Assembly (NCBI RefSeq): GCF_000008625.1 | Contig: NC_001880.1 | Coordinates: 7,457-39,456 of the forward strand | Length of the DNA stretch: 32,000 bases | Origin: Aquifex aeolicus VF5 | GTDB taxonomy: Bacteria > Aquificota > Aquificia > Aquificales > Aquificaceae | Reading direction: 5' to 3' | In this document: in pieces, positions 1 to 32,000 of the stretch | How the letters are laid out: each line of letters opens with the position of its first letter | Numbering within the stretch: position 1 is the first letter of the stretch | Translations under genes and position numbers: made by a program | Notes under the pieces: generated by a model | The model's input: the letters and a program-made list of their open reading frames with translations, nothing else | Database searches by the model: none | Told to the model about the DNA's origin: nothing

Positions 1-1
1 A

Positions 2-523
2 AATCCCTTTGACGTGGACCTTGACCATTTAATAGCGCTTTTTCGGAAGAAAGCAAAAGAACTTAAGGGCTCCGAATACATGCTCGAAGCGGGAAAATTT
101 CTGGAGGCTTCTTCAAAACTCCTTTTGCTAAAGCTTGAATACTTCTTTCCCAAGTCCCAAAAAGAAAGGAAGAAGGTAAGTCTGAAGGAAGTTCAAGAAG
201 TATTGATAGAAGAGGGTGAGGAAGACCTTTCCCGTTTTGACACTTCTTTCTTGTGGGAGTATTCTCCTGAAGTCGGGAGACCTAAAAGCTCTAAAGGGGA
301 AAAGCCGAAAATCCTGGAGTGGAGAGAGTTCTGGAAACTCTCAAAAGAGCGCGTTCCACTTCACAGGGAACCGAACTGGCAGGAAGAGGCAAAAAGAGTT
401 TATGAGGAGATAAAGAGGGGAGTGTTCAGGATAAGGAACTTGAGGGACTTCATAGCTTTTCTGTTTGCCTACATGGAGTATGAGGAAGTCCAGAAGGAAG
501 AGCTATTAAGGAGATTACTTTAG
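2..523 (+). CDS. ScpA/kleisin-like protein (short); reading frame is open to the left window edge, GTG at 14 is the first possible start
   Basis: ORF 14..523 with no stop back to position 2. N-terminal FDVDLDHLIALF...LEAGKFLEASSKLLLLKLEYFFP resembles the ScpA N-terminal helices. C-terminal FIAFLFAYMEYEEV resembles the ScpA winged-helix end. By-eye similarity only. Confidence 0.4.
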   Translation, partial: NPFDVDLDHLIALFRKKAKELKGSEYMLEAGKFLEASSKLLLLKLEYFFPKSQKERKKVSLKEVQEVLIEEGEEDLSRFDTSFLWEYSPEVGRPKSSKGEKPKILEWREFWKLSKERVPLHREPNWQEEAKRVYEEIKRGVFRIRNLRDFIAFLFAYMEYEEVQKEELLRRLL

Positions 524-612
524 AGTAAAACTTGAGCGGCTACCGAAGGAAGGCTTTTCCGTTTTCGAGAAGGATTGTAATTATTTTCCCAAAAGTCTTT
601 CAACATAGTTTC

Positions 613-834
613 TTATTCGGAAAGTTTCTCCAAAAGATAATCCACAACTTCGGGTTTGAAGTAGTAGAGCCTTTTTCTTCCGCCCAATCTTTTGATGTGC
701 ATGTATTCTTGAGGTATAAAGCCTCTCAAAATCCAGTAGTATATGCCAGACCGTGTTATAGGAATTCCTTTCTTATTTAGTTCCTCTAAAAGTTCGCTCA
801 GGCTTATTAGCTTTTCTTCCGTCATCTGAACCAT
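613..834 (-). CDS. Small excisionase/MerR-like HTH DNA-binding protein, paralog A
   Basis: 73 aa. Shares motifs (RGFIP.E, YYFKPEVVD.L...LS) with the 72 aa ORF 21874..22092. Divergent from a palindrome array and a 318 aa gene, the same layout as the second module. Confidence 0.7.
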   Translation of the reverse strand: MVQMTEEKLISLSELLEELNKKGIPITRSGIYYWILRGFIPQEYMHIKRLGGRKRLYYFKPEVVDYLLEKLSE

Positions 835-887
835 ACTATTAATTTTTCTTCAGTTTTTTAGATTGTCAAAATTTTTGCGATTCAGTG

Positions 888-1265
888 GTTCCGCTAAATT
901 TTGGCGGAACTTACAAATTCCCTTGAAAAATAAAAACTTGACGAAAGCCTTTTCCTGTTCAGTTCTGCTAAAACTTAGCGGAACTATTATCAAGTTCCCC
1001 AAAATCAACGCCTTCATAAGTGGAAGATTTCGGTTCCGCTAAATATATATTGTTGTTGAAATTCCCTTAAAGTTTTGAATTTTTCTACAACAGATTTTCT
1101 TTTAGCGGAACTCACACGTACGCTTATAAGCTCTTTGAAAATCAAAGTCTTGAAATGGGTTATGCGTAGTTCCGCTAACTTTTAGCGGAACTTTAGTCTT
1201 TTACACTTTTCGGAGAAAATTGGAAATCAAGAGTTTGACGTTGTTCCGCTAATATTTGGCGGAAC
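888..1265. repeat. Palindrome (iteron/operator) array, family 1: GTTCCGCTAA-N3-TTAGCGGAAC
   Basis: 23-bp palindromes at 888-910, 962-984, 1169-1191 and 1243-1265. One split palindrome has half-sites at 1033-1043 and 1102-1111, 58 bp apart. Confidence 0.9.
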
Positions 1266-1328
1266 TCTAAATTTTTGATTTACTGAAAATCTGTAATCGG
1301 CTAAATTATTAACGAGAAGGTAATTACC

Positions 1329-2285
1329 GTGAGGGAGGAAGTTGAAAGGAAAATAAAGGAAGTTCTCGGAGTAAAAGAGGAGACTTTAAAGTATGAGGGA
1401 GTTTTCAGACGAAGAAAGAGGAAGGGGGCAAAGGAATACGAATATCTGGAAGCAAAGTTCTATGACATTGAAGAGAAGAAAATTGTAAACGTCCACGTCC
1501 CTGTAAAGAAAGAAAATCTTGTTCTTGAGCTGGACAGGCATTGGAAAGAAAGCAAGAAAAGGGAAAAAGAACTTGAAAAAAGGTTGAAAGAAATAATATC
1601 CGAATACAAAAATCCGGACCTAATAAGAGAAATCCTTGAAAGACTCCTTGAGGAAGGCATTCGGCGAGAAGCAAAAGATTACGCTTATGAAAAATACAAA
1701 AAGGAAGCTCTTGAGCTTTTTGAGAGGTTCAAGCCCTATCTTATCAAGCTAAGAAGGGAAAGACTGAAAAGAATAAACCTTTTGCAAGCACTATACCTTC
1801 TTGCGAATGTAAAGGAAATGTTCCAGGAAAAGGAAGAAGAACTTGAAAAGGTCATGGAAAGAGCGGTAAAAACAATCCTCTTTAGAGACCAAAACCAGAA
1901 ACTTCAGAGTCCTTTGGGAGTCTTGAAAAATGACTTTTTCCTTCCAAAAGAAACTCCTTACGATTTTTTGCTTTCTCGTTTCCTTCAAGCGGAACTCGAA
2001 CCTGTGCTTGAAAAGCTTCTGAAAGCGGAAATAGAAAAAGAAGAGACACAAGAGGCTATGGGAGAAATTGCAGAGTTTCTGACAGAACTTTCTGAAGAAG
2101 CAAAAAGTAGGGTTCTCAAAGTATTTCCATCCTTTTCGCAGTTTTCTAAAGTTTTGTACCGTGAGTGGAAGAAATCCGGACAATCTCTCAAGGATTTTCT
2201 TGTAGATTGGAAAAGCTTTCTCGAGTTCAAAGGAAAAGAAGCTGAAAAGGAAGTTTTGAACGTATTGTCTAAATTGAATTTATAA
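1329..2285 (+). CDS. 318 aa charged, helical protein, paralog A; candidate replication or iteron-associated protein
   Basis: Same length as 22553..23509, with shared blocks LQALYLLANVKE / LQVLYLLANLKE and LKNDFFL...TPYDFLLS.FL. GTG start preceded by GAGAAGG. Function inferred from position next to the iterons only. Confidence 0.75.
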   Translation: MREEVERKIKEVLGVKEETLKYEGVFRRRKRKGAKEYEYLEAKFYDIEEKKIVNVHVPVKKENLVLELDRHWKESKKREKELEKRLKEIISEYKNPDLIREILERLLEEGIRREAKDYAYEKYKKEALELFERFKPYLIKLRRERLKRINLLQALYLLANVKEMFQEKEEELEKVMERAVKTILFRDQNQKLQSPLGVLKNDFFLPKETPYDFLLSRFLQAELEPVLEKLLKAEIEKEETQEAMGEIAEFLTELSEEAKSRVLKVFPSFSQFSKVLYREWKKSGQSLKDFLVDWKSFLEFKGKEAEKEVLNVLSKLNL

Positions 2286-2674
2286 GGTAAGTTATTTAAT
2301 TAACCTTACTTAGTTAACTAAGCTAATTTATTGCCGGTTAAGTAATTTTCGAAAATGTTCTGAAGCTTGTACTCAGAAATCAAATTCCCCTTCAAGTTTT
2401 CCCGGAAACTCCTTAGAGCCTACTATTTATCCAGAGACAGGTAAAGAACCTGACAGAGAAGGGAAAGAGGGTAGATTCTTGCTTTGAGCTTGAAAGCCCT
2501 GCTTTACTCCTTAATCACTAAACGGGAAATGGAAATACCTGATACCACGGTCAAATGATGTAAACTATTGTCAGCAAAGAAGAAAAGGTTGATTATTCAG
2601 AACTGGCTTCCGAGGCTTTCATTTTAAGGGAAAAGTTGAAAGTGATAAAGTAGTTGACAATAAAGGAGTTTGTC

Positions 2675-2980
2675 ATGATATAGCCGAGCAATATAAAAAC
2701 CGAGGAGGACGTAAAGGAAGCAATTAAGGAGATTTTCAAAGATAAGAAGGTTAAGGTTTACCTTTTTGGCTCGAGGGCAAGGGGTGAGAACACACCCAGA
2801 AGCGACCTTAATCTGGGCTTTCTGTCGGATGAGGATATAGGTTATGAGCTTTCTCTTTTGAGGGAAATACTTGAGGAGTCAAACCTTCCCTTCTCGGTTG
2901 ATGTTGTTGACTTATCAAAGGCGGGAAGGGAGTTCAGGGAAATGGTTTTAAAGGAGGGTAAACTTTGGATAAGTTTATAA
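2675..2980 (+). pseudogene. MNT-type minimal nucleotidyltransferase (toxin-antitoxin component) with in-frame TAG at codon 3
   Basis: AGGAG at 2664-2668, ATG 2675, ATA, TAG 2681-2683, then an open frame to TAA 2978-2980. Translation contains YLFGSRARGENTPRSDLNLG (GS...RG...SDxD-like motif with the second Asp replaced by Asn). Not in the ORF track because there is no Met after the TAG. Confidence 0.7.
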
Positions 2981-3018
2981 AGCAATTAGAAGACTTTGAG
3001 AAATCCGTAAGGGAGAAC
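2965..3018 (+). pseudogene. Remnant of the HEPN-type partner of the MNT gene, cut after about 17 codons
   Basis: TTG 2965 follows AGGAGGG and overlaps the MNT stop. (M)DKFIKQLEDFEKSVRE resembles the N-terminus of nucleotidyltransferase substrate-binding / HEPN proteins. Similarity stops where the IS-terminus sequence begins at about 3017. Confidence 0.3.
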
Positions 3019-3076
3019 GCCAAGTTAAGGATTAGAGGAGTGTAGTGATCTAACGAGAATAAAAGAAGCAAGATGA
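3017..3076 (+). mobile_element. IS terminus copy 1 (GCCAAGTTAAGGATTAGAGGAG...GAGAATAAAAG)
   Basis: About 60 nt alignable by eye with 12246-12320 and 12594-12672, which contain the 3' end of a DDE transposase gene. Confidence 0.65.
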
Positions 3077-3140
3077 GATTTGTTGCATTTTGGCCAAGTT
3101 GGCAATTTTGCAACGAATTTGCGAGGTTAAAATCATTTTT

Positions 3141-3437
3141 ATGTGGGAGCTTTTGAAGCTTCTTGAGAGCTACTTTTCTTATCTTGATTACTGGGTAGGA
3201 AAGCAGGAAAGTGAAATCGGGAAAGTACTTGTTTTGCTGGTATTTCTTTTTACGCCTGTTGCGGTATGGAGGGTGTTGGGGAAGAAGTACAGGTTTCTTG
3301 AGAGGTACTTGAGGCTTGTAGCTTTTGTAATGTTTATTGCGACGGGGGCTTACGTTTTTCATCGGTATTTTGAGGTAGGTTTGCTTTGGGGACTCGTGCT
3401 TTCGTCTAAAGTTTACGAGTTTTTATGGAGTGACTAG
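3141..3437 (+). CDS. Hypothetical small membrane protein
   Basis: ORF 3090..3437. The internal ATG at 3141 avoids the IS-derived sequence. Hydrophobic segments VLVLLVFLFTPVAVW and LVAFVMFIATGAYVF. Confidence 0.35.
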   Translation: MWELLKLLESYFSYLDYWVGKQESEIGKVLVLLVFLFTPVAVWRVLGKKYRFLERYLRLVAFVMFIATGAYVFHRYFEVGLLWGLVLSSKVYEFLWSD

Positions 3438-3499
3438 AAGTCTATTTTAAATCCCTTGATTTTCGAGGAAAATCTTAATGGAAGTTTACCCCTAAACTT

Positions 3500-3625
3500 G
3501 GAAAGCTTGAAATACAAGCATTTCCCGAAGAAAGAGGTCTCAAAACTTATTACTACCTGAAACCGCAAGTTGTGGACTACCTTGTAGAAAAGCTTTCCAA
3601 TACTATCAACCGCCTGTATATTTAG
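3500..3625 (+). pseudogene. 3' fragment of a third copy of the excisionase-like HTH gene
   Basis: Translation ...AFPEERGLKTYYYLKPQVVDYLVEKLSNTINRLYI* matches the C-terminus of 613..834 (YYFKPEVVDYLLEKLSE). No N-terminal part or start codon. Confidence 0.6.
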
Positions 3626-3954
3626 ATTTGGAGTATAGGGAAATTATATCCTTTCCATGTTTTTCTATATAGAGAAAGGTAGAGGTCTTTACCGGAAAGT
3701 TCAAGGAGTTCCTTTTCAAACTCCGAGATGTGATATATGCCGTGCTTGAGGTGGAGGAGTTCGTGGGCTATGAGATATCCGAGTTCTTCATCGCTCAGCT
3801 TTGGGATAAGTTCCCTGTTGATGTATATGACCCTCTTCGTCAGGGAAACAGGGGCGAGCTTTCTTTTAAATCTTTTGAGTTCTATCTTGACCTCCCTCTC
3901 TATTCCCAACCTTTCCTTGAGTTCTTTGAGTAAGTTCTCAACCCTCTCCTTCAT
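3622..3954 (-). CDS. Small HExxH zinc-metallopeptidase-like protein (SprT/DUF45/ImmA-type)
   Basis: 110 aa with the motif LIAHELLHLKHGIYH (HExxH followed by a further His). Confidence 0.55.
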   Translation of the reverse strand: MKERVENLLKELKERLGIEREVKIELKRFKRKLAPVSLTKRVIYINRELIPKLSDEELGYLIAHELLHLKHGIYHISEFEKELLELSGKDLYLSLYRKTWKGYNFPILQI

Positions 3955-4210
3955 TTCTCAGCTCTTTTACCATAAGAAGAATTACCTCCTCAACTGCGAA
4001 GTTCACAAGCTCAGCAAGTCGGGATGGCTCCATCTCAAGGGTCAGAATAAGCTCTTCTTTGAGTTTTGCCTTCATTTCCTCCGTTATGAGATTCCTCGAA
4101 AGAAGTTCACCGATAACCTTCTTAAGTCCTTCCGTCTCCCTCAAATTACCTCCTTTACTCTTTACGTACATATAAGTTCCTGAGTATAAGCCAACAGGTA
4201 AGAAATTCAT
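3938..4210 (-). CDS. Hypothetical protein, apparently co-transcribed with the HExxH protein
   Basis: 90 aa ORF overlapping the start of 3622..3954 by 17 nt on the same strand. Confidence 0.45.
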   Translation of the reverse strand: MNFLPVGLYSGTYMYVKSKGGNLRETEGLKKVIGELLSRNLITEEMKAKLKEELILTLEMEPSRLAELVNFAVEEVILLMVKELRNEGEG

Positions 4211-4357
4211 TCAAGGAGTTTGGGAAAAATTCGGACAACTGCCCGTGTAGTAACAGTCAGGACAAAATTTGTGAGGGGAAAGAGAGGTTTATATGTGAGA
4301 TCCTAATTGAATATGTGAAAAAATTAAAAAGTAAGAATCTTAGGGGAGGTTAAAGTC

Positions 4358-5404
4358 ATGAGAAGGGAAATACTTTCAAGAACTCTCCTTCTTTCAAGCC
4401 TATTTGTAGCCGGAGGGTTTCTGACTGCCTGCGGAGGCGGCGGTGGAGGAACAGGAGGAGGAGAGCAGGGTAAGATCACAAACGAGCTACAGGCTAAAGC
4501 CGCTTTAGGTAATTCATTAAGTGCAATACGAAGCAGTGCAGGGTTAACCGAAGATACTCAAACAGGAGTAGGAGCTGCATCTGTAGGGAATAAGGGAGGT
4601 TGGCTTAGGGACGCCTTGAAGCTCTACAAGTCCGCTGCTCCTCAAACGGGAACGCTTGCCTCTCAGCAACAGTATACGTGTGATAACGGAGGTACTGCAA
4701 CCATAGATTACTCTTACGATTCAAATACCAGAACCGCCAGTGCAACTATTACTTTTGATAATTGTGGAAACACTTGCAGTCTAAACAAGTATGTCATATT
4801 CAACGGAACTATGCGTTTCTCCGGGAAAGATATCAATCAAAACTATATCTTGGAAAGCGGCAGCATATCTGTAGATTCCGGATTCTCTTATACCGACCAG
4901 TGTGAGAATGAGGGTGTTTACTTCGAGGGCAACTTCTCAATATCTGTGAAGGGGTATATCCCAAATACTGGGGATATTGAAGACGGAAATAATAACTATA
5001 AAGCCGACCTGACACTCGATGGAGGACCCGTTAAGGTTACAGATGGTTCAAAGTGGGAAAGGGGCTCTTTCGATAACTTGACTTTCTATATTAACGAATA
5101 TTATCCCGCAAGCGCTGATTACGAGTGGAAAGTCAACGGGGGTTTCAGGTATCAAGACAGTTACTGCGTAACAGATCCAGTATACCTCAGCTTCAACACA
5201 ACAAACATCTTCAAGGGCTACAACACGGTTGAGTGTGAATACACAGGAAGACTCTCCGTTAATAACGACCTTATAGTTGCAGAATCCTACGATCCCGATA
5301 GTAAGCCTTCCGAAACGGAAAACTACCTTAAAATCCTCTTTAACGGAAATGTGGTATTCGACAACCTCTGTACCAACTTCAATCCTCCGGATACGTGCAG
5401 CTGA
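4358..5404 (+). CDS. Secreted lipoprotein, Gly-rich linker then Asn/Thr/Tyr/Cys-rich domain
   Basis: Signal peptide plus lipobox (LLLSSLFVAGGFLTAC) followed by GGGGGGTGGGE. GGAGG before the ATG. Confidence 0.8.
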   Translation: MRREILSRTLLLSSLFVAGGFLTACGGGGGGTGGGEQGKITNELQAKAALGNSLSAIRSSAGLTEDTQTGVGAASVGNKGGWLRDALKLYKSAAPQTGTLASQQQYTCDNGGTATIDYSYDSNTRTASATITFDNCGNTCSLNKYVIFNGTMRFSGKDINQNYILESGSISVDSGFSYTDQCENEGVYFEGNFSISVKGYIPNTGDIEDGNNNYKADLTLDGGPVKVTDGSKWERGSFDNLTFYINEYYPASADYEWKVNGGFRYQDSYCVTDPVYLSFNTTNIFKGYNTVECEYTGRLSVNNDLIVAESYDPDSKPSETENYLKILFNGNVVFDNLCTNFNPPDTCS

Positions 5405-5494
5405 TAATTGAGAGCCTCAGCCCCTTTTCTAATAAAGAACCTGAGGAACATAAGAACGGAAAGAACTAAAAGAAGCCAAGAAGGAGCGAAGGAG

Positions 5495-6540
5495 TTACAG
5501 CCCCATCTCCGCCAACCTGTATGAAAAAGTAACCCTTCTCAACTTCTGTTCTGAAGTCTTCCCTGAACCTTTAAATCTTGTTTCGAGCACGTAAACAGCC
5601 TTTTCAGAGCAGTAAACTACATTCGGATAAAGGAAGTTATCATCCTCTACTGCATTTGAGCTGAACCACTCTTTGACTTCTTCAGGTATTGCAAAAGAGT
5701 GATCCTGTAAATAAAGGGCTACGAGTCCCATAACAACGGCCGTAGCCATTGATGTTCCTGCAAAGGGAACATAGTAATGACCTTCGGCACAAATGTAGGG
5801 ATCGGAGTGAGATGAGAATTCTGAATTTGTGCTGCAGATAAAATACCCTCCTGCCACAATGTTTGGTTTTATCCTTCCGTTCCTTGTTGGTCCCCTTGAG
5901 GAAAAGTATGCTATCCTTCCTGCGTTGTAAAATGATTGCGTATCAAGTGGTCTGCTTGCAAAGGCTCCTACCGTTATAACCCTCTTGGAAGTTCCCGGAT
6001 TCGTTACTGTAAAGGTTATCCCTCCTGTAGGATCCCTTTCGTAATGGTCGCTGAAGGAACCGCTACCTGAGATTACCCACATTATCAACCCTGAGTTCAT
6101 TGCACCGCAATTTGTTTCCCAGACCCTCTCATATCCGTTCGTATCCTTTCCCGAATCCACTCCTACGCAGTAATCCGATCCAGGAGCACAGACATCAATT
6201 CTGTATTCGGATCCCTGAATGTACCAGCCCTCTACAAGAAGTAACTCCGTAGTTCACGGATATACGAACTCTATCTTCAACTTCAGTATTACTGGCATGG
6301 ATTCTTTTGCTTCTGTTGTTCCCTAGGGCAGCCACTACAACAAACCCAGACCAGAAACGTTATCTATCTCCTTCTCTAGAAGGGAAGTTCCATCGTGAGA
6401 TCCTGCAAGTGTTTCTACAGCGAGATTTGTAACTGAAGGCATTCCGAGAAGCTCTACATTTTCCTTTATCCATCTCAGCCCTATTATTACATCAGAATTC
6501 GTACATTCCGTAAGTTTATAAACTATCAGGGAAGATGTAA
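5495..6540 (-). pseudogene. Subtilisin-like (S8) serine protease, frameshifted and 5'-truncated
   Basis: ORF 5495..6160 carries the catalytic Ser motif GTSMATAVV. Upstream minus-strand frames give SDVIIGLRWIKEN...SHDGTSLLEKEIDNV and GFVVVAALGNN in two other frames with stops. The Asp/His region is absent. Homology ends at the cassette boundary near 6540. Confidence 0.75.
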
Positions 6541-6574
6541 TCTTTGATTTTCAATAAGTTATTAACCTATTTTA

Positions 6575-6775
6575 AAGCTATCATTAACTCTCGGCAGTGG
6601 AAGTATAGGGCTGTTGTTCAAGCTTGATAGCTTCCTAAAAGTCATTTTGCTTATAGTTGGAGTAGCTTTAACCACAGCTTTTGCAGGGCTTACGATAATC
6701 TTTTACCGAAAAGCTATTGACCTTCTTGAAGAGCTTGAGAAATTAGAAAAGAATAATGAGGCGAAAAATGTATGA
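6575..6775 (+). pseudogene. 5'-truncated paralog of the 89 aa membrane protein 12840..13109 (cassette A)
   Basis: Translation LTLGSGSIGLLFKLDSFLKVILLIVGVALTTAFAGLTIIFYRKAIDLLEELEKLEKNNEAKNV* aligns with the C-terminal two thirds of 12840..13109. No start codon. Confidence 0.55.
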
Positions 6776-6884
6776 TGTAATTGCTTACTTTGGAGCTATT
6801 GCTATTGGGATTATCTTACTGACTATGGCAATTGTGATGCTCAAACTCGCCTTAGAAGAAGGTAAAAAGCCAAAAGCTAAGTAA
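6768..6884 (+). CDS. 38 aa single-TM peptide (MYDVIAYFGAI family)
   Basis: ATG overlaps the upstream stop (ATGTATGA). Paralogs at 15856..15972, 12739..12843 and 7227..7343. Hydrophobic core followed by a Lys-rich tail. Confidence 0.55.
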   Translation: MYDVIAYFGAIAIGIILLTMAIVMLKLALEEGKKPKAK

Positions 6885-6903
6885 AAGAAGGAGAGGAAGT
6901 CTT

Positions 6904-7107
6904 TTGAGACTAAAAAGGGAGACTCTTAAAGAAACAGGAAAGCTTTTCTATGACCTCAGTAAAATTTCCGCAGGTTTGGGGTTGTTGCTTCCTTTCCTTA
7001 AAGGAGAGAACGTAAGCATATTTTCCGCTTTAATTGCACTTTTTTCTTCTCTTGTGTTTTTCGTAATAGGGCTAATTTTAATCAATAAAGGAGCTGAAAA
7101 TGACTGA
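6904..7107 (+). CDS. 67 aa two-TM membrane protein (MRLKRETLKE family)
   Basis: TTG start after GGAGAGGAAG. Paralog 15628..15831 has the same TTG start and the same N-terminus. Confidence 0.6.
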   Translation: MRLKRETLKETGKLFYDLSKISAGLGLLLPFLKGENVSIFSALIALFSSLVFFVIGLILINKGAEND

Positions 7108-7207
7108 CCTAATACTCTACTACCTTATACTTGTCGGAGGGCTGGCTTTAGCAGGATTGGTAGTTTACTTCCTTGCAAACAAGCAGGAAGCTAAAAAGCA
7201 GGGATAA
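7100..7207 (+). CDS. 35 aa single-TM peptide ending NKQEAKKQG
   Basis: ATG overlaps the previous stop by 8 nt, exactly as in the paralog 15528..15635 (ending NKQETEKQG). Confidence 0.5.
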   Translation: MTDLILYYLILVGGLALAGLVVYFLANKQEAKKQG

Positions 7208-7226
7208 GTACCGAAAGATATATGAT

Positions 7227-7343
7227 GTGATAGTCTACTTCGGGGCTATAACTTTAGCGGTCATATTTCTCGTTATGGGCATAGTAATGACAAAATTGAT
7301 GATAGAGGAAAGGAAGAAAAGACAAAAACCCGAAACCAAGTAA
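7227..7343 (+). CDS. Extra copy of the MYDVIAYFGAI-type peptide, with only a GTG start available
   Basis: Frame gives (K)IYDVIVYFGAITLAVIFLVMGIVMTKLMIEERKKRQKPETK*. No in-frame ATG, so it may be degraded. Confidence 0.3.
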   Translation: MIVYFGAITLAVIFLVMGIVMTKLMIEERKKRQKPETK

Positions 7344-7346
7344 GCC

Positions 7347-7692
7347 TTACCTTCTCCAGAACTCCCACCACCTCTTTTGAGGCTTGGCTTCCAGCTTCTT
7401 TATCCTCTCCTGGAGCTCCCTGATGAGTTCGTCTTTCTCCTTTAGCCGTCCTTCAAGTTCCCCTAGTTTGTAGATGGCTTTCTGGAGTTGTTCCTGGGTC
7501 TTTTGATACTCGGAAAATGGAACGATTGCCCCGCTTACAGTTTTTCTCTCTTCGCCTTTGAGTTGTAGATACAGCATTTGTATGGTTCGGCTTACCGCTT
7601 CGGTCTTCAGAAATCCCAAGTGTTCTTGCTATCTCCTGAAGTTCTTGGGTTATCTCTCCCGAAAGTCTAAAGGTCTTTTTAACTCGCTCCAT
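7347..7692 (-). pseudogene. Ribbon-helix-helix (CopG-like) protein with coiled-coil tail, split by a 1-nt frameshift
   Basis: 7453..7692 starts MERVKKTFRLSGEITQELQEIARTLG (RHH beta-strand plus helix). The sequence continues sensibly only in the frame of 7347..7619 (LKTEAVSRTIQMLYL... then a heptad-rich tail). The switch lies near 7612-7625. Confidence 0.6.
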
Positions 7693-7854
7693 AAATCCAT
7701 CTTTAAGGGCGTATGGCTTTTGTATGACTTTTGTCGGGCCTTAAAGCCATACAGGAGGAGCTTGAAATTTCATAGCCATACATAGACGCTTGACTATTAA
7801 GTCCAGGGTTGCATTACGGAAAAGTCAGGTTAAATTATAAATCCGCTACTGTAT

Positions 7855-8055
7855 GAGGGAAGGAACGGGATATCCCAACGAAGGGGAGGTTCCCCGATGA
7901 TGTGGGATGGAAAGTCCCGTTCCTGAAATGAGGTTGGAGTGTTAAGTAACCTGTCCCATCTCCTACATGGAGGTGGGAAAGCCCGCCCTGTGGTGCGGGT
8001 TGGGGTTTCGCTGAAAGGTCCCTCACGTGAGGGACACAATCTAAGCGGAGCCCCT
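7855..8055 (+). ncRNA. Candidate structured ncRNA of unknown class
   Basis: Locally GC-rich island in AT-rich DNA. Nested perfect stems at 7861-7870/7915-7924, 7872-7877/7903-7908 and 7883-7887/7891-7895. A 9-bp stem 7945-7953/7959-7967 has one T-G pair. An 11-bp stem 8002-8012/8044-8054 has two T-G pairs and encloses 8018-8024/8029-8035. The T-G pairs are wobble pairs only if the plus strand is transcribed. Confidence 0.5.
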
Positions 8056-8058
8056 AAA

Positions 8059-8109
8059 GCAACAGCTACTAATGTCTACTTAATGTCTATGTTTTAGAGT
8101 AGCTGTTGC
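8059..8109. other. Perfect 12-bp stem (GCAACAGCTACT / AGTAGCTGTTGC) with a 27-nt loop
   Basis: Read directly from the sequence. The loop contains AATGTCTA twice. The hairpin lies between the RNA candidate and the end of the minus-strand gene 8164..8502. The loop is too large for a classical intrinsic terminator. Confidence 0.5.
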
Positions 8110-8163
8110 AACCACGAGTGTATAGTAAATGCTTGACTATCAAGGTAGAAAGGAAGCTTGTGC

Positions 8164-8502
8164 TTAGATAGGCTCAGTTTTGATTAGTTCAACAAGGGCT
8201 TTCAAAACCTTTATTGCTACCTGGATGTGAGGGTTCTTGGTTTTCAAATCCTTGACTTGTTCATATAGGTCGAGATATCTCTTATCCGCTTGTCTTATCT
8301 CATCCAGTAGCTGTTGCGGTATGTTCTCCTTATTCTTAGCTAAGTCTTCTCTTATTAAAAGGACCTGTGTTAGTTCAAAATCAAGAGCTGTGGGATAATC
8401 AACCTTAAAGTCTTCTATATCCGTGTAAAGTGCTTCGCTAACGTAAATCTTCAAGGAGTCTTCTAAGCTCTTTTCTAAAGTTTTCATTCTTATTCTTTCC
8501 AA
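8164..8502 (-). CDS. Hypothetical protein (start may be the internal ATG at 8487)
   Basis: 112 aa ORF overlapping the upstream ORF by 65 nt in another frame. No recognisable motif. Confidence 0.45.
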
Positions 8503-8644
8503 GAATCATGCGAAATCCGCTTCCCGTAACCAGTTCAAAATCGTCCCAGTTTTTAGCTCCTCTCTCTAAAACGTCTACATACATCGTATATGCGTTTAGC
8601 ACTTTTCTTAAGTTCTTCGTTTGGGTTTCTGCTGTAAGGCTCAT
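8438..8644 (-). CDS. Hypothetical protein, possibly the 5' half of a frameshifted gene together with 8164..8502
   Basis: 68 aa ORF. The long out-of-frame overlap with the next ORF is unusual. Confidence 0.4.
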
Positions 8645-8853
8645 ACCGAGTTCCTCCCTGTAGAACTTTTATTTATCCTTAAACCGGTCCTTTAGGGCTA
8701 AAAAACAGGCTTTTTATATGGCTTTTGTAAGGCCTTTTAGCCGTATAAAATGACAAGCGCGGACGGACGGGATTAACAAGAAGACATTCAATTTTCAAAA
8801 ACTGAAACTGCTGAAATTGCTTGGTTTTGGCTCGCTTCTTTCAGTTCCCTCGC

Positions 8854-8943
8854 TTAGTATACTAACTAAGATTAGTAAGCTTTGTAATAAAAGCTATAAT
8901 TATTAGCTAAATAATATAAGTTAGATGAGTAAAGATAGAAATT
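8854..8943 (+). repeat. About 90-bp conserved non-coding element, inverted copy of 24470-24560 (centromere/operator-like)
   Basis: By-eye alignment to the reverse complement of 24470-24560 shows about 9 mismatches and 1 indel. Both contain ACTAACTAAG, TTTGTAATAAAAG, ATAAGTTAGAT and AAAGATAGAAA. Confidence 0.75.
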
Positions 8944-9018
8944 GGTTTAGAAAACATGCCTTTTACGGAAGTACTGAAAGCTCTTAAAAATATTTACGAG
9001 TAGTTTAAATACACTCTT

Positions 9019-9975
9019 TTACTCCCTCTTAAATTTGTTGTTTCTTTTCAGGATAAATTTAAACCTTTTGCTTATGGACACGCGTGAAACTTTGGAACCT
9101 TTATGATGCCACTCTATTATTCCCATTTCTTCCAGTTTATTTAAATGAGCGTAGAAAGTTCTCTTCTTAAGACCTGAGAGATTCAGCAACTCGTCCGTCT
9201 TCATTCCGTACTCTCTGTCCTTCAAATGTTTAAGGATTGGTTCAAACTTGTGTAAAATTTCTTCATACTTTGCTTTCTCATTAATATACCAAGTAATTGC
9301 TCCATTTTTGTTTATGTAATAGTATATTTTTTCAAAAGGATAAGCAAAATTATGCTTTTCTATTGTCAATACCCGAAAGCTTTTCCCTTCTGTGTAGGCC
9401 TGCATAAAGGGAGTTGTTAAAAACTTAATTGTAGATACGCCCTGATACCTGTCCGTTTTATTTTTTCCTGAACTTTTAATCGTGTGATGAATAAACATTA
9501 TGTGACTTTCAGAATTTCTTGCTAACTTTCTTGTTTTTTTAATAAATTCCTTAACTTCTACAGGATCATAAATAGACTTTCCTTCATAAAAGGCAACAAA
9601 ACTATCAACCACAACAAAATCGTAGCGTTTTTGTTCCAGTATCTTTTCAAAACTCCTGTAATCCGAAATGTCGTCCAGATCCATTATTTCCATTTCTGAA
9701 GTGCTTATTCTGTATCTTTTTCTTATTGGTTCTAACTTTTCTAAGATATCTTCCTTATAAAGTTCCAGAGATATATAGGCTACTTTCTTCGGTTCCTTAA
9801 CTTTGAGTAAATTGTGAAATAAGTTCTTACCTGCACCTGCCAGTAGACACAAGTAAAGGCTTATGGTAGTTTTCCCTACACCTGAATCACCGTAAAGTAT
9901 GGAAACGTATCCCTTCCTGAAAAACTCGTCAAAATTTTGCGCACTGTTGCTCCTTTTGTATTCACTTAACCTCAT
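9019..9975 (-). CDS. RecA-superfamily (RepA/KaiC/AAA_25-like) ATPase with C-terminal winged HTH; candidate plasmid replicative helicase or loader
   Basis: Walker [10 protein letters not shown] and Walker [10 protein letters not shown]-terminal [21 protein letters not shown] looks like a wHTH. Confidence 0.65.
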
Positions 9976-10155
9976 ACTATTTTCATTTTAATTTAAAAGT
10001 TATGCATTACTATGCAATTTATCTTTTATAAGCCTAGTTAATCAATGATTGCATAAGCTTTCTTAAATAAATAAAAAATAAAAGAAAGACAGGAAAAAAG
10101 AACTAATTAAGTGAAGGAGCTTACGCTCCTTAAAAAAATTAAAGGAGGTAAAGAA

Positions 10156-10752
10156 ATGAATGAATACTATGAAAGAATGGAAGAGCTATTTAAGCGTGAA
10201 TTTGCAAAAGAATACCTTGAATTAGCAGAGCAGTATTATGGTATTGAAGAATCCTATTATGAAGAAGAACAGAAATTAGATGAAGAAGAAAGAGAAATTA
10301 CAGATTGGACCGGGCAAATAGATGAAGTTTACAGCAATATAACAATAGACGAAGATTGGCTTTTTGAAAAACTCATTAAAAGAATAGAACTTGGAGGCAA
10401 AGTTTATACACTTTTTGTAGAACCGTATAACTCTTTACTACACAGAAAACCGATCGTAGTCGTACTTAAACCTTTAAAGGGAAGTAAAAAACTTGAAGAA
10501 ATAGTGGCAAAAGCTTATTACAGCAGGTTTTACTGGATGGAAGATCCTTTTTATAGAGATATACTCCTTTCAAGAGCGTATGAAGCGGAAAACACGATTA
10601 AAGAAGACCCGGAGAAATTTGAAGAATTCGTAAAAATGGCGGAAGTATTGAAAGAACATGAAGACAGGTTTCTGAATATAGAAAACATAGGAATAAAGTT
10701 TGTAGAAAAAAATTTAAGTGAGTTTACTCTTGGATTTGATTTAGAAGAATAA
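10156..10752 (+). CDS. Hypothetical acidic protein
   Basis: ORF 10111..10752. The ATG at 10156 follows AAAGGAGGT with good spacing, whereas GTG 10111 lies inside a leader hairpin. Confidence 0.6.
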   Translation: MNEYYERMEELFKREFAKEYLELAEQYYGIEESYYEEEQKLDEEEREITDWTGQIDEVYSNITIDEDWLFEKLIKRIELGGKVYTLFVEPYNSLLHRKPIVVVLKPLKGSKKLEEIVAKAYYSRFYWMEDPFYRDILLSRAYEAENTIKEDPEKFEEFVKMAEVLKEHEDRFLNIENIGIKFVEKNLSEFTLGFDLEE

Positions 10753-10825
10753 CAATCAAAACAAACCTTTTCTTTCAAGTGAAGGGGCTTTCGCCCCTCA
10801 AAAAACTTTAAAAGGAGGTAGAGAT

Positions 10826-11344
10826 ATGGATATCAAACTCGACAAAAACGTAGTAAAGATGGTGATGAGCTCAAAAGAAGAAGAGCTAATGCCTTCAATA
10901 GGATGGGAAGGTAAAAAAGAAATACCCGTCTTAATTACCAACGTAGAAACCAAAATTCCCAAGGGACATCCTGTCATATTCAAAATGGTCCCAATTGATG
11001 AAGGTAAAGTAACTGCAGTGTTCATCTTCCTGACAGTAGGAGAACAGCTCTGGACTGTGTTCAATCCTGCGAACACTTACTACAGATTGTTCCTAAAAGC
11101 AATGACCGAAGCAGACAAACTGGCAATTTGCTTTCCGAATAAAAAGGCCATATCAATTAAGACAACAGAAGAAATGAAGAAAGCGGCAAGAATACTTCTC
11201 GACACAATAGAGGAATTTCAGTGGGATTCGGAAGAATTCGCAGAGGCACTGGAAAAAATAGCCGAAAATTATACGCTGGAAGACATAGAAATGATCGCAG
11301 TCCAAGAATGGAAAAAAAGAACAGGACAGGAAAAAGAAAACTGA
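10826..11344 (+). CDS. Hypothetical protein
   Basis: 172 aa ORF. AAAGGAGGT before the ATG, and the same leader element as the previous gene. Confidence 0.6.
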   Translation: MDIKLDKNVVKMVMSSKEEELMPSIGWEGKKEIPVLITNVETKIPKGHPVIFKMVPIDEGKVTAVFIFLTVGEQLWTVFNPANTYYRLFLKAMTEADKLAICFPNKKAISIKTTEEMKKAARILLDTIEEFQWDSEEFAEALEKIAENYTLEDIEMIAVQEWKKRTGQEKEN

Positions 11345-11398
11345 GTCAGTTTCTTCTTCATTTTTCTGTTTATTCTCTTCTGAGGGAGGAAAAGAAAA

Positions 11399-12214
11399 AT
11401 GAATTCAAAGGAACTGACCAAAGAAGTATTAAACCTCTTTCAGACTTTGCCAGAATTTTATTTTGAACACTTCCACGAATACGGAATATGGTTTCCTATA
11501 GTAGTAGGAATAATAGCATCAGCGGTAGGAATGTTCGGAATGCTTCTCTTTTACGCAGCAGAGCCCGATACAGAATTTGAAAAACTTCCCTTTTTTGTCA
11601 GAAAGATCGCATCAAGAGAGGGAGACGAAGACACTTATTTTGCACTCGGAATTTACCCGATAATTATCCTTCCCGCAGAAGGAAAAATTATCAAAGCAGC
11701 AGCAATCCACGAGTTCTTCCACGTTCTCTTCAAGTTCCCATGGGTAATATTCCAGCCAGTTACAGGAATATTCATGACACAGCTCCCGTACAGATTCTTT
11801 AACATGCTTACCCAGTTCCTGTATACTGTCCTTCCTAAGCACATCGTCCTAATGCTCATTCTCCTTTCCATGCCAATTCTCAAAAAATTCGGAATGGAGA
11901 AATCTCAAGTATACGAGCTTCTTTCTTTAGCTTCGAAATACATTACGTTTGTTTACATCTGTGCACTTGCAGCAGTAATTGAAGAACTGCTCGTGAACAT
12001 CGCAACAGCAATCTACTTCCTTATTACCTTCAAGTTCAACGAAAACACCTTTCTCGTTACAGTAGGCTCTTCACTTACGTATCTTTCAAACATCCCGATG
12101 ATCTTCGCATGTATGTGGATGGATTTTCACTACGCAGATGGACAGGGAGTAGAAATGGCAAAGAAATTCATTGAGCTCGTTTTCAAAACAGAACTTTCTT
12201 CCCTTTTCTTTTAA
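11399..12214 (+). CDS. Polytopic membrane protein with HExxH motif (putative intramembrane or membrane-anchored metalloprotease)
   Basis: 271 aa with several hydrophobic segments and the motif AAIHEFFHVLF. GAGGGAGG before the ATG. Confidence 0.55.
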   Translation: MNSKELTKEVLNLFQTLPEFYFEHFHEYGIWFPIVVGIIASAVGMFGMLLFYAAEPDTEFEKLPFFVRKIASREGDEDTYFALGIYPIIILPAEGKIIKAAAIHEFFHVLFKFPWVIFQPVTGIFMTQLPYRFFNMLTQFLYTVLPKHIVLMLILLSMPILKKFGMEKSQVYELLSLASKYITFVYICALAAVIEELLVNIATAIYFLITFKFNENTFLVTVGSSLTYLSNIPMIFACMWMDFHYADGQGVEMAKKFIELVFKTELSSLFF

Positions 12215-12226
12215 CGGAGAGCCGCT

Positions 12227-12592
12227 CTATTTCCAGAATTTCGAGATTGCCAAGTTAAGGGTTAGAGGAGTGGAATGATCTAACGAGAATAAAAGAGGCA
12301 AATCAAGACCAACAGTTTCATATTTGGCATTGTGGGGAAATCGCTTGTGAAAACCCTTCATCCTTTGCTTTATGTGCTTGAACCACCTCTCCACTACATT
12401 CCTACCTCCGAAAGTTTCATGTATCCATCCGCAGTTTAGTTCCCTACATGCTTTCCTATACCATGGCCCCTTATCCGTTACAAACACGTATCCTTTTGAG
12501 TTGTAAAGCACAAGTTTTGCCACATGGGAGCTTTTTTTAGCACTTAACCACACAAAAGTAGGCACTCCCTTCAAGTTACAAGCTATCCACAA
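12227..12592 (-). pseudogene. 5'-truncated DDE transposase (IS6-like by eye)
   Basis: VTDKGPWYRKACRELNCGWIHETFGGRNVVERWFKHIKQRMKGF resembles the C-terminal catalytic region of IS6-type transposases. The N-terminal catalytic part is missing, replaced by another copy of the same IS terminus at 12594. Confidence 0.6.
12246..12320 (+). mobile_element. IS terminus copy 2 (contains the 3' end of the transposase fragment)
   Basis: GCCAAGTTAAGGGTTAGAGGAGTGGAATGATCTAACGAGAATAAAAGAGGCAAATCAAGACCAACAGTTTCAT aligns with copies 1 and 3. Confidence 0.7.
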
Positions 12593-12593
12593 G

Positions 12594-12672
12594 AGACCGC
12601 CAAGTTAAGGATTAGGGGAAAGGAGAGATTTAATGAGAATAAAAGGAAGCGAGCCAAGACCAGACAGTTTCA
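12594..12672 (+). mobile_element. IS terminus copy 3
   Basis: GCCAAGTTAAGGATTAGGGGAAAGGAGAGATTTAATGAGAATAAAAGGAAGCGAGCCAAGACCAGACAGTTTCAT. Direct repeat of copy 2, about 350 bp away. Confidence 0.7.
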
Positions 12673-12738
12673 TGGTTTTTAACGAAATAGATGATAGATA
12701 GAAAATAGAGCAAGAGCATAGTTTTATTGAAAATCTTC

Positions 12739-12843
12739 TTACTTTTCCCCAGTAGCTATTTTCACACTTTTATAAACAAAGTAAATAAATGCACTTGCGA
12801 TTATAATTGCCCCTAAAACTGCCAAAATGTCGTAAATGTTCAT
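12739..12843 (-). CDS. 34 aa single-TM peptide (MNIYDILAVLGAI), cassette C
   Basis: ATGA start/stop overlap with 12840..13109. Same family as 6768..6884 and 15856..15972. Below the ORF-track size cut-off. Confidence 0.5.
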   Translation of the reverse strand: MNIYDILAVLGAIIIASAFIYFVYKSVKIATGEK

Positions 12844-13109
12844 TTATCTGCCTCCTTATTATTTAATTTAGACAAAAGTTCAATGTAGTCTTCTATTTTG
12901 ATTAGCAATCGCAAGGTTAGACTAATAAGAATTATTTCCGTAAAAGCACCCACGAATAATAGAAAAACCTTTATTTTATTATCAAGGTTTAAAAGCAGGC
13001 TTATTGTCCCACCACCTATAGCTATAATAGTAATCCAGAATAGTTTAAGAAGCTCAGTTAAAAACTTTATCTTTTCCTTTACGTATTCTTCCTTGTTCAC
13101 ATTTATCAT
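12840..13109 (-). CDS. 89 aa two-TM membrane protein, the full-length member of the family truncated at 6575 and 16190
   Basis: IAIGGGTISLLLNLDNKIKVFLLFVGAF...LLIKIEDYIELLSKLNNKEADK aligns with both truncated copies. Confidence 0.6.
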   Translation of the reverse strand: MINVNKEEYVKEKIKFLTELLKLFWITIIAIGGGTISLLLNLDNKIKVFLLFVGAFTEIILISLTLRLLIKIEDYIELLSKLNNKEADK

Positions 13110-13233
13110 TTTATCATTCTCCTAAAGACTGAGAATTCCCAAACTTCATCACCAAAGAAGTTTGATATTTGAAAATCAATAGATTGGTAAATATACCTTT
13201 ATAAACATATTGAAAATCAAAGGCTTAAAGCAA

Positions 13234-13648
13234 TCATTCTATAGTTAAGGCATTTGTACACTTCTTTACTCCCTTATCAAAGGACACAACTTTGTATTTC
13301 TTAGAATACGCACAAAGAAGGCAATCTACAAAGTCTAAGTTCTTATTAGAGTATATCTTTAGAGCCTCTATAAGGAGCTCATTATCTTCAATTTTCACAT
13401 TCCTAAGTTCCAGTATGTCTATAAGTACCTGTGATATAGTAGGTCTATCAACTTTATATACTTTCTTGAAGAACATAAACAATTTCGGCTATCACTACCT
13501 GTGGGATAAAAACTTTTAGTTCTCCGGAGAGTATCTTATTAAATAACTCCTCAGCCTCTTTATACAGCTTCCTGTGGTCTTTAAGTAGATATCGCAGGAT
13601 TACATTAGCATTAACAATTATCTCTTTTTCCCCTTTCCGCGAGGCCAT
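13234..13648 (-). pseudogene. vapC: PIN-domain VapC toxin split by a frameshift (copy A)
   Basis: ORFs 13454..13648 and 13234..13482 together form one PIN domain (IIVNANVILRYLL / VIAEIVYVL / KVYKVDRPTISQVL / LDFVDCLL / VVSFDK). The frame changes in the AAGAAAG stretch. The first catalytic Asp position reads Asn. Confidence 0.75.
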
Positions 13649-13859
13649 CGCCTATTGCCTCTTTTTCAGTTTTCATTATCTCTTCTATGGACCTGTCACG
13701 GGTAGCGTATTTGTGTAGAATTCCTCCCAATTTCTTAACAGGTTTAATTATTACTTTTCCCTTCTCATAGGTTATCTCAACTATATCAGTTCCTAATAAT
13801 TTCCTGTACTCAGCAGGTATGGTAATTTGTCCTTTCTTAGTAAGCTTAGCTATTTTCAT
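13611..13859 (-). CDS. vapB: AbrB/SpoVT-type antitoxin (copy A)
   Basis: MKIAKLTKKGQITIPAEYRKLLG is a typical swapped-hairpin AbrB/MazE N-terminus. Lies upstream of, and overlaps, the PIN gene. Confidence 0.8.
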   Translation of the reverse strand: MKIAKLTKKGQITIPAEYRKLLGTDIVEITYEKGKVIIKPVKKLGGILHKYATRDRSIEEIMKTEKEAIGDGLAERGKRDNC

Positions 13860-13960
13860 TCTTACCTACCTCAATAGGTACTACTTATTGTATAAAGTAT
13901 TACTTACATTATATAGTGTTACTTTTCACAAAAATGATTACATAGTATAGGTAGTTGTGA

Positions 13961-14110
13961 TTAGCTATGCTGTTTGTTAGAGACTGCCAAGATAAGGGTG
14001 TAAGAAAATAGGTATATGGGTGTGCCTGCATACGCGTTTATCTTCATCCTTTCTTCATTCTTAAAGGCTTTTATGATTTCTTTCTGTTCTTCCGTTAGTT
14101 TTATACCCAT
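13961..14110 (-). pseudogene. N-terminal fragment of a UvrD/AAA_19-type helicase
   Basis: MGIKLTEEQKEIIKAFKNEERMKINAYAGT then unrelated sequence. The Walker A motif (AGTGKT) is broken after AGT. Confidence 0.5.
13980..14013 (+). mobile_element. IS terminus copy 5 (short)
   Basis: GAGACTGCCAAGATAAGGGTGTAAGAAAATAGGT, compared with copy 4 GAGACCGCCAAGTTAAGGGAAATAGGT. Confidence 0.5.
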
Positions 14111-14127
14111 TAGTTTTAATATAATTT

Positions 14128-14153
14128 GAGACCGCCAAGTTAAGGGAAATAGG
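14128..14153 (+). mobile_element. IS terminus copy 4 (short)
   Basis: GAGACCGCCAAGTTAAGGGAAATAGG, followed directly by TTGAAAATCAA. Confidence 0.55.
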
Positions 14154-14256
14154 TTGAAAATCAAGGGAACTGTTAATAACAGAACTTTACTGGAGTTTTA
14201 GAATCTCTTGAATATGCTTTGGCAATTATTTTATATGACATAAACTGTAAACTTCT

Positions 14257-14877
14257 CTAGTTTTCTAGGTACTCTTTTACTTTTCTTTTAAAGAATTCTT
14301 CAACTTCCTCCCAGTAAGGTTCTATATCTTCATAAACTTCTTCCCTTGCATCTTCGAAATATACGAGACTTTTTACAATAATTGAAAAGTCAATATTCCT
14401 GTACTTTTTTTTAACCAATTTTTCAAGCTCTTTTAAATCCCATCCGTGTTTTCTCATCAAAAACCACAGGTCGTAAAAATCCTTCTTTGACCCCCTTTGA
14501 GCTATTGCTACTGCCTTCATACAGGCAATATCCTTGTCCCCCGCTATGAAAATCCCAAGATCATTATTTTTTTCAGGGTTCTCTAACAGCGGGTATCGGT
14601 ATTCAAAAAAAGAGAATTTAATTCCATCAAGCAAGAATATTAGAGTATCTTTACTCTGATAAAGCCACCTTACTCTGCTTAGTTTATCAATTTGCCTTGA
14701 TATAGAGAAACTGTCAAAGGGTTTTTCAGGAAAAGTAAAAAAGTCAAAATCATCTGAAAATCTGTGCCCATATCTTATAAGCAAAGCGGTTCCTCCTGCA
14801 AGATAAAAATCGTTACAGATCCCTAAAGAAACTACTTTTTCTAAAGCCTCTCTCTGTTCTTTCTTTAACTTCCTCAT
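14257..14877 (-). CDS. AbiEii/AbiGii-like nucleotidyltransferase (DUF1814-type toxin)
   Basis: N-terminal FYLAGGTALLIRYGHRFSDDFDFF matches the family signature (GGTAL...R.S.D.DF). Confidence 0.6.
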   Translation of the reverse strand: MRKLKKEQREALEKVVSLGICNDFYLAGGTALLIRYGHRFSDDFDFFTFPEKPFDSFSISRQIDKLSRVRWLYQSKDTLIFLLDGIKFSFFEYRYPLLENPEKNNDLGIFIAGDKDIACMKAVAIAQRGSKKDFYDLWFLMRKHGWDLKELEKLVKKKYRNIDFSIIVKSLVYFEDAREEVYEDIEPYWEEVEEFFKRKVKEYLEN

Positions 14878-15061
14878 CGCTTATATTTAAAGCTAACTTC
14901 CAGAAAGCTCTATTTTTAGCGTCAAACCTATGCAGGTTTTTCAAAAATGCCTCTCTCAGTTTTTTCCTAGGATATTTTTTGAGAACTTCTTTTACGTTTC
15001 CGTAAAGCATTTCTCTTATCAAAAGTTCCCTTTCACTTTTTACCTTGTCCCAGTTAAACAT
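14813..15061 (-). CDS. Small upstream partner ORF of the AbiEii-like gene (candidate antitoxin)
   Basis: 82 aa on the same strand, overlapping the NTase start by 65 nt. No recognisable motif. Confidence 0.4.
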   Translation of the reverse strand: MFNWDKVKSERELLIREMLYGNVKEVLKKYPRKKLREAFLKNLHRFDAKNRAFWKLALNISDEEVKERTERGFRKSSFFRDL

Positions 15062-15223
15062 TTCTATCTAAAACAATTTTAAAATTTTCTAAAGCTTTCT
15101 TAGGTGTGGAGCCTACACTAAAAATCGGAGCTCCCACTACCTCAGCTCCCCAATTACTCTCTTTGTCCTTACGTAGAATTACAAGAAATTTATATTCGTA
15201 ACATATCATATATATTCAATATT

Positions 15224-15448
15224 ATGAAAAGAACGACCATTTTTATAAACGAAGAAACCAAACAAAAAATCAAACTAATAGCCAAGAAAAAGCAAAAAAG
15301 CATGGCAGAAATTATAAGAGAAGCTATAAATGAGTACATTGTAAAACACAAAAAGAATAAGAAGTATTCCTTTATAGGACTTGGTAAAAGCAAAAGATCT
15401 GATATCTCGGAAATTCATGAGGAAAAACTTTGGAAATACTCACAGTAG
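15224..15448 (+). CDS. Ribbon-helix-helix (CopG/VapB-type) antitoxin, with no toxin gene downstream
   Basis: MKRTTIFINEETKQKIKLIAKKKQKSMAEIIREAINEYI is a canonical RHH pattern. Only about 80 bp of non-coding DNA follows. Confidence 0.65.
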   Translation: MKRTTIFINEETKQKIKLIAKKKQKSMAEIIREAINEYIVKHKKNKKYSFIGLGKSKRSDISEIHEEKLWKYSQ

Positions 15449-15527
15449 ATAGGAGAGGTTTTTTGGGAATTAAAATTGGAAGAAGAAATCTGATGCTTTT
15501 ACCATAACAACTCAATTTCTTCGTTAT

Positions 15528-15635
15528 TTATCCTTGCTTTTCAGTTTCCTGCTTATTAACAAGCCAAACTATTACGAGACCAACTGTCAATATCCCAAGA
15601 CCTATAAGAATAAAACCTACGGTGTAGCTATCCAT
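15528..15635 (-). CDS. 35 aa single-TM peptide (cassette B), paralog of 7100..7207
   Basis: MDSYTVGFILIGLGILTVGLVIVWLVNKQETEKQG, with an 8-nt overlap with the upstream gene as in cassette A. Confidence 0.5.
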   Translation of the reverse strand: MDSYTVGFILIGLGILTVGLVIVWLVNKQETEKQG

Positions 15636-15831
15636 CTTCACTTCCCTTATTAACAAAGTAAACTCCCAGCAAAAAGAAGGCGAGCCAAAATCCAAAAACA
15701 AGCAATAAGTAAAATAAGTTCGCCTTATGCTTTTGAAATAATGGAGCAACCAAGCCAACTGAAAGGAAAACTGTGGCAACTGTGAGAAAGCGCTTTCCTA
15801 TTTCCTTAAGTGTTTCCCTTTTCAACCTCAA
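15628..15831 (-). CDS. 67 aa two-TM membrane protein (cassette B), paralog of 6904..7107
   Basis: Same length, same TTG start and the same MRLKRETLKE N-terminus. Confidence 0.6.
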   Translation of the reverse strand: MRLKRETLKEIGKRFLTVATVFLSVGLVAPLFQKHKANLFYLLLVFGFWLAFFLLGVYFVNKGSEDG

Positions 15832-15855
15832 AAGATTTCCTCTCCTTCTTTTACT

Positions 15856-15972
15856 TCACTTAGCTTTTGGCTTTTTACCCTCTTCCAAAGTCATCTTAAG
15901 CATCATAACCACTATAAAGAGAAGAATTCCCCATAGGGCGACAGCTCCCAAGAAGGCAATCACATCATACAT
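15856..15972 (-). CDS. 38 aa single-TM peptide (cassette B), paralog of 6768..6884
   Basis: MYDVIAFLGAVALWGILLFIVVMMLKMTLEEGKKPKAK, with AAGGAGG before the ATG. Confidence 0.55.
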   Translation of the reverse strand: MYDVIAFLGAVALWGILLFIVVMMLKMTLEEGKKPKAK

Positions 15973-16000
15973 TTTTCTCCTCCTTGCTCTTTTCTAATCT

Positions 16001-16190
16001 CTAAAGTTCCTCAAGAAGATCAAGTATTTTCCTGTAAGTAACAATCGTAAAAAGGACAAATCCGAGTGTTAGCGATGAGCCCGCAAAAAGCAAGAAAACC
16101 TTTAGCAAGCTATCAAGCTTTAACAACAGCCCTATATTTCCACCGCCGAAAGTTAATGATAGCTTTAAAATTGGTGAAGGAATTCCAAAC
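16001..16190 (-). pseudogene. 5'-truncated paralog of 12840..13109 (cassette B)
   Basis: The reverse complement aligns at DNA level with 6575-6740. It is truncated at the same point (ATTTTAAAGCTATCATTAAC). Confidence 0.55.
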
Positions 16191-16194
16191 TTAC

Positions 16195-16753
16195 GACATA
16201 CAAATTCAAGTTTATATTTCTTTTTGTATCTCCTTCTGAAAGGAATTGTAGTAAATCTATGTGGAAAGTTCTATCCTTTAAAAACTTCATTGGAATGTCT
16301 ATGTCGTGAAGTATAGATCTTATTTTCATTATGTATCCATCAAATTTATATCCGTTGTAGCTAACAATTCTATCAGCTTTTATTATTTCTTCCCAGAATT
16401 TTTGTATGAGGATTTTTCCTTTTCTTCAAGCTCTTCATAAATAAAGTCGGAACTTATCGGTTCAAAGAAAACTTCTACAGTCTTATTCTTACCACATGGG
16501 ATTAGTTTTTTTGTCGTTCTGGTTTGTTTGATCGGAAAGATATACTACTTTTCCTTCTTTTATTATCACTATCTTCTATAAGTACCGTTGAGAAAGATAC
16601 TAAAATAAGCGTGAAGGGATTAAAAGAAAATTCTCGTTCAATATCTTCCTGTGTTTTTTCCCTTTTGCCCCGCTTCTGAATGTATAAATAGTCATCGTAA
16701 GTAATATTCCTTTTATCAGGAACTGTTTCTATATCAAAAACTATAACTTTCAC
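16195..16753 (-). pseudogene. PolB-exonuclease-like 3'-5' exonuclease (COG3298-type), multiply frameshifted and 3'-truncated
   Basis: 16502..16753 starts MKVIVFDIETVP (ExoI DxE motif). Further pieces IVIIKEGKVVYL, ILIQKFWEEIIKADRIVSYNGYKFDGYIMKIRS and FHIDLLQFL lie in other frames. Confidence 0.65.
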
Positions 16754-16790
16754 CTTCTTCCTCCTTCTTTTATTATATTTTTAACCAGTT

Positions 16791-17339
16791 TCAGCGTTTA
16801 CTTATTCTTATAACGGAAAACAGAGAGGTGAAAATATTTCTCTTTTCACTTACCCCTATAGTTTTTAAAAACTCCTCTTTTAGAATGAGATAACTGTCCT
16901 GTAAAAATCCATTATCAAATTCTTCAAGCGGTGTGAGATAACCCGCATCTTTTATCTGGACTTTATAACAAGGGACAAGTTTCTTTTGATCCTGTTTGTG
17001 ATAATAACGGACCTCTTCAAATTTTTCGGGAGAGGTAAGGTAGAGTTTCTTCCATCCTTTGAGCATAGCCCTTTCAAAGTTCCCGTAATAATTTTCGGGA
17101 ACGGGAATTCCCTCGTTAAGTAGAAAGTCTCTTGAAAAGTAAAGAGGATCTTCTTCTTTTAACTCAATCTTTTCAGGATTAACACATTTTAAAAACTTCA
17201 GAAAGAGAGAATTGTTTGCTTTTCCTAAAAGTTTATTTACGCTCTTTTTTGAAGAAATCTGAACCTCAAAAGGCAAGAAACACGCTCTCCTGAAAATCTG
17301 CCTTTCTCCCGTAAGATCAAAAAGATTACTGGTTAACAT
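16791..17339 (-). CDS. Hypothetical protein, last intact gene of the nuclease/ATPase island
   Basis: ORF 16791..17372. The ATG at 17339 follows AGAGGAG and leaves a 14-nt overlap with the ATPase gene. Confidence 0.5.
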   Translation of the reverse strand: MLTSNLFDLTGERQIFRRACFLPFEVQISSKKSVNKLLGKANNSLFLKFLKCVNPEKIELKEEDPLYFSRDFLLNEGIPVPENYYGNFERAMLKGWKKLYLTSPEKFEEVRYYHKQDQKKLVPCYKVQIKDAGYLTPLEEFDNGFLQDSYLILKEEFLKTIGVSEKRNIFTSLFSVIRISKR

Positions 17340-18105
17340 AGCTCCTCTTTTTACTCCCGAGTCTCCACTCAATTCCTTTAGCTTTTAGCTTTGAACCAAG
17401 TGCTCTTTTATCCCTGAGATGTTCTGGTGGAACTTCGTCAATAAGAACAGGCATTCTGTTATCTATGTAAAGAATTGCCTCAAAAGTATTTGCCTTGCTG
17501 TTTCTGGTTTCCTTTAATTTTCCGTAGTAAATTTTTTCTGTCCCCAGAAGTTTTGCTATGAAATTAAGAAGCGTAGTTTTTCCGGCCTTAGGAGTACCTA
17601 TTAAAAGGGAAAATACGGGAAATTTATTTATATCCTTCATTAACTCAGTTGCTTTTTCCCTGACTTCCTTGAGAAATACAGAATAAAAAGAAAATATAAT
17701 AGCCTCTCCGGTTAAAAATCTGTGTTCCTCACTCGTTTCTGTGGAAAGTTCTATATAATCCTTTATCGCAATTACAGTTTTCTTTACAGATTCCTCGGGA
17801 ATAGAAATCTCAACAACGGATTTTCCATTATAAAAAATTTCTCCATCGCAAACCGCTACGTTTACTTTTTCATCTTTATCTTCCCTTTTATTCTTCAAGA
17901 TTTCCTGAATCTTTTGAGGAGATATTAGTATTTCCTTCTTCTTTTCCGCAAGCTTCTGAAACATTTCTGCGCTTTCTTCAACCGCTTTTTTTCTGACAAG
18001 AGACTTCTGAGCTTCGTTAAAAATGGGACTGTTAATCACTTTAGTATAGTAGTAATTGAGAACAACATTTTTTACTTTTTCGTTTTTCTCAAATTCCTTT
18101 ATCAC
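17326..18105 (-). CDS. P-loop NTPase (possibly SF3-helicase-like)
   Basis: Walker A LLIGTPKAGKTTLLNFI and Walker B-like MPVLIDEV. GTG start; the frame stays open upstream to 18333. Confidence 0.6.
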   Translation of the reverse strand: MIKEFEKNEKVKNVVLNYYYTKVINSPIFNEAQKSLVRKKAVEESAEMFQKLAEKKKEILISPQKIQEILKNKREDKDEKVNVAVCDGEIFYNGKSVVEISIPEESVKKTVIAIKDYIELSTETSEEHRFLTGEAIIFSFYSVFLKEVREKATELMKDINKFPVFSLLIGTPKAGKTTLLNFIAKLLGTEKIYYGKLKETRNSKANTFEAILYIDNRMPVLIDEVPPEHLRDKRALGSKLKAKGIEWRLGSKKRSYVNQ

Positions 18106-18284
18106 TTCCCTTACTACTTCCGGTTCCTGAGTTTCTATAAACAGATTTAAGTGTTTTTCAATTTTCTTACTATTTTCAGATGCCTTTTTTCTTAAATCGG
18201 TGGAGCTTATTATTTTCCTTGCCCTACTTTTTACATAATTGTAATACCTTTCACATTCTTCAATTACGTTATCCTTTTCAATTA

Positions 18285-18740
18285 TTACAAAAAAAACTCT
18301 TCCTGAGGTCCCCTCCAGGCTAAAGAGGATAAATTACCACTCCCTGCTACGACAATTTTCCTTTCTTCGGATTCAAGTATGTATAACTTTGTATGACAGT
18401 TTGGAATGTAGTAAACGGAGAAATCTTTAAACATGGCTTGTTTACTTATTTCTTCTCCTTCTTTGAGGAACTTTTCCACTATAACTTCCAGGTTATAAAG
18501 TTCCCTTCCTTGTTCTTCTAACCCTATCAGGATTTCCACTTCCCTGTAATCCTTTAAAAGATCAAGGATACTCTTCAGAGAGGAGAAAGTTATAGCTTTT
18601 ATCCTGTTGAATTGCCTAAGGTATTTCCCTGGAATATCGTACAGGAGTTTAATTTCCTCTTCGCCTATACTAAGAATAGGCTTTTTAGTATCTTTTTCAG
18701 GTTCCTCTGAAAAAAGTTGTTTGTTCATTATACCTCCCAA
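18285..18740 (-). CDS. PLD-superfamily (HKD motif) nuclease domain protein
   Basis: C-terminal CHTKLYILESEERKIVVAGSGNLS matches HxK(x)4[D/E](x)6GSxN, with Glu at the Asp position. Confidence 0.6.
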   Translation of the reverse strand: MGGIMNKQLFSEEPEKDTKKPILSIGEEEIKLLYDIPGKYLRQFNRIKAITFSSLKSILDLLKDYREVEILIGLEEQGRELYNLEVIVEKFLKEGEEISKQAMFKDFSVYYIPNCHTKLYILESEERKIVVAGSGNLSSLAWRGPQEEFFL

Positions 18741-18878
18741 ACTACTTAAAATTTCGCATCAGATAGTGCCTATTTCAAGCTAAGTCCTATCTTTTACTAA
18801 ACTTACTTTTCTAACTTATATAAGTTATATTACTTATAAAACTAAACTTTATTTAAAGAATAAAATTCATTAGCACCC

Positions 18879-19649
18879 TTATACGACTTCTACCAGTAAA
18901 GGAAAAGGTACGCCGGTTCCGCTCACAATACCTTTACCGGTAGGTAGTTTCGGAAGAATGTTCGCTATATCACTTCCAGCAAATTCTACAAAAGTGGAAA
19001 CTGTATCAATGTCAGATGCATTTATAGTTCTAAACATAACCTGAGTGTTTAATTGAGAAAGGATATATTTGCTAACCTGTGCTGGTCTTTGCGTTATTAC
19101 CATAAGTCCTAAATTGAATTTCCTTCCCTCGGATGCTATCTTTCTGGCAAAAGTGAGAGAAAGGTTTTCTTTTCCTGCGGAGACATCCCCGAATCCCTTT
19201 TCTGGAGCAAAATTGTGCGCCTCTTCCAGAACTAAAAATCTTTTGGAAGGTTGTTTCTTATTCCTTGTAAAAAGCTCTTCCATTATCAGTCCTGCTATGT
19301 TTATTCTCGTTTGTGGATGCGTAATATTCCGGAAGTTAAAAATAATTACTCTCTTTTCACTTTCTAGTCCAGAATTTATTGCATCAAATACAGTTGTTTG
19401 GTTAGATAAACTATTTTCACCGTAAGTTTCTTTAAGGTAAGTGGTTATTTCTTGTATTTCCTTAGAACCCGCATTTAAACTTTCTATCAAATTAACAAGT
19501 GTTTTCTTAGATAAAGAAGTAAGTCTAAGAGAGGGTTTTATGTTCTGTGAAAGTTTTGATCTATTTTCCCTGGCCTGGTGTGAATTACCGCTTACCAGTG
19601 AAGGGTATCCTGCTTCTTTTATAAGTTCTTCCACTTCCTCTGGAAACAC
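18879..19649 (-). CDS. herA: HerA/FtsK-superfamily ATPase, C-terminal half (Walker B, arginine finger region)
   Basis: FLVLEEAHNFAP...EGRKFNLGLMVITQRPAQVSKYILSQLNTQVMFR is a typical HerA/DUF87 C-terminal core. In frame with 19686..20498 across one TAG. Confidence 0.75.
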   Translation of the reverse strand: MFPEEVEELIKEAGYPSLVSGNSHQARENRSKLSQNIKPSLRLTSLSKKTLVNLIESLNAGSKEIQEITTYLKETYGENSLSNQTTVFDAINSGLESEKRVIIFNFRNITHPQTRINIAGLIMEELFTRNKKQPSKRFLVLEEAHNFAPEKGFGDVSAGKENLSLTFARKIASEGRKFNLGLMVITQRPAQVSKYILSQLNTQVMFRTINASDIDTVSTFVEFAGSDIANILPKLPTGKGIVSGTGVPFPLLVEVV

Positions 19650-19685
19650 AGGGAAAATTGTATCTTCAAGTTCGATATGTTCTAT

Positions 19686-20498
19686 CTAGTTTTCATCTAT
19701 ATAACTCTTTAAATCGTTGAAGTATTCTCCGTGAGGATCAAGTACATAAACTTCAACTTCTTTATCGGATTCAAGTAAACTGGAAATAAACCTTTTTGTA
19801 AAATAGCTTTTTCCTGAACCGGTAGTACCTAGTACGAGCATGTGTTTACTTATCACCTCGTTTGCATCTACAAACACATCTATGTCAGAATTCTCAATCA
19901 CGCCAACTTTTACAGGAACTTCCATATCTCTCCCGGAAAAATTCTTCTTGAGTATTTTCCCCAGTGTTTTTTCTGATATTTTATAAACAGGTTCTCCTAC
20001 ATGGAAGGGATTTCTTAATATATCTAATTTTCCATCCTTTAGTATACCTATTACGTCCGCGGTTGCTATTTTCAGTTTATTTCCATTATTGTTGAGGTAA
20101 GCGTAAATAGCCGCCTTTTTCCATTCGTCATCTTTTCCTTTAGAAAAAATGGTTTTAAAGTCCTCTACGGGAGCAAAAACACTGGATTCCTGTGAAGTGA
20201 AGGGATTCGCAAAAAATCCCATATCGTAAGCAAAAATACTTGTTATCTTTCCGAGCACAATACCTTCCTGTAATTTCACTTCAACGTAAGAATGTAAACC
20301 TATATCATCATTGCCTACCAGAATAAACTCAAAGGATTGAGGTTTTACAGGATTTACAGTAAATCCTAAAAGATCATCTCCAAAACTTTCGGAATACTCT
20401 TCCTTAATTTTTTCAAAGTATTCACGTAGTTTTTTAATATGTTCATCACTGCCGTCCGATTCGTAATAAACTCCCGCTTCTATATTGCCCGTTGACAT
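19686..20498 (-). CDS. herA: HerA/FtsK-superfamily ATPase, N-terminal half (HAS-barrel region plus Walker A)
   Basis: HMLVLGTTGSGKSYFTKRFI...VYVLDPHGEY. Ends at TAG 19686-19688, which is in frame with the downstream half. Confidence 0.75.
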   Translation of the reverse strand: MSTGNIEAGVYYESDGSDEHIKKLREYFEKIKEEYSESFGDDLLGFTVNPVKPQSFEFILVGNDDIGLHSYVEVKLQEGIVLGKITSIFAYDMGFFANPFTSQESSVFAPVEDFKTIFSKGKDDEWKKAAIYAYLNNNGNKLKIATADVIGILKDGKLDILRNPFHVGEPVYKISEKTLGKILKKNFSGRDMEVPVKVGVIENSDIDVFVDANEVISKHMLVLGTTGSGKSYFTKRFISSLLESDKEVEVYVLDPHGEYFNDLKSYIDEN

Positions 20499-20499
20499 A

Positions 20500-20835
20500 T
20501 CAGATAATCCTGCATCCGGTAAAGTTCGCCGAACCTACGACTGCCCTTTTATTATCAACGATTATGAATTTTGCATGTAGCCTGTTACACAGGTAAATTT
20601 TTCCATTTATATCTTTAATATTTCTAAATACTCTGTCATTAGTTATGAGAAAATCCCTAAGTTCTGATGCTCTCAATATTATTTCAGGAGAAATATTTTT
20701 ACTCTTTGCTATATTCAGGATTTCTTCAAATATACTCCCTTTTATCCATGCGGATGCGATTTTTATGCTTTCCTTAGCTTCTTTTGTTATTTCTAAGATT
20801 TTCTTATATATTTCCTAGCTCGTCAGGATTTCCAT
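20500..20835 (-). pseudogene. Small Nuc-like PLD-family nuclease with in-frame TAG at codon 7
   Basis: GGAGGG, then ATG at 20835, MEILTS, TAG 20815-20817, then EIYKKILEITKEAKESIKIASAWI...NRLHAKFIIVDNKRAVVGSANFTGCRII. This is a perfect HxK(x)4D(x)6GSxN motif. The stop lies 1 nt before the herA ATG. Absent from the ORF track. Confidence 0.7.
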
Positions 20836-20948
20836 ATATTCTCCCTCCACTTCGGCTAATATAATATTTAATCTTATTCAGCATTGTATCAACAGGCTAT
20901 CAATGAAGTAATAAAATCTAAAGGAAATTTTCAGAGAACAAGCAAAAT

Positions 20949-21539
20949 TTATATCTTAAAAAGATAATAGTAATAAGTGAGTTGAAAGTTCTGCACTCCA
21001 TGCCTACTTCTGTAAAGTAATCCATGACAAAGGATACTTAAACTGTTATTTTTGTCATTTTCCATAAATTTGCTGAGTCGTTTAATTGTCTGAGTGTATG
21101 CTGATCTTGAAATGTATAAATTAATTGATAATAAAAATTTGTTTTGGACTTCGTCAAGTTCTCTTAGTTTGCATACATCTTCCCTCAACCACGAAAAATT
21201 ATTATCAATAATAGTTTTCACTTCCATAACTTCAATCACAGTTCCATCGTCTTTTTTTACAAGTGAAAAATCCGGTTGCTTGTTTGATTCTAATTTTGTT
21301 TTTGTCAGAGTTTCAGCTATACCGAGTTCTAAATTATTTGGTAAATTTCTTATATTTCTTATAAATTTTTCTGCCAAATACGTTACCATCGCCTGTTCAA
21401 ATCCGTAATCGTTCTTACGAAAATGTTTCCGATTTTCTTTCATTTTGTACAGATTTATTTGTGCAACTTCATCCAATATATGCTTAAAATAGTCAGGCAG
21501 ATTTTCAAGCGCTTCACAAGTCCAACTATCAAAATACAT
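20949..21539 (-). CDS. Putative PD-(D/E)xK-fold nuclease
   Basis: 196 aa. QPDFSLVKKDDGTVIEVMEVKT fits a D...(E)xK arrangement. By-eye call only. Confidence 0.4.
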   Translation of the reverse strand: MYFDSWTCEALENLPDYFKHILDEVAQINLYKMKENRKHFRKNDYGFEQAMVTYLAEKFIRNIRNLPNNLELGIAETLTKTKLESNKQPDFSLVKKDDGTVIEVMEVKTIIDNNFSWLREDVCKLRELDEVQNKFLLSINLYISRSAYTQTIKRLSKFMENDKNNSLSILCHGLLYRSRHGVQNFQLTYYYYLFKI

Positions 21540-21622
21540 AATTCATATAAAGATTATACGTATGAGCATCAAAAAAATATCGCTTTCAAAAAGCTGAAGC
21601 TGCGAAGGATAGAAACTAAACG

Positions 21623-21862
21623 TTAGATAACATAGTTCTGTAAAGTATTTTTCAATATCGTAAGAACTTTTTTCTCTTCCTTTGAAAGCCCTTCTAAAAA
21701 TTTTTTGCCTTCGAGGAATTCCTTTATAGGAAGAAAGTAAGTTCCATCTCTTCTTTCAATTCTAATTGCTCTAACAGGTTGATCTACGATAGAAATAATT
21801 GAATTTTTTAGCTTAATCTCCTTAAAAAGAAAAGGAGTTATGCATTTTCTACTTGACCTCAT
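21623..21862 (-). CDS. Hypothetical protein downstream of HTH paralog B
   Basis: 79 aa ORF on the same strand, 11 nt after 21874..22092. Confidence 0.4.
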   Translation of the reverse strand: MRSSRKCITPFLFKEIKLKNSIISIVDQPVRAIRIERRDGTYFLPIKEFLEGKKFLEGLSKEEKKVLTILKNTLQNYVI

Positions 21863-21873
21863 AGCTATTAAGT

Positions 21874-22092
21874 TTAGACGGAGAGCTCCTGAACAAGAAA
21901 ATCTACCACTTCCGGTTTGAAGTAGTAGTAATTAACAAGTCCTCTTCTCTTTATCCTTACCAATTCACCGGGAATGAAGCCTCTCTTTACATAACGGATT
22001 AAAGTTCTATCGCTTATCTCTATACCTCTTTCTTTAAGTTCTCTTAGAACCTGCGTACTCGTAAGATATCCCTGAATTCTTATTGCCGGCAT
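21874..22092 (-). CDS. Small excisionase/MerR-like HTH DNA-binding protein, paralog B
   Basis: 72 aa. RGFIPGELVRIKRRGLVNYYYFKPEVVDFLVQELS parallels 613..834. Confidence 0.7.
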   Translation of the reverse strand: MPAIRIQGYLTSTQVLRELKERGIEISDRTLIRYVKRGFIPGELVRIKRRGLVNYYYFKPEVVDFLVQELSV

Positions 22093-22149
22093 TTACATTA
22101 AGATAATAAGCTCTAAAGCCTTCCTTTTCAAGGAAAAAATAGAATTAGA

Positions 22150-22493
22150 GTTCTCCTATATATAGGAGAACTACTTTGAGCTCGCTAAAAATCAAGTCTC
22201 AGACACACCACTTGAACTCCGGAAGTTCTCCTAGCTATAGGAGAACCGCTACTTAACTTATTGATTTTCAAGCACTTTCTGTTTAGTTCTCCTAGAAACA
22301 TTTATATCTTTTTCCATATACAAAAGCTTTTTGTTATTGGAGAAGTAATAAGTTATATAGGAGAACTCTCCTTTCAAGTTTTTGATTTTCAATATAGTTC
22401 TCCTATATATAGGAGAACTTTTGTGATTTTTTCTATTCTGTAATGCCCGATTTTTAGTTTGGTCATAAGTGGTTCTCCTAGAACTAGGAGAAC
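22150..22493. repeat. Palindrome (iteron/operator) array, family 2: GTTCTCCTA-N4-TAGGAGAAC
   Basis: 22-bp palindromes at 22150-22171, 22225-22246, 22397-22418 and 22472-22493. A split palindrome has half-sites at 22286-22295 and 22358-22366. Confidence 0.9.
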
Positions 22494-22552
22494 CGACAAA
22501 GCAAAAAAATAGATAAAATCGAGGAATGCGACACTAAAATAGTTTTTAGGAC

Positions 22553-23509
22553 ATGCTTGAAGTTGAAAAAAAGATAAAACAAAAGCTGGGGATAGATGAA
22601 ACAGAGGTCCTGAGCTCCCTAACGAGCTACCGGAAAAAAGGCAAAACCTACTATAAAATTGTAACATACGATTCAAAAACGAAACAATCTAGGAGATACC
22701 ATGTGCCCAGAATGTTCGAAGAGGAGATTTTAGCTCTCTGGAAGCAGCGGCAGAAGTACATTGAAGAAGAAAGGGAACTTGAAAGGGAAGTAAAAAGCCT
22801 CTTAAAAAAATACGGGGATGCAGAAAAGATAAAGGAAATTCTGGAAAAAGTAGCAGGAGAAAGTTTTGATAAAGCTGTTTCCTCTTACGCAATTAAGACT
22901 TACACGAATAAGGCAAAGGAACTCTTTAAGAGTTTTAAAGAAGACCTTATAAAGCTTTACAGGGAGGGAGTTTTAAAAAGGCTTTCAGTTTTGCAGGTCC
23001 TTTACCTTCTTGCAAATTTGAAGGAGATTTCCGAAGATACGGAAAGAGGAAGTTACTTTTTCAAGAAAGGACTGAACACGATAATAAAAGTAGCAAAAAA
23101 CGAACGTATCCCAAATCCTTTCGGAACACTTAAAAACGACTTTTTCCTTTCGGGAAAGCAGACCCCTTATGACTTTCTCCTTTCGAATTTTCTTGAAGAG
23201 CTTATAGGAGAAACTCTAGGAGAACTCCTTGAAAAGGAAATTGAGAAATTAGTAGCGGAAGAAAAAGCAAAAGAAATCGAGGGAAAAGTAAAGAAGTTAA
23301 AGGAAATTGTTTCATGGTTTGAAACCCTTCCCTACGAAATAAAACAGATTGCAAAAGAAGTAATTTCTGACAATGTTCTGGATATTGCAGAAAAGTTCTA
23401 CAAGGATATGAAAGAATGCAATTACTCTCTTGATGAAGCAAAAGCATTTTTAACAAGTTCTCCTAGAGATAACCTGGTGAATTACATGCAATACCTTAAG
23501 TCTATATGA
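22553..23509 (+). CDS. 318 aa charged, helical protein, paralog B; candidate replication or iteron-associated protein
   Basis: Same length and shared motifs with 1329..2285. Confidence 0.75.
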   Translation: MLEVEKKIKQKLGIDETEVLSSLTSYRKKGKTYYKIVTYDSKTKQSRRYHVPRMFEEEILALWKQRQKYIEEERELEREVKSLLKKYGDAEKIKEILEKVAGESFDKAVSSYAIKTYTNKAKELFKSFKEDLIKLYREGVLKRLSVLQVLYLLANLKEISEDTERGSYFFKKGLNTIIKVAKNERIPNPFGTLKNDFFLSGKQTPYDFLLSNFLEELIGETLGELLEKEIEKLVAEEKAKEIEGKVKKLKEIVSWFETLPYEIKQIAKEVISDNVLDIAEKFYKDMKECNYSLDEAKAFLTSSPRDNLVNYMQYLKSI

Positions 23510-23514
23510 AAGTC

Positions 23515-23718
23515 TTACGCATTCTCTGAGAGTATTTCCGTTATAAGATCCTTCAACGTTTTCCCTTCCTTTAATGCCCTCATTTTAAGAGAAAACCACA
23601 CATCATAAGGAAGCTCTATCAGAAGTTTCTTAACCTGTGGTTTTTCTTCCCCTTCTTTTATCTTTGCAGAAGCTATAAATTCCTCGGGTTTTTTTGAAGG
23701 TTTCTTCGGTATAGCCAT
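23515..23718 (-). CDS. Small RHH centromere-binding partition protein (ParG-like)
   Basis: 67 aa directly downstream of parA. KKLLIELPYDVWFSLKMRALKEGKTLKDLITEIL fits an RHH with a basic flexible N-terminus. Confidence 0.6.
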   Translation of the reverse strand: MAIPKKPSKKPEEFIASAKIKEGEEKPQVKKLLIELPYDVWFSLKMRALKEGKTLKDLITEILSENA

Positions 23719-23748
23719 TATGTAACCTCCTTTATTTAAATTACTAAG

Positions 23749-24390
23749 TTAAGCAATATTAATTATATTACTAATTTCATTTATTAAGCTTTCAAGCTCC
23801 TCTATTGCTTTTTTATCGTTCATTTCAAGCACTCCCTTTCCTTCTTTTACAGAGTTTCTGTAAACTACTCTTGAGTGCAATCTTGAATTTAATACTCCTA
23901 CGGAGTACTGCTGTGCTAATTCTCTCAGGGTTTCCTCAGCTTCTTTCACGATGTTAGACTTTATTACTTGATTAAACAGTATATAAGCCGGGATATCTGC
24001 AAAGGTCCTTGCTTCTTGCAGAACCTTCAGGGTATCTTCTGTTGCCCATACATCGTAAACACTTGGGAGAACAGGTATTATCAAAGCTCCGTTTGATGCT
24101 GCAAGAATCGCGCTTCTGAAAACTGCACTATCTCTTCCCCCTACGTCGATAACTACAACATCAAAATTTTCAAAACCCTTAATGTCTTTGTGAATTGTGG
24201 GCTTTGTAATACCTATTGCTTTAATGTCGTCTTTTTCCCTGAGTGCCCTGAAGTTCAAACTACTTTCCTGGATATCCGCATCAATAAGTAGAACACTTTT
24301 TCCTCTGAGAGAATATCCTACGGCTAAATTACACGCAACAGTACTTTTCCCTACTCCTCCCTTCTGATTACCTACCACGATTACTTTCAT
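23749..24390 (-). CDS. parA: ParA/Soj-family partition ATPase (type Ib size)
   Basis: Deviant Walker A MKVIVVGNQKGGVGKST, then VLLIDADIQ; 213 aa. Confidence 0.9.
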   Translation of the reverse strand: MKVIVVGNQKGGVGKSTVACNLAVGYSLRGKSVLLIDADIQESSLNFRALREKDDIKAIGITKPTIHKDIKGFENFDVVVIDVGGRDSAVFRSAILAASNGALIIPVLPSVYDVWATEDTLKVLQEARTFADIPAYILFNQVIKSNIVKEAEETLRELAQQYSVGVLNSRLHSRVVYRNSVKEGKGVLEMNDKKAIEELESLINEISNIINIA

Positions 24391-24399
24391 AATGTTATT

Positions 24400-24575
24400 T
24401 ATTTTAGCAATATTTATTAGATAAGTTAGCTAACTAAAACTGATTTCAATATTTGATTATATAGATATGCCGCTTTCTATCTTTGCTTATCTAACTTATG
24501 TTGTTTAACTAATAATGATAACTTTTATTACAAAGTTTACTAACCTTAGTTAGTTACTAAAAAGCTTGAAACATT
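24400..24575. promoter_or_regulatory. Putative par promoter/centromere region with TAACTAA / ATAAGTTAG repeats
   Basis: Immediately upstream of parA. Contains AGATAAGTTAGCTAACTAA, CTTATCTAACTTATG and CCTTAGTTAGTTACTAA. Its core (24470-24560) is repeated in inverted orientation at 8854-8943. Confidence 0.55.
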
Positions 24576-24907
24576 ATGGTAAATACTTTATCAATAAAAC
24601 ATATGTTTATGAGAATATTTAAAAAGAAGATAATCAAAACGCTTTTAGGCCATATTTTAGTAAGGAGAAAGAAGAGGAAAAACCTTACGGATTTGGTAGG
24701 GGCTATTAAAGGAGGAGATAGCTTTAACGCAGTTGAGGATAAGCATAAATTATATCAAGTTTGCTAGACAAATAGCTTTAGTGGTAACGGTTGTAGGCTT
24801 TGCGTGGTGGTACATGAGAACGATTCTAAAAAATTTTTGTTAAGTTTTTTTAGAAACTCAATAATATCTTTTTCTTCTCCCGCAGAAACTTCAAAACTTT
24901 TTAGAGG

Positions 24908-25096
24908 GTTCTCATACTTATTATGTTGTCATTGAATGTGTATAAAGATTTAGGGTTTACATTAGTACCTATATTAATGTATGAGAGCTTTATTAGAAAG
25001 CCTTGAAAACAGGTAAGGTTCTCATACCTATGGGAAAACTCTAAAAAATGTGAAATTCTTGAAAATCAAAATGGTTCTCATACTTATATGAGAATC
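24908..25096. repeat. Palindrome array, family 3: GTTCTCATA-N4-TATGAGAAC (partly degenerate)
   Basis: Best copy 25074-25096 (GTTCTCATACTTATATGAGAATC). Weaker copies at 24908-24930 and 25018-25039. A right half-site TATGAGAGC at 24979-24987. Confidence 0.7.
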
Positions 25097-25176
25097 TTCA
25101 AAAAACTCATTTTTTTGAGGAATTGTTAACCTCGGTTTACAACTTTTTATTTTTCTTCCGTGTAAACCTTTCTTAA

Positions 25177-25614
25177 TCAAGTTTCAGAAAAGGGATTAAG
25201 GAGTCTAACTTTTTTGTTAAAAAGTTCCACCTCTTTATAAGGAGTGTCTTCACTAAGAACAATGGGGATGTTGTTATTAAGAGCGGAAGCTATTATTACT
25301 GCATCCCAAAATTGAAGGTAATATCTCTCTCTGAGAAAAATAGCAACTCTTAAGTCTTCACAATCTTCGTAAAGGATGTTGAACATTTTACTGATTCCCT
25401 TGATAATGCTATCTACTTCTTCGAAAGGTAAGCTATACTTTTCATGAGATATTCTGGCAAGTTCCTTGCATACTTGCGAGCTTATGTAAATTTTCCATCC
25501 ATTATGCAATAGACCACTTATGTATTCCTGCAAAAATTTCTGTTTTATTTCATCTTTATCAATCCCGAAAAAATAGCCGAGCAAATTTGTATCTATTAAA
25601 ACTTCCTTCTTCAT
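25177..25614 (-). CDS. PIN-domain ribonuclease (VapC-like), with no adjacent antitoxin ORF
   Basis: MKKEVLIDTNLL..., CKEL, FWDAVIIASAL and VLSED give the acidic PIN quartet pattern. Confidence 0.75.
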   Translation of the reverse strand: MKKEVLIDTNLLGYFFGIDKDEIKQKFLQEYISGLLHNGWKIYISSQVCKELARISHEKYSLPFEEVDSIIKGISKMFNILYEDCEDLRVAIFLRERYYLQFWDAVIIASALNNNIPIVLSEDTPYKEVELFNKKVRLLNPFSET

Positions 25615-25753
25615 GATACTCTTAACCTAAACTTTCCCTAAATTTAAGTCAAGTGTGTATAAAATCCGTGATTTACCAGCCTAATCATTATATCAATTAT
25701 AAGTTGACAGGTAGGTAAACTGACATAGTATTTATTAGAGGAGGTTTAGAAAA

Positions 25754-26194
25754 ATGGCTTTTCATATCCTACCTACTTTTGAGAGAGGAAATGAGAAAGG
25801 AGCTGTTATAGGGCGTGTAAAACACAGAAGGGAAAATCCATTAGAATACGAAATAAAGGTAGTAAAAAAAGGAAGTGTAAAAGTTTTTGTAGGAAATAAG
25901 GGAGTATTTGTTATAGAGGACGATTTAGCAAAAGAGATTATAAAAGCGTTATGGGAAAAATACGTCAGGGAAACCTACGGAAGAAGGAAGCCAAAAACGA
26001 ATAAGGAAATAGTAGAACATCCGATAGAAGTGAGAGAAAGTTTTCTTATAAATTTCTTTAAAGAGAAAGGTTTTATCACTTCATTTAAGTCCTGTATGTA
26101 TCTTATAGAAGGAACCAGTTCAGATGAATCAACTATTAAAGACTTAATACTTTTAACGAAAAAGATTAAAGAAAAGGTAACGAAAACAACATGA
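25754..26194 (+). CDS. Hypothetical protein
   Basis: 146 aa ORF with GAGGAGG before the ATG. Divergent from the PIN gene. Confidence 0.5.
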   Translation: MAFHILPTFERGNEKGAVIGRVKHRRENPLEYEIKVVKKGSVKVFVGNKGVFVIEDDLAKEIIKALWEKYVRETYGRRKPKTNKEIVEHPIEVRESFLINFFKEKGFITSFKSCMYLIEGTSSDESTIKDLILLTKKIKEKVTKTT

Positions 26195-26435
26195 AGTCAA
26201 CAAGCTCATACTAAAGGTGCAAACTTGAATCTGGAAGATTTTACTAATGGGAGAAAGTGTCGCTTCCGTTGTAAATGAACCTTTACAACTTCGCTTCTTA
26301 GTTCTCCTGAATTCGGGATAATTTTTGTTGTCCTAGTTCTTTTGTTAACATTTTTCCCAAGGGAAGTTTAAATCACCGTATCAGCTTATTAGGTATCTTG
26401 AATTTCAATCAGTTACGATTAACTTAAAAGATACG

Positions 26436-27398
26436 ATGACGTATCAAAACGGTGTTGAAGTTTTACTTGAGGAATTTCTTGATTATCTAACAAAGGAAGA
26501 AACCATATGCTCGCTGGAAATAGAAAAGTTAAAAGTTTCTATAGACGAACTTGAGAAAGAAACTGATGAGCCGAGAGTACTTCAAGGGATAAACTATTTC
26601 AGAACCGCAAAAGAAGTTTACCAACTTTCACGGAAAGCATATGAAACAAAAGAGGAAGTGGTCTCTGAAGCTTTAATACTATGGATTTATGAAAACCTAT
26701 GGAAAGGATTTAATGTTCCCAAGGGATATAGAAAAAGTGATATGGTTATTTTCGGTGCAAAATTTAGTCCTCCACCACCATATGTTGTTCCGAACCTTAT
26801 AAGAACAATAGTAAACTGGCTAAGGAATGAGAAAACAATAGATGTAGTTAAGAAATCTATTATTTTCCACACGCTATTTGAAGTTATACATCCGTTTCCT
26901 GACGGCAACGGAAGAGTGGGAAGAATACTTTTGAATGCAATCCTCGTAGAAAACGGACTCTTAAATGTTGCTTTTAGAAATAGAGAGAAATATATCTCCG
27001 CCTTGAGAGAAGCTGAAGAGGGAGCTATAGTAGTTGTTGAAAAACTATCAAGAGGAAGAAAAATAGATTATTCATCTATTACAGAAACTGTAGAGTATTA
27101 CGGAAACTTAAATGTTTTTGATGAACTAATAAGAACCGAGATGATGCACAGCTTGAAGGTATACTCAAATATAAAGCAAGTTTTCTTAACTCCAGAGGAG
27201 GCAGCAAAACTTTTAGGTTTAAAGAATAAGGATTACGTAAGAGTTCTAATCCACAGAGGAAAACTAAAAGCAGTTAAGGAAGAAGGTAAGTGGAAGATAC
27301 CTCTTTCTGAAGTTGTAAAGAACTTTGAACACAAACTGAAAGGAGAAGAATTCAAACTTGCCAATAATTTGTTCAAAGGTAAACTTAGTCCTTCTTAA
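26436..27398 (+). CDS. Fic-domain protein with C-terminal excisionase-type HTH
   Basis: Fic motif HPFPDGNGRVGR. C-terminal LTPEEAAKLLGLKNKDYVRVLIHRGKLKAVKEEGKWKIPLSEVV resembles HTH_17/excisionase domains. Confidence 0.85.
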   Translation: MTYQNGVEVLLEEFLDYLTKEETICSLEIEKLKVSIDELEKETDEPRVLQGINYFRTAKEVYQLSRKAYETKEEVVSEALILWIYENLWKGFNVPKGYRKSDMVIFGAKFSPPPPYVVPNLIRTIVNWLRNEKTIDVVKKSIIFHTLFEVIHPFPDGNGRVGRILLNAILVENGLLNVAFRNREKYISALREAEEGAIVVVEKLSRGRKIDYSSITETVEYYGNLNVFDELIRTEMMHSLKVYSNIKQVFLTPEEAAKLLGLKNKDYVRVLIHRGKLKAVKEEGKWKIPLSEVVKNFEHKLKGEEFKLANNLFKGKLSPS

Positions 27399-27438
27399 TT
27401 CCCGACAAAGTTGCTCTATCAGAAAGTTTTACCAGAAA

Positions 27439-27490
27439 GTCCTATATATAGGACAACTTTTCTACAGAGTTCTCATATCGGTATGAGAAC
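27439..27490. repeat. Two palindromes: GTCCTATATATAGGAC and a perfect family-3 site GTTCTCATATCGGTATGAGAAC
   Basis: 27439-27454 and 27469-27490, read directly from the sequence. Confidence 0.85.
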
Positions 27491-27781
27491 TTTTGCGTTG
27501 TGAACCATGGTTTACAACCTCAGGCAAGTCTTAACTGAGCTAAATTTAACCAAACTAAATTAATATACTTATGGAATATATACACGAAAGTATAAGAGAA
27601 TTCTGTTGTAAAAAGGGAGTGGGGTGTTCTAATTCTATCATTAATTCTGTCTCTTCTTGCAACATATGTGTAAACATTTTTCAAGGTAAGAAAGAAGAAG
27701 GTTTAACTTGAATTCCAAAAGCTCTTCAACTTTTTATTTTGCATCAGACATAGGAAAAAATCCTCCAAAACTCGGACCAAG

Positions 27782-28477
27782 TTAAGTAGCTTTCTTTCTT
27801 TTGAATGTTGGAAACAGAGAAAGGAAAGCCTCTATTTGTAAGAAAAGATGAGGCGGAATTTCCTTTATTAACTCTTTCCTCAACTCTTCAATCTTTTTGT
27901 TTCTGAGAAATTTAGCCGTCCTGAACTTTTCAAGACATACGTATATTCCCGCATTTGACATGTAATCAGGTTTTATAAAGTTGAAAAAGTATACTATTAG
28001 CCTCTTTCTGTCGTCGGGAGTATATCCTTTTTCCTCCAAAACTCTATACATGTAGGCAACAACTCTCGTGTATTTCGGGGCACTATACTTTTTCACGATT
28101 GGTTTTTTACTTCTTTTGTGAAATTGTTTCCTTCTTTCCCTTAACTTCGCATAAGTCCTGACAAGTGTTATTCCCTTTATAAAGTCCTTTAAATTTGGTC
28201 TCTTTCTACTGCCTAAGAAATATACTACGTCCTCCTCTACAAACTCTAAGGGATAACCATCTTTCATGAACCTTACCAGTCCTTCTTTTTTCATTTTCTC
28301 CCTTAACCACTCCTGAAGCTCCTTAAATGCTTTCTTTACACTTTTTACATCTTTTACATCTTTTATGGTTTGTGTGGTTTTAGTGTCTTTTCCATAATTT
28401 GTGGTATTACTGGAATTCCCATCTTTTATGTTATTACCATTCTTCCCATTTTCAACTTCCCGCTTTTTTCCGTCCAT
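27782..28477 (-). CDS. Hypothetical basic protein with low-complexity N-terminus
   Basis: 231 aa ORF with an N/G/K/T-rich start containing KDVKDVKSVKK. Divergent from the 9-bp repeat block. Confidence 0.5.
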   Translation of the reverse strand: MDGKKREVENGKNGNNIKDGNSSNTTNYGKDTKTTQTIKDVKDVKSVKKAFKELQEWLREKMKKEGLVRFMKDGYPLEFVEEDVVYFLGSRKRPNLKDFIKGITLVRTYAKLRERRKQFHKRSKKPIVKKYSAPKYTRVVAYMYRVLEEKGYTPDDRKRLIVYFFNFIKPDYMSNAGIYVCLEKFRTAKFLRNKKIEELRKELIKEIPPHLFLQIEAFLSLFPTFKRKKAT

Positions 28478-28571
28478 GCTAAAAATTGTATGCAGTTTTG
28501 AGGCGAAAACATATGAATAAGGTGTCTGCAGTTTGGAGGCGAGCTATATTGAATACATAATCACCATAAAA

Positions 28572-28686
28572 CATGGTAATTATTGCAAATATGGTATTTA
28601 TGGTCATTATGGTAAATACAAATTATGGTAAATATGGTAATTATGGTAAGTATGGTTATTATGGCAATAAAGGTAAACATGGTAAA
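28572..28686. repeat. Tandem 9-bp repeats TATGGTAAN, 5 + 7 units in two blocks
   Basis: Blocks 28572-28616 and 28624-28686, separated by a 7-nt phase break. They end 10 nt before the ATG of the ParM-like remnant. Confidence 0.85.
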
Positions 28687-28695
28687 AGGTATAAG

Positions 28696-29040
28696 ATGGT
28701 GTTGGGCTGGACCTTGGATTTGAACACACAAATGTAGTTGCAAATGGGAGGAAGTTTAAGTTTCCAAGCTGGATAACTTATCTTTCGAAAAGTACAATTT
28801 CGGAAGCAGAAGAGGTAAGGGTAGGCTCGGAGAGTATGGTTGTGGGGGAAGACGCAAAGTATGAACCGAGAAAGATAGAAATCAAAGGTGTCAACGCTGA
28901 TAAAGTATTCTCCCTACTTCCTCGCTTATATGGTAAAACTACTCGGCGAAGAACCAAAAGTTGTGATAAGCGATCTTCCTCTAGTGCTTAAGGACAAAAA
29001 GGAACAATACAAAGAAGTCCTCAAAAGTGTCCTCAGATGA
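28696..29040 (+). pseudogene. Actin-like (ParM/Alp-type) segregation ATPase remnant, frameshifted and truncated
   Basis: One frame gives VGLDLGFEHTNVVANGRKFKFPS (phosphate-1 DxG motif plus FPS). It is out of frame with ATG 28696 by 1 nt. A further shift occurs near 28905. It ends at 29040 after about 115 codons. Confidence 0.5.
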
Positions 29041-29060
29041 CATGTTCGAGGGATTTTTCT

Positions 29061-29274
29061 GAAGTAAGGTTTTTTGAATTTACGAAAGTAAGGCTAAAGA
29101 GGGAAGTCAAGTTGGTGAATTTCAAGGAAGTAAGGTTGAAGACAGGGAAGTAAGGTTCGTGAATTTGCAGGAAGTAAGGTTAAAGAGGGAAGTAGGGAAG
29201 TTTCGTATTGTGTGAATTCGCAGGAAGTAAGGGACAAGCGGGAAGTCTTGTGAATTTTTACCTTTTTGTGAATT
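29061..29274 (+). repeat. Iteron array of interleaved GGAAGTAAGG and GTGAATT boxes
   Basis: GAAGTAAGG-type boxes at about 29061, 29084, 29126, 29145, 29170 and 29223, with variants at 29101, 29188 and 29240. GTGAATT-type boxes at 29115, 29159, 29212, 29250 and 29268 (TGAATT only at 29075). All are in one orientation. Confidence 0.8.
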
Positions 29275-29574
29275 ACCACTTTGAAGTAGGGTTTACAGGA
29301 AAACGTAGAGTTTGCTAAAATCAGGAATATTCTGTATGCGTAAGTCTTATCCCGAAGGCAAATTTAAAAATCACGAAGTATTTAATCAATTTTTCTTCCT
29401 TTTCAGGTATATCAAATATCCTGCAAGTCCTAGATTAAATAGGAATACTAGCGTAGTTGCAATAAAGAATTTGTCAAATTCAAACATTTACTCACCTTGA
29501 AACTAGAGGCCGAAATAGTAATAGATAGTAATTTTATCCCAAATAAAGTAAAAAGTATATACTAATGGACAAAT

Positions 29575-30613
29575 TTGTAAACCTTGGTTGAGCCTGTTGA
29601 AAAAATCGTCATGACTTAGAGAATAAAGCGAGAGGAAGCCCATGTAATCCTCAAAAGGTTAAGACACAATAAAAGGAGCTTCAGAAGAAGGATCAAGTTG
29701 TAAAGAACAAACCTCCCTAGAACATACAAACTCGCAATCTCAAAGTCATAAACATTGTCCCTGTCCCCAAACCTGTTCTTAACTATCCCTATCACCTGCT
29801 CAACCCTGTACCTGTTCTTTCTATAAACCTTCCTCCTTATCTCATAATTCCTCTTAGCCCATAGCCTATACATGTTCCTAACTCTTGTATGTGCAGTATC
29901 CCTCACCGGAACTATAGACTCCATCCGTAGCTTCTTTATTTCCTCTAAAACTCCTGCAGACTTCCCATAGTAGGCATCCCCAAGAAAATACCTCGCTCTA
30001 AAGCCAAGTTCTTTGAGCATGGATCTTAGCAGCATATTCTCATCTGCATAGGATTTGCCTGTGTTTATATCCACTACTATAGCTTTGTTTCTTACAACTC
30101 CTACAAGAACTTCTGTTTTCACATGAGATTTTACATTCCTAAGTTCCTTTCCCTTCTTCCACTTGAGTTCATATGCCTGTGCATATCCAAATCCGGTTCC
30201 GTCAGCAATAAGGCAGTAAAACTCTTTTGCCTGAAGCTTTTCCATTATCTCCTTTGCGGTCCTGTGTATTAGCTCTTTGAGATAGCCCCGGTTTAGTTTT
30301 CTGAACCTGTAGTGGAGAGTGGTAAAGTCAGGTACTTTGGGGAATAGGTCTTTTAGTCTTTCTTCTAAATCTCGGAGGGAGAGGTTTTCTAAGATCTTAA
30401 TCAGTAGTGCTGCTACTATGAGGTGATCTTCGTAAACTCTGGGTCTTCCTCTTTTGTTGTACTGACTTGGTCTAATGGTATTGCATATTTCCCTGCTTTT
30501 GGTTAATATCAGTTTTATCAATTGCTTGTTATTTCTTGTTCTCATTCCCTTCCTTCTACTTCTTCTCTTCCACTGTGTCAAGATTTTTTAAACGGGCTTA
30601 CCTTGGTTTACAA
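29575..30613 (-). mobile_element. IS element (IS4/IS5-superfamily type) with imperfect terminal inverted repeats
   Basis: Left end TTGTAAACCTTGGT at 29575. The right end reverse complement is TTGTAAACCAAGGT, ending at 30613. Encloses a single transposase ORF. No clear target duplication seen. Confidence 0.7.
29616..30581 (-). CDS. DDE transposase (DDE_Tnp_1 / IS4-IS5 type)
   Basis: 321 aa with LIADGTG, FLGDAYYG and YRKNRYRVEQVIGIVKNRFG, a D, D, E pattern with the Y-R-E signature. Confidence 0.8.
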   Translation of the reverse strand: MTQWKRRSRRKGMRTRNNKQLIKLILTKSREICNTIRPSQYNKRGRPRVYEDHLIVAALLIKILENLSLRDLEERLKDLFPKVPDFTTLHYRFRKLNRGYLKELIHRTAKEIMEKLQAKEFYCLIADGTGFGYAQAYELKWKKGKELRNVKSHVKTEVLVGVVRNKAIVVDINTGKSYADENMLLRSMLKELGFRARYFLGDAYYGKSAGVLEEIKKLRMESIVPVRDTAHTRVRNMYRLWAKRNYEIRRKVYRKNRYRVEQVIGIVKNRFGDRDNVYDFEIASLYVLGRFVLYNLILLLKLLLLCLNLLRITWASSRFIL

Positions 30614-30695
30614 TTCCTGGAAAACAAAAAGGAATGACTTTCTAAGAGTGACGAATCGGTTTACATTAGGAAATACATATTAAGGATAAGTAAGG

Positions 30696-30944
30696 ATGAA
30701 GATAGCTAAGCTTACTAAGAAGGGACAATTTACCATACCTACGGGATATAGGAAATTATTAGGAACTTATATAGTTGAAATAACCTATGAGAAAGGAAAA
30801 GTAATAATTAAACCTGCTAAGAAATTGGGAGGAATTCTACATAAATACGCTATCCGGGACAGGTCCATAGAAGAGATAATGAAAACTGAAAAAGAGGCAA
30901 TAGGCGATGGCCTCGCGGAAAGGGGAAAAAGAGATAATTGTTAA
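30696..30944 (+). CDS. vapB: AbrB/SpoVT-type antitoxin (copy B)
   Basis: 82 aa with 6 substitutions relative to copy A, all in the first 53 residues. Confidence 0.8.
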   Translation: MKIAKLTKKGQFTIPTGYRKLLGTYIVEITYEKGKVIIKPAKKLGGILHKYAIRDRSIEEIMKTEKEAIGDGLAERGKRDNC

Positions 30945-31321
30945 TGCTAATGTAATCCTGCGATATCTACTTAAAGACCACAGGAAGCTGTATAAAGAGG
31001 CTGAGGAGTTATTTAATAAGATACTCTCCGGAGAACTAAAAGTTTTTATCCCACAGGTAGTGATAGCCGAAATTGTTTATGTTCTTCAAGAAAGTATATA
31101 AAGTTGATAGACCTACTATATCACAGGTACTTATAGACATACTGGAACTTAGGAATGTGAAAATTGAAGATAATGAGCTCCTTATAGAGGCTCTAAAGAT
31201 ATACTCTAATAAGAACTTAGACTTTGTAGATTGCCTTCTTTGTGCGTATTCTAAGAAATACAAAGTTGTGTCCTTTGATAAGGGAGTAAAGAAGTGTACA
31301 AATGCCTTAACTATAGAATGA
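30907..31321 (+). pseudogene. vapC: PIN-domain VapC toxin split by the same frameshift (copy B)
   Basis: ORFs 30907..31101 and 31073..31321 are identical in protein sequence to the copy A ORFs. Confidence 0.75.
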
Positions 31322-31555
31322 TTGCTTTAAGCCTTTGATTTTCAATATGTTTATAAAGGTATATTTACCAATCTATTGATTTTCAAATATCAAACTTCTT
31401 TGTCCAAGAAGTTTGGAAAAATAAATCAAAAGGAGGAGGTAGAAAAATGCTAAGAAAACTCTTCTTTCTCCTCATTTTCCTGAGTGCAATCACACTTGCA
31501 GTTCCAGAAGAAGTTTGAGGTTTGATAATCAATATGTTTATAAACTTCTGGCAGG

Positions 31556-31716
31556 CTTTCTATCCCATATATGGGGACTAAAACGAATTCCCCAAGGGGT
31601 GGAAGACGCCGTGCCGAAGTTCTTTCTATCCCACATATGGTAACTAAAACTAAATACAAATCAACAAATAATGCAGATAAGGTATGACTTTCTATCCCAT
31701 ATATGGGAACTAAAAC
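31556..31716 (-). CRISPR. Mini-CRISPR array: three 29-nt repeats and two 37-nt spacers
   Basis: Repeats at 31556-31584, 31622-31650 and 31688-31716 (CTTTCTATCCCATATATGGGGACTAAAAC, with 3 and 1 mismatches). Internal palindrome TCCCATATATGGGA. The reverse complement reads GTTTTAGTCCCCATATATGGGATAGAAAG, so minus-strand transcription is likely. Confidence 0.75.
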
Positions 31717-31885
31717 GATTACTCGATAAAACTTACTCACCTCCTAACAAAGATGAACATACAGATGGGGAAAGCAGGGCTTGCGGTAGTGTTTGACAAA
31801 TTACAAGAAGGCGAGTTTTTTGAAAACGAAGGGGAGGGAGAAAAAGAGTACGTCTGGGTTGAGAAGTGGAAAGGGGCTATTGTGC

Positions 31886-32000
31886 TTAGAGAGGATACCG
31901 TTCTATAGCATCCACGTAAGCCTCAAGTATTTGTCTTAGTCTCGTGTCTTTAGTTTTTTGAAAGAGTGTCTTTACTCTTTCATCGAGTTTTCGGACTAGT
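31886..32000 (-). CDS. 3' end of an ORF entering from the right window edge
   Basis: Open minus-strand frame ...LVRKLDERVKTLFQKTKDTRLRQILEAYVDAIERYPL* with a stop at 31886-31888. Too short to assign. Confidence 0.3.
   Translation of the reverse strand, partial: LVRKLDERVKTLFQKTKDTRLRQILEAYVDAIERYPL

Follow-up and report, generated by a model that had tools for sequence, protein, structure and literature searches.

Positions 613-2285 of the window (the whole stretch of DNA analysed, 32,000 nucleotides of the Aquifex aeolicus plasmid ece1) carry one copy of a plasmid-borne cassette, module 1, which consists of a gene for a 73-aa winged-helix protein, a palindrome array and aq_aa11, the gene of a 318-aa protein. 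So far this cassette has been found solely in Aquificaceae and in hot-spring sequences, and its most probable role is that of a plasmid origin or maintenance site of a new kind. The narrower proposal that each module is a replication origin accompanied by its initiator or adaptor is made tentatively, at somewhat less than an even chance. It is also possible, though on balance doubtful, that the modules define a class of bacterial plasmid replicons not recognised before, belonging to hyperthermophiles and characterised by mirror-symmetric palindromes, a split site bracketing an unwinding region, a winged-helix reader associated with an orphan-fold initiator or adaptor, and a specificity unit exchanged in one contiguous piece; the exchanged unit would then comprise the small gene, the array and the N-domain of the large protein.

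The features of module 1 are as follows.

613-834, minus strand: gene of the 73-aa predicted winged-helix DNA-binding protein
842-869, minus strand: sigma-70-like promoter of the small gene, TTGACA-16-AAAAAT, outside the array
888-910, no strand: palindrome 1, GTTCCGCTAA-ATT-TTGGCGGAAC, invariant in the phylogenetic footprint
962-984, no strand: palindrome 2, in the phylogenetic footprint
1033-1042, plus strand: left central half-site, inward-pointing, position conserved across all loci
1043-1101, no strand: AT-rich central spacer (GC 0.21), candidate unwinding or bending region
1051-1061, plus strand: left arm of the inner inverted repeat, TGTTGTTGAAA
1082-1092, minus strand: right arm of the inner inverted repeat, TTTCTACAACA
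1102-1111, minus strand: right central half-site, inward-pointing
1135-1145, plus strand: invariant inter-site motif TTGAAAATCAA
1169-1191, no strand: palindrome 3, in the phylogenetic footprint
1220-1230, plus strand: inter-site motif TTGGAAATCAA, with one mismatch
1243-1265, no strand: palindrome 4, ending about 63 bp before the aq_aa11 start codon
1329-1499, plus strand: codons 1-57 of aq_aa11, basic N-terminal helix and three-strand beta domain
1329-2285, plus strand: aq_aa11 (GTG start), 318-aa orphan and putative effector of the module

The sequence-only reading had described four 23-bp palindromes between two divergent genes and, in the middle, a fifth site with its halves pulled apart; both were found as described. 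The palindromes have the form GTTCCGCTAA-N3-TTAGCGGAAC, with one mismatch in each of three of their eight half-sites, and 58-59 nt separate the central half-sites. With up to one mismatch, the half-site occurs 12 times in the window against 1.5 expected, a count reached in none of 100 shuffles, and GTTC-N15-GAAC occurs five times against 0.46 expected. The small inverted repeat which had been noticed within the spacer, TGTTGT (1051-1056) and ACAACA (1087-1092), is real and extends to 11 nt with one mismatch; it is conserved within one subfamily of the large protein. The 318-aa open reading frame is 100% identical to A. aeolicus aq_aa11.

The same plan of two palindromes, a split site and two palindromes had been said to recur in a second module, and it does, with another half-site sequence and with homologous genes on either side; a decayed array lies further on.

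21874-22092, minus strand: module 2 winged-helix gene, 72-aa homologue
22150-22493, no strand: module 2 array overall, with GTTCTCCTA half-sites
22150-22171, 22225-22246, 22397-22418 and 22472-22493: module 2 palindromes
22286-22294 and 22358-22366: module 2 split central half-sites
22261 and 22382: positions of TTGAAAATCAA in the module 2 array
22553-23509, plus strand: module 2 large protein, 318-aa paralogue of subfamily 2
24908-25095, no strand: decayed fourth array of the GTTCTCATA type, with no large gene after it

A third ece1 module was located outside the window. The decayed array reads, in order, half-site, 62-bp spacer, half-site, degenerate palindrome, TTGAAAATCAA and palindrome. 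Generally, a plasmid holds two to three intact modules plus relics. Single palindromes of the same class were also found near other genes.

In every related locus examined (about 17 hot-spring plasmid loci, counting module 2, the third ece1 module and the decayed array), the layout precedes a homologue of the large protein. Since the same plan stands before the homologous gene in all the loci fetched, chance and decay are ruled out and the split must be designed, as had been suggested from module 1 and module 2. The half-site sequence takes at least 10 forms and the palindromes vary from 22 to 25 bp; the virtual centre-to-centre gap of the split site stays within 56-63 bp and the distance from the array to the start codon is nearly fixed. 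No match was obtained in the PLSDB plasmids by DNA or protein search, nor any annotated relative there, and the viral contigs gave nothing for either protein family. Module-bearing contigs of about 3.3 kb were considered as complete small plasmids, which would have been proof of replicon function, and rejected: they are fragments, since their outermost genes are cut off and their two ends do not overlap.

The array is mirror-symmetric. The spacing of the palindrome pairs varies from 55 to 75 bp from locus to locus, and within a locus the distance between palindromes 1 and 2 equals that between palindromes 3 and 4 to within 2 bp in 10 of 14 cases; where they differ, the differences tend to fall near multiples of 10.5 bp (Rayleigh R 0.64), so that the arm spacings are either equal or offset by about whole multiples of that length. 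Gene conversion alone is not sufficient to explain the equal spacings, because the two arms resemble each other only modestly in sequence (mean z 1.3), and not at all in aa11. When four arrays of one specificity were compared, the palindromes were invariant and the spacers diverged. In 10 of 14 arrays, AT content peaks in the central spacer (Wilcoxon p 0.0004-0.007), with a mean GC of 0.24 versus 0.30-0.32 for the other spacers. Its internal motif tracks the body subfamily of the large protein, the subfamily 1 consensus of the inner repeat, GATGTTGAAA, being present in seven of the 10 subfamily 1 spacers. TTGAAAATCAA is found between sites in 11 of 13 arrays regardless of half-site specificity, and AATCAA-N4-TT, which resembles the IHF consensus, is enriched after it. 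A hairpin or cruciform in the spacer was weakly supported, with a DNA hairpin z-score of -2.9 for the aa11 spacer, a mean of -1.0, and values below -2 in aa11 and P0004 alone.

The palindromes are self-complementary by definition, as hairpin stems are, and two of them score as terminator-like. It is nevertheless hardly credible that the array works as structured RNA or as terminator hairpins and not as protein-binding DNA: five identical stems in one transcript would mispair, no T-runs follow the palindromes of the other modules (for which reason they were rejected as terminators), Rfam and tRNA scans found nothing, and the sequence of the sites co-varies with the recognition elements of the proteins.

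The other function first proposed for the sites, that of an operator, is unlikely in its simple form, because promoter-like sites were found in our scan solely outside the module 1 array, on both sides of it, and because the small gene occurs in either orientation. Usually divergent from the large gene, with an array of about 490 bp between them, it is in some loci co-directional and upstream, away from any site. We also rejected a promoter within the central spacer, where the TTGAAA boxes supplied by the inner repeat would point towards one another; the promoter-like sites are external to the array. The promoter block of the small gene is kept among four arrays of CCGCTAA specificity.

A broader version would make the cassette a private regulatory or addiction-type circuit, where the winged helix controls a 318-aa effector or toxin-like protein through an elaborate operator, and where orthogonal copies accumulate as toxin-antitoxin modules do. 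It has in its favour that one plasmid holds several orthogonal copies as well as relics, a number that suits such modules equally well; single palindromes near other genes agree with it, as do palindromes 1 and 4, which stand about 55-63 bp upstream of predicted transcription starts, a typical activator position. The richness of ece1 in toxin-antitoxin genes (PIN, ParE, AbiEii, Fic) can be counted on the same side. However, five phased sites over 380 bp with a conserved AT-rich centre are more than an operator needs, no site overlaps a core promoter, and a small gene lying co-directional and upstream is away from any site. In addition, the 72-aa protein lacks any further domain that could neutralise a toxin, PADLOC returned nothing significant, and the N-domain of the large protein belongs to the specificity cassette (see below), so that this protein should act at the array and not elsewhere. 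On this balance we regard such a circuit as rather unlikely.

The small protein is predicted to be a DNA-binding winged helix. The AlphaFold model of the 73-aa product (pLDDT 87) has the topology beta-H-H-beta-beta-H, in line with its initial description as a helix-turn-helix protein, and the protein amounts to a single 72-aa winged-helix domain with no extra domain. Its match to Pfam HTH_17 (PF12728) is weak (14.5-14.8 bits versus a cut-off of 27; E 0.03-0.04), and two homologues carry a precomputed PF12728 mark. The top Foldseek matches include TubR chains and are non-significant (E 0.05-0.25, TM 0.38-0.44). The family comprises 63 sequences, whose source-named members are all from Aquificaceae or Aquifex.

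The recognition helix co-varies with the half-site: modules of one specificity class share the same helix, and other classes have another. Where the winged helix is doubled, in tandem or by fusion, the palindromes are altered. The large protein takes part in this co-variation through its N-terminus. Identities in the N-terminal part and in the body are uncorrelated (r = 0.21); for the pair P0020 and P0023 they are 30% and 93%, respectively. In a recombinant, P0018, a subfamily 2 body follows an aa11-like N-terminus and is accompanied by CCGC palindromes, so the N-terminal type matches the palindrome type. The N-terminal beta-domain of about 57 aa recombines independently of the remainder of the protein, as a swappable specificity cassette; together with its cognate sites it behaves as one exchangeable specificity unit, as expected of an O-type initiator. 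Because its own N-terminal domain lies in the specificity cassette, the large protein should act at the array and not elsewhere.

The large protein itself is an orphan. Its remote homology and structure had been recommended for study. The outcome is a confident AlphaFold model (pLDDT 89), made of a beta N-domain, with strands at residues 20-56, followed by long helices including long helical hairpins, with no relative in sequence or fold. There was no match to aq_aa11 in Pfam, PHROGs, NCBIfam, PADLOC or a PDB sequence search, and Foldseek gave nothing significant in the PDB and viral libraries (best PDB match, E 0.5); that neither protein resembles a Rep protein, at first a judgement by eye, is thus upheld by all these searches. 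No NTPase, primase, nuclease or winged-helix Rep signature was seen in the large protein, nor homology to Phage_rep_O or O-like initiators in Pfam or PHROGs. The family has 34 representatives among 1.84 billion proteins. With a confidently modelled fold and no relatives, it constitutes a new protein family for plasmid biology. The N-terminal domain has a mean net charge of +5, and the body carries invariant Tyr, Lys, Asp and Glu; no Arg or His is invariant among 28 sequences.

Such a body, preceded by a three-strand beta domain of the arm-binding type, could evoke an attP-like recombination or synapsis site, with the small protein as an excisionase-like winged helix and IHF-like bends helping to form an intasome-like complex around a core. 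The weak HTH_17 match and the AATCAA-N4-TT enrichment go in the same direction, and so would the tyrosine integrase gene that lies about 0.8 kb downstream of the aa07 module. We hold this to be very unlikely: there is no recombinase fold or family (no Phage_integrase match), neither Arg nor His is invariant, a gap of 56-63 bp separates the central half-sites where a recombination core would have 6-8 bp, and no att-like junctions were seen.

The plasmid context bears on both origin and partition. The related plasmid contigs yielded no canonical Rep; apart from ParA, it is mainly the modules that form their conserved backbone. Partition is covered there by the conserved ParA together with a weak ribbon-helix-helix gene, and ece1 has in addition a ParM locus, now a relic, which has a 9-bp repeat array of its own. 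The modules might nonetheless be centromere-like sites for segregation or plasmid pairing, coated by the winged helix as a ParR/TubR/StbA-like adaptor, with the coiled-coil 318-aa protein as a tether or scaffold, not a motor, for which KfrA and pSK1 Par offer a comparison. Phased sites for a small DNA-binding protein do adjoin their own genes, the large protein has long helical hairpins, TubR is among the best fold neighbours of the small protein (not significantly, E 0.05-0.1), P1 parS offers a parallel for a split site that is bridged across a bend, and differing specificities on one plasmid would fit the avoidance of incompatibility. Against this, the module has no NTPase partner, the plasmids already possess the ParA/ribbon-helix-helix pair and ece1 its ParM relic, three centromeres on one 39-kb plasmid would be odd, and an AT-rich centre is not needed. 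A segregation site therefore seems improbable to us.

The origin-type reading has in its favour the mirror symmetry, the AT-rich centre, the inclusion of the N-domain in the specificity cassette and the lack of a canonical Rep on the related contigs. Several observations count against it. The large protein bears no initiator signature and the arrays no DnaA boxes (the box TTATCCACA has no exact copy in the window and no one-mismatch match inside any array); the sites are palindromes, not direct iterons; and two to three intact modules plus relics per plasmid are unusual for replicons. Moreover, ece1 has other replication candidates:

9019-9975: helicase-like gene, AAA_25 plus winged helix
29050-29290: iteron-like direct-repeat array

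The GC skew, suggested as an indicator of origin use, does show a switch, but gene orientation and cumulative skew both change at module 2, not at module 1; as the skew follows the coding strand, this preference for module 2 was given little weight.

The layout of the module and its conservation, the co-variation, the domain shuffling and the AT-rich centre are observed; the binding partners and a role in replication are inferred. If the origin-type reading is right, the cassette would build a two-fold symmetric nucleoprotein complex. The four full palindromes would be occupied by dimers of the 73-aa protein, its variable recognition helix reading the variable inner bases and its conserved wing the conserved outer GTTC, and a factor shared by all modules may bind or bend the TTGAAAATCAA elements between the sites. 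The inward-facing central half-sites would place this complex on both sides of the AT-rich spacer of about 60 bp. The basic, swappable beta-domain would bring the 318-aa protein to its own array, through a contact made with the half-sites themselves or with the cognate winged-helix protein, and its conserved helical body could then act on the spacer or recruit a common partner. The spacer would be the place of opening and helicase loading, in the manner of the lambda O-some or of viral dyad-symmetry origins.

No Aquificales plasmid replicon was found in the literature searched, which also contained no description of the array or of aq_aa07 and aq_aa11; to our knowledge none has been defined, nor do we know of a replicating vector for this phylum of deep-branching hyperthermophiles. 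If the modules do act as origins, a candidate minimal replicon is at hand in the 1.7-kb fragment 613-2285, and the ten or more natural specificities would provide a set of mutually compatible ones. Should they indeed form a new replicon class, exchange of the cassette would have generated many orthogonal replicons able to coexist on a single plasmid. Whatever their function, they represent a natural experiment in protein-DNA specificity, with many half-site variants on one scaffold, each repeated ten times per array and paired with a recognition helix and a second, shuffled basic domain. The split site, in helical phase and at a constant gap, suggests an assembly mechanism around the AT-rich segment.

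Among known systems, type II toxin-antitoxin operons differ in that the two genes of the module are usually divergent and separated by an array of about 490 bp, and in that there is no toxin-binding domain. Partition loci such as R1 parC/ParR, pBtoxis tubC/TubR and P1 parS, the arms of which are bridged by IHF, resemble the module in having a small site-specific binder, two blocks of repeats on either side of a central region, and helical phasing. The module departs from type II and III partition in having just two genes and no actin-like or tubulin-like NTPase; in addition, its promoter is not in the array centre, its repeats do not overlap a promoter, and a separate ParA system is present. 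In iteron theta plasmids (Rep_3/RepA; pPS10, F, R6K), as in the module, a rep-like gene adjoins an array of sites with an AT-rich segment, and co-resident specificities are orthogonal; by its base composition, the central spacer would correspond to the AT-rich unwinding region of such replicons. The sites of the module are, however, mirror palindromes of 22-25 bp, not direct repeats of 17-22 bp, and two proteins are involved, with no WH1-WH2 winged-helix Rep and no DnaA box.

Viral dyad-symmetry origins have pairs of palindromic sites placed symmetrically; in HSV oriS (Box I/II) and the EBV oriP DS, an AT-rich spacer, the length of which is important, lies between inverted initiator sites. These belong to eukaryotic viruses with unrelated proteins and much shorter spacers, and the likeness is an analogy only. 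The lambda origin combines four dyad-symmetric sites for the O initiator with an AT-rich region. It lies inside the O gene and is not mirror-symmetric; the module differs further by its separate small winged-helix protein, which lambda lacks, by an AT-rich region that is central and bracketed by half-sites, and by a large protein, aq_aa11, with no sequence or fold relationship to O. The C-terminal part of O contacts the common replication machinery, and its N-terminal domain carries the ori specificity and recombines together with the sites in lambdoid hybrids; in the module, too, the N-terminal domain and the palindromes travel together.

The open reading frame at 1329-2285 (318 aa) is 100% identical to aq_aa11 of Aquifex aeolicus, borne on a 39,456-bp contig, plasmid ece1; the GC content of the window, which covers 32 kb of it, is 36%. 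PLSDB gave no match. The other elements of the module to which aq_aa11 belongs are as follows:

613-834, minus strand: 73-aa ORF
starts at 888, 962, 1169 and 1243: four 23-bp palindromes, GTTCCGCTAA-N3-TTAGCGGAAC, between the 73-aa ORF and aq_aa11
1033-1042 and 1102-1111: two central half-sites, facing inward

Four palindromes around a split central site are present exactly as the sequence-only reading described them. With at most one mismatch, the half-site occurs 12 times against 1.5 expected, a count reached by 0 of 100 shuffles. The same plan (2 + split + 2) does recur in a second module (21874-23509), with GTTCTCCTA half-sites, a 72-aa homologue of the small protein and a 318-aa paralogue of the large one. 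Exact GTTCTCCTA half-sites total 14 (0.33 expected); four are isolated outside the module 2 array (11037, 19991, 23217 and 23457), two of these within the cognate large gene.

Close relatives of the large protein number only 28 in 5.8 billion clusters, and its representatives 34 in 1.84 billion proteins. Where a source is named it is A. aeolicus, A. pyrophilus or an Aquificaceae MAG; the rest are metagenome contigs. The DNA around part of these relatives was compared. At every fetched locus an upstream array of identical order was found (palindrome, palindrome, half-site, spacer, half-site, palindrome, palindrome), at near-constant positions from the start codon: about -435, -360 and -288, then -218, -160 and -86. 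The half-site varies by locus (GTTCCGCTA, TTTCCGCAA, GTTCTCCTA, GTTCTCCCT, GTTCTCATA, GTTCACCAK and GTTCTCTAC, with TTTCTCCCA, TTTCTACCA, GTTCTACCC and GTTGTAAAG as further forms). The four arrays of CCGCTAA specificity show no variation in the palindromes, in contrast to the DNA between them, which has diverged and kept only its length. Because the plan recurs at all fetched loci and the palindromes stay invariant amid diverged DNA, the split central site, earlier taken to be designed, is by this comparison a selected feature.

A third intact ece1 module, that of aq_aa07, has GTTCTCCCTA palindromes in the 2 + split + 2 order and lies just outside the window (locus L003, 360-1976), some 3.4-4.0 kb upstream of the window's first position. 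At 24908-25095 a fourth array, of GTTCTCATA type, has decayed: it keeps the split site, the motif TTGAAAATCAA and two palindromes, one of them degenerate and the other good; a PIN gene sits in the expected place of the large gene. Two modules each are also found on the A. pyrophilus contig and on a 17.9-kb MAG contig, and the half-sites of co-resident modules of one plasmid are always different. Stray single palindromes of the array class occur at 27441-27518 and 17079-17102 (GTCCTATATATAGGAC, GTTCTCATATCGGTATGAGAAC, GTTGTGAACCATGGTTTACAAC and GTTCCCGTAATAATTTTCGGGAAC), and similar singletons or relic arrays in fetched loci L001 (9248), L002 (7725/7927), L003 (271), L005 (1386) and L006 (601/883). 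L005 (JALWJP010000148.1) carries a complete module on a contig filed under a 'Nanobdellati archaeon' MAG; the contig is probably part of an Aquificaceae plasmid that was mis-binned.

Array geometry was measured centre-to-centre in 14 arrays. The pal1-pal2 and pal3-pal4 distances (between the outer and inner palindromes of each arm) agree to within 2 bp in 10 of them, at a value that differs by locus (55/56, 66/66, 68/68, 74/74 and 75/75). The inner distances, from pal2 to the left half-site and from the right half-site to pal3, match to within 3 bp in 7/14. The remaining asymmetries are all about 8-10, 19-23 or 31 bp, near multiples of 10.5 (Rayleigh R 0.64 at period 10.25-10.5). Since arm-to-arm similarity outside the sites is modest, and missing in aa11, the spacing itself appears to be maintained, beyond common ancestry of the arms. 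The gap splitting the central site is 56-63 bp long, and no other segment is as AT-rich as this spacer (GC 0.24 versus 0.30-0.32; lowest in 10 of the 14 arrays; p 0.0004-0.007). Promoter-like sites lie outside the array: TTGACA-16-AAAAAT at 869-842 for the small gene and, in relatives, a conserved TTGTAA-N-TATATT-type block between palindrome 4 and the start codon. A simple operator is unlikely: the array is too large, symmetric and well phased, and no site overlaps a core promoter.

The inner repeat TGTTGT/ACAACA of the earlier reading is real, and longer than it had noted (1051-1061/1082-1092). It is the aa11 version of an inverted repeat, GATGTTGAAA ... TTTCAACATC, conserved in 7/10 central spacers of subfamily 1; those of subfamily 2 share TTCTTGTTTTTA at a fixed position instead. 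The 11-nt TTGAAAATCAA is found between sites in 11/13 arrays, independently of specificity, and is enriched on ece1 beyond them (16 matches versus 3.2 expected); it is a plasmid-wide motif, not an array-restricted one. N4-TT tends to follow, giving AATCAA-N4-TT, which we take, as a lead only, to resemble the IHF consensus. Paired exact TTGAAAATCAA copies, 41 bp apart, occur at 13169-13220 and 31335-31386 (inverted copies) and in A. pyrophilus (L001, 6185-6236).

The small protein is modelled by AlphaFold as a winged helix (pLDDT 87), with a weak match to Pfam HTH_17 and with fold neighbours (PadR, TubR, Fur) that fall short of significance. In its family of 63 members, all those with a source name are from Aquificaceae or Aquifex. 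The recognition helix is constant within a specificity class and different between classes: SRSGIYYWIL (CCGCTA), SRVTLYFWIK (TCCCT) and SDRTLIRYVK (TCCTA). The wing YYFKPEVVDYL is conserved, as is the outer GTTC of the sites. Two loci encode double winged-helix forms, L011 (1542-1994) and L013 (114-524), one a tandem fusion and one with an added PadR-like N-domain; the palindrome centre is wider by 3 bp in L011, and L013 has a consistent asymmetry in its full palindromes (AAAGG/AAATG), whereas its central half-sites are both of the AAAGG type. The small gene is mostly divergent from the large one, and co-directional in the aa07 and P0019 modules.

Remote homology and structure prediction, which had been proposed for the 318-aa protein, gave a confident model (pLDDT 89) and nothing significant in Pfam, PHROGs, NCBIfam, PADLOC, PDB sequence search or Foldseek (PDB and viral libraries). 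Residues 1-56 form an N-terminal helix and three long strands, followed by a long helical hairpin, and the C-terminal part is again helical; the best-conserved stretch is NPFGxLKNDFFL...TPYDFLLSxFL. Charge differs between the two parts: the N-terminal domain is basic, at net +5 in about 53 residues, and the body near neutral. Their identities are uncorrelated (r 0.21): some pairs with 82-93% identity in the body have 21-31% in the N-terminus, and for others the reverse holds. In the homologue P0018 an aa11-like N-terminus is joined to a subfamily-2 body, and its array has CCGC-type palindromes as in aa11, yet the subfamily-2 spacer motif. Because the recognition helix tracks site class, the N-terminus shuffles apart from the body and P0018 is recombinant, the large gene's first ~57 codons act together with the palindromes and the small gene as a single specificity cassette; the central spacer seems to follow the body. 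A gene for a Fic-domain protein that bears an HTH_17 domain at its C-terminus lies at 26436-27398, and in L012 (2142-3095) and L013 (2763-3299); in two metagenome contigs the Fic gene is directly 3' of the module's large gene.

Other plasmid elements bear on the function of the array:

23518-24390: ParA gene and 67-aa weakly RHH-like gene, in convergent orientation to the large gene of module 2
9019-9975: AAA_25 (RecA/DnaB-like) ATPase of ece1, 318 aa, C-terminal winged helix
28573-28988: 9-bp direct repeat ATGGTAAnT, 12.8 copies, immediately upstream of a truncated actin-like ORF fragment
29050-29290: iteron-like direct repeats GGAAGTAAGGTT, 18-24 bp spacing, 44-bp super-period (2.8 copies)

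The ParA gene, with the small weakly RHH-like gene downstream, is common to ece1 and related contigs, the same ParA being found on the A. pyrophilus and MAG contigs; partition therefore seems already provided for. A search for a centromere upstream of ParA gave TTAGTTAACTAA-like motifs without significant enrichment. The 28573-28988 repeats and the actin-like fragment (ALP_N, E 4.8e-5) have the look of a type II (ParM-type) partition locus, now a relic, together with its centromere. That the array is itself a centromere-like or pairing site, which ranks next after an origin, is unlikely, given ParA and a module without NTPase. No canonical Rep family was found on related contigs. The AAA_25 protein is helicase- or initiator-like, and was not found on the related contigs sampled. 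The 29050-29290 repeats, adjoined by an IS transposase and by no Rep-like gene, are another candidate for the ece1 origin. Near module 2 both the cumulative GC skew and the orientation of the genes switch; on this plasmid skew tracks the coding strand.

What reads the half-site we can only infer: most parsimoniously the winged-helix protein reads the palindromes, and the N-domain may read the central half-sites or dock on the cognate winged-helix protein. Since one of its domains belongs to the array's specificity unit, the large protein must, on this reasoning, have its own array as its site of action. A circuit of private regulation or of addiction type is about as improbable as a centromere-like site; an intasome-like site, in a module without recombinase features, is much less probable, and an RNA element hardly credible. 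With partition covered by ParA, no NTPase and no recombinase features, and with the logic of lambda ori/O and viral origins, we tentatively rank first an origin/initiator complex, a reading somewhat short of even odds.

Nothing on the aq_aa07/aq_aa11 genes or the arrays was found in the searched literature. As a kind of system, plasmid cis-arrays and their cognate binding proteins are already known; what appears to be new is the architecture of the array, the two protein families and the exchange of cassettes. A gene product acting at an adjoining site is how initiators, centromere proteins, transposases and integrases work, and lambda ori/O and dyad-symmetric viral origins are matched both in the AT-rich centre between inward half-sites and in the exchangeable unit of N-domain plus sites.

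Follow-up and report, generated by a model that had tools for sequence, protein, structure and literature searches.

The KorA and KorB operators of IncP plasmids and the omega heptads (WATCACW) of pSM19035 are short, near-palindromic words that occupy about ten non-coding places per plasmid, including control regions of maintenance genes and the surroundings of toxin–antitoxin cassettes. In pSC101, the R6K gamma origin and P1 parS, a short IHF site lies, in phase, between the repeats of the initiator or centromere protein, and the orientation of IHF sites in plasmid iteron and centromere arrays is uncritical. To our knowledge, almost nothing is known about the replication, partition and regulation of hyperthermophilic bacterial plasmids, and we know of no characterisation of plasmid ece1 of Aquifex aeolicus VF5 since the genome of 1998. 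Here we describe an 11-mer, TTGAAAATCAA, from a 32,000-nucleotide stretch of ece1 (the window). This previously undescribed element resembles the operators in its dispersal over control regions and toxin–antitoxin surroundings, and the IHF sites in its phased position between other repeats and in its indifference to orientation.

Recurrence of the word in ece1

The window holds ten exact copies of TTGAAAATCAA against 0.12 expected, and none of 100 shuffled windows gave more than one. The initial annotation had listed ten exact copies and had judged the word to be expected far less than once per 32 kb; all ten were recovered at exactly the same starts, and the computed expectation agrees. Four of the copies sit in an inverted duplication of 733 nt (13136–13868 and 30687–31419, 97% identity), so that the window contains eight independent sites, in line with the minimum of eight proposed earlier. 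One further exact copy on ece1 lies upstream of aq_aa07. The near-variants noted previously also exist, at slightly different coordinates (1220, 3456 and 31522, with one mismatch; 22185, with two), and three additional one-mismatch copies start at 8237, 8374 and 26398. Compositional chance as the source of this recurrence is not supported. The sites and an associated hairpin are as follows.

1135..1145, + strand: exact copy, aq_aa11 module, flanked by the split palindrome and palindrome 3, 23 bp to either arm
1220..1230, + strand: one-mismatch copy TTGGAAATCAA, aq_aa11 module, between palindromes 3 and 4
3456, − strand: one-mismatch copy TCGAAAATCAA
6544..6554, − strand: exact copy, isolated and non-coding, between a decayed S8-peptidase region and a repeated cassette
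13141..13163, no strand: hairpin or dyad AAACTTC-N9-GAAGTTT
13169..13179, + strand: exact copy, first member of a direct pair (41-bp spacing), 4 bp past the hairpin CAAACTTC-N9-GAAGTTTG
13210..13220, + strand: exact copy, second member of the pair, immediately 3′ of the vapBC cassette
14154..14164, + strand: exact copy, isolated, past a truncated repeat resembling an IS end, downstream of the AbiEii gene
22185..22195, + strand: two-mismatch copy CTAAAAATCAA, aq_aa34 module, between palindromes 1 and 2
22261..22271, − strand: exact copy, aq_aa34 module, flanked by palindrome 2 and the split palindrome, 14 bp to both arms
22382..22392, − strand: exact copy, aq_aa34 module, flanked by the split palindrome and palindrome 3, 15 and 4 bp to the arms
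25059..25069, + strand: exact copy, orphan GTTCTCATAC-family array, next palindrome 4 bp away
26398..26408, − strand: one-mismatch copy TTGAAATTCAA, 5′ of the Fic gene
31335..31345, − strand: exact copy, counterpart of 13210 in the inverted duplication
31376..31386, − strand: exact copy, counterpart of 13169 in the inverted duplication
31522..31532, + strand: one-mismatch copy TTGATAATCAA, flank TATGTTTATAAA in common with the 13210 unit

The copies at 6544 and 14154 have no palindrome partner, no palindrome being found near the former. The hairpin with the 11-mer 4 bp beyond it is found in four plasmids, and the variant TTGAAATTCAA is also present in modules L009 and L182.

Copies of the word had been said to lie outside intact ORFs, and indeed none in the window falls in a supported gene; three are overlapped, solely by short unsupported ORFs (13961–14164, 22261–22443 and 22389–22676). 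Exact copies number 22 in 101 kb of family DNA. In the 86 kb for which independent gene calls were available, non-coding DNA makes up 21% and contains 15 of the 16 exact copies (p = 9e-10), the lone copy inside a called gene being L182:1958. A 21.5-kb chromosome segment, from a related Aquifex rather than VF5, contains no exact copy and two one-mismatch copies, which is the chance level; this sample served to address the refuting case named by the initial annotation, a word equally frequent across the host chromosome. An Rfam covariance-model search of the whole window returned no family at the gathering score.

The control-region modules

The word is part of modules made up of a small HTH gene, a palindrome array and a gene for a 318-aa protein of the aq_aa07/11/34 family. 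The array spans about 400 bp and contains some five module-specific palindromes about 73 bp apart (seven helical turns), one being interrupted by about 70 bp. Three complete modules and one orphan array are found on ece1, and others in an A. pyrophilus contig and in metagenomes from hot environments. The elements in the window are the following.

613..834, − strand: HTH_17-like gene, 73 aa, aq_aa11 module
835..1328, + strand: aq_aa11 control region, palindromes GTTCCGCTAA..TTAGCGGAAC at about 888, 962, 1169 and 1243, split palindrome at 1033 / 1102
1329..2285, + strand: aq_aa11, the 318-aa orphan-fold protein of the module
21874..22092, − strand: HTH_17-like gene, 72 aa, aq_aa34 module
22093..22552, + strand: aq_aa34 control region, GTTCTCCTATATATAGGAGAAC palindromes at 22150, 22225, 22397 and 22472, split palindrome at 22286 / 22358
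22553..23509, + strand: aq_aa34, 318-aa paralog
24768..25176, + strand: orphan GTTCTCATAC palindrome array, homologous to the L007 array that precedes P0031, its own 318-aa gene lost

The earlier observation that the word lies between palindromes of three families is correct for the copies at 1135, 22261/22382 and 25059. Conservation in relatives, proposed at the time as a check, extends this considerably: with at most one mismatch, the 11-mer occurs in 11 of 12 complete modules, drawn from ece1, the A. pyrophilus contig and the metagenomes, and in the orphan ece1 array. The exception is L181, with a two-mismatch copy only; L182 has an exact one. These modules comprise nine palindrome families, and their 318-aa proteins are 35–64% identical. 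The 11-mer is the sole invariant part of the module: k-mers common to 10–13 of 13 arrays are exclusively its sub-words, and the flanking positions carry less than 0.7 bit each.

The recognition-helix region of the HTH protein is near-identical between modules with a common palindrome family (aq_aa11 module and A. pyrophilus, 54% overall identity) and differs between modules of different palindrome family. In L181 and L182, a wHTH protein of 130–143 aa replaces the 73-aa HTH. As for the 318-aa family, Y151 and Y206 are invariant, and a fold search with the AF2 model of aq_aa34 (pLDDT 89) gave no match. The ParA-associated RHH protein, for its part, apparently has repeats of its own, of TAACTAA type.

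Symmetry, spacing and helical phase

The consensus of TTGAAAATCAA is better written TTGA-AAW-TCAA. In family DNA, TTGA-N3-TCAA occurs 35 times, as compared with 0–8 times for gaps of 1, 2, 4, 5 or 6, and its centre triplet is AAA/TTT in 22 cases and AAT/ATT in four. The left half, TTGA, is conserved equally to the right half (1.0–2.2 bits). The 11-mer is present in either orientation, and in two orthologous module pairs the position of the site is kept while its orientation is flipped and the surrounding spacer has diverged; the A. pyrophilus module, for example, has the very variant found at 1220 (TTGGAAATCAA), at the corresponding place, flipped.

Distances from the 11-mer to the palindrome arms cluster at 4, 14–15, 24–26 and 35 bp. 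Phasing at 10.5 bp is marked (Rayleigh R = 0.63, a value that 20000 random placements within the same spacers never attained), a statistic somewhat inflated because related modules are not fully independent samples. Copy positions turn over between arrays and the helical phase is retained. Each array has one to four copies, in both orientations, about 41, 74–85, 121 or 146 bp apart.

It had also been proposed that copies mark junctions. Placement near junctions is loosely true, with little weight as a link to rearrangement. The 6544 copy lies 8 bp outside the repeat arm 6562–6652, while the other arm (16088–16178) has no copy, and the 13169/13210 pair is 33 bp inside the outer end of the 733-nt duplication. 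The one rearrangement observed, the L003 deletion, went via 59-nt direct repeats and not via the 11-mer.

Proposed role and alternatives

We take the word to be a putative protein site because it is exact amid diverged DNA and proteins, mostly non-coding, tolerant of flips and helically phased. Probably, and here our confidence is moderate, TTGAAAATCAA is the recognition site of one sequence-specific, apparently symmetric (dimeric) protein common to Aquificaceae plasmid modules. The suggestion that a factor of the plasmid or the host binds here gains indirect but strong support from these same properties. The palindromes would be variable, module-specific sites, probably read by the HTH protein of the module, and the 11-mer an invariant, spacer-borne site on the same face of the helix. 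Its candidate binder may bend or bridge the array, or contact the palindrome-bound protein directly; the two proteins together would assemble into a single higher-order complex governing the adjacent genes and/or serving as an origin- or centromere-like maintenance site. Copies outside the modules, namely the 41-bp pair by the conserved hairpin and the single copies, may be extra docking sites for the same protein.

Two binders can be ranked. We place the 318-aa protein first since every module pairs it with the word, including those whose small HTH comes from another family. It is possible, though we would advance it only tentatively, that all proteins of the orphan-fold aq_aa07/11/34 family dock at (or process) the 11-mer, and that this family defines a hitherto unrecognised system of plasmid maintenance or replication in hyperthermophilic Aquificaceae. 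The latter would use a two-part code in fixed helical register, variable palindromes being read by the small specificity HTH and the invariant 11-mer by the conserved large protein. Half-sites 7–8 bp apart, as in the 11-mer, are unusual for HTH dimers. The 318-aa protein has neither a recognisable DNA-binding fold nor a Rep signature, and its invariant residues are atypical of DNA readers. The second candidate, a host protein of IHF/HU type, is in our judgement rather unlikely. The right half plus downstream bases would then correspond to WATCAANNNNTTR, and IHF would bend the palindrome array, in the manner of iteron origins or P1 parS, a role suited to helical phasing and orientation indifference. 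AATCAA, which satisfies the WATCAA core of the IHF consensus, is contained in every exact copy by definition of the word, and eight of the ten strict WATCAANNNNTTR matches in the window fall at the 11-mer or its 1220 variant. The TTR element four bases past the core is present in 7 of 10 ece1 copies, against about 5% by chance; however, it may be inherited there with a unit of about 36 nt, and beyond ece1 just 1 exact copy in 10 has it; across the family, 5 of 20 module sites do. Moreover, IHF sites are normally degenerate, the specificity of the Aquifex protein may differ, and the strictly conserved TTGA half and in-place flips fall outside that consensus; an asymmetric site with an informative right half alone is not what the alignments display. 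Among A. aeolicus chromosomal genes, PMC4227106 lists one annotated ihfB, which fits a host IHF.

Readings that dispense with an architectural protein fare worse. The alternative of a shared promoter element, raised by the initial annotation, would make the word a −35 TTGAAA or an alternative-sigma box for module genes or small RNAs. The likeness of TTGAAA to TTGACA, the intergenic location of all copies and a TTATAA 5 bp upstream at three sites are in its favour, but a −10-like hexamer at 16–18 bp is found at only one of eight independent sites, as a weak 9/12 match. The sites keep no fixed orientation towards the downstream gene and flip between orthologous modules; multiple copies in one array point both ways, the 13169/13210 pair is situated where convergent genes have their 3′ end, and the HTH genes have stronger sigma-70 matches elsewhere (869–842 and 22131–22103). 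We therefore regard a promoter function as improbable. Scarcely better placed, and if anything a shade less probable, is a processing site nicked or recombined by an enzyme that cleaves DNA, such as the 318-aa protein, which has invariant Tyr/Asp residues, after the pattern of rolling-circle dso/oriT. An invariant short site beside variable specificity repeats, with a hairpin a few bases away, does parallel nic/bind organisation, and Y151 and Y206 are invariant; yet the 11-mer is multi-copy within an array and points both ways, the 318-aa protein lacks an HUH, relaxase or recombinase signature as well as a fold match, and the L003 deletion bypassed the word. Finally, it could have no function, being an AT-rich word inherited by duplicated modules from a common ancestor or a compositional artefact. 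The modules are paralogous and some ece1 copies share an extended similarity of 36 nt, but spacers have diverged to near-randomness around a word that is exact across plasmids of different hosts, and copies shift position and stay in phase. Together with the chance expectation, the non-coding bias and the chromosome count given above, this largely refutes the idea, which we consider very improbable.

Whatever its binder, the 11-mer offers a short exact bait for finding the protein that organises these regions, and it exposes a module architecture conserved in ece1, the A. pyrophilus contig and the metagenomes from hot environments. Should the orphan-fold 318-aa protein prove to be the binder, a new maintenance system would be defined; if it is host IHF/HU, this would be the first sequence specificity for such a protein in a deep-branching thermophile.

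Comparison with known site types

Two familiar site types were set aside. FNR/CRP boxes (TTGAT-N4-ATCAA) have half-sites identical to TTGA and TCAA, but none occurs in the window, and in family DNA a gap of 6 is seen twice against 35 times for a gap of 3; a CRP-family dimer is incompatible with the 11-mer because its half-sites are 3 bp apart and not 6. The DnaA box (TTATCCACA-like 9-mer) has a CCAC core that the 11-mer lacks, and the DnaA boxes with one mismatch are dispersed over the window, none coinciding with an 11-mer site. Set beside iterons, the tandem, regularly spaced, same-orientation Rep-binding repeats that adjoin the rep gene of theta plasmids, the 11-mer recurs within arrays one to four times at several spacings and in both orientations, and the adjoining 318-aa gene lacks a Rep signature.

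Among the systems that the element does resemble, IHF sites in plasmid arrays differ in that the 11-mer is exact, has a symmetric TTGA half and reaches three to four copies per array (L180). Like KorA, KorB and omega operators, it is dispersed over non-coding places, here eight independent ones in the window and one elsewhere on ece1. In contrast to those operators, it is set in constant helical phase among arrays of different, module-specific palindromes and is common to plasmids of different hosts, and its cognate regulator would be one of the candidates proposed above.

Distribution of the 11-mer

The initial annotation held that the 11-mer TTGAAAATCAA (an inverted repeat, TTGA-N3-TCAA) occurs ten times in the window, always outside intact ORFs. 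Both statements were borne out: exact copies start at 1135, 6544, 13169, 13210, 14154, 22261, 22382, 25059, 31335 and 31376, as compared with 0.12 expected and a maximum of one in any of 100 shuffles, and none lies within a supported gene. Four of these copies belong to an inverted duplication (733 nt, 97%), so that the independent sites number eight. A one-mismatch search of the window returned 16 matches against 3.2 expected. Exact protein matches assign the window to plasmid ece1 of Aquifex aeolicus VF5. An eleventh exact copy on ece1 (39,456 bp in total) lies 170 bp upstream of aq_aa07, at position 844 of L002, a Logan contig that extends the plasmid sequence 4,368 bp leftward beyond the window. 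Where genes were called independently (86 kb of family DNA), 15 of the 16 exact copies lie in non-coding sequence, which makes up 21% of the total (p = 9e-10); the sole coding copy is L182:1958.

An equal frequency on the chromosome, the case in which the word would be a compositional artefact, was not seen in a 21.5-kb sample that stood in for the VF5 chromosome. The sample, anchored by LeuT (88% identical) and with a GC content of 37%, comes from the chromosome of a related Aquifex MAG. At the density of the plasmid it should contain ~6.7 exact copies; there are none, and its two one-mismatch copies are at chance level. A one-mismatch word in this sample, TTGATAATCAA at L183:7059, lies within the feoA/feoB operon, resembles a Fur-box core and probably has nothing to do with the site on the plasmid.

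Modular organization of the palindrome arrays

Upstream of each of the paralogues aq_aa07, aq_aa11 and aq_aa34 (317/318 aa, 36–61% identical) lies a region of ~400–500 bp with its own family of 22–24-bp palindromes, and a 72–73-aa HTH_17-like gene adjoins each of these three regions. A fourth array is an orphan, since palindromes of its family precede a 315-aa homologue in the MAG contig L007. In total, ece1 carries three complete modules (small HTH gene, array and ~318-aa gene) and one orphan array, and contigs from A. pyrophilus and from metagenomes follow the same plan.

Module features of ece1 (window coordinates unless prefixed)
613-834, minus strand: small HTH gene
835-1328: aq_aa11 array, palindromes GTTCCGCTAA..TTAGCGGAAC
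1329-2285: aq_aa11, exact protein match
21874-22092, minus strand: small HTH gene
22093-22552: aq_aa34 array, palindromes GTTCTCCTATATATAGGAGAAC
22553-23509: aq_aa34, exact protein match
24768-25176: fourth array, palindromes GTTCTCATAC..GTATGAGAAC, without a 318-aa gene
L002:582-1022: aq_aa07 array, palindromes GTTCTCCCTATATAGGGAGAAC

The contexts of eight further modules were added to those of ece1. The palindromes fall into nine families, one of which (GTTGTAAACC, in L182) lacks the GTTC core. The common order is palindrome 1, palindrome 2, a split palindrome, palindrome 3, palindrome 4 and then the gene, with steps of ~72–75 bp between successive elements; the halves of the split palindrome stand ~70 bp apart with AT-rich DNA between them. 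An array of a different family, at window positions 31556-31718, runs toward the window end and contains CTTTCTATCCCATATATGGGGACTAAAACGA three times, exactly 66 bp apart, with a TCCCATATATGGGA palindrome in each.

Conservation and phasing of the site

Allowing one mismatch, the 11-mer occurs in 11 of the 12 complete modules as well as the orphan array. The exception, L181, has only a copy with two mismatches, set as far from a palindrome as is usual, and L180 has four copies within 400 bp, three of them exact and the fourth a near match. In an unbiased k-mer survey, sub-words of the 11-mer were the sole k-mers common to 10–13 of the 13 arrays. Each array holds one to four copies, which may occupy any inter-palindrome spacer in either orientation. 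Their edge-to-edge distances to the flanking palindrome arm cluster at 4, 14–15, 24–26 and 35 bp, and the nearest arm is 12–15 bp away at 14 of 19 sites. When sites were placed at random in these spacers 20,000 times, this phasing (Rayleigh R = 0.63 at a period of 10.5 bp) was never matched; its p-value of ~2e-7 is optimistic, because the modules are related. The pattern persists across different palindrome families.

Two orthologous pairs, the aq_aa11 module with its A. pyrophilus counterpart and the ece1 orphan array with L007b, have palindromes that align well and diverged spacers; in both, the 11-mer stands at the equivalent place but is flipped. This points to symmetric recognition, with selection acting on position rather than orientation.

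Positions flanking the 11-mer carry less than 0.7 bit each (weak consensus yTTGAAAATCAAag). Across 101 kb of family DNA, TTGA-N3-TCAA occurs 35 times, as compared with 0, 3, 6, 8 and 2 occurrences for gaps of 1, 2, 4, 5 and 6, and its central triplet is AAA/TTT in 22 cases, AAT/ATT in four and each other triplet once. The rule is therefore a pair of inverted TTGA half-sites separated by a 3-bp A-tract that lacks a TpA step.

The proposal of a shared promoter element did not hold up: a weak −10 at proper spacing accompanies just one independent site, and orientation is inconsistent. The same evidence speaks against a sigma-70 −35 element. An FNR/CRP box is excluded by the wrong half-site spacing, a DnaA box was ruled out for the 11-mer in the window, and Fis, ARG and Fur boxes were rejected by inspection of their consensus sequences. 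In the window, no Rfam model attains its gathering score, which speaks against a known RNA.

Candidate binding proteins

For the 318-aa protein, a profile search retrieved ~30 homologues, none of them annotated: one is encoded on a 34-kb contig of Aquifex pyrophilus, and the rest are metagenomic. A protein-based search for related loci yielded only two in the genome scan and none in the metagenome and viral scans. Searches of Pfam, NCBIfam, PHROG and PDB sequences gave no match to the protein. Its AF2 model is confident (pLDDT 89), combines long helices with a small N-terminal sheet of three strands, and finds no fold match in PDB or BFVD; the family is thus an orphan fold. The blocks LQxLYLLAN and GTLKNDFFL..TPYDFLLS are invariant.

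The recognition-helix region of the small HTH protein is near-identical within a palindrome family and different between families; that of the aq_aa11 module is near-identical to that of A. pyrophilus despite 54% overall identity. This co-variation suggests that the small HTH protein reads the palindromes. In L181 and L182 a winged-helix protein of 130–143 aa replaces the 73-aa protein. The palindrome of L182 is quite different, yet the 318-aa gene and the exact 11-mer are both kept; L181 keeps the gene and only the two-mismatch copy. The invariant word thus accompanies the 318-aa protein, whose core is likewise invariant. As the putative binder of the word, this protein has against it a model in which no DNA-binding fold is detectable, and a host factor conserved in the Aquificaceae would explain the same co-occurrence.

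For the binder, IHF/HU is a serious rival, as to the identity of the protein and not the classification of the site. The 11-mer contains AATCAA, and of the ten strict WATCAANNNNTTR matches in the window, eight coincide with the 11-mer or with the variant at 1220. For A. aeolicus, PMC4227106 lists a gene with the annotation ihfB. However, the TTR element, the bases 4 nt past the WATCAA core of the IHF consensus, is kept in just one of ten exact copies outside ece1 and in five of 20 module sites, and on ece1 it may have been inherited with a ~36-nt unit; moreover, the conserved left half and the flipping of the 11-mer are not IHF-like. For these reasons IHF/HU is retained only as a rival for the binder.

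Copies outside the modules

In both duplication arms, the vapBC cassette is followed on its 3′ side by a direct pair of 11-mers with 41-bp spacing, the pair being preceded by the dyad CAAACTTC-N9-GAAGTTTG and ATAT. The dyad also adjoins the 11-mer in A. pyrophilus (a pair, L006:6185/6226), in L007 (a single copy, 10979) and in L009 (a degenerate pair, 2570/2611). Its only two isolated matches, L002:1887 (within aq_aa07) and L180:5438, are probably due to chance. An intrinsic terminator formed by the hairpin beside the pair was rejected, as the vapBC strand has no T-run. Metagenome and viral pattern scans for the 41-bp pair gave ~170 loci, none related to ece1 by blastn, with gap-length peaks at 25 and 31, not 30. 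The arms (13136-13868 / 30687-31419) encode a MazE-type antitoxin and a PIN toxin, the latter split into ORFs of 64 and 82 aa; recombination between them could invert the intervening 16.8 kb.

Neither of the exact copies at 6544 and 14154 is paired with a palindrome. The suggested association of the word with junctions is weak, because the word does not accompany the other arm of the cassette repeat that adjoins 6544.

Other genes and rearrangements of ece1

Further genes of ece1 (window coordinates)
9019-9975, minus strand: aq_aa20, exact protein match; RepA/DnaB-C-like AAA_25 ATPase with C-terminal winged helix
17326-18105, minus strand: aq_aa27, primase-C-like; weak P4-primase C-terminal and DUF927 similarity
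23749-24390, minus strand: ParA, exact protein match
26436-27398: Fic protein aq_aa38, exact protein match

The proteins that actually replicate ece1 may be aq_aa20 and aq_aa27. Since the plasmid encodes both, the modules do not have to be its replicon: they might serve as units of copy control, of a partition-like function or of regulation, or be what is left of small replicons that were cointegrated.

Upstream of ParA (24391-24575) lie TAACTAA/TTAGTTA-rich repeats, with an 81-nt, 89% copy at 8861-8941 and a partial one at 18794-18827; the RHH-like protein of 67 aa encoded after ParA (23515-23718) may use them as centromere or operator sites. The gene aq_aa38 is flanked by GTTGTAAAC-family palindromes (the L182 module family), with a lone GTTCTCATA-family palindrome just 3′ of it (palindromes at 26268-26289, 27497-27518 and 27469-27490). 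The ISAae1 (IS5-like) transposase aq_aa40 (29616-30581, minus strand), beside which lies a 42–44-bp tandem repeat (29061-29246), is identical to chromosomal aq_1391 and aq_1640, so that the element is common to plasmid and chromosome. A HerA/FtsK-like ATPase (HAS barrel and DUF87; 18879-20498, minus strand) is apparently split into adjacent ORFs of 270 and 256 aa. Compared with window positions 2900-12470, the Logan assembly L003 (ERR15087784) fuses ~2.9 kb directly to ~12.4 kb, a ~9.3-kb deletion variant that apparently arose between 59-nt direct repeats (3013-3071 and 12243-12301).

Comparison with known systems

A megablast search with 12 kb found no match in PLSDB or among phage records, and the literature searched contained no paper with the word in a bacterial context and none on ece1 biology. 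The general kind is familiar, namely a site for a shared accessory protein set within arrays of repeated operators or iterons, or a global operator in dispersed copies. What is new is that the 11-mer is exact across diverged modules and hosts, that it stands in a fixed helical register with variable palindromes, and that it is associated with an orphan protein family.

Follow-up and report, generated by a model that had tools for sequence, protein, structure and literature searches.

In-frame amber codons in two probable pseudogenes of an Aquifex aeolicus replicon

The three in-frame TAG codons in the window, a 32,000-nucleotide stretch of Aquifex aeolicus DNA that presumably belongs to the gene-decaying plasmid ece1, very probably reflect the ordinary mutational inactivation of two genes that are no longer functional, with no recoding involved. 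An earlier note had described three open reading frames, each interrupted by a single amber codon. All three TAG positions exist, but they fall in only two genes: a PLD-HerA fusion that carries two TAGs and one frameshift, and a minimal nucleotidyltransferase (MNT) gene. Pseudogenisation is recognised here by reproducible disabling lesions in genes whose homologs are intact.

Position and reproducibility of the amber codons

The forward-strand TAG (2681–2683) is codon 3 of the MNT open reading frame, which begins at an ATG at 2675 with an AAGGAG Shine-Dalgarno sequence upstream; no alternative in-frame ATG, GTG or TTG is found before 2858. The other two are on the reverse strand, at 20815–20817 (codon 7 from an ATG at 20835, in the PLD half of the fusion) and at 19686–19688 (codon 271 from an internal ATG at 20498 in the herA half, or approximately codon 381 of the fusion). 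The last of these is the sole stop in the window that is flanked on each side by a long open frame (of 282 and 268 codons). All three TAGs are reproduced in independent short-read Logan assemblies drawn from runs SRR29904085 and ERR15087784. One assembly (L003) is 100% identical to window positions 1–7996, and the other (L002) is 99.987% identical to positions 13668–29617, with two SNPs in 15,950 bases, no gaps, and neither SNP falling at a lesion.

The PLD-HerA and MNT genes

The reverse-strand frames previously read as a Nuc-like PLD gene and a separate herA gene are, on alignment with homologs, the two halves of one PLD-HerA pseudogene (18879–20835, reverse strand; ATG at 20835, TAA at 18879–18881, ~651 codons with an insertion removed). 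Full-length homologs are ~650-residue polypeptides with PLDc_2 and DUF87/HerA domains, the best being 66% identical, and in all 113 of those aligned the two parts form a single polypeptide. The window pieces have Pfam matches and become colinear with the 113 homologs after deletion of one base. This is a 1-nt G insertion at 20516–20517 (reverse strand), between the PLD and HerA halves, where the window has GG and orthologs a single G (codons ACC GGA TGC AGG in the window versus ACT GAT GCC GGA in orthologs). The tblastn alignment switches from frame −3 to frame −1 between GSANFT and DAGLSD, the latter motif being common to the 15 closest homologs displayed save for the conservative variants EAGLSD and DSGLSD. 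The genes had been described as broken by no frameshift, but this single extra G shifts the PLD-HerA frame between its two TAGs; the shifted frame terminates at a TGA at 20500–20502, and with two TAGs and one frameshift there is no uninterrupted PLD-HerA reading frame in the window copy. There are therefore two affected genes rather than three.

The repaired gene has the domain order PLD (an HxK(x)4D...GSxN motif), HAS-barrel and HerA P-loop, and its motifs as read from the sequence are intact (LHAKFIIVD...GSANFT, Walker A GTTGSGKS and Walker B LVLEEAH). It shows no excess of missense changes: there are 0/100 deviations at columns at least 95% conserved and 3/193 at columns at least 80% conserved, a count no worse than that of intact homologs and better than the median one. 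Because the conserved columns are without missense decay, inactivation was probably recent. Such pristine residues fit recent or selected inactivation, and ongoing purifying selection would look alike. The homolog column at the first amber codon is mostly acidic or amide (D 83, N 12, E 9, Q 2; n=113), with ortholog codons GAC, GAC and AAC, and that at the second is variable (D 24, L 20, N 11, E 10, A 8 and others), with AAA in Aquifex pyrophilus.

The MNT pseudogene (2675–2980, forward strand; TAA at 2978–2980) is MntA-antitoxin-like and has Pfam Polbeta and NTP_transf_2 matches. Its TAG column holds K, N or R in homologs, with ortholog codons AAA and AAT. Relaxed constraint is visible as D46N, in which the catalytic Asp46, a residue that at least 90% of the 29 sequences compared have, is replaced by Asn (AAT at 2810–2812), such that the GSx(n)DxD motif is broken and reads SDLNLG in the window versus SDLDLG in homologs. 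In relatives the 3' end of the MNT gene overlaps an HI0074/HEPN-type gene for a partner of 139–142 residues, which scores 76 bits against TIGR01987 HI0074 and 29 bits against HepT. Beside the window MNT, no such overlapping partner is present beyond codons 1–16, a remnant of the HI0074-family/HEPN-type nucleotidyltransferase substrate-binding subunit gene at 2965–3012 (forward strand); tblastn with the partners from two relatives (L006 and L008) aligns residues 1–16 only, of which 15/16 are identical to L006. An IS-end repeat (family D1; 3013–3071) starts exactly where the partner homology ends, and is 90% identical to 12243–12301, which falls within a transposase-fragment ORF (12227–12592), and 78% identical to 12593–12651. 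The repeat marks an IS-mediated truncation of the partner. Nor are all three interrupted frames potentially toxic enzymes, as had been supposed, since MNT belongs to the antitoxin-like side of its family and it is the partner that matches HI0074/HepT.

Decay, selection and read-through

Neighbouring genes have decayed as well. The PLD-Aq_aa27 gene (16839–18740, reverse strand) is split by two frameshifts, one at a T8 run (18289–18296) and one near 17374–17384, and gives three tblastn HSPs in frames −1, −3 and −1; its A. pyrophilus counterpart is an intact 650-residue ORF with PLDc_2 and Aq_aa27 (9962–11914 of contig L004). A PIN/VapC toxin gene (13234–13648, reverse strand) is frameshift-split into ORFs matching positions 1–46 and 56–115 of the PIN model (fused, 1–115 with 55.7 bits), and a further copy, split likewise (30907–31321, forward strand), lies within a 733-nt, 97% inverted repeat. 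The window also contains a UvrD remnant and an S8 protease remnant with frame changes, and IS remnants are nearby. Asp-to-Asn changes had been noted in both the MNT and VapC active sites; D46N of MNT stands, and the first PIN Asp of VapC appears as Asn on a weak PDB alignment only. The proposal of transition-type mutational decay is borne out for the decay itself (D46N and the many frameshifts and truncations nearby), but not for the mutational type of the TAGs, each of which requires a transversion or two steps from the ortholog codons.

The lesions and their recurrence in independent assemblies, the architecture of the fusion, the codons of the orthologs and the decay round about are direct observations, from which a plausible order of events can be proposed. 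An IS element cut the HEPN partner of MNT down to 16 codons, and MNT would afterwards have lost its catalytic Asp and gained the codon-3 stop. PLD-HerA carries two nonsense mutations together with its 1-nt insertion. Such losses may have been neutral or favoured, defence and toxin-antitoxin genes being dispensable or costly. The coincidence of stop type and gene class had been put forward as worth a test. In a chance model of single-nucleotide nonsense mutations given the genes' own codon content, the probability that all three stops are of any one type is ~0.12; that for all three being TAG is nominally low (0.02–0.035). The all-TAG pattern is regarded as a coincidence within the pseudogene explanation, which as a whole we hold with high confidence.

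A further proposal is that PLD-HerA did harm to the host or the plasmid, as the HEPN partner had done before it, and that disabling hits were positively selected. This adaptive knock-out is a refinement of pseudogenisation rather than an alternative to it, and we consider it possible but doubtful. It would account for three disabling lesions in PLD-HerA accompanied by no change at 100 conserved columns; under neutral drift, two nonsense mutations before any missense at the 95% columns has a probability of ~0.08, such that disabling lesions are mildly over-represented, although this value is not significant. The adjoining PLD-Aq_aa27 gene has also been struck twice, and the PIN toxin gene is frameshifted with its first Asp apparently replaced. 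However, knock-outs after the first should be neutral, multiple hits alone are no proof of selection, and the non-toxic UvrD and S8 protease genes have decayed too.

Conditional amber suppression or read-through, the other explanation offered in the earlier note, would have the TAGs decoded at low or regulated efficiency and the toxic enzymes silent until needed. It draws on all three premature stops being TAG (P 0.023–0.035), on the very early position of two of them (codons 3 and 7), and on the retention of every conserved residue and motif in PLD-HerA. A frameshift lies between the PLD-HerA TAGs, and amber suppression alone therefore could not restore the protein: even with every TAG suppressed, translation would end at the TGA at 20500–20502. 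Read-through of MNT would yield an antitoxin-like rather than a toxic product, with D46N and without its partner, so that neither gene offers a functional full-length frame. At the TAG sites orthologs have unrelated sense codons (GAC/GAC/AAC, AAA or a variable column, and AAA/AAT for MNT) specifying D/N/E, a variable mix and K/N/R, respectively, and 0/113 PLD-HerA and 0/28 MNT homologs are interrupted. This combination of unrelated ortholog codons with ordinary decay elsewhere is part of what had been expected if the pattern were plain pseudogenisation.

A search with ARAGORN of the window and both assemblies (~36.4 kb of the 39.5-kb replicon) found no tRNA genes, and there was no Rfam match. 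The 100-nt segments downstream of the TAGs fold no better than shuffled sequences (z −0.67, −0.27 and +0.14), and the three codons share no context (ATA TAG CCG, AGC TAG GAA and AAC TAG ATA). As the earlier note had correctly observed, TAG also terminates normal genes here (521–523 and 15446–15448); the terminal stops of 16 long ORFs are 9 TAA, 5 TGA and 2 TAG. In true TAG recoding, as in the pyrrolysine methylamine methyltransferases and amber-reassigned phages, there is a dedicated tRNA with a CUA anticodon and the TAG position is conserved across orthologs. The window genes resemble these in having in-frame TAGs within genes with clear homologs, but differ in the ortholog sense codons, the lack of a tRNA gene in ~36.4 kb, the use of TAG as a normal stop and the accompanying frameshift. 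Suppression is thus very unlikely. Equally improbable is a version in which PLD-HerA is a locked but recoverable toxic gene, with trace enzyme made through double amber read-through plus a frame shift, or through a host suppressor, and with the MNT amber under the same control. Least credible is a sequencing or assembly artefact of the source record: broken genes can arise from errors in records, but no data support this here, and it is refuted by the recurrence of every lesion in short-read assemblies from other runs with just two unrelated SNPs.

Related systems and the PLD-HerA family

The MNT locus resembles HepT/MntA type VII toxin-antitoxin and HI0073/HI0074 pairs in that a small Polbeta/NTP_transf_2 MNT gene precedes an overlapping HI0074/HEPN-type gene in relatives. 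It differs in the codon-3 TAG, D46N and 16-codon partner of the window copy, and in the scores of its relatives, with a close MNT homolog below the MntA_antitoxin model cut-off (58.5 versus 60 bits) and the partner at only 29 bits against HepT.

A related arrangement is found on a plasmid-like contig of A. pyrophilus (L004, GCA_054656935.1), where PLD-HerA lies next to PLD-Aq_aa27 along with ParA, PIN pairs and an integrase. Two paralogous 318-residue ORFs of the window (1329–2285 and 22553–23509) likewise have a homolog on this contig. There, both 650-residue genes are intact and convergent, whereas those of the window are in tandem, and protein identity with the window genes is only ~40–59%.

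HerA/FtsK 'capture' systems have been described (PMC12839542). The repaired PLD-HerA gene is similar to these and to other HerA-nuclease modules (HerA-NurA of archaea, and SIR2-HerA and DUF4297-HerA, which are anti-phage) in that a nuclease-type domain is combined with a HAS-barrel and a P-loop ATPase of the HerA/DUF87 type. Among solved structures, those nearest to it in sequence are HerA assemblies with an anti-phage role and the HerA of Sulfolobus (4d2i). In contrast to those modules, the nuclease is of PLD/Nuc type and in the same polypeptide rather than a separate NurA, SIR2 or DUF4297 protein; the score is 112 bits against an NCBIfam equivalog cut-off of 800, one homolog is solitary among housekeeping genes, and the window copy is a pseudogene.

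The main value of the analysis is a correction, in that the apparent amber suppression of toxic genes vanishes once the gene models meet their homologs: two of the three supposed genes are one frameshifted fusion, and the third is an orphaned antitoxin-like gene. A sizeable family of ~650-residue PLD-HerA fusions, as yet uncharacterised, occurs in Aquificota, Desulfurobacteriaceae, Thermotogae and Thermococci. Its members look like self-contained nuclease-translocase modules, and it is this family, rather than the TAG codons, that merits experimental attention.

Amber codons and the PLD-HerA fusion gene

In-frame TAG codons are present at all three of the sites reported in the earlier note, as read directly from the sequence, and they are real, since contigs assembled independently from the reads of other runs agree closely with the window. 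Contig L003 (SRR29904085) is 100% identical to window positions 1–7996, L001 is 100% identical to 8571–13182, and L002 (ERR15087784) is 99.987% identical to 13668–29617, with two SNPs and no gaps; neither SNP touches any lesion. These SNPs, the sole differences between the window and L002, are a G>A change at 19316 giving Pro-to-Ser in the HerA pseudogene (P 87, A 13 and S 12 in the homolog column) and a T>C change at 25529 giving Gln-to-Arg in a PIN gene (25177–25614).

The minimal nucleotidyltransferase (MNT) amber lies at 2681–2683 (+ strand), where ATG (2675), ATA and TAG come after an AAGGAG Shine-Dalgarno sequence; the frame continues for 98 codons to a TAA at 2978–2980, with no in-frame ATG, GTG or TTG ahead of 2858. 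The other two are on the minus strand. TAG 20815–20817 is codon 7 from an ATG at 20835 preceded by GGAGGG, and the PLD-type frame 3′ of it carries LHAKFIIVD...GSANFT motifs. TAG 19686–19688 is the single interruption of a HerA frame that starts at ATG 20498, and in a mechanical stop scan of the whole window only this codon is flanked on each side by a long open frame (282 and 268 codons); the other matches of the scan were antisense frames or adjacent genes.

The two minus-strand codons were previously assigned to separate, otherwise intact ORFs, a Nuc-like PLD gene and herA, without a frameshift, but the comparisons show that these are a single PLD-HerA fusion gene with three lesions, a TAG, a +1 insertion and a second TAG. 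Searches with the HerA sequence return hundreds of homologs, the best of which are 645–670 aa long and combine PLDc_2, HAS-barrel and DUF87/HerA domains in a single chain. Three of these aligned to the window by tblastn give two colinear segments, residues 1 to ~106 in frame -3 (20835 to ~20520) and ~107 to the end in frame -1 (20516 to 18885), with the switch inside the conserved GSANFT|DAGLSD junction. Codon alignment (window ACC GGA TGC AGG, orthologs ACT GAT GCC GGA) places one extra G at 20516–20517. The sequence ATC TGA T was also weighed as a programmed +1 frameshift site and discounted, as GCRII would replace the conserved DAGLS and the P-site codon would be unable to re-pair. The window copy cannot produce the fusion protein.

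The intact product is probably a hexameric, DNA-translocating ATPase of the HerA type that carries a Nuc/PLD nuclease at its N-terminus. It would be a single-polypeptide form of the HerA-plus-nuclease modules known from HerA-NurA, SIR2-HerA, DUF4297-HerA and the HerA/FtsK 'capture' systems discussed in PMC12839542. Its scores fall far short of the equivalog cut-offs for these families. One PLD-HerA homolog lies alone among housekeeping genes, and the module therefore appears self-contained. A family search found 619 proteins at E <= 0.001, part of them not fusions. The fusions of ~650 aa (homologs P0001–P0120; loci L004, L010 and L011) are a sizeable unnamed family, with members in Aquificota, Desulfurobacteriaceae, Hippea, Thermotogae, Thermococcus and Pyrococcus whose annotation goes no further than 'DUF87' or 'helicase HerA domain-containing'. 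A PLSDB megablast with window 16000–22000 gave no match.

MNT and its lost partner

In relatives, an overlapping 139–142-aa HI0074-family (HEPN-type) gene comes after MNT. Only the first 16 codons of this partner remain in the window (2965–3012, + strand), and the homology ends exactly at the start of a 59-nt IS-end repeat (3013–3071) that is 90% identical to 12243–12301. This IS terminal sequence is present in three copies, one abutting the HEPN remnant, one (12243–12301) inside a transposase-fragment ORF (12227–12592), and one at 12593–12651; a full-length 321-aa DDE transposase is encoded at 29616–30581. Downstream of the HEPN remnant, a 'TAG TGA' falls inside the IS-end repeat and was discounted as a nonsense mutation.

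A close MNT homolog scores 58.5 bits against the NCBIfam 'MntA antitoxin' model (cut-off 60), and the partner 29 bits against 'HepT toxin'. In HepT/MntA pairs the protective role falls to MNT, and by analogy the window MNT would be on the antitoxin side too, so that the description of all three genes as potentially toxic enzymes does not hold for it. Destruction of the partner would have left MNT free to decay. Asp46 (SDLDLG), conserved in >=90% of 29 aligned sequences, is Asn in the window (SDLNLG; AAT 2810–2812), confirming the active-site change noted earlier. A public protein, P0122, is an 85-aa version of MNT (window 2720–2980) starting MKEIFKDKK; its start is apparently a gene caller's choice of an ATT codon downstream of the TAG, and the entry amounts to a pseudogene rescued in annotation.

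Other broken genes and repeats

Adjoining PLD-HerA is a second gene (16839–18740, minus strand) that joins a PLD domain to the Pfam family Aq_aa27 and has a P-loop. In the Aquifex pyrophilus plasmid-like contig L004 this is an intact 650-aa ORF (9962–11914), also adjoining PLD-HerA, and the paired PLD-NTPase genes on related plasmids may be a functional unit. Two frameshifts break the window copy, which aligns as HSPs in frames -1, -3 and -1; a T8 homopolymer run (18289–18296) is the site of the first. The PIN/VapC gene is likewise frameshifted, in both arms of a 733-nt inverted repeat (13136–13868 and 30687–31419; 97% identical), with coverage of the PIN model by ORF1 (1–46), ORF2 (56–115) and the fused sequence (1–115). 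Support for the Asp-to-Asn change proposed in the VapC active site is weak, the match in a PDB search having E = 0.32. A 36-aa UvrD remnant and a transposase fragment are also present, as is an S8 protease remnant with its VVVAALGNN motif out of frame with its 221-aa ORF; the in-frame stops of this remnant come after frame changes and were not accepted as clean point nonsense mutations. The verified lesions are three nonsense codons versus at least four independent frameshifts plus several truncations.

In either 733-nt arm an AbrB/MazE-type antitoxin gene accompanies the split PIN/VapC gene, whose frameshift is identical in the two. The arms flank a 16.8-kb segment containing the PLD-HerA region, which might therefore be invertible by recombination. 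Diverged inverted repeats (73–88%) at 6562–6943 and 15792–16178 cover small membrane-protein genes, among them DUF6722-like ORFs (MRLKRETLKE...) at 6904–7107 and 15628–15831. Three direct repeats of ~44 nt (GAAGTAAGGTT...AAGAGGGAAGT) at 29061–29193, between a 231-aa ORF (27782–28477) and the full-length transposase gene, resemble the iterons found at plasmid origins of replication. The palindromic motif TTCTCCTATATATAGGAGAAC occurs twice (22136–22179 and 22389–22432) upstream of a 318-aa ORF (22553–23509) that is a paralog of 1329–2285, and may be an operator or origin element.

Chance, selection and recoding at the TAG sites

Comparison of ortholog codons at the three sites shows varied sense codons. 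Codon 7 of PLD-HerA is D 83, N 12, E 9 and Q 2 among 113 homologs (GAC, GAC and AAC in three orthologs at the DNA level); the second TAG is in a variable column (D 24, L 20, N 11, E 10, A 8 and others; AAA in A. pyrophilus), and codon 3 of MNT is K, N or R in relatives (AAA in L008, AAT in L006, both MNT loci with partners). No one amino acid would serve at all three sites. None of these DNA-level codons reaches TAG by one transition, so that decay of a transition type, as the earlier note proposed, is unsupported for the TAGs.

With a chance model of single-nucleotide changes in each gene's own codon content, TAG makes up 0.53 of nonsense mutations in the AAG/GAG-rich MNT and 0.21–0.26 in PLD-HerA. 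The probability that all three are TAG is 0.023–0.035, and that all three are the same stop of any type ~0.12, the latter being the fair figure as the pattern was noticed after the fact.

PLD-HerA without the extra G deviates at 0/100 columns of >=95% conservation and at 3/193 of >=80% conservation, better than the median intact homolog. With target sizes of 260 nonsense changes versus 666 missense changes in the 95% columns, two nonsense hits would precede any such missense hit with a probability of ~0.08. Inactivation was therefore probably recent. Selection may also have favoured the loss of a costly nuclease-translocase, the intact 95% columns counting against simple neutral decay, although ~0.08 is not significant; nor does this result rescue suppression, because of the frameshift.

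Recoding of any kind at the TAG sites is very improbable. Were every TAG suppressed, translation past the frameshift would still stop at TGA 20500–20502, removing the main attraction of conditional amber suppression. TAG is moreover an ordinary stop, as the earlier note recognized, ending normal genes at 521–523 (where the gene end fits the length of the A. pyrophilus homolog) and 15446–15448. We found no tRNA or tmRNA genes in the window, L002 and L003 (~36.4 kb of the 39.5-kb replicon), no Rfam family at threshold, no folding better than that of shuffled sequence in the 100-nt stretch after each TAG (z -0.67, -0.27 and +0.14), no common context (ATA TAG CCG, AGC TAG GAA, AAC TAG ATA), and nothing relevant in the literature on Aquifex aeolicus and its plasmid ece1 or suppressor tRNA, where the sole hit common to the searches was on prfB frameshifting.

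The three codons are genuine; the pattern they seemed to form is not. Mutational decay, the other explanation offered earlier, is borne out by broken genes throughout the window, with frameshifts and truncations beside the three nonsense codons: this is ordinary pseudogenisation, affecting the defence and toxin-antitoxin genes of a plasmid in decay.

Follow-up and report, generated by a model that had tools for sequence, protein, structure and literature searches.

Two-gene units of overlapping membrane microproteins, one of them encoding DUF6722, on plasmid ece1 of Aquifex aeolicus

The window analysed here, a 32,000-nucleotide stretch of the Aquifex aeolicus plasmid ece1, carries repeated genes for small membrane proteins that we call g1 to g4. 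Profile HMMs run against its six-frame translation recover g1 three times, g2 four times and g3 and g4 twice each, with no additional copies in the window, bearing out the repeated small-gene cassette of a preliminary description; two of the three g1 copies are truncated and one of the four g2 copies has no ATG.

Cassette A lies on the plus strand and opens with a 5'-truncated g1 (g1', 6569–6775; HMM match 6566–6772) that retains approximately codons 21–89; its frame is open from 6566, has an internal TTG at 6614 and is annotated in RefSeq as a 53-aa hypothetical protein. There follow g2 (6768–6884; HMM match 6747–6881), encoding a 38-aa peptide with a single transmembrane (TM) helix (MYDVIAYF...KKPKAK); g3 (6904–7107), whose 67-aa product is a two-TM hairpin of the DUF6722 family and whose TTG start is preceded by AAGGAGAGG; and g4 (7100–7207), encoding a 35-aa single-TM peptide (MTDLILYYLILVGG...NKQEAKKQG). 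An extra copy of the g2 family (g2', 7218–7343; HMM match 7164–7340) closes the cassette; it has ATA where g2 has ATG, and is translatable only from a TTG at 7173, as an N-extended 56-aa ORF. Cassette C, on the minus strand, holds the sole full-length g1 of ece1 (12840–13109; HMM match 12843–13121), an 89-aa two-TM protein with charged N- and C-terminal tails, together with a 34-aa, single-TM g2 (12739–12843; HMM match 12742–12843). In cassette B, also on the minus strand, g1' (15968–16180; HMM match 16004–16270) shares the truncation point of A and contains an in-frame TAG as well; it is accompanied by a g2 for a 38-aa peptide (15856–15972; HMM match 15859–15993), a g3 for a divergent, ‘B-type’ DUF6722-like hairpin of 67 aa, again with a TTG start (15628–15831), and a g4 of 35 aa (15528–15635; MDSYTVGF...NKQETEKQG).

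Neighbouring genes share their ends: g1' and g2 overlap by 8 nt in A (ATGTATGA), g1 and g2 by 4 nt in C (ATGA), and g3 and g4 by 8 nt in both A (ATGACTGA) and B (ATGGATAG); as the preliminary description had it, start and stop codons overlap and the genes look translationally coupled. These overlaps, and Shine-Dalgarno sequences, are kept in A and B alike. The TTG start then called conserved holds for both g3 copies of ece1 but not beyond them; homologues use GTG or ATG.

Prediction of TM topology, proposed at the outset as a check, gives two helices for g1 and g3 and one for g2 and g4. Judged by hydropathy and charge distribution, g1 and g3 form hairpins whose lysine-rich N-terminus and C-terminus are both predicted to be cytoplasmic, the C-terminal tail of g3 measuring only 6–8 residues; g2 and g4 (34–38 aa) place one helix between a short acidic N-terminal end and a basic C-terminal tail. 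An AF2 model of g3 from cassette A is a helical hairpin (pLDDT 83), and comparison with the PDB, both by profile and by predicted fold, returns generic helical hairpins only (E ≥ 0.6).

The g3 product of A scores 34.2 bits against Pfam PF20482, above the gathering cut-off of 27, and is 100% identical to a RefSeq entry named ‘DUF6722 family protein [Aquifex aeolicus]’; PF20482 is also found in the homologues P0001–P0007. For g3 of B there is no PF20482 match at E ≤ 0.1; it aligns with the family over its full length, at 39% identity to A, and the family profile picks up P0012, a close relative, with E = 1e-14. The nearest relative of the B-type protein lies in locus L072, where this type recurs as a pair. 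DUF6722 homologues have in common an N-terminal KKETLKE-GK motif, two TM helices and a C-terminal INKG, and what is most conserved in g3 is not the TM helices but the cytoplasmic N-terminal motif (KKETLKEIGK), a hint that g3 may have a cytoplasmic partner. The family is small and patchy, with 89 representatives among 1.84 billion proteins; its loci were retrieved with a narrower alignment (A3), since the broad alignment (A2) was too diverse. The partner of DUF6722, g4, nearly always overlaps it and belongs to no Pfam family.

Of 79 distinct DUF6722 loci in Aquificota and Campylobacterota, 77 have an ORF for a single-TM peptide of 28–38 aa that overlaps or abuts the downstream end of the gene, as against 8 of 355 control ORFs with such an overlapping peptide ORF; in 53 of the 77 paired loci the overlap is 8 nt. 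The pair is thus conserved across both phyla, and it is under purifying selection: orthologue comparisons give pN/pS of 0.19–0.29 for g3 and 0.16–0.42 for g4, with 0.21 for g1 and 0.24 for g2. The bias towards synonymous change, whose absence the preliminary description would have counted against these small ORFs, is therefore present (0.16–0.42 overall), and g1 to g4 are real, selected genes. Divergence between g3 and g4 is correlated (Mantel r = 0.50, reached by 0 of 999 permutations), and A-type pairs are distinguished from B-type pairs by the TM cores of hairpin and peptide alike. The pattern of conserved ends and diverged TM core described for the 67-aa protein is real, but it is not peculiar to that protein; termini are conserved and TM cores diverged in all four genes. 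Within the family, Campylobacterota g4 peptides carry His/Lys-rich tails, and P0048 is an apparent natural g3–g4 fusion, the model of which shows three helices.

What had been taken for one cassette is in fact two self-contained two-gene units, g1 + g2 and g3 + g4. The latter occurs without g1–g2 in loci L001, L003, L006, L012 and L015; g1–g2 occurs without g3–g4 in L011, directly upstream of an ORF recognised from its sequence, rather than by a Pfam scan, as tyrosine-recombinase-like. The four-gene arrangement is found only in ece1; among 5.8 billion proteins neither it nor the A/B-type g1' has a counterpart, and no further A/B-type g1 homologues were found there. Between loci with different flanks, similarity runs from the start codon of g3 to the stop codon of g4, so that the loci have in common a unit of ~300 bp with sharp edges that leave out any upstream region. 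The idea of a mobile or recombining cassette thus survives in part: sharp boundaries speak for recombination, but what recombines is two pairs and not four genes. We see no sign of a dedicated mobility mechanism, the unit containing no recombinase and no common 3' hairpin or attC-like site; a shared motif or hairpin, including an attC-like imperfect inverted repeat, is absent from 72 flanks downstream of g4, and an integron-type gene cassette was rejected for want of such a 3' site. As to whether g1–g2 is a distant paralogue of g3–g4, profile–profile similarity is not significant (hhalign probability 7.9%); homology of g1 to DUF6722 is unsupported by this comparison, and the likeness is one of architecture only.

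The g3–g4 neighbourhood is made up mostly of plasmid or integrative-element genes, with Rep3, integrase, HTH and Mob genes as recurrent neighbours. At its simplest, the setting is a 2,091-bp circle (L090) containing a rep-like gene, g3, g4 and nothing more; a second circle of 3,771 bp (L094) contains Rep3, Mob, an 81-aa ORF, g3 and g4. A mobile-element hallmark gene lies within 3 kb in only 22 of 83 distinct loci, many of the contigs being short. Where an upstream ORF on the same strand exists (60 loci), 18 pairs overlap it in ATGA fashion, and such upstream genes include housekeeping-like ones (transketolase-like, HemE-like); an RHH/HTH gene often stands immediately upstream of the pair (L094, L018, L006, L072). 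Addiction-type genes (AbiE, VapBC-like, RelBE, HicB-like) are found nearby, as are defence-type neighbours: restriction-modification-like and SIR2-like ORFs, recognised from sequence, and AbiE and HerA in ece1. Extra peptide genes follow the pair in cassette A (g2'), L091 and L003, and L009 has an intact g4 beside a g3 shortened to 39 aa. Distribution tracks habitat and not phylogeny, the loci coming from Aquificota and Campylobacterota of vent metagenomes.

Databases of known elements and families contribute little. PLSDB holds no DNA or protein match for ece1 or its relatives, 50,697 phage genomes yield no match to the unit and IMG/VR only two loci; PHROGs, NCBIfam and the anti-phage models of PADLOC contain no g1–g4 family (sub-threshold TM noise only), and Rfam has no family match within the window. 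The literature on DUF6722, ece1 and membrane antitoxins returned nothing specific and no experimental work. For g2 and g4 of A, g2 of C and g3 of B no NCBI records were found; g4 of A is seen only in Logan assemblies, g2 of B has a MetaClust/UniParc identifier only, and the sole RefSeq entry for g4 of B is a 42-aa protein with an N-terminal extension.

Turning to the edges of the ece1 copies, homology between A and B starts exactly at ATTTTAAAGCTATCATTAAC (6569 in A, 16180 in B), and leftward of that point the flanks are unrelated; the two cassettes do begin at an identical point inside the first gene, as was first proposed. Cassette A adjoins the remnant of a subtilase (Peptidase_S8) pseudogene on the minus strand (5495–6568), which Pfam PF00082 matches at profile positions 134–276 only, the 5' part with the Asp/His region being missing; three-frame translation also shows three in-frame stops. 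Cassette B adjoins the remnant of a 3'–5' exonuclease-like pseudogene, also on the minus strand (16181–16753; three-frame translation), in which the FDIET motif survives, at least two frameshifts are present and the 3' part is gone. The missing portions of the two remnants confirm that the cassettes replace the 5' part of the one gene and the 3' part of the other; since A and B are joined to two different pseudogenes, it was recombination, in a plasmid that is mosaic and in decay, that brought them to these positions. No ece1 variant with an intact subtilase or exonuclease was found, Logan contigs showing the identical arrangement. An apparent continuation of g1 homology to the left of the A junction (AAGTTATTAAC compared with C and L011) was discarded as not significant against shuffles; for B, the same comparison gives a similarly scoring but spurious match.

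Missing from both A and B are the promoter region of g1 and its first ~20 codons. In C, a promoter-like site just upstream of g1 (13108–13135, minus strand; TTCTCA-16-TAAAAT, with TG), identified by consensus match only, falls within ~60–120 nt conserved with L011 and absent from A and B. No promoter above chance was found upstream of A or B, which may therefore be silent. The best-conserved block between them (6569–6660) is predicted to form the same two-tier stem in both copies; with z-scores of -1.3 and -0.95, no Rfam match and no promoter above chance, the idea of a structured RNA or promoter there was set aside.

Taken as a whole, these observations are best explained, tentatively and at somewhat less than an even chance, by two operons of membrane microproteins, each yielding a three-helix unit that serves a mobile element. 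The overlap would tie translation of the peptide to termination at the end of the hairpin gene, so that both products would be made together; hairpin and peptide would then assemble into a three-helix unit in the inner membrane, which may serve the element that carries it. Of the roles first suggested, a small membrane complex is the best fit, a toxin-like or an exclusion function is possible, and a holin is disfavoured.

More specifically, the two partners could be an effector and its cognate inhibitor, held together by helix–helix contact in the membrane and providing plasmid addiction/maintenance or exclusion; we regard this as possible but rather doubtful. Of the two, we think it slightly more likely that the hairpin does the harm and the peptide protects against it, because decayed copies truncate the hairpin and keep or accumulate peptides (g1' truncated in A and B with g2 intact; g3 cut in L009 with g4 intact). 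With about four events, this asymmetry is close to chance (roughly 0.2–0.27 by arithmetic on gene lengths), since the hairpin gene is about twice as long a target. Co-divergence of g3 and g4 adds little, linkage alone being expected to give the same, and a natural fusion of the two is a poor fit to addiction by differential stability. A still bolder version, which we think unlikely, sees in DUF6722 with its partner peptide, and in the analogous g1–g2, a new class of all-membrane, two-microprotein effector/immunity devices, ~300 bp long and promoterless, spreading among plasmids and chromosomes of vent bacteria by docking onto resident stop codons (the ATGA overlap) and so borrowing the transcription and translation of the resident gene; allelic TM cores would set partner specificity, and orphan peptides would be spare immunities.

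The pairs both resemble and depart from known systems. Translation of hok is coupled to that of the overlapping upstream ORF mok, whereas the ORF upstream of g2 or g4 is itself a conserved two-TM protein. No antisense RNA is known for g2/g4, and there is neither sequence similarity to type I toxin-antitoxin systems nor, within the window, any Rfam match. The small membrane toxins of those systems (Hok, TisB, Fst and others) typically have fewer than 60 aa, one TM helix and short termini (PMC12648545), a build that g2 and g4 share (34–38 aa, one helix); g2 and g4 are also plasmid-borne. Like the pairs, type II-like toxin-antitoxin and omega-epsilon-zeta-like operons consist of small overlapping genes, are promiscuously transferred, enriched on plasmids and placed beside other addiction modules, and the RHH/HTH gene often found immediately upstream of g3–g4 is a further likeness. 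In contrast to type II, however, both partners here are integral membrane proteins with no recognisable toxin fold, neither has a DNA-binding domain (Pfam), and expression of g3–g4 often depends on the upstream gene; lacking such a domain, usually without a promoter region of its own and riding on the gene before it, the pair is unlike classical autoregulated toxin-antitoxin pairs. A classical type II operon with an autoregulating DNA-binding antitoxin was accordingly rejected, there being no such domain and no upstream region in the unit.

Class II holins, holin/antiholin pairs and T4 Imm exemplify small size, a two-TM N-in/C-in hairpin and regulation by helix–helix contact within the membrane. 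The size and predicted topology of g1 and g3 recall class II holins, as does the charged C-terminal tail of g1; a lysis cassette of the holin or two-component holin/antiholin kind is nonetheless very improbable, as is a phage origin, because no endolysin-like family is found among the recurrent neighbours and the unit is all but missing from the phage genomes and IMG/VR. There is, in addition, no sequence or fold match to holins or T4 Imm, the g3 tail is just 6–8 residues long, and the pair occurs on rep-only mini-plasmids and in housekeeping operons. A non-toxic membrane barrier, in which the three-helix unit would block phage injection or incoming plasmids and divergent alleles would have different specificities, has more to recommend it and still seems a minority prospect. 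Carriage by plasmids and integrative elements adjoining HTH, anti-repressor-like and integrase genes would suit it, as would the defence-type neighbours and the presence of several divergent alleles on one replicon, and known exclusion proteins, T4 Imm for one, are also small and reside in the inner membrane; against this, PADLOC and PHROG matches are absent, no particular phage or transfer system is linked with the family, chromosomal copies are attached to housekeeping-like genes, and a rep-only 2.1-kb plasmid would gain little from excluding conjugation.

Attachment to such genes suits better a host-beneficial accessory complex (stabilising the membrane, handling ions or metals, or forming a subunit of a larger machine) that spread horizontally as a niche adaptation of hot-vent bacteria, although this too strikes us as improbable. 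Distribution by habitat, the many copies translationally appended to housekeeping-like genes, the fused form P0048, the strongly conserved cytoplasmic motif and the His/Lys-rich tails of Campylobacterota g4 all point this way; yet no conserved gene for a large membrane partner lies nearby, the family is small and patchy, its TM cores evolve fast and tiny plasmids often carry nothing but the module as cargo. Whatever the family does, A and B in ece1 may themselves be silent, promoterless relics of recombination, a view we hold to be conceivable rather than probable. Both adjoin pseudogenes and have lost the conserved upstream region with the first ~20 g1 codons, no promoter-like site above chance precedes either, g1' of B has its in-frame stop and g2' its missing ATG, and split genes, IS remnants and repeats abound in ece1; their intact ORFs would then reflect history before insertion. 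On the other side, both copies have intact g2, g3 and g4 although synonymous divergence is saturated, pN/pS for the pooled hydrophilic termini is ~0.27, Shine-Dalgarno sequences and overlaps are retained, and read-through transcription out of neighbouring genes is possible.

For ece1, the recombination scars now documented are a truncation point common to A and B and two junctions with pseudogenes. Microproteins below 40 aa are regularly overlooked in annotation; with one of them, DUF6722 gains a near-obligate partner within a defined two-gene layout, its topology is predicted and its setting, in ecology and among mobile elements, is described, which opens the family to direct tests of toxicity and rescue, of plasmid stability and of exclusion. 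Should the pair prove to be effector and inhibitor, it would represent a new, all-membrane, protein–protein type of plasmid addiction or exclusion system, and one from thermophiles; if the wider effector/immunity class were true, its members would rank with the smallest self-contained devices yet known for plasmid maintenance or exclusion. Were it merely an accessory membrane complex, the pair would still be a tidy example of a conserved heteromeric pair of microproteins.

Cassette A, on the forward strand, comprises a truncated g1 (g1′, 6569–6775), g2 (6768–6884), g3 (6904–7107; 67 aa) and g4 (7100–7207), followed by a further g2-like remnant, g2′ (7218–7343), which carries ATA at the place of the g2 ATG. 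Cassette B lies on the minus strand (g1′, 16180–15968; g2, 15972–15856; g3, 15831–15628; g4, 15635–15528), as does cassette C, where a full-length g1 (13109–12840) runs into g2 (12843–12739); all coordinates being taken from the ORF listing and direct reading of the sequence. Profile HMMs for the two-TM ‘hairpins’ (g1, 89 aa; g3, 67 aa) and single-TM ‘peptides’ (g2, 34–38 aa; g4, 35 aa), run on all six-frame fragments of the window, return exactly these copies and no others. The cassettes of the preliminary description are thus real and reproducible, and the start/stop overlaps ATGTATGA, ATGA, ATGACTGA and ATGGATAG agree with it.

Cassettes A and B do share a start point, as first described: similarity is abrupt from ATTTTAAAGCTATCATTAAC, the sequence to its left being unrelated. 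Each junction falls within an enzyme gene; left of A, a minus-strand subtilase remnant matches only positions 134–276 of the Peptidase_S8 profile, and left of B, a DEDD-type exonuclease remnant keeps its FDIET motif, its 3′ end gone. Both are pseudogenes beyond the truncation, since the former has three in-frame stops and the latter is frameshifted. There is also an in-frame TAG in g1′ of B, and a candidate further piece of g1, to the left of where A begins, did not reach significant similarity. That copies A and B are silent relics is an idea we hold only tentatively, and independently of which reading of their function applies. An RHH ORF (15224–15448, plus strand) lies between the g4 of B and a 51-aa ORF (15054–15209, minus strand) ∼320 nt downstream of that gene; the latter is close to the N-terminal part of an 82-aa HicB-like protein (6349–6597 in homologous locus L006) that comes after g3–g4 in L006 and L016, a resemblance that suggests an older g3–g4–hicB block.

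The cassette had been taken as one recombining unit; the recombination stands, but the true units are the two-gene pairs g1–g2 and g3–g4. Homologues of g3 occur on Aquificales metagenome contigs and one Hydrogenivirga contig; every one of them runs with the same 8-nt overlap into a g4 homologue, and g1 and g2 are absent from all of these loci. The sole g1 homologue outside ece1 (75% identity, in locus L011) is followed by a g2 homologue (4-nt overlap) and directly thereafter by a tyrosine-recombinase-like ORF, without g3–g4. Since the two pairs stand alone elsewhere, and the g1′ of A and B has no other relatives among 5.8 billion proteins, the four-gene arrangement is, on the present data, confined to plasmid ece1. 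The pairs are analogous in design, a hairpin then a peptide; homology of g1 to the g3 family is not supported (profile–profile probability 7.9%). Upstream of g3–g4 in L006, with an HTH_17 gene in between, sits a second, sequence-unrelated pair of this design (5373–5661; a 59-aa two-TM protein and a 35-aa single-TM peptide, 1-nt gap); such pairs may thus extend beyond DUF6722.

The g3 of A is 100% identical to the RefSeq ‘DUF6722 family protein [Aquifex aeolicus]’ and belongs to DUF6722 (PF20482), that of B being a borderline member. The family is small: when 1.84 billion representative proteins were searched with its profile, only 89 members emerged, nearly all of 58–70 aa. Their common features are the motif KKETLKE-GK at the N-terminus, a pair of hydrophobic helices with a Pro-containing loop between them, and INKG at the C-terminus. 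Across the loci fetched (7 genome, 2 viral and 80 metagenome), an overlapping or abutting ORF of 28–38 aa, whose product has a single hydrophobic helix and a tail rich in Lys/His, follows the DUF6722 gene in 77 of 79 distinct, assessable cases, the overlap being 8 nt in 53 of them; in the remaining two, g3 is itself frameshifted or truncated. The same partner test was positive for 8 of 355 other ORFs of these loci. Orthologue comparisons gave pN/pS of 0.19–0.29 for g3 and 0.16–0.42 for g4, at near-saturated synonymous divergence, and 0.21 and 0.24 for g1 and g2 (cassette C versus L011). Being conserved and showing synonymous bias (0.16–0.42 over g1–g4), the four are real genes, and the absence of both, which the preliminary description had named as its refutation, is not what we see; g3–g4 is a conserved operon under selection and, to judge by its overlaps, a coupled one. 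Extra single-TM peptide genes directly follow a hairpin–peptide pair at three independent loci (L003, 6343–6462; L091, 5238–5372; window, 7218–7343), and perhaps encode partner peptides that have been orphaned.

Where related modules stand in different surroundings, their DNA is 70–95% identical over the span that opens with the g3 start codon and closes with the g4 stop, and pairwise identity just outside this span is at background level (∼90% inside and 20–40% outside for L003 versus L015); the same sharp limits are seen when cassette A is compared with five loci and B with L072. For g1–g2, some 60–120 nt upstream, including a promoter-like site, are also common to L011, and are exactly the part absent from A and B. 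An integron-like mechanism is unsupported, because no motif or hairpin downstream of g4 is common to the 72 loci compared. Recurrent neighbours are Rep3 initiators, phage-type integrases, HTH regulators, anti-repressor-like proteins and Mob relaxases, one of which lies within 3 kb in 22 of 83 distinct loci, many contigs being short. We take two contigs to be circular because of 127-nt terminal overlaps: L090 (2,091 bp), on which g3–g4 is accompanied by nothing but a gene for a 305-aa rep-like protein, and L094 (3,771 bp), which encodes Rep3, Mob, an 81-aa protein, g3 and g4. The g3 start overlaps the stop codon of an upstream same-strand ORF (ATGA type) in 18 of the 60 loci having one; these upstream genes include rep genes, ORFs with transketolase-, HemE- and saccharopine-dehydrogenase-like C-terminal sequences and a U32-like peptidase (the housekeeping identities being our own reading). 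Given these overlaps and the unit limits, g3–g4 usually lacks its own promoter and rides on the upstream gene.

Within ece1, blocks of 80–93% A/B identity (the g1′ 5′ remnant; the g1′/g2 overlap; the g2 tail, Shine-Dalgarno and g3 head; the g4 tail) alternate with blocks of 30–55%. Divergence had been noted for the TM core of the 67-aa protein; it in fact affects all four genes in their TM cores (pS 0.78 and pN 0.46 when pooled, versus 0.415 and 0.111 for the pooled hydrophilic termini). Some blocks are conserved at the protein level only (g3 head: pS 0.71, pN 0.03); in the leftmost 81 nt, by contrast, synonymous sites are conserved as well (pS 0.15, pN 0.10). Since this neutral-looking segment is far less diverged than the rest, A and B are not simple duplicates; either the left end must have been homogenised or the cores exchanged, by recombination or gene conversion, and the occurrence of a B-type g3–g4 pair behind an RHH gene in L072 agrees with this. 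With this identity pattern, and the B-type pair found elsewhere, the common truncation point is best explained by a single array, already truncated, that underwent copying or conversion inside a mosaic plasmid, rather than as the end of a dedicated mobile element. The best-conserved block (∼91%; 6569–6660 and 16089–16180, minus strand) is the non-functional-looking 5′ remnant of g1′ and holds a 9-bp inverted repeat (AAGCTATCA / TGATAGCTT); the same two-tier stem is predicted in both copies, with z-scores not significant against shuffled sequence.

The AT-rich window, whose gene order is identical in Logan assemblies from other sequencing runs, shows visible decay: besides several addiction modules it contains IS-end repeats, an inverted duplication of 733 nt and a HerA gene in two pieces. 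The duplication (13136–13868 and 30687–31419; 97% identity) begins, in one arm, ∼27 nt from cassette C, and carries paired 82-aa ORFs that to our eye resemble an AbrB-type antitoxin and a PIN-like toxin. IS-end-like repeats lie at 3013–3071, 12243–12301 and 12593–12651, and a 121-aa transposase-like fragment (12227–12592, minus strand) directly downstream of the g2 of C, the position occupied in L011 by the tyrosine-recombinase-like gene. The HerA-like ATPase, in two ORFs (18879–19649 and 19686–20498, minus strand), is probably a pseudogene. Between C and B lies an AbiEii-like gene (14257–15061, minus strand), overlapped by an 82-aa partner. Paralogous 318-aa ORFs (1329–2285 and 22553–23509), with several repeat blocks in common (D8, D11, D15), are another sign of internal duplication. 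Palindromic 34-nt repeats (…GTTCTCCTATATATAGGAGAAC…) upstream of the ORF at 22553, together with 9-nt tandem and 42–53-nt direct repeats (repeat regions 22146–22426, 27465–27498, 28569–28695 and 29061–29246), may serve the plasmid as operators or iterons. Near the window end (31556–31718), three ∼31-nt direct repeats (CTTTCTATCCCATATATGGGGACTAAAACGA; 66-nt period) have the look of a mini-CRISPR array, with no match to Rfam CRISPR-DR at the gathering threshold.

Hydropathy and charge distribution predict N-in/C-in hairpins for g1 and g3 and N-out/C-in single-pass peptides for g2 and g4; AlphaFold models g3 as a helical hairpin (helices 2–33 and 39–64, pLDDT 83). In an 89-aa homologue, P0048, a g3-like hairpin and a g4-like third helix are apparently fused in nature (three helices in AF2 single-sequence mode, pLDDT 76), although an assembly frameshift could have the same effect. 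Distances of g3 and g4 co-vary (Mantel r = 0.50, 77 pairs), as linkage alone predicts. Hairpin and peptide, made together through translational coupling, would form a three-helix unit of the inner membrane in roughly stoichiometric amounts; of the roles first suggested, the small membrane complex is probable and the holin very unlikely. Searches of g1–g4 against PADLOC, PHROGs, NCBIfam, the PDB (by sequence and by fold), Rfam, phage genomes and PLSDB gave no meaningful match, DUF6722 being the only family assigned. The peptides are alike in build to type I toxins (PMC12648545) and the operon alike in layout to type II toxin–antitoxin pairs; the likeness is one of build and layout and does not extend to the features that define such systems (antisense RNA, DNA-binding antitoxin, toxicity), neither partner having a DNA-binding domain.

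As to what such a unit does, we lean, with real doubt, towards an effector and its cognate inhibitor serving addiction or exclusion, because the pair can be the sole cargo of mini-plasmids, transfers promiscuously, has coexisting divergent alleles and sits in neighbourhoods rich in addiction and defence genes, and because hairpins are truncated where peptides persist (A, B, L009) or accumulate (A, L003, L091). Much speaks against this reading: an autoregulatory domain is missing, upstream genes (housekeeping-like ones included) drive expression, a fused form exists, conservation is strongest in the cytoplasmic N-terminal motif and the decay asymmetry is statistically weak. Somewhat less probable still, and equally so, are a non-toxic exclusion barrier and a host-adaptive accessory membrane complex.

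Pfam holds no family for the peptides, and no NCBI record was found for most ece1 copies. What is newly gained for a known DUF is a near-obligate, largely unannotated microprotein partner, together with a mobile-element lifestyle.

What the first reader, a model, noticed from the sequence alone, without database searches (positions are those of the whole stretch)
7855..8055. GC-rich island folds into a multi-stem structure with strand-specific G-U pairs: candidate novel ncRNA
In AT-rich thermophile DNA, GC-rich non-coding islands usually mark structural RNAs. About 200 nt form the following:
- A three-level nested hairpin (7861-7924).
- A 9-bp hairpin (7945-7967).
- A short GC hairpin (7982-7999).
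- An 11-bp stem (8002-8012/8044-8054) that encloses a 7-bp hairpin.

The three non-Watson-Crick positions are all T-G on the plus strand. They would be A-C mismatches on the minus strand, which argues for a plus-strand transcript. The overlapping minus-strand ORFs (7830..8039, 7835..8026) are Pro/Arg/Gly/Ser-rich and do not look like proteins. I cannot match it to a known RNA family by eye. Its position between an RHH gene and another small operon on a plasmid would suit a copy-control, antitoxin or guide-type RNA.
Basis: partly seen in the sequence, partly recalled or inferred. Interest (0 to 1): 0.75.

Follow-up and report, generated by a model that had tools for sequence, protein, structure and literature searches.

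The report
Gene-less IS607 transposon remnant with guide RNA
The "novel RNA" is mostly the guide-RNA (ωRNA) scaffold at the right end of an IS607-family transposon, kept in a 358-bp derivative that has lost both transposon genes; this is a known kind of element, not a new class of plasmid RNA.

Summary
The structure is real. It is the most over-folded stretch of the window (281 nt, + strand z = -7.9, - strand -6.0) and a GC island. It is not a new RNA class.

- **Right end:** window 7949-8115 is 87-92% identical to the last ~135 nt of tnpB plus ~30 nt beyond its stop codon. The matches come from IS607-family elements (serine-recombinase TnpA plus 468-aa TnpB) of Aquificaceae. All copies end at ...GCAACCAC, after which their flanks diverge.
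- **Left end:** window 7758-7802 is ~86% identical to the left end of the same elements.
- **Covariation:** across 9 copies, the four right-end stem-loops keep 99.3% of pairs. Nine pairs show compensatory changes, and several one-sided changes are G·U-tolerant only on the + strand.
- **Unexplained part:** the fourth structure, the nested hairpin at 7861-7924, lies in a 146-nt middle segment with no homolog found.
- **Missing genes:** the window has no tnpA or tnpB.

Best reading: a protein-less mini-IS607, like the PATEs of IS605, whose ωRNA could serve a TnpB supplied in trans. Expression is unproven because only an 8/12 promoter match exists. It is a new member of a known kind, with no Rfam model. 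Interest is modest.

The parts
7758..7802 (+). Left end (LE) of an IS607-family element. Starts at the invariant GAGCTT and holds the -35 box TTGACT (7790-7795) of the tnpA promoter. The -10 box and everything downstream are deleted.
   Evidence: 82-88% identity to the sequence just upstream of tnpA in loci L015, L016, L017, L019, L020, L024, L025, L027 and L031. In alignment A3 all copies start at GAGCTT and their upstream flanks are unrelated. Full-length L015 has TTGACA-17-AATAAT, an 11/12 match.
7803..7948 (+). Middle segment of unknown origin, where tnpA and tnpB would sit in a full-length element. Contains the only candidate + strand promoter, ATTACG (7813-7818) - 17 nt - TATAAA (7836-7841), an 8/12 match.
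   Evidence: No similarity to any of the fetched loci except the identical source contig L006. No hit for its six-frame translations among 5.8 billion proteins. Promoter scans.
7861..7924 (+). Three-level nested hairpin (9-, 7- and 5-bp stems), specific to this copy. Proposed, but unproven, to act as a 5' stabilising cap of the transcript.
   Evidence: -35.1 kcal/mol, z = -4.3 on +; z = -3.5 on -. In full-length elements the 85 nt upstream of the scaffold are not structured (z = +0.3 to +0.7).
7949..8115 (+). Right end (RE), which is the TnpB ωRNA (reRNA) scaffold, 167 nt. It ends at the transposon boundary ...GCAACCAC.
   Evidence: 87-92% identity to the tnpB 3' end plus downstream sequence in 11 loci. 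Every match starts at 7949 and ends at 8115. z = -8.7. Covariance model R1 scores 196 bits. Window 7951-8079 translates to TnpB residues 427-468.
7954..7978 (+). ωRNA stem-loop 1 (10 bp, loop UACAU).
   Evidence: 100% of cells paired in 9 copies. One compensatory pair (C-G to U-A) and two one-sided changes that keep G·U pairing.
7980..8001 (+). ωRNA stem-loop 2 (GC-rich, 9 bp with a bulge).
   Evidence: 98.8% of cells paired. One compensatory pair (C-G to A-U).
8002..8054 (+). ωRNA stem-loop 3: 11-bp outer stem 8002-8012/8044-8054 enclosing the hairpin 8018-8035.
   Evidence: Outer stem: 100% paired, two compensatory pairs. Inner hairpin: two compensatory pairs (C-G/U-A swaps), and it is absent from the most divergent copy, L020.
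8060..8108 (+). ωRNA terminal stem-loop 4 (11 bp, 27-nt loop with invariant AUGUUUU). It is followed by the unpaired CAACCAC (8109-8115).
   Evidence: 98.1% paired, three compensatory pairs. C-G to U·G and A-U to G·U changes would be C·A mismatches on the - strand.
8116..8135 (+). Predicted guide segment of the ωRNA: the first ~16-20 nt of flanking DNA, GAGTGTATAGTAAATGCTTG.
   Evidence: Position is inferred from the known TnpB ωRNA layout of scaffold then guide beyond the RE (PMC10055086; bioRxiv 10.1101/2023.11.20.567912). Flanks of all copies diverge exactly here. The sequence is unique in the window.

Best explanation
Window 7758-8115 is a 358-bp non-autonomous derivative of an IS607-family insertion sequence of Aquificaceae. 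It keeps the left end (7758-802) and the complete right end (7949-8115). It has lost tnpA (serine recombinase) and tnpB (RNA-guided nuclease), and a 146-nt segment of unknown origin sits in their place.

The right end encodes the ωRNA scaffold, four conserved stem-loops read from the + strand. In full-length elements this scaffold overlaps the last ~45 codons of tnpB and stops at the transposon boundary.

**Shown here**
- Homology of both ends to full-length elements.
- Exact shared boundaries.
- Conserved RNA structure with covariation.
- Absence of tnpA and tnpB from the window.

**Inferred**
- A + strand transcript starts around 7848 from a weak promoter in the middle segment.
- It carries the copy-specific 5' hairpin and runs through the scaffold into ~16-20 nt of flanking DNA (8116-8135), which serves as the guide.
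- It is bound in trans by a TnpB from a full-length copy elsewhere in the cell.
- That complex would cut the empty site left after TnpA-mediated excision, so the mini-element would be copied back. This is the homing and retention mechanism described for IS605/IS607.

I put the identity of the element at about 0.9. I put 'still expressed and used in trans' at about 0.4-0.5.
For: **How the match was found**
- A six-frame translation of the element hit only three proteins: 468-aa TnpB homologs (PF07282 plus PF27142), matched in their C-terminal tail.
- In those loci tnpB directly follows a 211-aa MerR-HTH plus Resolvase gene. That is the IS607 layout.

**Homology of the ends**
- blastn matches window 7949-8115 to the tnpB 3' end plus ~30 nt at 87-92% identity in 11 loci. 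It matches 7758-7802 to the sequence upstream of tnpA at 82-88%.
- Flanks diverge exactly at both boundaries.

**RNA structure**
- RNAalifold and pair counts on 9 copies give 48 pairs, 99.3% paired.
- Nine pairs have changes on both sides (0 of 500 shuffles reach this). Slid controls are only 38-52% paired.
- The + strand folds at z = -8.7 versus -5.3 on the - strand.
- Nucleotide variability in full-length copies drops from ~11 per 30 to 2-6 per 30 columns about 180 nt before the RE end. That roughly coincides with where the mini-element's homology starts.

**The partner protein**
- PDB homology of TnpB stops at residue 421, and the RuvC motifs (VDL, NADxNA) are conserved.

**Precedent**
- Gene-less PATE-like IS605 elements that encode ωRNAs for TnpB acting in trans are described in PMC10055086.
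Against: - There is no convincing + strand promoter. The LE -10 box is deleted, and the best candidate matches 8/12.
- Neither tnpB nor tnpA is in the 32-kb window. No cognate TnpB could be shown in the same genome.
- Only one copy exists in the window.
- No second mini-copy was found in any collection scanned.
- The middle 146 nt, including the 5' hairpin, is unexplained.
- I could not find a crossover dinucleotide shared by the LE (GAGCTT...) and RE (...CCAC) junctions, as the IS607 GG model would predict.
- The covariation rests on about six distinct lineages, and most of the scaffold was also under coding constraint in the full-length copies.
Confidence: 0.6

Rival explanations
1. Inert relic. 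It has the same origin, an internally deleted IS607 copy, but it is no longer transcribed, mobilised or used. The structure survives only because the deletion is recent.
For: - No good promoter.
- No tnpA or tnpB in the window.
- A single copy.
- The neighbouring RHH gene is itself frameshifted, so this region tolerates decay.
- The window's scaffold differs from L014 by only ~8%, and its distinctive inner-hairpin stem is shared with L014, so that feature is inherited and is not evidence of selection here.
Against: - Both transposon boundaries and all 48 scaffold pairs are intact.
- The deletion removed everything upstream of the scaffold but none of it.
- All differences from relatives fall in loops or keep pairing.
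Confidence: 0.3
2. The conserved right end matters only as DNA, as the binding and synapsis site for the serine recombinase TnpA. The hairpins are a by-product.
For: - IS607 ends must be recognised by TnpA.
- An 8-nt subterminal inverted match exists between the LE (ACATAGAC, 7780-7787) and the RE (GTCTATGT, 8085-8092). A related CATACA/TGTATG pair occurs in L027.
Against: - Compensatory changes occur in stems across 167 nt.
- One-sided changes are tolerated only as G·U on the + strand (C-G to U·G, A-U to G·U).
- The + strand folds better (z = -8.7 versus -5.3). This points to RNA-level selection.
- Recombinase sites are normally a few tens of bp.
Confidence: 0.05
3. An independent, novel plasmid regulatory RNA (copy-control, antitoxin or similar) unrelated to transposons.
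For: - It lies in an intergenic gap next to an RHH gene on a replicon with several RepA-like genes.
- No Rfam family matches.
- The 5' hairpin at 7861-7924 has no known relative.
Against: - 167 of ~200 nt are homologous to IS607 right ends found in unrelated genomic contexts.
- Three RHH-homolog loci lack it.
- It overlaps no mRNA leader that it could act on in cis.
Confidence: 0.03
4. A small protein-coding gene lies in the region.
For: - ORFs of 52-69 aa exist on both strands.
- The + frame over 7951-8079 is 86% identical to a TnpB C-terminal tail.
Against: - No Pfam hits.
- No homologs for the minus-strand frames.
- The + frame match is only the tail beyond the TnpB fold. It is preceded by a stop codon at 7924-7926 and lacks the other 426 residues.
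- No gene with these products is on record.
Confidence: 0.01

Closest known systems
ωRNA / reRNA of IS607-family TnpB elements, such as the C. botulinum and C. senegalense IS607 elements and IStrons (bioRxiv 10.1101/2023.11.20.567912) and the RAGATH-18-derived reRNAs of IS607 TnpBs (PMC11061315)
   Same: - In relatives it is encoded at the transposon right end and overlaps the 3' end of tnpB.
- It ends at the RE boundary, so the guide comes from flanking DNA.
- It has a multi-stem scaffold with covariation.
- The partner element has a serine-recombinase TnpA (MerR HTH plus Resolvase) followed by TnpB.
   Different: - The sequence and structure family differs. No Rfam model matches, even at E <= 10.
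- The partner TnpB is 468 aa with an Aq_aa04 (PF27142) N-terminal region and comes from hyperthermophilic Aquificaceae.
- The scaffold ends in ...CCAC, not ...UCGG. No G-rich TAM or GG core is evident, only an invariant GAG at the LE junction.
- In this window the tnpB gene itself is gone.
PATE-like non-autonomous IS200/IS605 elements that carry only ends plus an ωRNA (Meers et al., PMC10055086)
   Same: - No protein genes.
- Both transposon ends are retained in the correct orientation.
- The ωRNA scaffold is retained and would need TnpB and TnpA in trans.
   Different: - The parent family is IS607 (serine recombinase, dsDNA intermediate), not IS605 (Y1 transposase, ssDNA hairpin ends).
- It carries 146 nt of foreign sequence with its own strong hairpin.
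- Only one copy was seen, so multi-copy MITE behaviour is not shown.
Plasmid antisense copy-control RNAs and RHH (CopG-type) circuits
   Same: It is a small structured RNA candidate next to an RHH repressor gene on a plasmid-like replicon.
   Different: - There is no antisense overlap with a rep or RHH leader.
- The element is bounded by transposon ends.
- It is absent from RHH-homolog loci.

Membership tests
IS607-family TnpB ωRNA (right-end RNA) | Sequence and structure homology to the right end of elements that encode serine-recombinase TnpA plus TnpB | tested here: met
   - 87-92% identity over 7949-8115 to 11 loci.
- Covariance model R1 scores 196 bits.
- Locus gene content was confirmed by Pfam and by PDB TnpB/Cas12f hits.
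IS607-family TnpB ωRNA (right-end RNA) | The scaffold overlaps the tnpB 3' end and terminates exactly at the transposon boundary, with unrelated flanks (the guide position) beyond it | tested here: met
   - In alignment A2, all copies end at GCAACCAC and then diverge.
- The tnpB stop codon lies ~30 nt before the boundary.
- Window 7951-8079 matches TnpB residues 427-468.
IS607-family TnpB ωRNA (right-end RNA) | Conserved secondary structure supported by covariation on the transcribed strand | tested here: met
   - 48 pairs, 99.3% paired.
- Nine pairs with compensatory changes (0 of 500 shuffles reach this).
- Slid controls are 38-52% paired.
- Only 9 sequences from about six lineages, so the support is modest in depth.
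IS607-family TnpB ωRNA (right-end RNA) | A cognate tnpB gene immediately upstream in the same element | tested here: not met
   - tblastn of P0024 finds only residues 427-468 in the window.
- No ORF longer than 348 aa is present.
- The window copy is therefore an orphan scaffold, not a complete TnpB-ωRNA locus.
IS607-family TnpB ωRNA (right-end RNA) | A target-adjacent motif next to the LE that matches the TnpA target, with a core dinucleotide shared by both junctions | tested here: inconclusive
   - GAG is invariant at the LE junction in 8 independent insertions.
- No dinucleotide is shared with the RE junction ...CCAC|N.
- No empty site was available.
IS607-family TnpB ωRNA (right-end RNA) | The RNA is transcribed, bound by TnpB and guides DNA cleavage | not testable with these tools
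   There are no expression or biochemical data. Promoter evidence is weak.
Non-autonomous mini-IS (PATE/MITE-like) | Both cognate ends present in the correct order and orientation, with no transposase or accessory gene between them | tested here: met
   - LE at 7758-7802 and RE at 7949-8115 on the same strand, 146 nt apart.
- No tnpA or tnpB similarity in between.
Non-autonomous mini-IS (PATE/MITE-like) | Several copies at different sites, showing mobilisation in trans | tested here: not met
   - One copy in the window.
- None in the other loci fetched.
- The rest of the source genome could not be searched.
Any curated Rfam family | A score at or above the family's gathering threshold | tested here: not met
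   - No matches in the whole window at gathering thresholds.
- Only three noise-level matches (E = 3.6-10) in 7500-8400.
Plasmid antisense or antitoxin RNA | Overlaps or pairs with the leader of a rep or toxin mRNA and is conserved together with that gene | tested here: not met
   - It lies wholly in the gap between the 112-aa ORF stop (8164) and the RHH start (7692).
- RHH homolog loci L002-L005 lack it.

The most novel reading that the evidence does not exclude
The mini-element is not a decaying fragment. It is a stand-alone 'guide-only' selfish element of the IS607 family. It has acquired its own promoter and a new 5' hairpin domain, and it parasitises TnpA and TnpB made by full-length copies in hyperthermophilic Aquifex plasmids. 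Alternatively, the plasmid has co-opted it so that a resident TnpB cuts plasmid variants lacking the insertion.
Probability: 0.12. Interest if true: 0.55.

Novelty: new member of a known kind. Interest (0 to 1): 0.3.

Why it matters
- **Reclassification.** An apparent 'novel plasmid ncRNA' turns out to be a transposon guide RNA. GC-rich structured islands in AT-rich thermophile DNA can be ωRNA scaffolds left behind by IS607/IS605 elements, even when no tnpB is nearby.
- **An uncatalogued family.** It flags an ωRNA family with no Rfam model. The family is paired with a 468-aa TnpB in hyperthermophilic Aquificaceae, which could be of practical interest as a heat-stable RNA-guided nuclease.
- **A possible IS607 counterpart to PATEs.** If the gene-less copy is active, serine-recombinase IS607 elements also spawn guide-only hitchhikers, as described for IS605 PATEs.

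Tried and rejected
**Searches that found nothing**
- Rfam at gathering and at permissive thresholds gave nothing meaningful. ARAGORN found no tRNA or tmRNA.
- PLSDB plasmids (DNA near and distant modes, and TnpB protein) and INPHARED phages gave no match.
- Three IMG/VR pattern scans with stem or RE-terminal motifs returned no hits or chance hits only. A TnpB protein scan of IMG/VR found only distant TnpBs without this RNA.

**Linkage to the RHH gene, rejected**
- I repaired the frameshifted RHH protein and found 23 homologs. I fetched three loci and found no element there.
- Only a GTATGGC...TTGTATGAC operator-like motif recurs.

**Checked with no result**
- Internal paralogs of the element in the window: none.
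- Origin of the middle 146 nt: no similarity to any part of the full-length elements or any fetched locus.
- A structured 5' extension of the ωRNA inside tnpB: the 85 nt upstream are unstructured.
- An empty-site allele: none found among the fetched loci.
- Exact-product look-ups of the ORFs over the element: not on record.
- A guide match elsewhere in the window: none.

**Literature**
- Lechner et al. 2014 list an A. aeolicus candidate, n2, described as 'plasmid region' (PMC4227106). No sequence is given there, so I could not compare it.

**Considered and dropped**
- A pseudoknot between the GAAA internal loop and the AUGUUUU terminal loop is not supported in L020.

Full report

Yes. The interval is a GC island. 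200-nt windows reach 0.51-0.555 GC against 0.36-0.43 on either side. It folds far better than chance. For 7840-8120 the + strand gives -129.9 kcal/mol, z = -7.9, with 0 of 200 dinucleotide shuffles as stable. The - strand gives -106.6, z = -6.0.

I also regressed 200-nt folding energies on GC over the whole window. On the + strand, the five most over-folded windows of all 32 kb are the ones covering 7801-8200.

- The nested hairpin 7861-7924 is exact.
- The '9-bp hairpin 7945-7967' is actually a 10-bp hairpin at 7954-7978.
- The GC hairpin is 7980-8001.
- The 11-bp stem 8002-8012/8044-8054 and its inner hairpin 8018-8035 are exact.
- A further 11-bp hairpin at 8060-8108 belongs to the same unit.
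- The minimum-energy fold has six G·U pairs within 7855-8055, not three.

**2. Setting**

The element lies in a 470-nt gap between two minus-strand genes. One is a 112-aa ORF (8502 to 8164). The other is an RHH gene starting at 7692.

The RHH gene is frameshifted near 7604-7608. After repair it has 113-aa full-length homologs at 65-71% identity, including Aquifex pyrophilus proteins. The window is 100% identical to Logan contigs from run SRR29904085. The neighbourhood includes an AAA_25 RepA-like gene. The source is therefore an Aquifex-like, plasmid-like replicon.

Rfam gives nothing at gathering thresholds and only noise at E <= 10. There are no tRNA or tmRNA genes. Three loci with RHH homologs do not carry the element, so it is not part of the RHH module.

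**3. What it is**

I translated every stop-free stretch of the element in all six frames and searched them as one pseudo-protein. The only hits were three 468/469-aa proteins carrying PF07282 (Cas12f1-like TNB) and PF27142 (Aq_aa04). The match fell in their C-terminal tail.

These proteins are TnpB homologs. They match solved TnpB and Cas12f structures up to residue 421, with the RuvC VDL and NADxNA motifs conserved. In their contigs each sits directly after a 211-aa MerR-HTH plus Resolvase gene. That is the IS607-family layout.

DNA comparison then gave two matches:
- Window 7949-8115 is 87-92% identical to the last ~135 nt of tnpB plus ~30 nt beyond its stop codon. This holds in 11 loci, and every match begins at 7949 and ends at 8115. 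All copies end at GTAGCTGTTGCAACCAC, after which the flanks are unrelated.
- Window 7758-7802 is 82-88% identical to the sequence just upstream of tnpA. All copies begin at GAGCTT, with unrelated sequence before it.

So 7758-8115 is bounded by the left and right ends of this IS607 element, in the correct order and orientation. The window has no tnpA or tnpB. tblastn finds only TnpB residues 427-468 and no recombinase. This is an internally deleted, protein-less derivative of 358 bp.

**4. The right end is an RNA, read from the + strand**

In TnpB elements, the ωRNA scaffold is known to overlap the tnpB 3' end and stop at the right-end boundary. The guide is transcribed from the flanking DNA (PMC10055086; bioRxiv 10.1101/2023.11.20.567912).

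Here, nine copies give a consensus of four stem-loops with 48 pairs:
- 99.3% of cells are paired.
- Nine pairs show changes on both sides. None of 500 column shuffles reaches this, and versions with the 3' partners slid by 1-3 columns are only 38-52% paired.
- Several one-sided changes (C-G to U·G, A-U to G·U) are tolerated only on the + strand.
- The scaffold alone folds at z = -8.7 on + and -5.3 on -.

In full-length copies, nucleotide variability falls from ~11 to 2-6 variable columns per 30 about 180 nt before the boundary. The 85 nt upstream of that are not structured (z = +0.3 to +0.7). The deletion in the window copy therefore removed everything upstream of the conserved scaffold and none of it.

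The TnpB 'tail' beyond residue 421 is simply the translated scaffold.

One caveat applies. The alignment has only about six distinct lineages, and most of the scaffold was also under coding constraint.

**5. What remains unexplained**

They have no homolog in any fetched locus. Their translations find nothing among 5.8 billion proteins.

The deletion junction falls between the -35 and -10 boxes of the tnpA promoter. Full-length L015 has TTGACA-17-AATAAT, an 11/12 match. The window keeps only TTGACT at 7790-7795. The best + strand promoter candidate is ATTACG-17-TATAAA (7813-7841), an 8/12 match. The standard scan finds none.

If that candidate is used, transcription would start near 7848. The hairpin would then be a 5' cap on an ωRNA-like transcript. 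This is inference.

I also could not find a crossover dinucleotide shared by the two junctions, as the GG model of IS607 would predict. There is only an invariant GAG at the left junction.

**6. Mechanism and rivals**

Most likely (overall confidence 0.6; identity about 0.9): this is a non-autonomous mini-IS607. Its ωRNA has scaffold 7949-8115 and guide 8116 to about 8135. It would be loaded by a TnpB made elsewhere and would direct cleavage of the empty site after excision. That would favour re-copying of the element, as shown for IS605 and IS607 elements. It is analogous to PATE-like elements that carry only an ωRNA.

The main rival (0.3) is that it is an inert, recently deleted relic:
- In its favour: the weak promoter, the single copy, and the absence of tnpA and tnpB.
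- Against it: intact boundaries, all stems intact, and a deletion that spares the scaffold precisely.

Three other readings have little support:
- A DNA-only role as a TnpA site (0.05) does not explain the G·U-specific covariation.
- An independent plasmid regulatory RNA (0.03) is contradicted by the transposon homology.
- A protein-coding gene (0.01) is contradicted.

**7. Comparison with known systems and novelty**

It works like, and is homologous to, the right-end ωRNA of an IS607-family TnpB element.

As a member of that class it meets the tests for homology, boundary position and conserved structure. It fails 'cognate tnpB adjacent', so it should be filed as an orphan ωRNA scaffold in a mini-element, not as a complete TnpB-ωRNA locus.

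It matches no Rfam family, and PLSDB and INPHARED hold no relative. The family appears to be uncatalogued and is so far seen only in Aquificaceae assemblies.

Verdict: a new member of a known kind, interest 0.3.

Noticed in passing
window 7347-7692 (- strand), frameshift near 7604-7608: The RHH gene next to the element is split over two frames. Residues 1-29 of 113-aa homologs match frame -3 (7692-7606), and residues 25-113 match frame -1 (7619-7353). This is either a pseudogene or a sequencing error. The same sequence is in the Logan contig, where only the 76-aa C-terminal part was called.
   Followed up: yes
window 7711-7733 and 7746-7752; also L005:3949-3970, L002/L003:160-177 and 5332-5354, L001:4438-4471: A GTATGGC...TTGTATGAC motif, with the inverted partner GCCATAC, sits 19-41 nt upstream of the RHH start. 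It recurs upstream of RHH homologs and of other small genes in related Aquificaceae loci. It is probably a shared operator or promoter motif.
   Followed up: partly
window 7788-7802 and 8131-8145: GCTTGACTAT[T/C]AAG occurs once inside the left end (the tnpA -35 region) and again 16 nt beyond the right end. By blast statistics this is chance level (E = 4.7). It could instead reflect a target preference of the recombinase for sequences that resemble its own ends.
   Followed up: partly
window 7780-7787 versus 8085-8092; L027 LE and RE: A subterminal inverted 8-mer, ACATAGAC in the LE and GTCTATGT in the RE. A related CATACA/TGTATG pair occurs in a full-length copy. These are candidate TnpA binding motifs.
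   Followed up: partly
window 7996 and 8571 (ends of Logan contigs L006 and L001): Short-read contigs from two runs (SRR29904085 and SRR29904083) both stop at window 7996, inside the conserved right end. This suggests a branch in the assembly graph, meaning other copies or variants of this right end in the same samples.
   Followed up: partly
window 1329-2285 (+), 9019-9975 (-), 22553-23509 (+), 26436-27398 (+), 29616-30581 (-): Five ORFs of 318-321 aa. The one checked (9019-9975) is an AAA_25 / DnaB-like RepA with a C-terminal winged HTH. Clusters of palindromic, iteron-like repeats lie at 885-1266, 22146-22426, 27465-27498, 29061-29246 and 31556-31718. This is an unusually redundant set of replication-like modules for 32 kb.
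   Followed up: partly
window 3010-3071, 12240-12301, 12590-12651, 13977-14005, 14125-14153; ORF 12227-12592 (-): A repeated ~30-60-nt sequence (GAGA..GCCAAGTTAAGG.TTAGAGG) flanks a 121-aa ORF that reads like a fragment of a DDE transposase. These are probably ends of another, unrelated IS family.
   Followed up: no
window 13136-13868 and 30687-31419: A 733-nt inverted repeat at 97% identity, 16.8 kb apart. Shorter inverted paralogous blocks lie at 6562-6943 versus 15792-16178.
   Followed up: no
window 5495-6160 (-): A 221-aa ORF matches only the C-terminal half of the Peptidase_S8 (subtilase) profile, positions 134-276 of 288. It is probably a truncated gene.
   Followed up: no
PMC4227106, Table 3, candidate n2: Lechner et al. 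2014 list an Aquifex aeolicus ncRNA candidate, n2 (15301-15474, +, 'plasmid region', RNALfold z = -3.66, no cDNA reads). It might be a related GC-rich structured island. No sequence was available for comparison.
   Followed up: no

Follow-up and report, generated by a model that had tools for sequence, protein, structure and literature searches.

The analysed stretch of DNA (the window) spans 32,000 nt of a 39,456-bp contig that continues for ~7.4 kb beyond it, and the repeat and content searches reported here cover this window. A repeat search revealed two inverted arms, arm A at 13136-13868 (minus strand) and arm B at 30687-31419 (plus strand), which are 97% complementary over 733 nt without gaps and have 16,818 nt (13869-30686) between them. 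Gapped blastn lengthened the arms to 758 nt (13136-13892 and 30662-31419), that is, weak gapped homology continues to 13892 beyond arm A and begins at 30662 ahead of arm B. An earlier interpretation of the same letters (the sequence-only reading) had described a 707-bp inverted duplication at 13153-13859 and 30696-31402; the inverted copies are real, but these boundaries are slightly short at both ends. Each copy is joined to different unique flanks on both sides. In the base-by-base comparison of the arms, which rests on one assembly, position p of copy B corresponds to position 44555-p of copy A.

Each arm carries an antitoxin gene followed by a vapC gene that is cut into two open reading frames (ORFs) identically in both copies, in agreement with the gene identities proposed earlier (abrB-type antitoxin and split vapC). 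Antitoxin A (13611-13859, minus strand; 82 aa, AbrB/SpoVT-MazE fold) matches PF04014 with 36.8 bits, above the cut-off of 24.7 bits, while antitoxin B (30696-30944, plus strand; 82 aa), which is 93% identical to A, scores 16.5 bits, below the cut-off. The vapC (PIN) pseudogene of copy A (13234-13648, minus strand) consists of the two ORFs 13454-13648 and 13234-13482 and carries a 1-nt insertion at ~13452-13468; pseudogene B (30907-31321, plus strand) is base-for-base the same, with the insertion located within CAAGAAAGTATATAA (31087-31103), and removing one base from it yields a 137-aa PIN protein scoring 54.4 bits. Further, the first catalytic Asp has been replaced by Asn in both copies (IIVNANV vs. 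I[IL]DANV in three homologues), at codon 13610-13612 in copy A and as Asn13 (AAT, 30943-30945) in copy B. The layout resembles that of type II VapBC systems (AbrB/SpoVT-type VapB with PIN VapC) in that the antitoxin gene precedes the toxin gene and overlaps it (the antitoxin at 30696-30944 and the vapC gene starting at 30907 share 38 nt on the same strand, and copy A is laid out alike), the two families are PF04014 and PF01850, and the homologues are annotated as pairs of AbrB-family and PIN or VapC proteins. Unlike such systems, the toxin is doubly inactivated in both copies, neither of which retains an intact PIN toxin with an acidic active site, and antitoxin B lies under the Pfam threshold. 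Since the PIN gene is frameshifted and its catalytic Asp is lost, each locus represents a degenerate VapBC member rather than a working toxin-antitoxin (TA) system. Both loci now comprise an intact antitoxin and a dead toxin, and what remains of the two is an orphan antitoxin pair. Promoter and terminator scans around both copies returned weak matches and no more sites than shuffled sequence, and Rfam gave no match in the whole window.

The base-level alignment that the sequence-only reading had suggested shows a sharp step in identity between the arms rather than an even spread of substitutions. Specifically, a tract of 545 nt (13153-13697, minus strand, in copy A; 30858-31402, plus strand, in copy B) is free of mismatches and spans antitoxin codons 55-82, the entire vapC pseudogene and, beyond its 3' end, 81 nt of flank. 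The adjoining inner part (13698-13868, minus strand, in copy A; 30687-30857, plus strand, in copy B), which comprises antitoxin codons 1-54 and the ribosome-binding region, shows 17 mismatches in 171 nt (~10%); 15 of these fall within codons 1-54, and the ribosome-binding and operator-like upstream region differs between the copies as well. About 54 differences would be expected in 545 nt at the rate of the 5' part, vs. none observed. In a maximum chi-square permutation test, 2 of 20,000 permutations attained the observed value (p ~1e-4), and a mismatch-free run of 545 nt did not occur in any of 200,000 permutations. A gradient of divergence inside the 5' part was also considered and set aside (10/63 vs. 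7/108 mismatches, Fisher p = 0.06, not significant). The earlier statements that the copies are identical from about codon 54 through the vapC pseudogene and that roughly 80 bp of downstream flank match base for base are thus borne out; the estimate of about 14 substitutions in the first ~165 nt of the antitoxin gene was of the right order, the exact count being 15 (codons 1-54), and the six residue changes listed (I12F, A16T, E17G, D25Y, V41A and T53I) are all correct. These six changes lie in or beside the AbrB-type DNA-binding domain. Antitoxin A keeps the family-consensus residue at 4-5 of the 6 variable positions, F12, G17 and Y25 of antitoxin B are seen in none of the other homologues, and most of the non-synonymous changes are assigned to the copy B lineage.

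The synonymous sites follow the same step. The diverged 5' part contains nine synonymous differences over ~36 synonymous sites (dS ~0.30) and a dN of 0.049, corresponding to an omega of ~0.16, and the comparison of nine synonymous with six non-synonymous differences gives a Fisher p of 0.001. Based on the dS of ~0.30 and the dN/dS of ~0.16, the copies are old paralogues on which purifying selection has acted; the pattern in the 5' part indicates long divergence under such selection rather than hypermutation or diversifying selection. The identical part, in contrast, has no change at ~110 synonymous sites and 81 non-coding bases, and the chance of finding zero changes at those synonymous sites, given the synonymous rate of the 5' part, is ~2e-14. 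The change in divergence is therefore abrupt at synonymous and non-coding sites alike, and since selection at the protein level cannot erase synonymous and intergenic differences, a recombination or gene-conversion tract with its end in the antitoxin gene is the one reading compatible with these figures.

Hence, we favor the explanation that the 545-nt tract is a gene conversion patch between two old resident inverted vapBC paralogues, to which we assign a probability of roughly 70%. Under this explanation, two old paralogous, degenerate vapBC operons would have resided in inverted orientation on one small replicon, with a background divergence equal to that still seen in the 5' 171 nt (~10% of bases, ~0.3 at synonymous sites), until a recent non-reciprocal homologous recombination event (gene conversion) overwrote 545 nt of one copy with the sequence of the other. 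The patch would have run from the loop of a terminal hairpin through the 3' flank and the whole of vapC into the antitoxin C-terminus, and all differences within it would have been erased. We infer a RecA-type mechanism, with the two resident copies as the partners in the conversion. The suggestion of the sequence-only reading that a gene-conversion or recombination tract ends inside the antitoxin gene is supported by both the mismatch counts (17/171 vs. 0/545) and the synonymous divergence (~0.30 vs. 0).

The outer end of the tract bears on this explanation as well. A hairpin (CAAACTTC-N9-GAAGTTTG) is found at 13140-13164 at the outer end of copy A and, with its stems conserved, at 31391-31415 at the outer end of copy B, these being its only two sites in the window. 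Identity between the copies ends in the hairpin loop, where four of the first five bases past the identical tract differ; over the 17 bases past the identity end, 12 match, including a 9-nt run that corresponds to the second arm of the hairpin. The identical tract is thus flanked by diverged homology on its inner side (171+ nt at 90% identity) and, to a weaker degree, on its outer side (17 nt). It is important to note that the outer homology is short and dictated in part by the self-complementarity of the hairpin, and thus represents weaker evidence than the inner side. That identity ends in older homology on both sides favors conversion of old paralogues rather than a boundary left by a recent duplication.

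In bacteria, dispersed inverted paralogues are known to undergo gene conversion, as in tufA/tufB of Salmonella and in rRNA operons, and chloroplast genomes and the yeast 2-micron plasmid keep their inverted repeats identical likewise. The arms described here resemble these systems in that a single replicon carries both inverted copies, perfect identity ends sharply in older homology, and the same substrate is able to yield an inversion through crossover. In contrast to these systems, a dead toxin and an antitoxin tail would have been converted rather than essential genes, and a single event is visible, with no sign of identity maintained by selection or of isomers. The observation is real but mechanistically ordinary, and no new mechanism is involved. 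Both toxin-killing lesions lie inside the identical tract, and conversion may have spread or preserved these same two inactivating lesions in both toxins. The locus would represent a clear statistical example of a conversion patch between TA paralogues on a plasmid whose host is probably hyperthermophilic, where homologous recombination acted recently on the replicon; its use lies mainly in the annotation and assembly of the replicon, with a minor data point on the decay of TA paralogues.

Alternatively, the locus might have undergone a recent full-length duplication, after which 171 nt or more at the 5' end of one copy were replaced from a diverged allele carried by another replicon or strain. 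This scenario predicts the same step in identity, and it would fit the clearly disturbed 5' side of copy B, where an insertion sequence (IS) ends 82 nt upstream of the antitoxin start codon and the sequence is unrelated beyond ~34 nt upstream of the start, as well as the assignment of the non-synonymous changes mostly to the B lineage. However, the two copies cease to be identical within a hairpin loop although the far arm of that hairpin is conserved, which would not be expected for a plain duplication endpoint at 13153/31402, and no candidate donor is on record. Each antitoxin has the other as its closest relative (93%), and the next-best match among 5.8 billion proteins is chromosomal and only 69% identical, so that the records offer no third resident allele as a donor; the homologues carry PF04014. 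We consider the import of a diverged 5' end unlikely.

It is also conceivable, with a very low probability in our view, that the identical tract, the duplication or its orientation is an artefact of assembly or consensus calling from co-assembled repeat reads. While nothing in the sequence itself points to this, reads from older sequencing were about as long as the identical 545-nt repeat, and several genes of the window are broken (both vapC copies and a HerA-like gene interrupted by an in-frame stop). Against an artefact, the unique flanks differ on both sides of each copy, the 5' parts are cleanly distinct, and the shared vapC lesions, as compared with three homologues, are a base substitution and an insertion that is not of the homopolymer type. 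If the assembly is an old shotgun assembly, co-assembled reads could hide a few real differences, making the step smaller but not removing it; a collapse of this kind would be unable to produce a drop in divergence from 10% to 0%.

Between the arms, the 16,818-nt segment contains AbiEii, a HerA-like ATPase gene with the in-frame stop just mentioned, Rep-like paralogue 2, ParA with an RHH protein, a second PIN gene, Fic, an IS5-family IS and a weak, sub-threshold PLD-like match. The contents named by the sequence-only reading (nuclease island, par genes, module 2, Fic and the IS) were accordingly all recovered, the PLD-like match being below threshold. The IS occupies 29575-30613 (minus strand), with its transposase at 29616-30581 and terminal inverted repeats at 29575-29604 and 30584-30613, and lies 49-73 nt from the homology edge; a target-site duplication is not visible. 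The presence of an IS5-family element at the inner edge of copy B, without a visible target duplication, is reminiscent of a composite transposon or IS-mediated inversion. Nevertheless, the window contains a single IS, with no second copy or transposase paralogue such as a composite transposon (IS at both ends) would have, the arms do not consist of IS sequence, and a gap separates the end of the IS from the homology edge. We also considered whether the inner homology edge marks an old IS end, given that GGTTTACAT at 30658-30666 in copy B resembles the IS terminal repeat, and dropped this idea because the window shows no clear excess of the 9-mer with one mismatch allowed (18 observed vs. 11.4 expected).

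The 545-bp identical inverted repeat would offer ample substrate for RecA-type recombination and could plausibly mediate inversion of the 16.8-kb segment; that is, the same pairing of arms that would give conversion may be resolved as a crossover, leaving the segment inverted, and the replicon has the substrate for two inversion isomers. GC skew was examined as a trace of recent inversion and is uninformative, as it follows the coding strand. No second assembly or close relative for comparing orientation was found in the collections searched: neither antitoxin had an identical protein on record, a 30-mer from the identical tract had no exact match in genome, metagenome or viral collections, and megablast of 22 kb against plasmids gave no match. 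The literature searched, which did not include the original genome paper, contains no description of these repeats. The Rep-like paralogues had no relatives in metagenomes or, by tblastn, in plasmids, and their sole relative (57% identity) is encoded on a 3.9-kb contig of a metagenome-assembled genome labelled Aquifex aeolicus, which has no TA genes and no terminal overlap.

A more far-reaching possibility is that the segment is programmed to invert, with a site-specific recombinase acting on the arms and the flip having a regulatory or replication role. A DNA block between inverted repeats is indeed what site-specific invertible segments share (Hin/Gin/Cin, shufflons and hsdS invertons; for the latter, see PMC7672463), and the inverted arms around a discrete 16.8-kb block, the distribution of the two Rep-like paralogues, one to each unique part of the replicon, and the conserved hairpin at the outer edge would fit this possibility. 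Yet a scan of the window ORFs of at least 140 aa with Pfam and, for some, also with NCBIfam or PADLOC returned only the DDE transposase and no serine or tyrosine recombinase (invertase or integrase). Unlike Hin/Gin/Cin-type segments, the arms consist of gene copies 733 nt long, not of short crossover sites, and a flip would change no coding sequence or promoter: both TA products would stay the same given that the tract is identical and both putative TA promoters lie inside the segment, into which they point. We therefore regard programmed inversion as very improbable. Comparably improbable, in our assessment, is a flip-flop role in which the arms are kept identical because the replicon uses inversion, with the dead vapBC copies co-opted as recombination substrates. 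The context for this idea is that the arms split the 39.5-kb circle into two unique parts, each with its own Rep-like paralogue; one option might be a transition from theta replication to double rolling-circle amplification of the kind known from the yeast 2-micron plasmid, and another might be a switch of the leading replication module.

Finally, selection without any recombination, that is, diversifying selection on the DNA-binding N-terminus coupled to strong constraint elsewhere, might account for the position of the six residue changes, the lower Pfam score of copy B (16.5 vs. 36.8 bits) and the differing ribosome-binding/operator-like region, but it is refuted by the distribution of synonymous sites, with an omega of ~0.16 and nine synonymous differences in the 5' part vs. 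no synonymous or intergenic change in the remainder, where a pseudogene and a non-coding flank should evolve freely.

The window contains one long inverted repeat, whose arms (13136-13868, holding the minus-strand abrB-vapC locus, copy A, and 30687-31419, holding the plus-strand locus, copy B) are 733 nt long, 97% complementary and spaced 16,818 nt apart in a repeat search of the window, with weak homology reaching 13136-13892 and 30662-31419 in gapped blastn. The sequence-only reading had described a 707-nt repeat; the inverted copies are indeed there, with essentially the coordinates and counts it gave, but the homology is slightly longer at both ends. Base-by-base comparison in an ungapped register, where copy A base 44555-p pairs with copy B base p, divides the arms into three zones: an inner zone (A 13698-13868, B 30687-30857) with 17 mismatches in 171 nt, an identical zone (A 13153-13697, B 30858-31402) with none in 545 nt, and the outermost 17 nt, with 5. 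That is, substitutions are not evenly spread, and the alignment shows the identity step. Fifteen of the inner mismatches fall in antitoxin codons 1-54, where codon comparison recovered exactly the six residue changes read earlier from the sequence (I12F, A16T, E17G, D25Y, V41A and T53I), together with 7 further codons carrying silent changes only.

This step is more than chance. Of 20,000 permutations, 2 reached the observed value of a maximum chi-square breakpoint test, and when the 22 mismatches were permuted 200,000 times, no stretch of 545 nt ever came out free of them. At the rate of the 5' (inner) part, ~54 differences would be expected across the 545 nt, against 0 observed. By Nei-Gojobori counting, codons 1-54 carry 9 synonymous differences in 36 synonymous sites (dS 0.30) and 6 non-synonymous differences in 126 sites (dN 0.049), giving an omega of ~0.16 (Fisher test, p = 0.001). 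The identical part includes ~110 synonymous sites and 81 non-coding bases, and, with the synonymous rate of the 5' part, the probability of finding no change at any of the ~110 synonymous sites is ~2e-14; hence, the contrast between the two parts is one of age and not of selective constraint, the 5' parts being old and the 545 nt young.

At the outer edge, each copy has a hairpin, CAAACTTC-N9-GAAGTTTG (13140-13164 and 31391-31415), which has no other occurrence in the window (0 expected by chance), and the identity of the copies ends within its loop. Four of the five bases right after the identical tract, in the loop, differ, and the far arm then matches for 9 nt, a run with an in-register chance of ~1e-4. 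The identical tract thus has diverged homology on both sides, which is the look of a conversion patch and not of the endpoint of a fresh duplication. The outer-side evidence carries less weight than the inner, being short and partly forced by the self-complementarity of the hairpin.

Each copy starts with an 82-aa antitoxin of the AbrB/SpoVT-MazE type (PF04014), scoring 36.8 bits in copy A and 16.5 bits, below the cut-off of 24.7 bits, in copy B. When both were aligned with 12 homologues, antitoxin A was found to retain the prevailing residue at positions 12, 17 and 25, and probably also at 16 and 41, while F12, G17 and Y25 of antitoxin B occur in no other sequence of the alignment; position 53 is the one place where the residue of B (Ile) looks ancestral and that of A (Thr) derived. 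The two antitoxins are mutual nearest relatives (93% identity), the next-best relative among 5.8 billion clustered proteins being 69% identical, and the relatives have a chromosomal context, adjoining a normal or separately damaged vapC. Around the ribosome-binding site of copy A (13861-13876) lies a 6-nt palindrome, TACCTA…TAGGTA, and TACCTAT recurs 76 nt farther upstream; both palindrome arms are altered in copy B (30676-30692; TACATA…TAAGTA). On these few bases, the operator and the DNA-binding domain could have diverged jointly.

The second gene in both copies is a PIN-domain vapC split into two ORFs, reading VLQESI-stop vs. VLQKVYKVDR in three homologues. Deletion of a single base in CAAGAAAGTAT (B 31087-31103) gives back a PIN protein of 137 aa that scores 54.4 bits across nearly the entire model, and the restored reading has asparagine in place of the first catalytic aspartate (IIVNANV vs. 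I[IL]DANV in 3 of 3 homologues). The toxin is thus inactivated twice, and both lesions sit within the identical tract.

The best-supported account is that two inverted paralogous vapBC loci would have diverged to ~10% at the DNA level, that a recent non-reciprocal homologous recombination would then have copied 545 nt between them, and that this patch would have carried or overwritten the toxin region, leaving the same dead vapC at both loci. A gene-conversion or recombination tract ending in the antitoxin gene, as first suggested from the sequence, fits the step, the synonymous-site counts and the diverged flanks. Either copy could be the donor and, since the lesions lie inside the patch, conversion may or may not have replaced a live allele by a dead one. 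Less well supported is a model in which the whole unit was recently duplicated and one copy then acquired a diverged 5' part from an outside source; it would yield the same identity step but has no donor on record and does not sit well with an identity edge inside a hairpin loop. An assembly artefact might conceal a small number of differences but is unable to produce a step from 10% to 0%, and selection alone, with no recombination, is excluded by the synonymous sites. The finding is a new instance of a well-known process, the concerted evolution of inverted paralogues by gene conversion, here in a decayed VapBC pair; it holds no surprise for a specialist and provides no route to an open question.

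The identical 545-nt inverted repeat is an ample substrate for RecA-type recombination and, given the conversion event, the arms have recently paired, which together make an inverted isomer of the 16.8-kb enclosed segment (13869-30686) plausible on sequence grounds. GC skew tracks gene orientation and is hence uninformative on inversion, no alternative assembly turned up, and no invertase or integrase was found among window ORFs of at least 140 aa. The two promoters and the two diverged 5' parts are all within the enclosed segment, and the arms are identical over the exchanged tract; a flip would therefore leave both toxin-antitoxin products unchanged and would be a structural polymorphism, not a switch.

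Copies A and B are unrelated upstream of about -34. An IS5-family element (29575-30613; transposase 29616-30581, terminal repeats 29575-29604 and 30584-30613) has its near end 82 nt before the start codon of antitoxin B; with 49-73 nt between that end and the homology edge, this edge is not set by the IS itself. No target-site duplication is visible in the IS flanks (…ACAAAT and TTCCTGG…), which hints that the element was involved in a rearrangement once inserted. At a distant chromosomal locus (L003 5190-5945, and the same locus in L004-L006), a degenerate IS5-family transposase, 63% identical to that of the window and in opposite orientation, directly precedes an abrB-vapC homologue (~59% aa identity), suggesting either that the two loci have an IS-TA association in common or that sequence upstream of this TA is a preferred target. 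Two palindromes, TTGTTAACC-TC-GGTTTACAA (25123-25142) and TTGTGAACC-AT-GGTTTACAA (27498-27517), flank a block of PIN, a 146-aa ORF and Fic, and look like the two IS terminal repeats (TTGTAAACC…) back to back; the first, followed by a T-run, could be no more than a terminator. Immediately left of the IS, a tandem array of three ~43-nt units (GAAGTAAGGTT…; 29061-29193) looks iteron-like.

The replicon, a 39,456-bp contig with both antitoxins and a G+C of 36%, is nearly an orphan: no plasmid relative was matched by megablast or by tblastn with the Rep-like protein, no exact 30-mer match was found in three large collections, and no metagenomic relative of the Rep-like protein was found. The window has two Rep-like paralogues of 318 aa each (22553-23509 inside the enclosed segment, 1329-2285 outside; 40% identity, no Pfam or NCBIfam match), with small, divergent ORFs, also paralogous, ahead of them (21874-22092 and 613-834, respectively). 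Their only outside relative is on a 3.9-kb contig labelled as an Aquifex aeolicus MAG, with a 57% identical Rep-like gene, the same small gene upstream and a homologue of ORF 14-523. The window looks like a mosaic in which a small-plasmid replication module is present twice, once within the inverted repeat and once beyond it. At 40-66% protein identity, the other paralogous pairs are far older, so the TA duplication is much younger than the Rep-like one. The region just upstream of the Rep-like gene 22553-23509 holds two perfect 24-nt palindromes with GTTCTCCTATATATAGGAGAAC (22149-22172 and 22396-22419, 247 nt apart), which are candidate operator or origin sites.

An older inverted duplication (6562-7343 and 15520-16270; 76% DNA identity over ~390 nt, 40-66% protein identity) spans three or four clustered small ORFs without family match; the 6.2-9.0 kb region otherwise has no long ORFs and a higher G+C. 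The minus-strand HerA-like ATPase gene (18879-20498; HAS-barrel and DUF87/FtsK domains, PADLOC HerA) is split by one in-frame stop at 19650-19652 (…YIDEN*IEHI…) into ORFs of 270 and 256 aa. This break and the two dead vapC copies suggest that the accessory genes of the replicon are decaying. Finally, a 59-nt element occurs in three direct copies (3013-3071, 12243-12301 and 12593-12651; 78-90% identical), two of them 350 nt apart and adjoining ORF 12227-12592, and another tandem array (31556-31718; three ~30-nt units at 66-nt spacing) lies within ORF 31450-31740, just outside arm B.

Follow-up and report, generated by a model that had tools for sequence, protein, structure and literature searches.

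Do the nuclease and ATPase reading frames packed onto one strand of the Aquifex aeolicus VF5 plasmid ece1 make up a single defence system? The window, a 32,000-nucleotide stretch of ece1, had been given a preliminary description in which seven consecutive genes formed one co-operating island, set on a plasmid with toxin–antitoxin, Abi and Fic genes. The plasmid setting is correct, and the PLD, HerA, second PLD, P-loop ATPase and PolB-like exonuclease domains were supported by profile searches and family motifs, all of them lying on the minus strand where they had been placed and with scores well beyond chance. The gene count did not hold: intact orthologues run colinearly across the fragments, and the interval comprises four genes, namely aq_aa32, a PLD–HerA fusion in three fragments, a PLD–aa27 ATPase fusion in three fragments and an exonuclease in at least four. 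Each gene is preceded by its own Shine-Dalgarno sequence. Three of the four are dead, leaving aq_aa32 as the sole intact one.

Table 1. Genes of the ece1 interval and lesions in its two fusion genes (positions in the window).
Feature	Position	Strand	Description
aq_aa32	20949..21539	(-)	Intact, 196 aa; small, putatively PD-(D/E)xK-like protein
PLD–HerA	18879..20835	(-)	Single fusion pseudogene, ~651 aa once repaired
PLD–HerA lesion 1	20815..20817	(-)	In-frame TAG at codon 7, read from sequence
PLD–HerA lesion 2	20516..20519	(-)	1-nt insertion in CCGG
PLD–HerA lesion 3	19686..19688	(-)	In-frame TAG parting aq_aa31 from AAC07972
PLD–aa27	16791..18728	(-)	Single pseudogene, ~645 aa once repaired
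PLD–aa27 lesion 1	18289..18296	(-)	T8 homopolymer; a ninth T restores ...QEEFFFVIIEKD...
PLD–aa27 lesion 2	17378..17391	(-)	7-bp tandem duplication (AAGCTAA twice), +1 frameshift
PolB-exonuclease-like 3'-5' exonuclease	16004..16753	(-)	Pseudogene across at least four frames

Two decayed fusion genes, an exonuclease and aq_aa32

The PLD–HerA gene encodes a PLD/HKD nuclease domain (PLD1; Pfam PLDc_2, E=1.9e-10; PLDc, E=4.5e-9), followed by a HAS-barrel (E=1.3e-11) and a HerA/FtsK-type ATPase (DUF87, E=8.4e-21). Its ATG at 20835 lies downstream of the Shine-Dalgarno sequence GGAGGGAG, and public annotation divides it into three pieces: an unannotated PLD piece, aq_aa31 and AAC07972. The repaired translation was matched over 100% of its length by more than 100 intact proteins of 635–690 aa, all of which contain PLDc_2 and DUF87 and most of which come from thermophiles, and the 650-aa orthologue of A. 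pyrophilus aligned colinearly across the window frames. The first stop falls where orthologues have N, D or E. The insertion separates two halves of the PLD motif, GSANFT and DAGLSD..GNIEAG; at this site A. pyrophilus reads GSANLTDAGLSDVSSGNIEAG, and the window reads GSANFT and then, one frame on, DAGLSDMSTGNIEAG. It is because of this frameshift that the PLD reading frame stops 1 nt before the herA ATG (TGAtATG), an arrangement correctly observed earlier and interpreted as translational coupling of HerA to a small, separate HKD partner; the PLD is instead the N-terminal domain of a ~650-aa HerA polypeptide. At the third lesion, IDEN*IEHIE aligns with A. pyrophilus IEEEKIENIV, consistent with an AAG to TAG change. 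As all 79 of the 79 invariant family columns survive, inactivation was probably recent.

The 138-bp gap noted previously is correct, and the PLD–aa27 fragments that follow it had been taken for a second unit of three genes (a PLD protein, an ATPase and a 182-aa protein). These are aq_aa28, aq_aa27 and aq_aa26, pieces of a single gene whose 650-aa A. pyrophilus orthologue is colinear with frames 18683-18291, 18291-17374 and 17384-16851. The protein would have carried an NgoFVII-like PLD nuclease, a helical linker, a D5/SF3-like P-loop ATPase (Pfam Aq_aa27) and a C-terminal domain. On the fragment, the second PLD scored weakly against profiles (7.8e-4). All family members nevertheless keep its H-x-K...GSxN...E motif, and family alignments add as invariants Walker A GxxxxGK, the Walker B D, a sensor-like N and an RR pair; catalytic motifs are invariant in both fusion families. 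Foldseek searches with AF2 models matched the N-terminal part to R.NgoAVII, Nuc and Zucchini, and the ATPase to MPXV E5, vaccinia D5, large T antigen, PriRep1 and Cch. These D5/SF3 matches were modest (E 1e-4 to 1e-7), with whole-chain TM-scores that were low because the query has several domains. The 7-bp duplication sits upstream of the sensor-N and RR motifs, and dropping one AAGCTAA copy gives LGSKLKELSGDSGVKRGAMLTSNL, matching A. pyrophilus LGDRLKYLGDSPEVKGTAILTSNL.

The exonuclease belongs to the DNA_pol_B_exo2/RNase_H_2 family, and its fragments were read in three frames. It contains at least three frameshifts (near an A7 run at 16506-16512, near 16408-16421 and near 16214-16229), and the coordinate of its 3' end is uncertain. 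Repair improved the DNA_pol_B_exo2 match from E=4.7e-8 to 6.6e-10 (33.4 to 39.5 bits; Pfam cut-off 24), and the motifs DIET and YNGxxFD are legible.

For the 196-aa product of aq_aa32, the PD-(D/E)xK assignment is plausible and moderately supported. The protein had no match in Pfam, NCBIfam or PADLOC, and its homologues amount to just seven representatives among 1.84 billion clusters. Residues E48, E76, D90 (in PDF) and E106-x-K108 are invariant, the AF2 model (pLDDT 88.9) has an alpha-beta-beta-beta-alpha-beta core, and Foldseek weakly matched it to BstEII (E=4.4e-3) and to 3ijm, a protein of REase-like fold, suggesting a small protein of restriction-endonuclease fold. Its closest homologue (63%) is surrounded by housekeeping genes, and aq_aa32 is independent of its neighbours.

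Linkage and genomic neighbourhoods of the intact homologues

PLD–HerA and PLD–aa27 were neighbours in two Aquifex plasmids only, co-directional on ece1 and convergent on a plasmid-like contig of A. pyrophilus. Within 8–10 kb, PLD–aa27 was absent from about nine other PLD–HerA loci, and PLD–HerA was absent from 40 distant PLD–aa27 loci searched by tblastn and from three closer ones with called-gene tables. No homologue of aq_aa32 or of the exonuclease lay near either fusion gene in the other loci examined, where each fusion gene stands alone outside the Aquifex plasmids. The four genes lack conserved linkage, and an adjacency confined to one lineage, in opposite relative orientations, essentially disposes of the claim that the island is one co-operating system.

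A defence or plasmid-competition role, which the preliminary description had proposed for the joint system, is nevertheless plausible for the individual genes from the neighbourhoods of their intact homologues, a small, non-random sample of about ten loci in which defence genes were frequent neighbours (methylases, pAgo, type III CRISPR RAMPs, AbiE and SauUSI-like enzymes). PLD–HerA occurs beside an N6_N4 methylase, an N6 methylase with Piwi, a McrB-like AAA_5 protein with a WYL regulator, and AbiEii with ScoMcrA_N, and is directly abutted by three RAMP genes; some of its loci, such as L055, have housekeeping surroundings. NurA, Mre11 and Rad50 were absent from all PLD–HerA neighbourhoods examined. 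A SauUSI-like PLD–ResIII–DUF3427 protein adjoins PLD–aa27 in 8 of 44 loci, and further neighbours include an SLFN-g3 helicase, type III R-M, HEPN–SNF2, NERD and Zeta/Fic/AbiEii. Most homologues lie on large chromosomal contigs, with no recurrent integrase or replication module. Neither family passed the cut-off of any PADLOC system model or NCBIfam equivalog.

Relation to known nuclease–motor systems

Nuclease domains joined to HerA/FtsK motors are known from defence, in the DndH REase–HerA protein and the 'HerA/FtsK capture systems', in which D5-type SF3 helicases were also noted; the HKD fusions reported there are to SF2 helicases, not to HerA (PMC10853773). Nuclease–NTPase defence systems employing PLD nucleases have likewise been described (bioRxiv 10.1101/2025.07.10.664194). 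PLD–HerA is best read as a novel form of the HerA-plus-nuclease theme in which both parts share one chain. It resembles HerA–NurA, the archaeal and bacterial DNA end-resection complex, in pairing a presumably hexameric HerA translocase and its HAS-barrel with a nuclease on the HAS-barrel face, here a domain directly N-terminal to the barrel. It differs in that the nuclease is of the PLD/HKD type and covalently fused, with no separate subunit, in the lack of nearby nurA, mre11 and rad50 noted above, and in its score on the NCBIfam helicase_HerA model (108 bits; cut-off 970). With SIR2–HerA (Nezha) and DUF4297–HerA (Hailibu) it shares the joining of HerA to a toxic or nucleolytic effector, neighbourhoods resembling defence islands, and matches to PADLOC HerA models (up to 5.8e-27). 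Those systems, however, consist of two genes with SIR2 or DUF4297 effectors, neither of which is encoded adjacent to PLD–HerA, whose effector is the PLD domain of the same chain and which scored 112 bits on NCBIfam HerA_antiphage (cut-off 800). DndH also unites a nuclease with a HerA/FtsK ATPase in one chain with a proposed counter-invader role (PMC10853773), but at ~1,700 aa it comprises many domains, its nuclease is of the REase fold and it works with DndF and DndG, in contrast to the compact, stand-alone 650-aa HKD protein considered here. At the domain level, the best matches of PLD1 were DISARM DrmC (5.7e-10) and NucT, which like Nuc share with it a single HKD motif per chain, implying an active site formed by dimerisation. 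These are free-standing proteins of ~150–250 aa, unlike the fused domain, and DrmC is part of an operon whose DrmA, DrmB and DrmMI do not accompany PLD–HerA; PLD1 scored 43 bits on the DrmC_I model (cut-off 133).

PLD–aa27 combines an NgoFVII-like PLD nuclease with an NTPase motor, as do PLD restriction and PLD–helicase proteins (R.NgoAVII/NgoFVII, BfiI, SauUSI, Mokosh MkoB/C, Azaca ZacB and PbeA), and often adjoins a SauUSI-like gene. Its motor is a D5/DUF927-like SF3-type ATPase and not an SF2/SF1 helicase, the protein showed no B3-like or DUF3427 specificity domain, and only a weak PADLOC domain match linked it to ZacB (6.8e-4). The ATPase module resembles the SF3 helicases D5/E5, large T antigen, PriRep1 and Cch at the level of fold and in motif order (Walker A, Walker B, sensor-like Asn, Arg pair). 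Those viral and plasmid helicases replicate mobile elements and carry N-terminal primase, origin-binding or polymerase domains, whereas the N-terminal domain of PLD–aa27 is a nuclease and its gene is dispensable for ece1.

By analogy with Nuc and with HerA biology, the HerA module of an intact PLD–HerA would form the usual hexameric ring and use ATP to pump DNA. Its PLD domains, with one HKD motif each, come before the HAS-barrel, the docking face for NurA on HerA, and by pairing would make up three composite active sites of the Nuc kind that may cut DNA during threading, making the protein a one-polypeptide analogue of HerA–NurA, DUF4297–HerA or DndH. In PLD–aa27, a D5-type ring ATPase may drive or gate the NgoAVII/Nuc-like PLD nuclease.

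Competing readings of the interval

We consider it likely that the interval holds four independent ece1 cistrons and that each intact fusion unites nuclease and motor in a self-contained enzyme of the nuclease–NTPase defence type. That all seven reading frames belong to one operon-like defence or plasmid-competition system, an HKD nuclease coupled to HerA followed by a second PLD/ATPase/unknown-protein unit, has already been largely refuted and is now improbable. The frames are co-directional and tightly packed, and the two PLD–motor genes also adjoin on the A. pyrophilus contig; against this, every intact homologue carries the supposed small nuclease and HerA on the same chain, the second unit is a single gene, the fusion genes run towards each other in A. 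pyrophilus and do not co-occur in other loci examined, and aa32 and the exonuclease are unlinked to them there. A stronger competitor, still rather unlikely, assigns both fusions to plasmid or DNA-metabolism housekeeping, with the PLD–SF3-like ATPase a Rep-like initiator, nicking through a phosphohistidine intermediate and pairing with its helicase in the manner of HUH–SF3 Rep, and PLD–HerA a counterpart of HerA–NurA that serves end resection, resolution or partition. D5/SF3 helicases typify the replication of viruses and plasmids (PMC10853773), A. pyrophilus PLD–aa27 follows immediately after parA and a small gene, all on one strand, the NCBIfam HerA model for DSB repair gives roughly the same score as the anti-phage HerA models, and certain PLD–HerA loci have housekeeping surroundings. 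However, ece1 has been kept, and independent sequencing runs recovered it, although both fusion genes are dead; these genes are therefore non-essential for its replication or partition; the mostly chromosomal setting of the homologues, lacking a recurrent integrase or replication module, and the missing NurA, Mre11 and Rad50 also count against a housekeeping role.

The lesions themselves could be explained away in two ways. We regard it as scarcely credible that they arose from mistakes in sequencing or assembling the 1998 genome and that the genes are intact in the organism. The sequence is of Sanger-era origin and several lesions fall at homopolymers, but an independent Logan assembly of run ERR15087784 matched the window at 99.987% identity over 15,950 bp with no gaps, its only two differences being substitutions at positions 25529 and 19316, neither at a lesion. 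The lesions, as the preliminary description had suspected, are real, because this assembly shares every one of them, including the T8 run; a third run, SRR29904083, gave the same ORF spacing. Very improbable, too, is that the genes live on as a switchable contingency locus, through transcriptional or ribosomal slippage at T8 and A7 and read-through of TAG. Two frameshifts do lie in these homopolymers, both in-frame stops of PLD–HerA are TAG, and the invariant residues are all preserved. Yet each gene carries lesions that slippage could not repair (the CCGG insertion, the 7-bp duplication, frameshifts at short A5 runs), the more than 100 PLD–HerA homologues all do without recoding, and the T8 run is identical in the gap-free independent assembly. 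With about three disabling hits per gene, the 79/79 retention is compatible with recent neutral decay (a rough estimate, p ~0.1).

On ece1 the two fusion genes have been inactivated, PLD–HerA by two TAG codons and a 1-nt insertion, PLD–aa27 by a slip in a homopolymer and a 7-bp duplication. The ece1 interval is best read as a graveyard of nuclease–motor defence genes that stood alone, each independent of the others; its two dead fusions belong to uncharacterised families with intact members sitting among anti-virus defence genes in other microbes.

Four genes and their lesions

Exact look-ups assigned the ORFs at window positions 16791–21539, on the Aquifex aeolicus plasmid ece1 (39,456 bp in total), to aq_aa26, aq_aa27, aq_aa28, AAC07972, aq_aa31 and aq_aa32. 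Six-frame translation of the minus strand showed a 196-aa ORF, two HKD motifs, a HerA ATPase split in two, a protein with a Walker A motif, a 182/193-aa ORF and fragments of an exonuclease. The preliminary description had read this interval as seven genes forming one co-operating system, an observation confirmed in part and an interpretation supported in part. Its domain assignments (PLD, HerA, a second PLD, ATPase and exonuclease) were borne out by profile searches and readable motifs, and the inactivating lesions that it had suspected are real; the interval is four genes and not seven, as intact Aquifex pyrophilus orthologues are colinear across the fragments. Each of the four has its own Shine-Dalgarno sequence where this is readable. 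Scanning 15.9–22.3 kb for promoters and terminators gave 15 promoter-like and 5 terminator-like matches versus 18.9 and 4.0 expected, which is no better than chance and therefore says nothing on transcription units.

The PLD stop codon lying 1 nt before the herA ATG had been taken as a sign of translational coupling. The PLD frame ends in GSANFTGCRII and a stop, and the herA frame upstream of its annotated ATG reads …DAGLSDMSTGNIEAGVYYESD, the missing C-terminal half of the PLD domain. After splicing the frames and reading through two in-frame TAGs, we obtained a 651-aa query with 164 homologues at E<=1e-5, the best at 67% identity. Among the 120 matches listed, all but a few shorter or partial ones are about 630–690 aa long and contain both PLDc_2 and DUF87, covering about 97–100% of the query, mostly 100%; full-length PLD–HerA makes up at least 115 clusters. 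Named sources include A. pyrophilus, Desulfurobacterium, Thermovibrio, Hippea, Thermotogae, Kryptonium, Pyrinomonadaceae, Pyrococcus yayanosii and Thermococcus. Because intact fusion homologues exist, and the PLD/HerA junction of the A. pyrophilus orthologue has the sequence GSANLTDAGLSDVSSGNIEAG, the apparent gene boundary is a 1-nt insertion inside one gene, PLD–HerA.

The supposed second unit of a PLD domain, a P-loop ATPase and a 182-aa protein is likewise a single gene, PLD–aa27. The A. pyrophilus protein P0148 (650 aa) is colinear with three window frames, so aq_aa28, aq_aa27 and aq_aa26 are one gene broken at two places. In a first homologue search with the repaired aa27, matches to K/E-rich words dominated and nine distant relatives were found; a profile search gave the close ones.

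Features of the window and of homologous loci (positions without a locus prefix are those of the window)
Feature	Position	Strand	Detail
Exonuclease	16004–16753	-	Split over four frames, which shift close to an A7 run and to two A5 runs
PLD–aa27	16791–18728	-	Pieces aq_aa28, aq_aa27, aq_aa26
Frames colinear with P0148	18683–18291, 18291–17374, 17384–16851	-
PLD–aa27 lesion	18289–18296		T8 run; a ninth T restores QEEFFFVIIEKD
PLD–aa27 lesion	17378–17391		7-bp tandem duplication, AAGCTAA twice
PLD–HerA	18879–20835	-	Pieces: unannotated PLD piece, aq_aa31, AAC07972
PLD–HerA lesion	20815–20817		TAG at codon 7
PLD–HerA lesion	20516–20519		1-nt insertion, CCGG
PLD–HerA lesion	19686–19688		TAG parting aq_aa31 from AAC07972
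aq_aa32	20949–21539	-	Sole intact gene of the four
AbiEii-like ORF	14257–15061		206 aa; an 82-aa ORF in a different frame overlaps its 5' end
79-aa and 72-aa ORFs	21623–22092		A. pyrophilus contig homologues, 61% and 37% identity
ParA	23749–24390	-	A. pyrophilus contig homologue, 74% identity
ParA-like 213-aa ORF or copy	10111–10752	+
318-aa ORFs	1329–2285	+	No Pfam match
	9019–9975	-	No Pfam match
	22553–23509	+	No Pfam match
Inverted repeat, 755 bp	13139–13892, 30662–31416		96.3% identity
DDE_Tnp_1 transposase	29616–30581		Just within the right repeat arm
PLD–HerA beside RAMP genes	L059:7129–11920		Metagenome contig Ga0256838_1000026
GATase_4 and/or GGACT genes	L009:11307–12610, L055:3050–3445, L057:7927–8712		Within a few kb of PLD–HerA
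SauUSI-like protein	L051:4504–7659		About 1,050 aa; also at seven other loci (L013–L052 set)

Sequencing error as the cause of the lesions was ruled out by an independent assembly (Logan, run ERR15087784), in which they are also present: it aligns to 13668–29617 over 15,950 bp with zero gaps and two substitutions, at 25529 in the PIN gene and at 19316 in the dead HerA region, neither on a lesion. A third sequencing run gave the same ORF spacing. Rescue by slippage or read-through is not credible, since every broken gene is also hit at a site not prone to slippage. Inactivation looks recent because repaired PLD–HerA keeps 79/79 invariant and 49/51 near-invariant family positions; by a rough estimate, neutral decay following some three disabling hits could still have left this many sites unchanged. 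In PLSDB, megablast with the whole region and tblastn with the exonuclease gave no match, relatives of ece1 being absent from that collection. Elsewhere in the window, the AbiEii-like ORF matches part of a 238-position Pfam profile, its best stretch being positions 12–61, and may be another split or decayed gene.

Domains and predicted folds

Profile models were passed by the first PLD domain (PLDc_2, E=1.9e-10, 41.2 bits; PLDc, E=4.5e-9, 36.4 bits; both above cut-off), by HerA (DUF87, E=8.4e-21, 75.5 bits; HAS-barrel, E=1.3e-11, 44.9 bits; both above gathering score; PADLOC HerA models, E down to 5.8e-27) and by the exonuclease (DNA_pol_B_exo2, 33.4 bits on the fragment and 39.5 after repair, cut-off 24). 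The fragment carrying the second PLD domain stayed under its cut-off (PLDc_2, 19.7 bits versus 27), and aq_aa32 had no HMM match. PLD–HerA runs from one HKD motif through a HAS-barrel to the HerA ATPase. Its PLD domain belongs to the PLD/HKD superfamily, with a single HKD per chain that reads LHAKFIIVD…GSANFT and continues as GNIEAG beyond the frameshift; this motif, together with all catalytic residues of the protein, is invariant in 32 diverse homologues. The motor is a HerA/FtsK-type ATPase, in which a HAS-barrel precedes a DUF87 P-loop domain with Walker A, Walker B and arginine finger, and the motifs GTTGSGKS, VLEEAH and EGRKF are conserved.

PLD–aa27 was modelled with AF2 at pLDDT 77.5. 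The motif of its PLD domain, CHTKLYILE…GSGNLS in six-frame translation, has H114, K116, G132, S133, N135 and E147 invariant in 31 sequences, and this HxK...GSxN...E pattern and a Nuc-like predicted fold place it in the PLD/HKD superfamily. In Foldseek the N-terminal domain matched R.NgoAVII, Nuc, Zucchini, NucT and Tdp1, the first four at probability 1.00; a PDB sequence-profile search with aa27 returned NucT at E=0.18 alone. The ATPase, with GTPKAGKT as its Walker A, has G380, G385, K386, D433, N468 and R481 invariant, and Walker A, Walker B, a sensor-like Asn and an Arg pair are all invariant across the alignment. Its model resembles MPXV E5, vaccinia D5, the JCV and SV40 large T antigens, PriRep1 and Cch (E about 1e-4 to 1e-3), with 74 viral D5/DUF927-type primase-helicase matches at E<=1e-3, and Pfam DUF927 and DUF5906 matched at sub-threshold scores only. 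From motifs and fold matches, this ATPase may be D5/SF3-like.

The exonuclease is of the DNA_pol_B_exo2 (COG3298-type, PolB-like 3'-5') kind by score and by its DxE and NGxxFD signatures, its fragments showing VFDIET (ExoI, FDIET) and YNGYKFD (ExoII); with its 3' part scrambled, ExoIII could not be placed. The family of aq_aa32 is very small, with 7 representatives in 1.84 billion clusters, and E48, E76, D90 and E106-x-K108 are invariant. Its model (pLDDT 88.9) has an alpha-beta-beta-beta-alpha-beta core, with D90, E106 and K108 at or in strands 91–95 and 101–111, and weak Foldseek matches to BstEII (E=4.4e-3) and the REase-like fold protein 3ijm (probability 1.00, TM 0.48); a PDB profile search gave spurious NTPDase matches only, at about 0.05. 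Our best guess for this predicted fold is a PD-(D/E)xK nuclease.

Linkage and neighbourhoods of the homologues

A. pyrophilus has intact copies of both fusion genes next to each other on a plasmid-like 34-kb contig, together with ParA, PIN toxin-antitoxins, an integrase and an N6 methylase. They are convergent there, 8 bp apart, and co-directional in ece1. The search for conserved adjacency found the two side by side in these Aquifex plasmids only. About nine other full-length PLD–HerA loci have no aa27, aa32 or exonuclease homologue in 6–10 kb of flank, tblastn of forty genome loci from the distant PLD–aa27 branch found no PLD–HerA, and called-gene tables list no HerA/DUF87 gene around the distant homologue P0122 (L011) or around the closer relatives P0150 and P0152. 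The closest aq_aa32 relative (63% identity) is surrounded by mscS, fabH, plsX, rpmF and dnaX. With the linkage of its members gone at the other loci examined, the idea of one co-operating system does not hold: adjacency belongs to the plasmid backbone of Aquifex and not to a conserved system, and the genes here are clustered but independent, and mostly dead, rather than a new seven-gene system.

Homologues of ParA and of the 79-aa and 72-aa ORFs on the A. pyrophilus contig suggest, from sequence, that the two replicons share a plasmid backbone. The 755-bp inverted repeat brackets a segment of about 16.8 kb that holds all of the interval, AbiEii, an RHH gene, ParA, PIN, Fic-HTH and the transposase, and this segment may be a module of the composite-transposon-like or of the invertible kind; the breaks in the Logan contig fall at these repeats. 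Each of the three 318-aa ORFs adjoins a ParA-like 213-aa ORF or copy, with no DNA-level repeat among them in blastn; they may have arisen by duplication and divergence of replication or partition modules of the plasmid.

Intact members are numerous in both families, and most of them sit in defence-type surroundings. PLD–HerA lies 19 bp from a downstream N6_N4 methylase (L053), beside an N6 methylase and a Piwi protein (L056), after three RAMP genes (L059), with a McrB-like AAA_5 protein and a WYL/WCX regulator (L057), with AbiEii, ScoMcrA_N and an integrase in P. yayanosii (L009), with UvrD/PDDEXK, PARG, WapI, GIY-YIG and IS elements in Hippea (L007), and among housekeeping genes (L005, L055). 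All-against-all BLAST of these neighbours found no recurrent partner family besides sporadic GATase_4 and GGACT (gamma-glutamyl cyclotransferase-like) genes, which occur at three unrelated loci; the P. yayanosii locus also has an ADP-ribosylglycohydrolase. At L059, an intact PLD–HerA starts exactly at the end of the third consecutive RAMP-family gene, as if it closed a type III CRISPR-Cas effector operon. Near PLD–aa27, 8 of 44 loci encode a SauUSI-like PLD–ResIII–DUF3427 protein (PLDc_2/RE_NgoFVII, ResIII, Helicase_C and DUF3427) at a median distance of about 300 bp, so that two different PLD-motor enzymes stand side by side. Other neighbours are SLFN-g3 helicase, SNF2/HEPN, type III R-M, NERD, PDDEXK_3, Zeta, Fic and AbiEii.

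Known systems and proposed function

No NCBIfam equivalog was reached by any of these proteins. The score against helicase_HerA is 108 bits versus a cut-off of 970, and NurA, Mre11 and Rad50 are absent from every neighbourhood examined, setting PLD–HerA apart from HerA–NurA. The antiphage SIR2–HerA and DUF4297–HerA pairs are excluded by HerA_antiphage scores of 112 and 97 bits versus 800 and 850, with no SIR2 or DUF4297 effector gene next to herA in the window or the homologous loci. DISARM fails as well: DrmC matched at domain level only (43 bits versus 133), and DrmA and DrmB had no match among the nine pieces scanned. The 'HerA/FtsK capture' systems of PMC10853773 include REase–HerA (DndH) and exonuclease–HerA fusions and D5-type helicases; HKD nucleases are joined there only to SF2 helicases, unlike the HKD–HerA pairing seen here. 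Our literature searches found no description of a PLD–HerA or HKD–HerA fusion, of which a brief earlier mention is possible, and those combining PLD, SF3/D5 helicase and defence islands turned up none of a PLD–SF3 fusion. Both proteins fit the capture theme and the nuclease–NTPase defence theme (bioRxiv 10.1101/2025.07.10.664194).

We see roughly even chances that intact PLD–HerA is a hitherto undescribed single-polypeptide immune effector of thermophilic bacteria and archaea, a HerA ring with three HKD sites that captures and shreds foreign DNA, either by itself or in an accessory role at type III CRISPR, R-M or pAgo loci; that the PLD–D5/SF3-like Aq_aa27 is another stand-alone nuclease–motor family with a defence role, unrelated to the first and widespread among gut Clostridia and Kiritimatiellia; and that the ece1 copies are recently silenced relics. 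Nuc-type single-HKD domains build their active site by dimerising, and HerA is a hexameric DNA pump onto whose HAS-barrel face NurA docks. Extrapolating from the biology of Nuc, HerA and NurA, PLD–HerA would form a hexamer capped by three PLD dimers, which by analogy may cut DNA as it is pumped.

The main alternative is a role in plasmid replication or repair, as the putative SF3 fold of the PLD–aa27 ATPase and the position of PLD–aa27 downstream of parA in A. pyrophilus would favour. However, ece1 persists with both genes dead, which rejects an essential Rep or partition role on this plasmid, and the homologues are for the most part single genes on chromosomes, with no mobile-element module recurring beside them; the lack of linked NurA, Mre11 or Rad50 at the loci examined also speaks against this role.

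Because the copy in the window is dead, the locus is no functioning or new multi-gene system, and its useful residue is two uncharacterised stand-alone nuclease–motor families and a set of annotation corrections. Six 'uncharacterised proteins' of ece1 (aq_aa26, aa27, aa28, aa31, AAC07972 and the unannotated PLD piece) are fragments of two genes; UniProt entries YZ26_AQUAE and YZ28_AQUAE list pseudogene fragments as separate proteins, and Pfam PF27394 'Aq_aa27' is named after one, so database entries should be merged and flagged. Once repaired, the genes reveal two compact nuclease–motor architectures, PLD–HerA and PLD joined to a putative D5/SF3-like ATPase, each of them convenient, as a single thermostable gene product, for biochemical and cryo-EM studies of a ring translocase feeding a nuclease.

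Follow-up and report, generated by a model that had tools for sequence, protein, structure and literature searches.

An unannotated segment of Aquifex aeolicus plasmid ece1 is very probably the 5' end of a PLD-HAS-HerA gene that recently became a pseudogene

Segment 20500-20835 of the window, the whole 32,000-nucleotide stretch of DNA analysed here, is very probably the unannotated 5' part of a PLD-HAS-HerA gene that has recently decayed into a pseudogene on plasmid ece1 (39,456 bp) of Aquifex aeolicus VF5. The first-pass annotation had described this segment as a hidden Nuc-like nuclease ORF; it is no small stand-alone nuclease but encodes the N-terminal domain of a PLD-HAS-HerA fusion of 651 codons. 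In our model the ancestral gene encoded one polypeptide of ~650 aa, in which a single-HKD PLD domain of Nuc-like fold was followed by a HAS-barrel and then by a HerA/FtsK-type ATPase; the copy on ece1 carries three independent disabling mutations, an amber at codon 7, a 1-nt insertion in the PLD domain and a second amber in the ATPase. The features of the gene and of its decayed neighbour are the following:

18879..20835, minus strand: whole decayed gene, PLD (HKD) nuclease, HAS-barrel and HerA/DUF87 ATPase, 651 codons after repair.
20843..20848, minus strand: Shine-Dalgarno-like GGAGGG, by direct reading, with a spacer of 7 nt to the ATG.
20833..20835, minus strand: start codon ATG; the aligned starts of the orthologs read M-[EK]-x-L-T-S-D.
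20815..20817, minus strand: lesion 1, an in-frame TAG at codon 7.
20518..20814, minus strand: PLD domain, residues 8-106, with the HKD motif (Pfam PLDc_2, E=1.9e-10).
20516..20519, minus strand: lesion 2, a 1-nt insertion within CCGG (ACC-G-GAT; nominal base 20517), causing a +1 shift.
20500..20502, minus strand: TGA that ends the shifted frame, preceded by the out-of-frame residues GCRII, by direct reading.
19689..20516, minus strand: rest of the PLD fold, HAS-barrel and Walker-A half of HerA.
19686..19688, minus strand: lesion 3, a second in-frame TAG at codon 383, in the variable ATPase linker between Walker A and Walker B.
18879..19685, minus strand: C-terminal half of HerA (Walker B LEEAH, QRPAQVSK), ending in TAA.
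16791..18728, minus strand: second decayed nuclease-NTPase gene directly downstream, NgoFVII-like PLD and Aq_aa27 P-loop, in three ORFs.

Direct reading of the minus strand confirmed the layout first described for the 5' end, in which GGAGGG precedes ATG 20835, codon 7 is TAG and 104 open codons follow. The six sense codons MEILTS run from ATG 20835 up to the TAG at 20817-20815, and the open stretch after the TAG, which includes LHAKFIIVDNKRAVVGSANFT, is exactly 104 codons long (20814-20503). This stretch does carry an HKD motif, as had been claimed, but it does not end in it: its true end, SANFTGCRII before the stop, lies five codons past the motif, and the open frame closes at TGA 20502-20500 because of the frameshift inside the PLD domain. 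The statement that no early start exists after the TAG also stands, the earliest canonical in-frame start in the ORF listing being TTG 20676 at codon 54. Re-initiation downstream of the TAG was considered and rejected, as this TTG would yield a 58-aa stub only. Scans for promoters and terminators returned counts at chance level, and a single promoter-like site (20892-20863, minus strand) was found upstream of the Shine-Dalgarno-like sequence.

Three-frame translation of 20900-16700 revealed that the PLD match runs on past the TGA, one base along and in the next frame, as DAGLSDMSTGNIEAGVYYESD..., which is the expected continuation of the PLD domain. Beyond the closed frame the gene goes on for ~545 further codons. 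After the TGA, one frame spans a 270-aa ORF, the in-frame TAG at 19688-19686 and a 256-aa ORF before ending at a TAA. The 270-aa ORF (19686..20498, from ATG 20498) is aq_aa31/O66421, which databases name 'helicase HerA domain-containing protein', and the 256-aa ORF (18879..19649, from GTG 19649) is O66420, named 'ATP-binding protein'. Removal of a single base behind ACC (T106), with X entered at both TAGs, gave us a 651-aa reconstruction with three domain matches:

Residues 15-143 of the reconstruction: PLDc_2, E=1.1e-12, profile positions 3-131 of 132.
Residues 149-266 of the reconstruction: HAS-barrel (Pfam), E=7.9e-11.
Residues 309-520 of the reconstruction: DUF87/HerA (Pfam), E=1.2e-24.

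The Walker motifs GTTGSGKS and VLEEAH are conserved in the HerA core, the ATPase reading frame being interrupted between them by TAG 19688-19686, and the PDB HerA structure 4d2i matches the reconstruction at E=2.7e-30. A search of 5.8 billion proteins found 167 relatives. The best ~100 are intact, measure 635-690 aa and span the whole reconstruction (100% coverage, 47-67% identity); they share its Pfam architecture and come mostly from Aquificota. For intact proteins of 640-670 aa coverage is likewise 100%, at 50-67% identity. The Aquificota relatives are from Aquifex pyrophilus, Desulfurobacterium and Thermovibrio, and the others from Hippea, Thermotogota, Pyrococcus and Thermococcus. All 95 full-length orthologs (620-700 aa, most of them from Aquificota) are PLD-HAS-HerA fusions that align along their whole length at 50-67% identity, none being a small stand-alone nuclease, and orthologous genome loci hold one ORF of 647-653 aa. 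An alignment of 17 sequences shows it to be colinear with its orthologs from M1 to the C-terminus of the reconstruction.

At the three lesion sites, no stop or break occurs in any of the 95 orthologs. Their N-termini read M-[KE]-x-L-T-S-D-E-I, and at position 7 D occurs in 75 of the 95, N in 12, and E and Q in two each; at the DNA level, codon 7 is GAC or GAT in 8/8 orthologous loci. The ortholog comparison thus makes codon 7 a sense position with a conserved Asp, and the TAG replaces a sense codon. The first-pass annotation had allowed that orthologs might start downstream with no conservation of the MEILTS codons. They start at the same place with MEILTS-type codons conserved, which identifies ATG 20835 as the true start. 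At the second lesion the window reads GGT TCG GCG AAC TTT ACC G GAT GCA GGA and the orthologs GGN TCN GCN AAC TTY ACN GAN GCN GGN, and removal of one base restores GSANFT-DAGLSD exactly, colinear with all orthologs. With these three lesions, translation from ATG 20835 should therefore halt after six residues and yield no functional nuclease. We infer that the lesions reflect neutral decay rather than regulation. The alternatives set out by the first-pass annotation were a freshly killed gene and a conditional switch; the killed gene is borne out by three lesions that orthologs do not have, and the switch gained no support.

The PLD assignment itself holds. In profile searches the 104-aa piece scores above the cut-offs for both PLDc_2 (41.2 bits against a cut-off of 27, E=1.9e-10) and the PLDc active-site motif (36.4 bits against 21.9), so that the HKD assignment passes, and the motif HxK(x)4D(x)6G[ST]xN is present as H87, K89, D94, G101, S102 and N104. 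The piece spans only positions 3-101 of the 132 in the PLDc_2 profile. The complete ~150-aa PLD fold is not contained in one open frame at 20500-20835, and the invariant residues G109, S111, G116, N117 and E119 fall after the frameshift, in another frame. An AlphaFold2 model of the domain from the closest intact ortholog (P0001, residues 1-152; 18-sequence alignment, mean pLDDT 91.6) places a strand (2-4) before the position of the TAG, and a further strand (121-125) and a helix (126-147) after the frameshift point. In Foldseek this intact domain matches Nuc (1byr) with E=1.1e-8 and TM 0.77/0.77 and NucT (6ehi) with TM 0.77, Zucchini and PLD3 being further neighbours; the label 'Nuc-like' therefore holds at the level of the fold, as judged from the ortholog model. 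The proposal that the nuclease is made by amber read-through fails, since the 1-nt insertion drops the last strand, the C-terminal helix and invariant residues. Even perfect read-through of codon 7 gives a 111-residue product that lacks the last third of the fold and ends in five out-of-frame residues, and which is therefore not a working nuclease.

Apart from its lesions the gene shows few signs of age. The repaired protein differs from its relatives at one of 102 near-invariant columns (D66N; columns with a conservation of 97% or more in the other sequences) and otherwise looks fully constrained, while intact orthologs show a mean of 0.67 and a maximum of four departures in the same test. 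Compared with 65 distant orthologs it averages 53.3% identity, within the range of 51.9-54.1% for intact proteins, and the branch of the window copy is not lengthened. Two nonsense mutations correspond to about 30 point mutations, which predicts 3-4 changes in conserved columns; this estimate is rough, with wide uncertainty, and the expectation of 3-4 is not significantly violated by the one change seen. The conserved residues being otherwise intact, the inactivation is probably recent. Such limited decay beyond the lesions fits a very recent death of the gene, continued selection being the alternative.

A rival reading is a functional split gene, in which the head was lost and aq_aa31 and O66420 are translated separately and reassemble into a HerA-like ATPase. 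Both pieces have in-frame starts (ATG 20498 and GTG 19649), are annotated as proteins and retain intact conserved motifs. However, the break lies inside a single RecA-like ATPase core, and the boundaries of the pieces match the mutations and not domain boundaries. Full-length orthologs are all single chains, the shorter database entries looking like contig-end fragments. The residue that aligns with ATG 20498 is variable in orthologs (Y, L, I or M), which marks this ATG as a chance start, and direct reading found no Shine-Dalgarno sequence at GTG 19649. We therefore give the split gene a slim chance.

The chance is slimmer still that the lesions form a conditional switch, with recoding as the gate and read-through of the TAG at codon 7 yielding a full-length or N-terminal toxic nuclease. 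The whole protein would also require a +1 shift after T106 and read-through of the TAG at codon 383. The intact conserved residues, the use of the same codon, TAG, for both premature stops and the retention of a good Shine-Dalgarno sequence and true start codon would all suit such a gate. Against this, three separate events are required, which is far less parsimonious than three mutations, and no lesion is conserved in 95 orthologs, with GAY at codon 7 in 8/8 loci. The shift would have to fall in the ~2 codons between the invariant T106 and G109, where AAC TTT ACC G GAT GCA offers no slippery sequence or homopolymer, no stop-adjacent shifty codon and no internal Shine-Dalgarno sequence. Read-through at codon 7 alone would leave a PLD fragment without the last strand, the last helix, N117 and E119. 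A neighbouring gene is broken too, which points to decay. TAG is the normal terminator of the ORFs 14..523 and 14257..14877, no tRNA gene, suppressor or other, lies within the window, and TAG 19688 is the only internal stop in the window flanked by long open frames on both sides; an alternative code with reassigned TAG was rejected on these three observations. An Rfam scan at the gathering threshold found no RNA family in the window.

Genes under programmed recoding, such as prfB with its +1 frameshift or those with amber read-through, likewise carry a near-start in-frame stop or a +1 change of frame. Unlike them, the window gene has lesions that are not conserved, lacks a stimulatory motif and would need three bypasses. 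Low-level expression through amber suppression at both TAGs together with a +1 shift at ACC-GGA is just as improbable as the switch, its sole support being the near-perfect conserved residues and the identity of both stops as TAG. If true, the gene would be leaky and, depending on stress, would supply the hyperthermophile with a toxic PLD-HerA nuclease-motor.

The slimmest chance of all attaches to a sequencing or assembly artefact, in which the cell would carry an intact gene and the deposited ece1 sequence would be wrong at the stops and the frameshift: the latter amounts to one additional base within CCGG and the original sequence dates from the 1990s, but an independent short-read assembly carries both TAGs and the extra base, all three lesions, and sequencing error is therefore very unlikely. 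This assembly (Logan ERR15087784, L080, 15,950 bp) corresponds to window 13668-29617 with two substitutions and no gaps, and the 270-aa ORF is identical in it. Both substitutions are non-synonymous, one at window 19316 (P507S in the HerA pseudogene) and the other at window 25529 (Q to R in a PIN-domain ORF).

The pseudogenised PLD-HAS-HerA gene is one of two such genes side by side: ece1 holds two adjacent, recently decayed nuclease-NTPase genes. The second is in three pieces: a 151-aa ORF that carries an NgoFVII-like PLD motif, aq_aa27 (a P-loop, Pfam PF27394) and aq_aa26. Its 644-aa reconstruction matches an intact 642-aa protein (P0131) at 42% identity and 96% coverage. Two frameshifts break up the gene, the first within the T8 run 18296-18289 and the second near 17350. 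The Pfam family PF27394, 'Aq_aa27', thus owes its name to the middle piece of a broken gene.

Look-ups of exact sequences, which assign the window to ece1, identified aq_aa26, aq_aa27, aq_aa32 and aq_aa34 as its other ORFs beside aq_aa31 and O66420, and a megablast of window 16000-24000 against a plasmid database gave no match. Precomputed Pfam hits on the ERR15087784 assembly, mapped to window 23749-28477 and 14257-14877, indicate a set of plasmid maintenance or addiction genes that comprises ParA/CbiA (23749..24390), PIN (25177..25614), Fic with HTH_17 (26436..27398), RHH_1 and a weak match to AbiEii (14257..14877). Two 318-aa paralogues, 40% identical and each with no recorded Pfam hit, lie on the plus strand at 1329-2285 and 22553-23509, the second being aq_aa34. 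A 733-nt inverted repeat (13136-13868 / 30687-31419) is 97% complementary, with arms 16.8 kb apart, and shorter inverted repeats occur at 6562-6943 / 15792-16178 and 8861-8941 / 24474-24554; these repeats could stem from a mobile element or serve as a recombination substrate. Three stretches of more than 1 kb each (6160-7347, 12592-14257 and 14877-16791) contain no ORF of at least 90 aa and may hold further decayed genes or non-coding elements.

For annotation, the main value of these results is to correct how aq_aa31, O66420, aq_aa26 and aq_aa27 are viewed: they are fragments of broken genes and, once this is known, need no longer be treated as stand-alone proteins. The PLD head of the first gene is also missing from the ORFs in the gene calls of the ERR15087784 assembly. 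The window copy is an ordinary unannotated pseudogene fragment, and the intact PLD-HAS-HerA family, common in thermophiles, is a reasonable target for biochemistry of which the window copy is no working example.

Intact members of this family occur in both bacteria and Thermococcales and are annotated as 'helicase HerA domain-containing protein', 'DUF87 domain-containing protein' or 'PLD phosphodiesterase domain-containing protein'. A search of the literature on ece1 or PLD-HerA fusions returned nothing specific, and the family appears to be experimentally uncharacterised. The intact orthologs inspected in their genomes (loci L081, L083 and L084; P0002, P0086 and P0113) are single stand-alone genes in differing neighbourhoods, which consist of housekeeping genes in Aquificales, of transposases and AddAB-like genes in Hippea, and of AbiEii, an integrase and a ScoMcrA-like gene in Pyrococcus yayanosii. 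When the window neighbours were compared by tblastn with 79 orthologous loci, no conserved operon partner emerged.

The closest known counterparts of the window gene are the PLD-HAS-HerA fusions of Aquifex pyrophilus, Desulfurobacterium, Thermovibrio, Hippea sp. KM1, Pyrococcus yayanosii and Thermococcus, which have the same domain order, are colinear with all 651 residues at 38-67% identity and retain all invariant catalytic and Walker residues. These fusions are intact single ORFs, whereas the window copy is broken by two TAGs and a 1-nt insertion. Nuc (Salmonella pKM101, 1byr) and NucT (H. pylori, 6ehi) likewise have one HKD per chain and a domain of ~150 aa. They are, however, small and stand-alone, whereas the PLD domain of the window gene is fused to a HerA motor; sequence identity is only 16-19%, and the window copy, unlike them, lacks an in-frame C-terminal third of the fold. 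The working form of single-HKD PLD nucleases is a dimer in which two HKD motifs make one active site, as established for Nuc, and we assume by analogy with Nuc and NucT that the PLD-HerA domain would pair in the same way.

The end-resection complex NurA-HerA and the HerA-based defence systems, Sir2-HerA and DUF4297-HerA among them, have the HerA ATPase with HAS-barrel in common with the fusion family. Solved HerA structures (4d2i, 8j4u, 8wiv and 8xau) are matched at E 1e-25 to 1e-33, PADLOC HerA models reach E-values as low as 1e-47, and the N-terminal domain is picked up by DrmC-type PLD models. HerA proteins work as hexamers that translocate DNA. By extension, the intact relatives would form a hexameric ATP-driven translocase that threads DNA, and the fused PLD domains would pair into HKD active sites and cut the threaded DNA. 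Given the HerA hexamer and the PLD dimer, an ATP-driven hexamer with paired N-terminal PLD domains that cleave threaded DNA would be the most likely mechanism. The fusion family, unlike HerA defence systems, has no conserved partner gene, and it may serve defence, plasmid competition or repair. The logic is the same as in NurA-HerA and the HerA defence systems, namely the coupling of a hexameric motor to a nuclease or effector. However, NurA, Sir2 and DUF4297 are separate subunits, whereas here the PLD effector is fused in cis, and the intact fusion would be a one-polypeptide analogue of the NurA-HerA or effector-HerA defence complexes.
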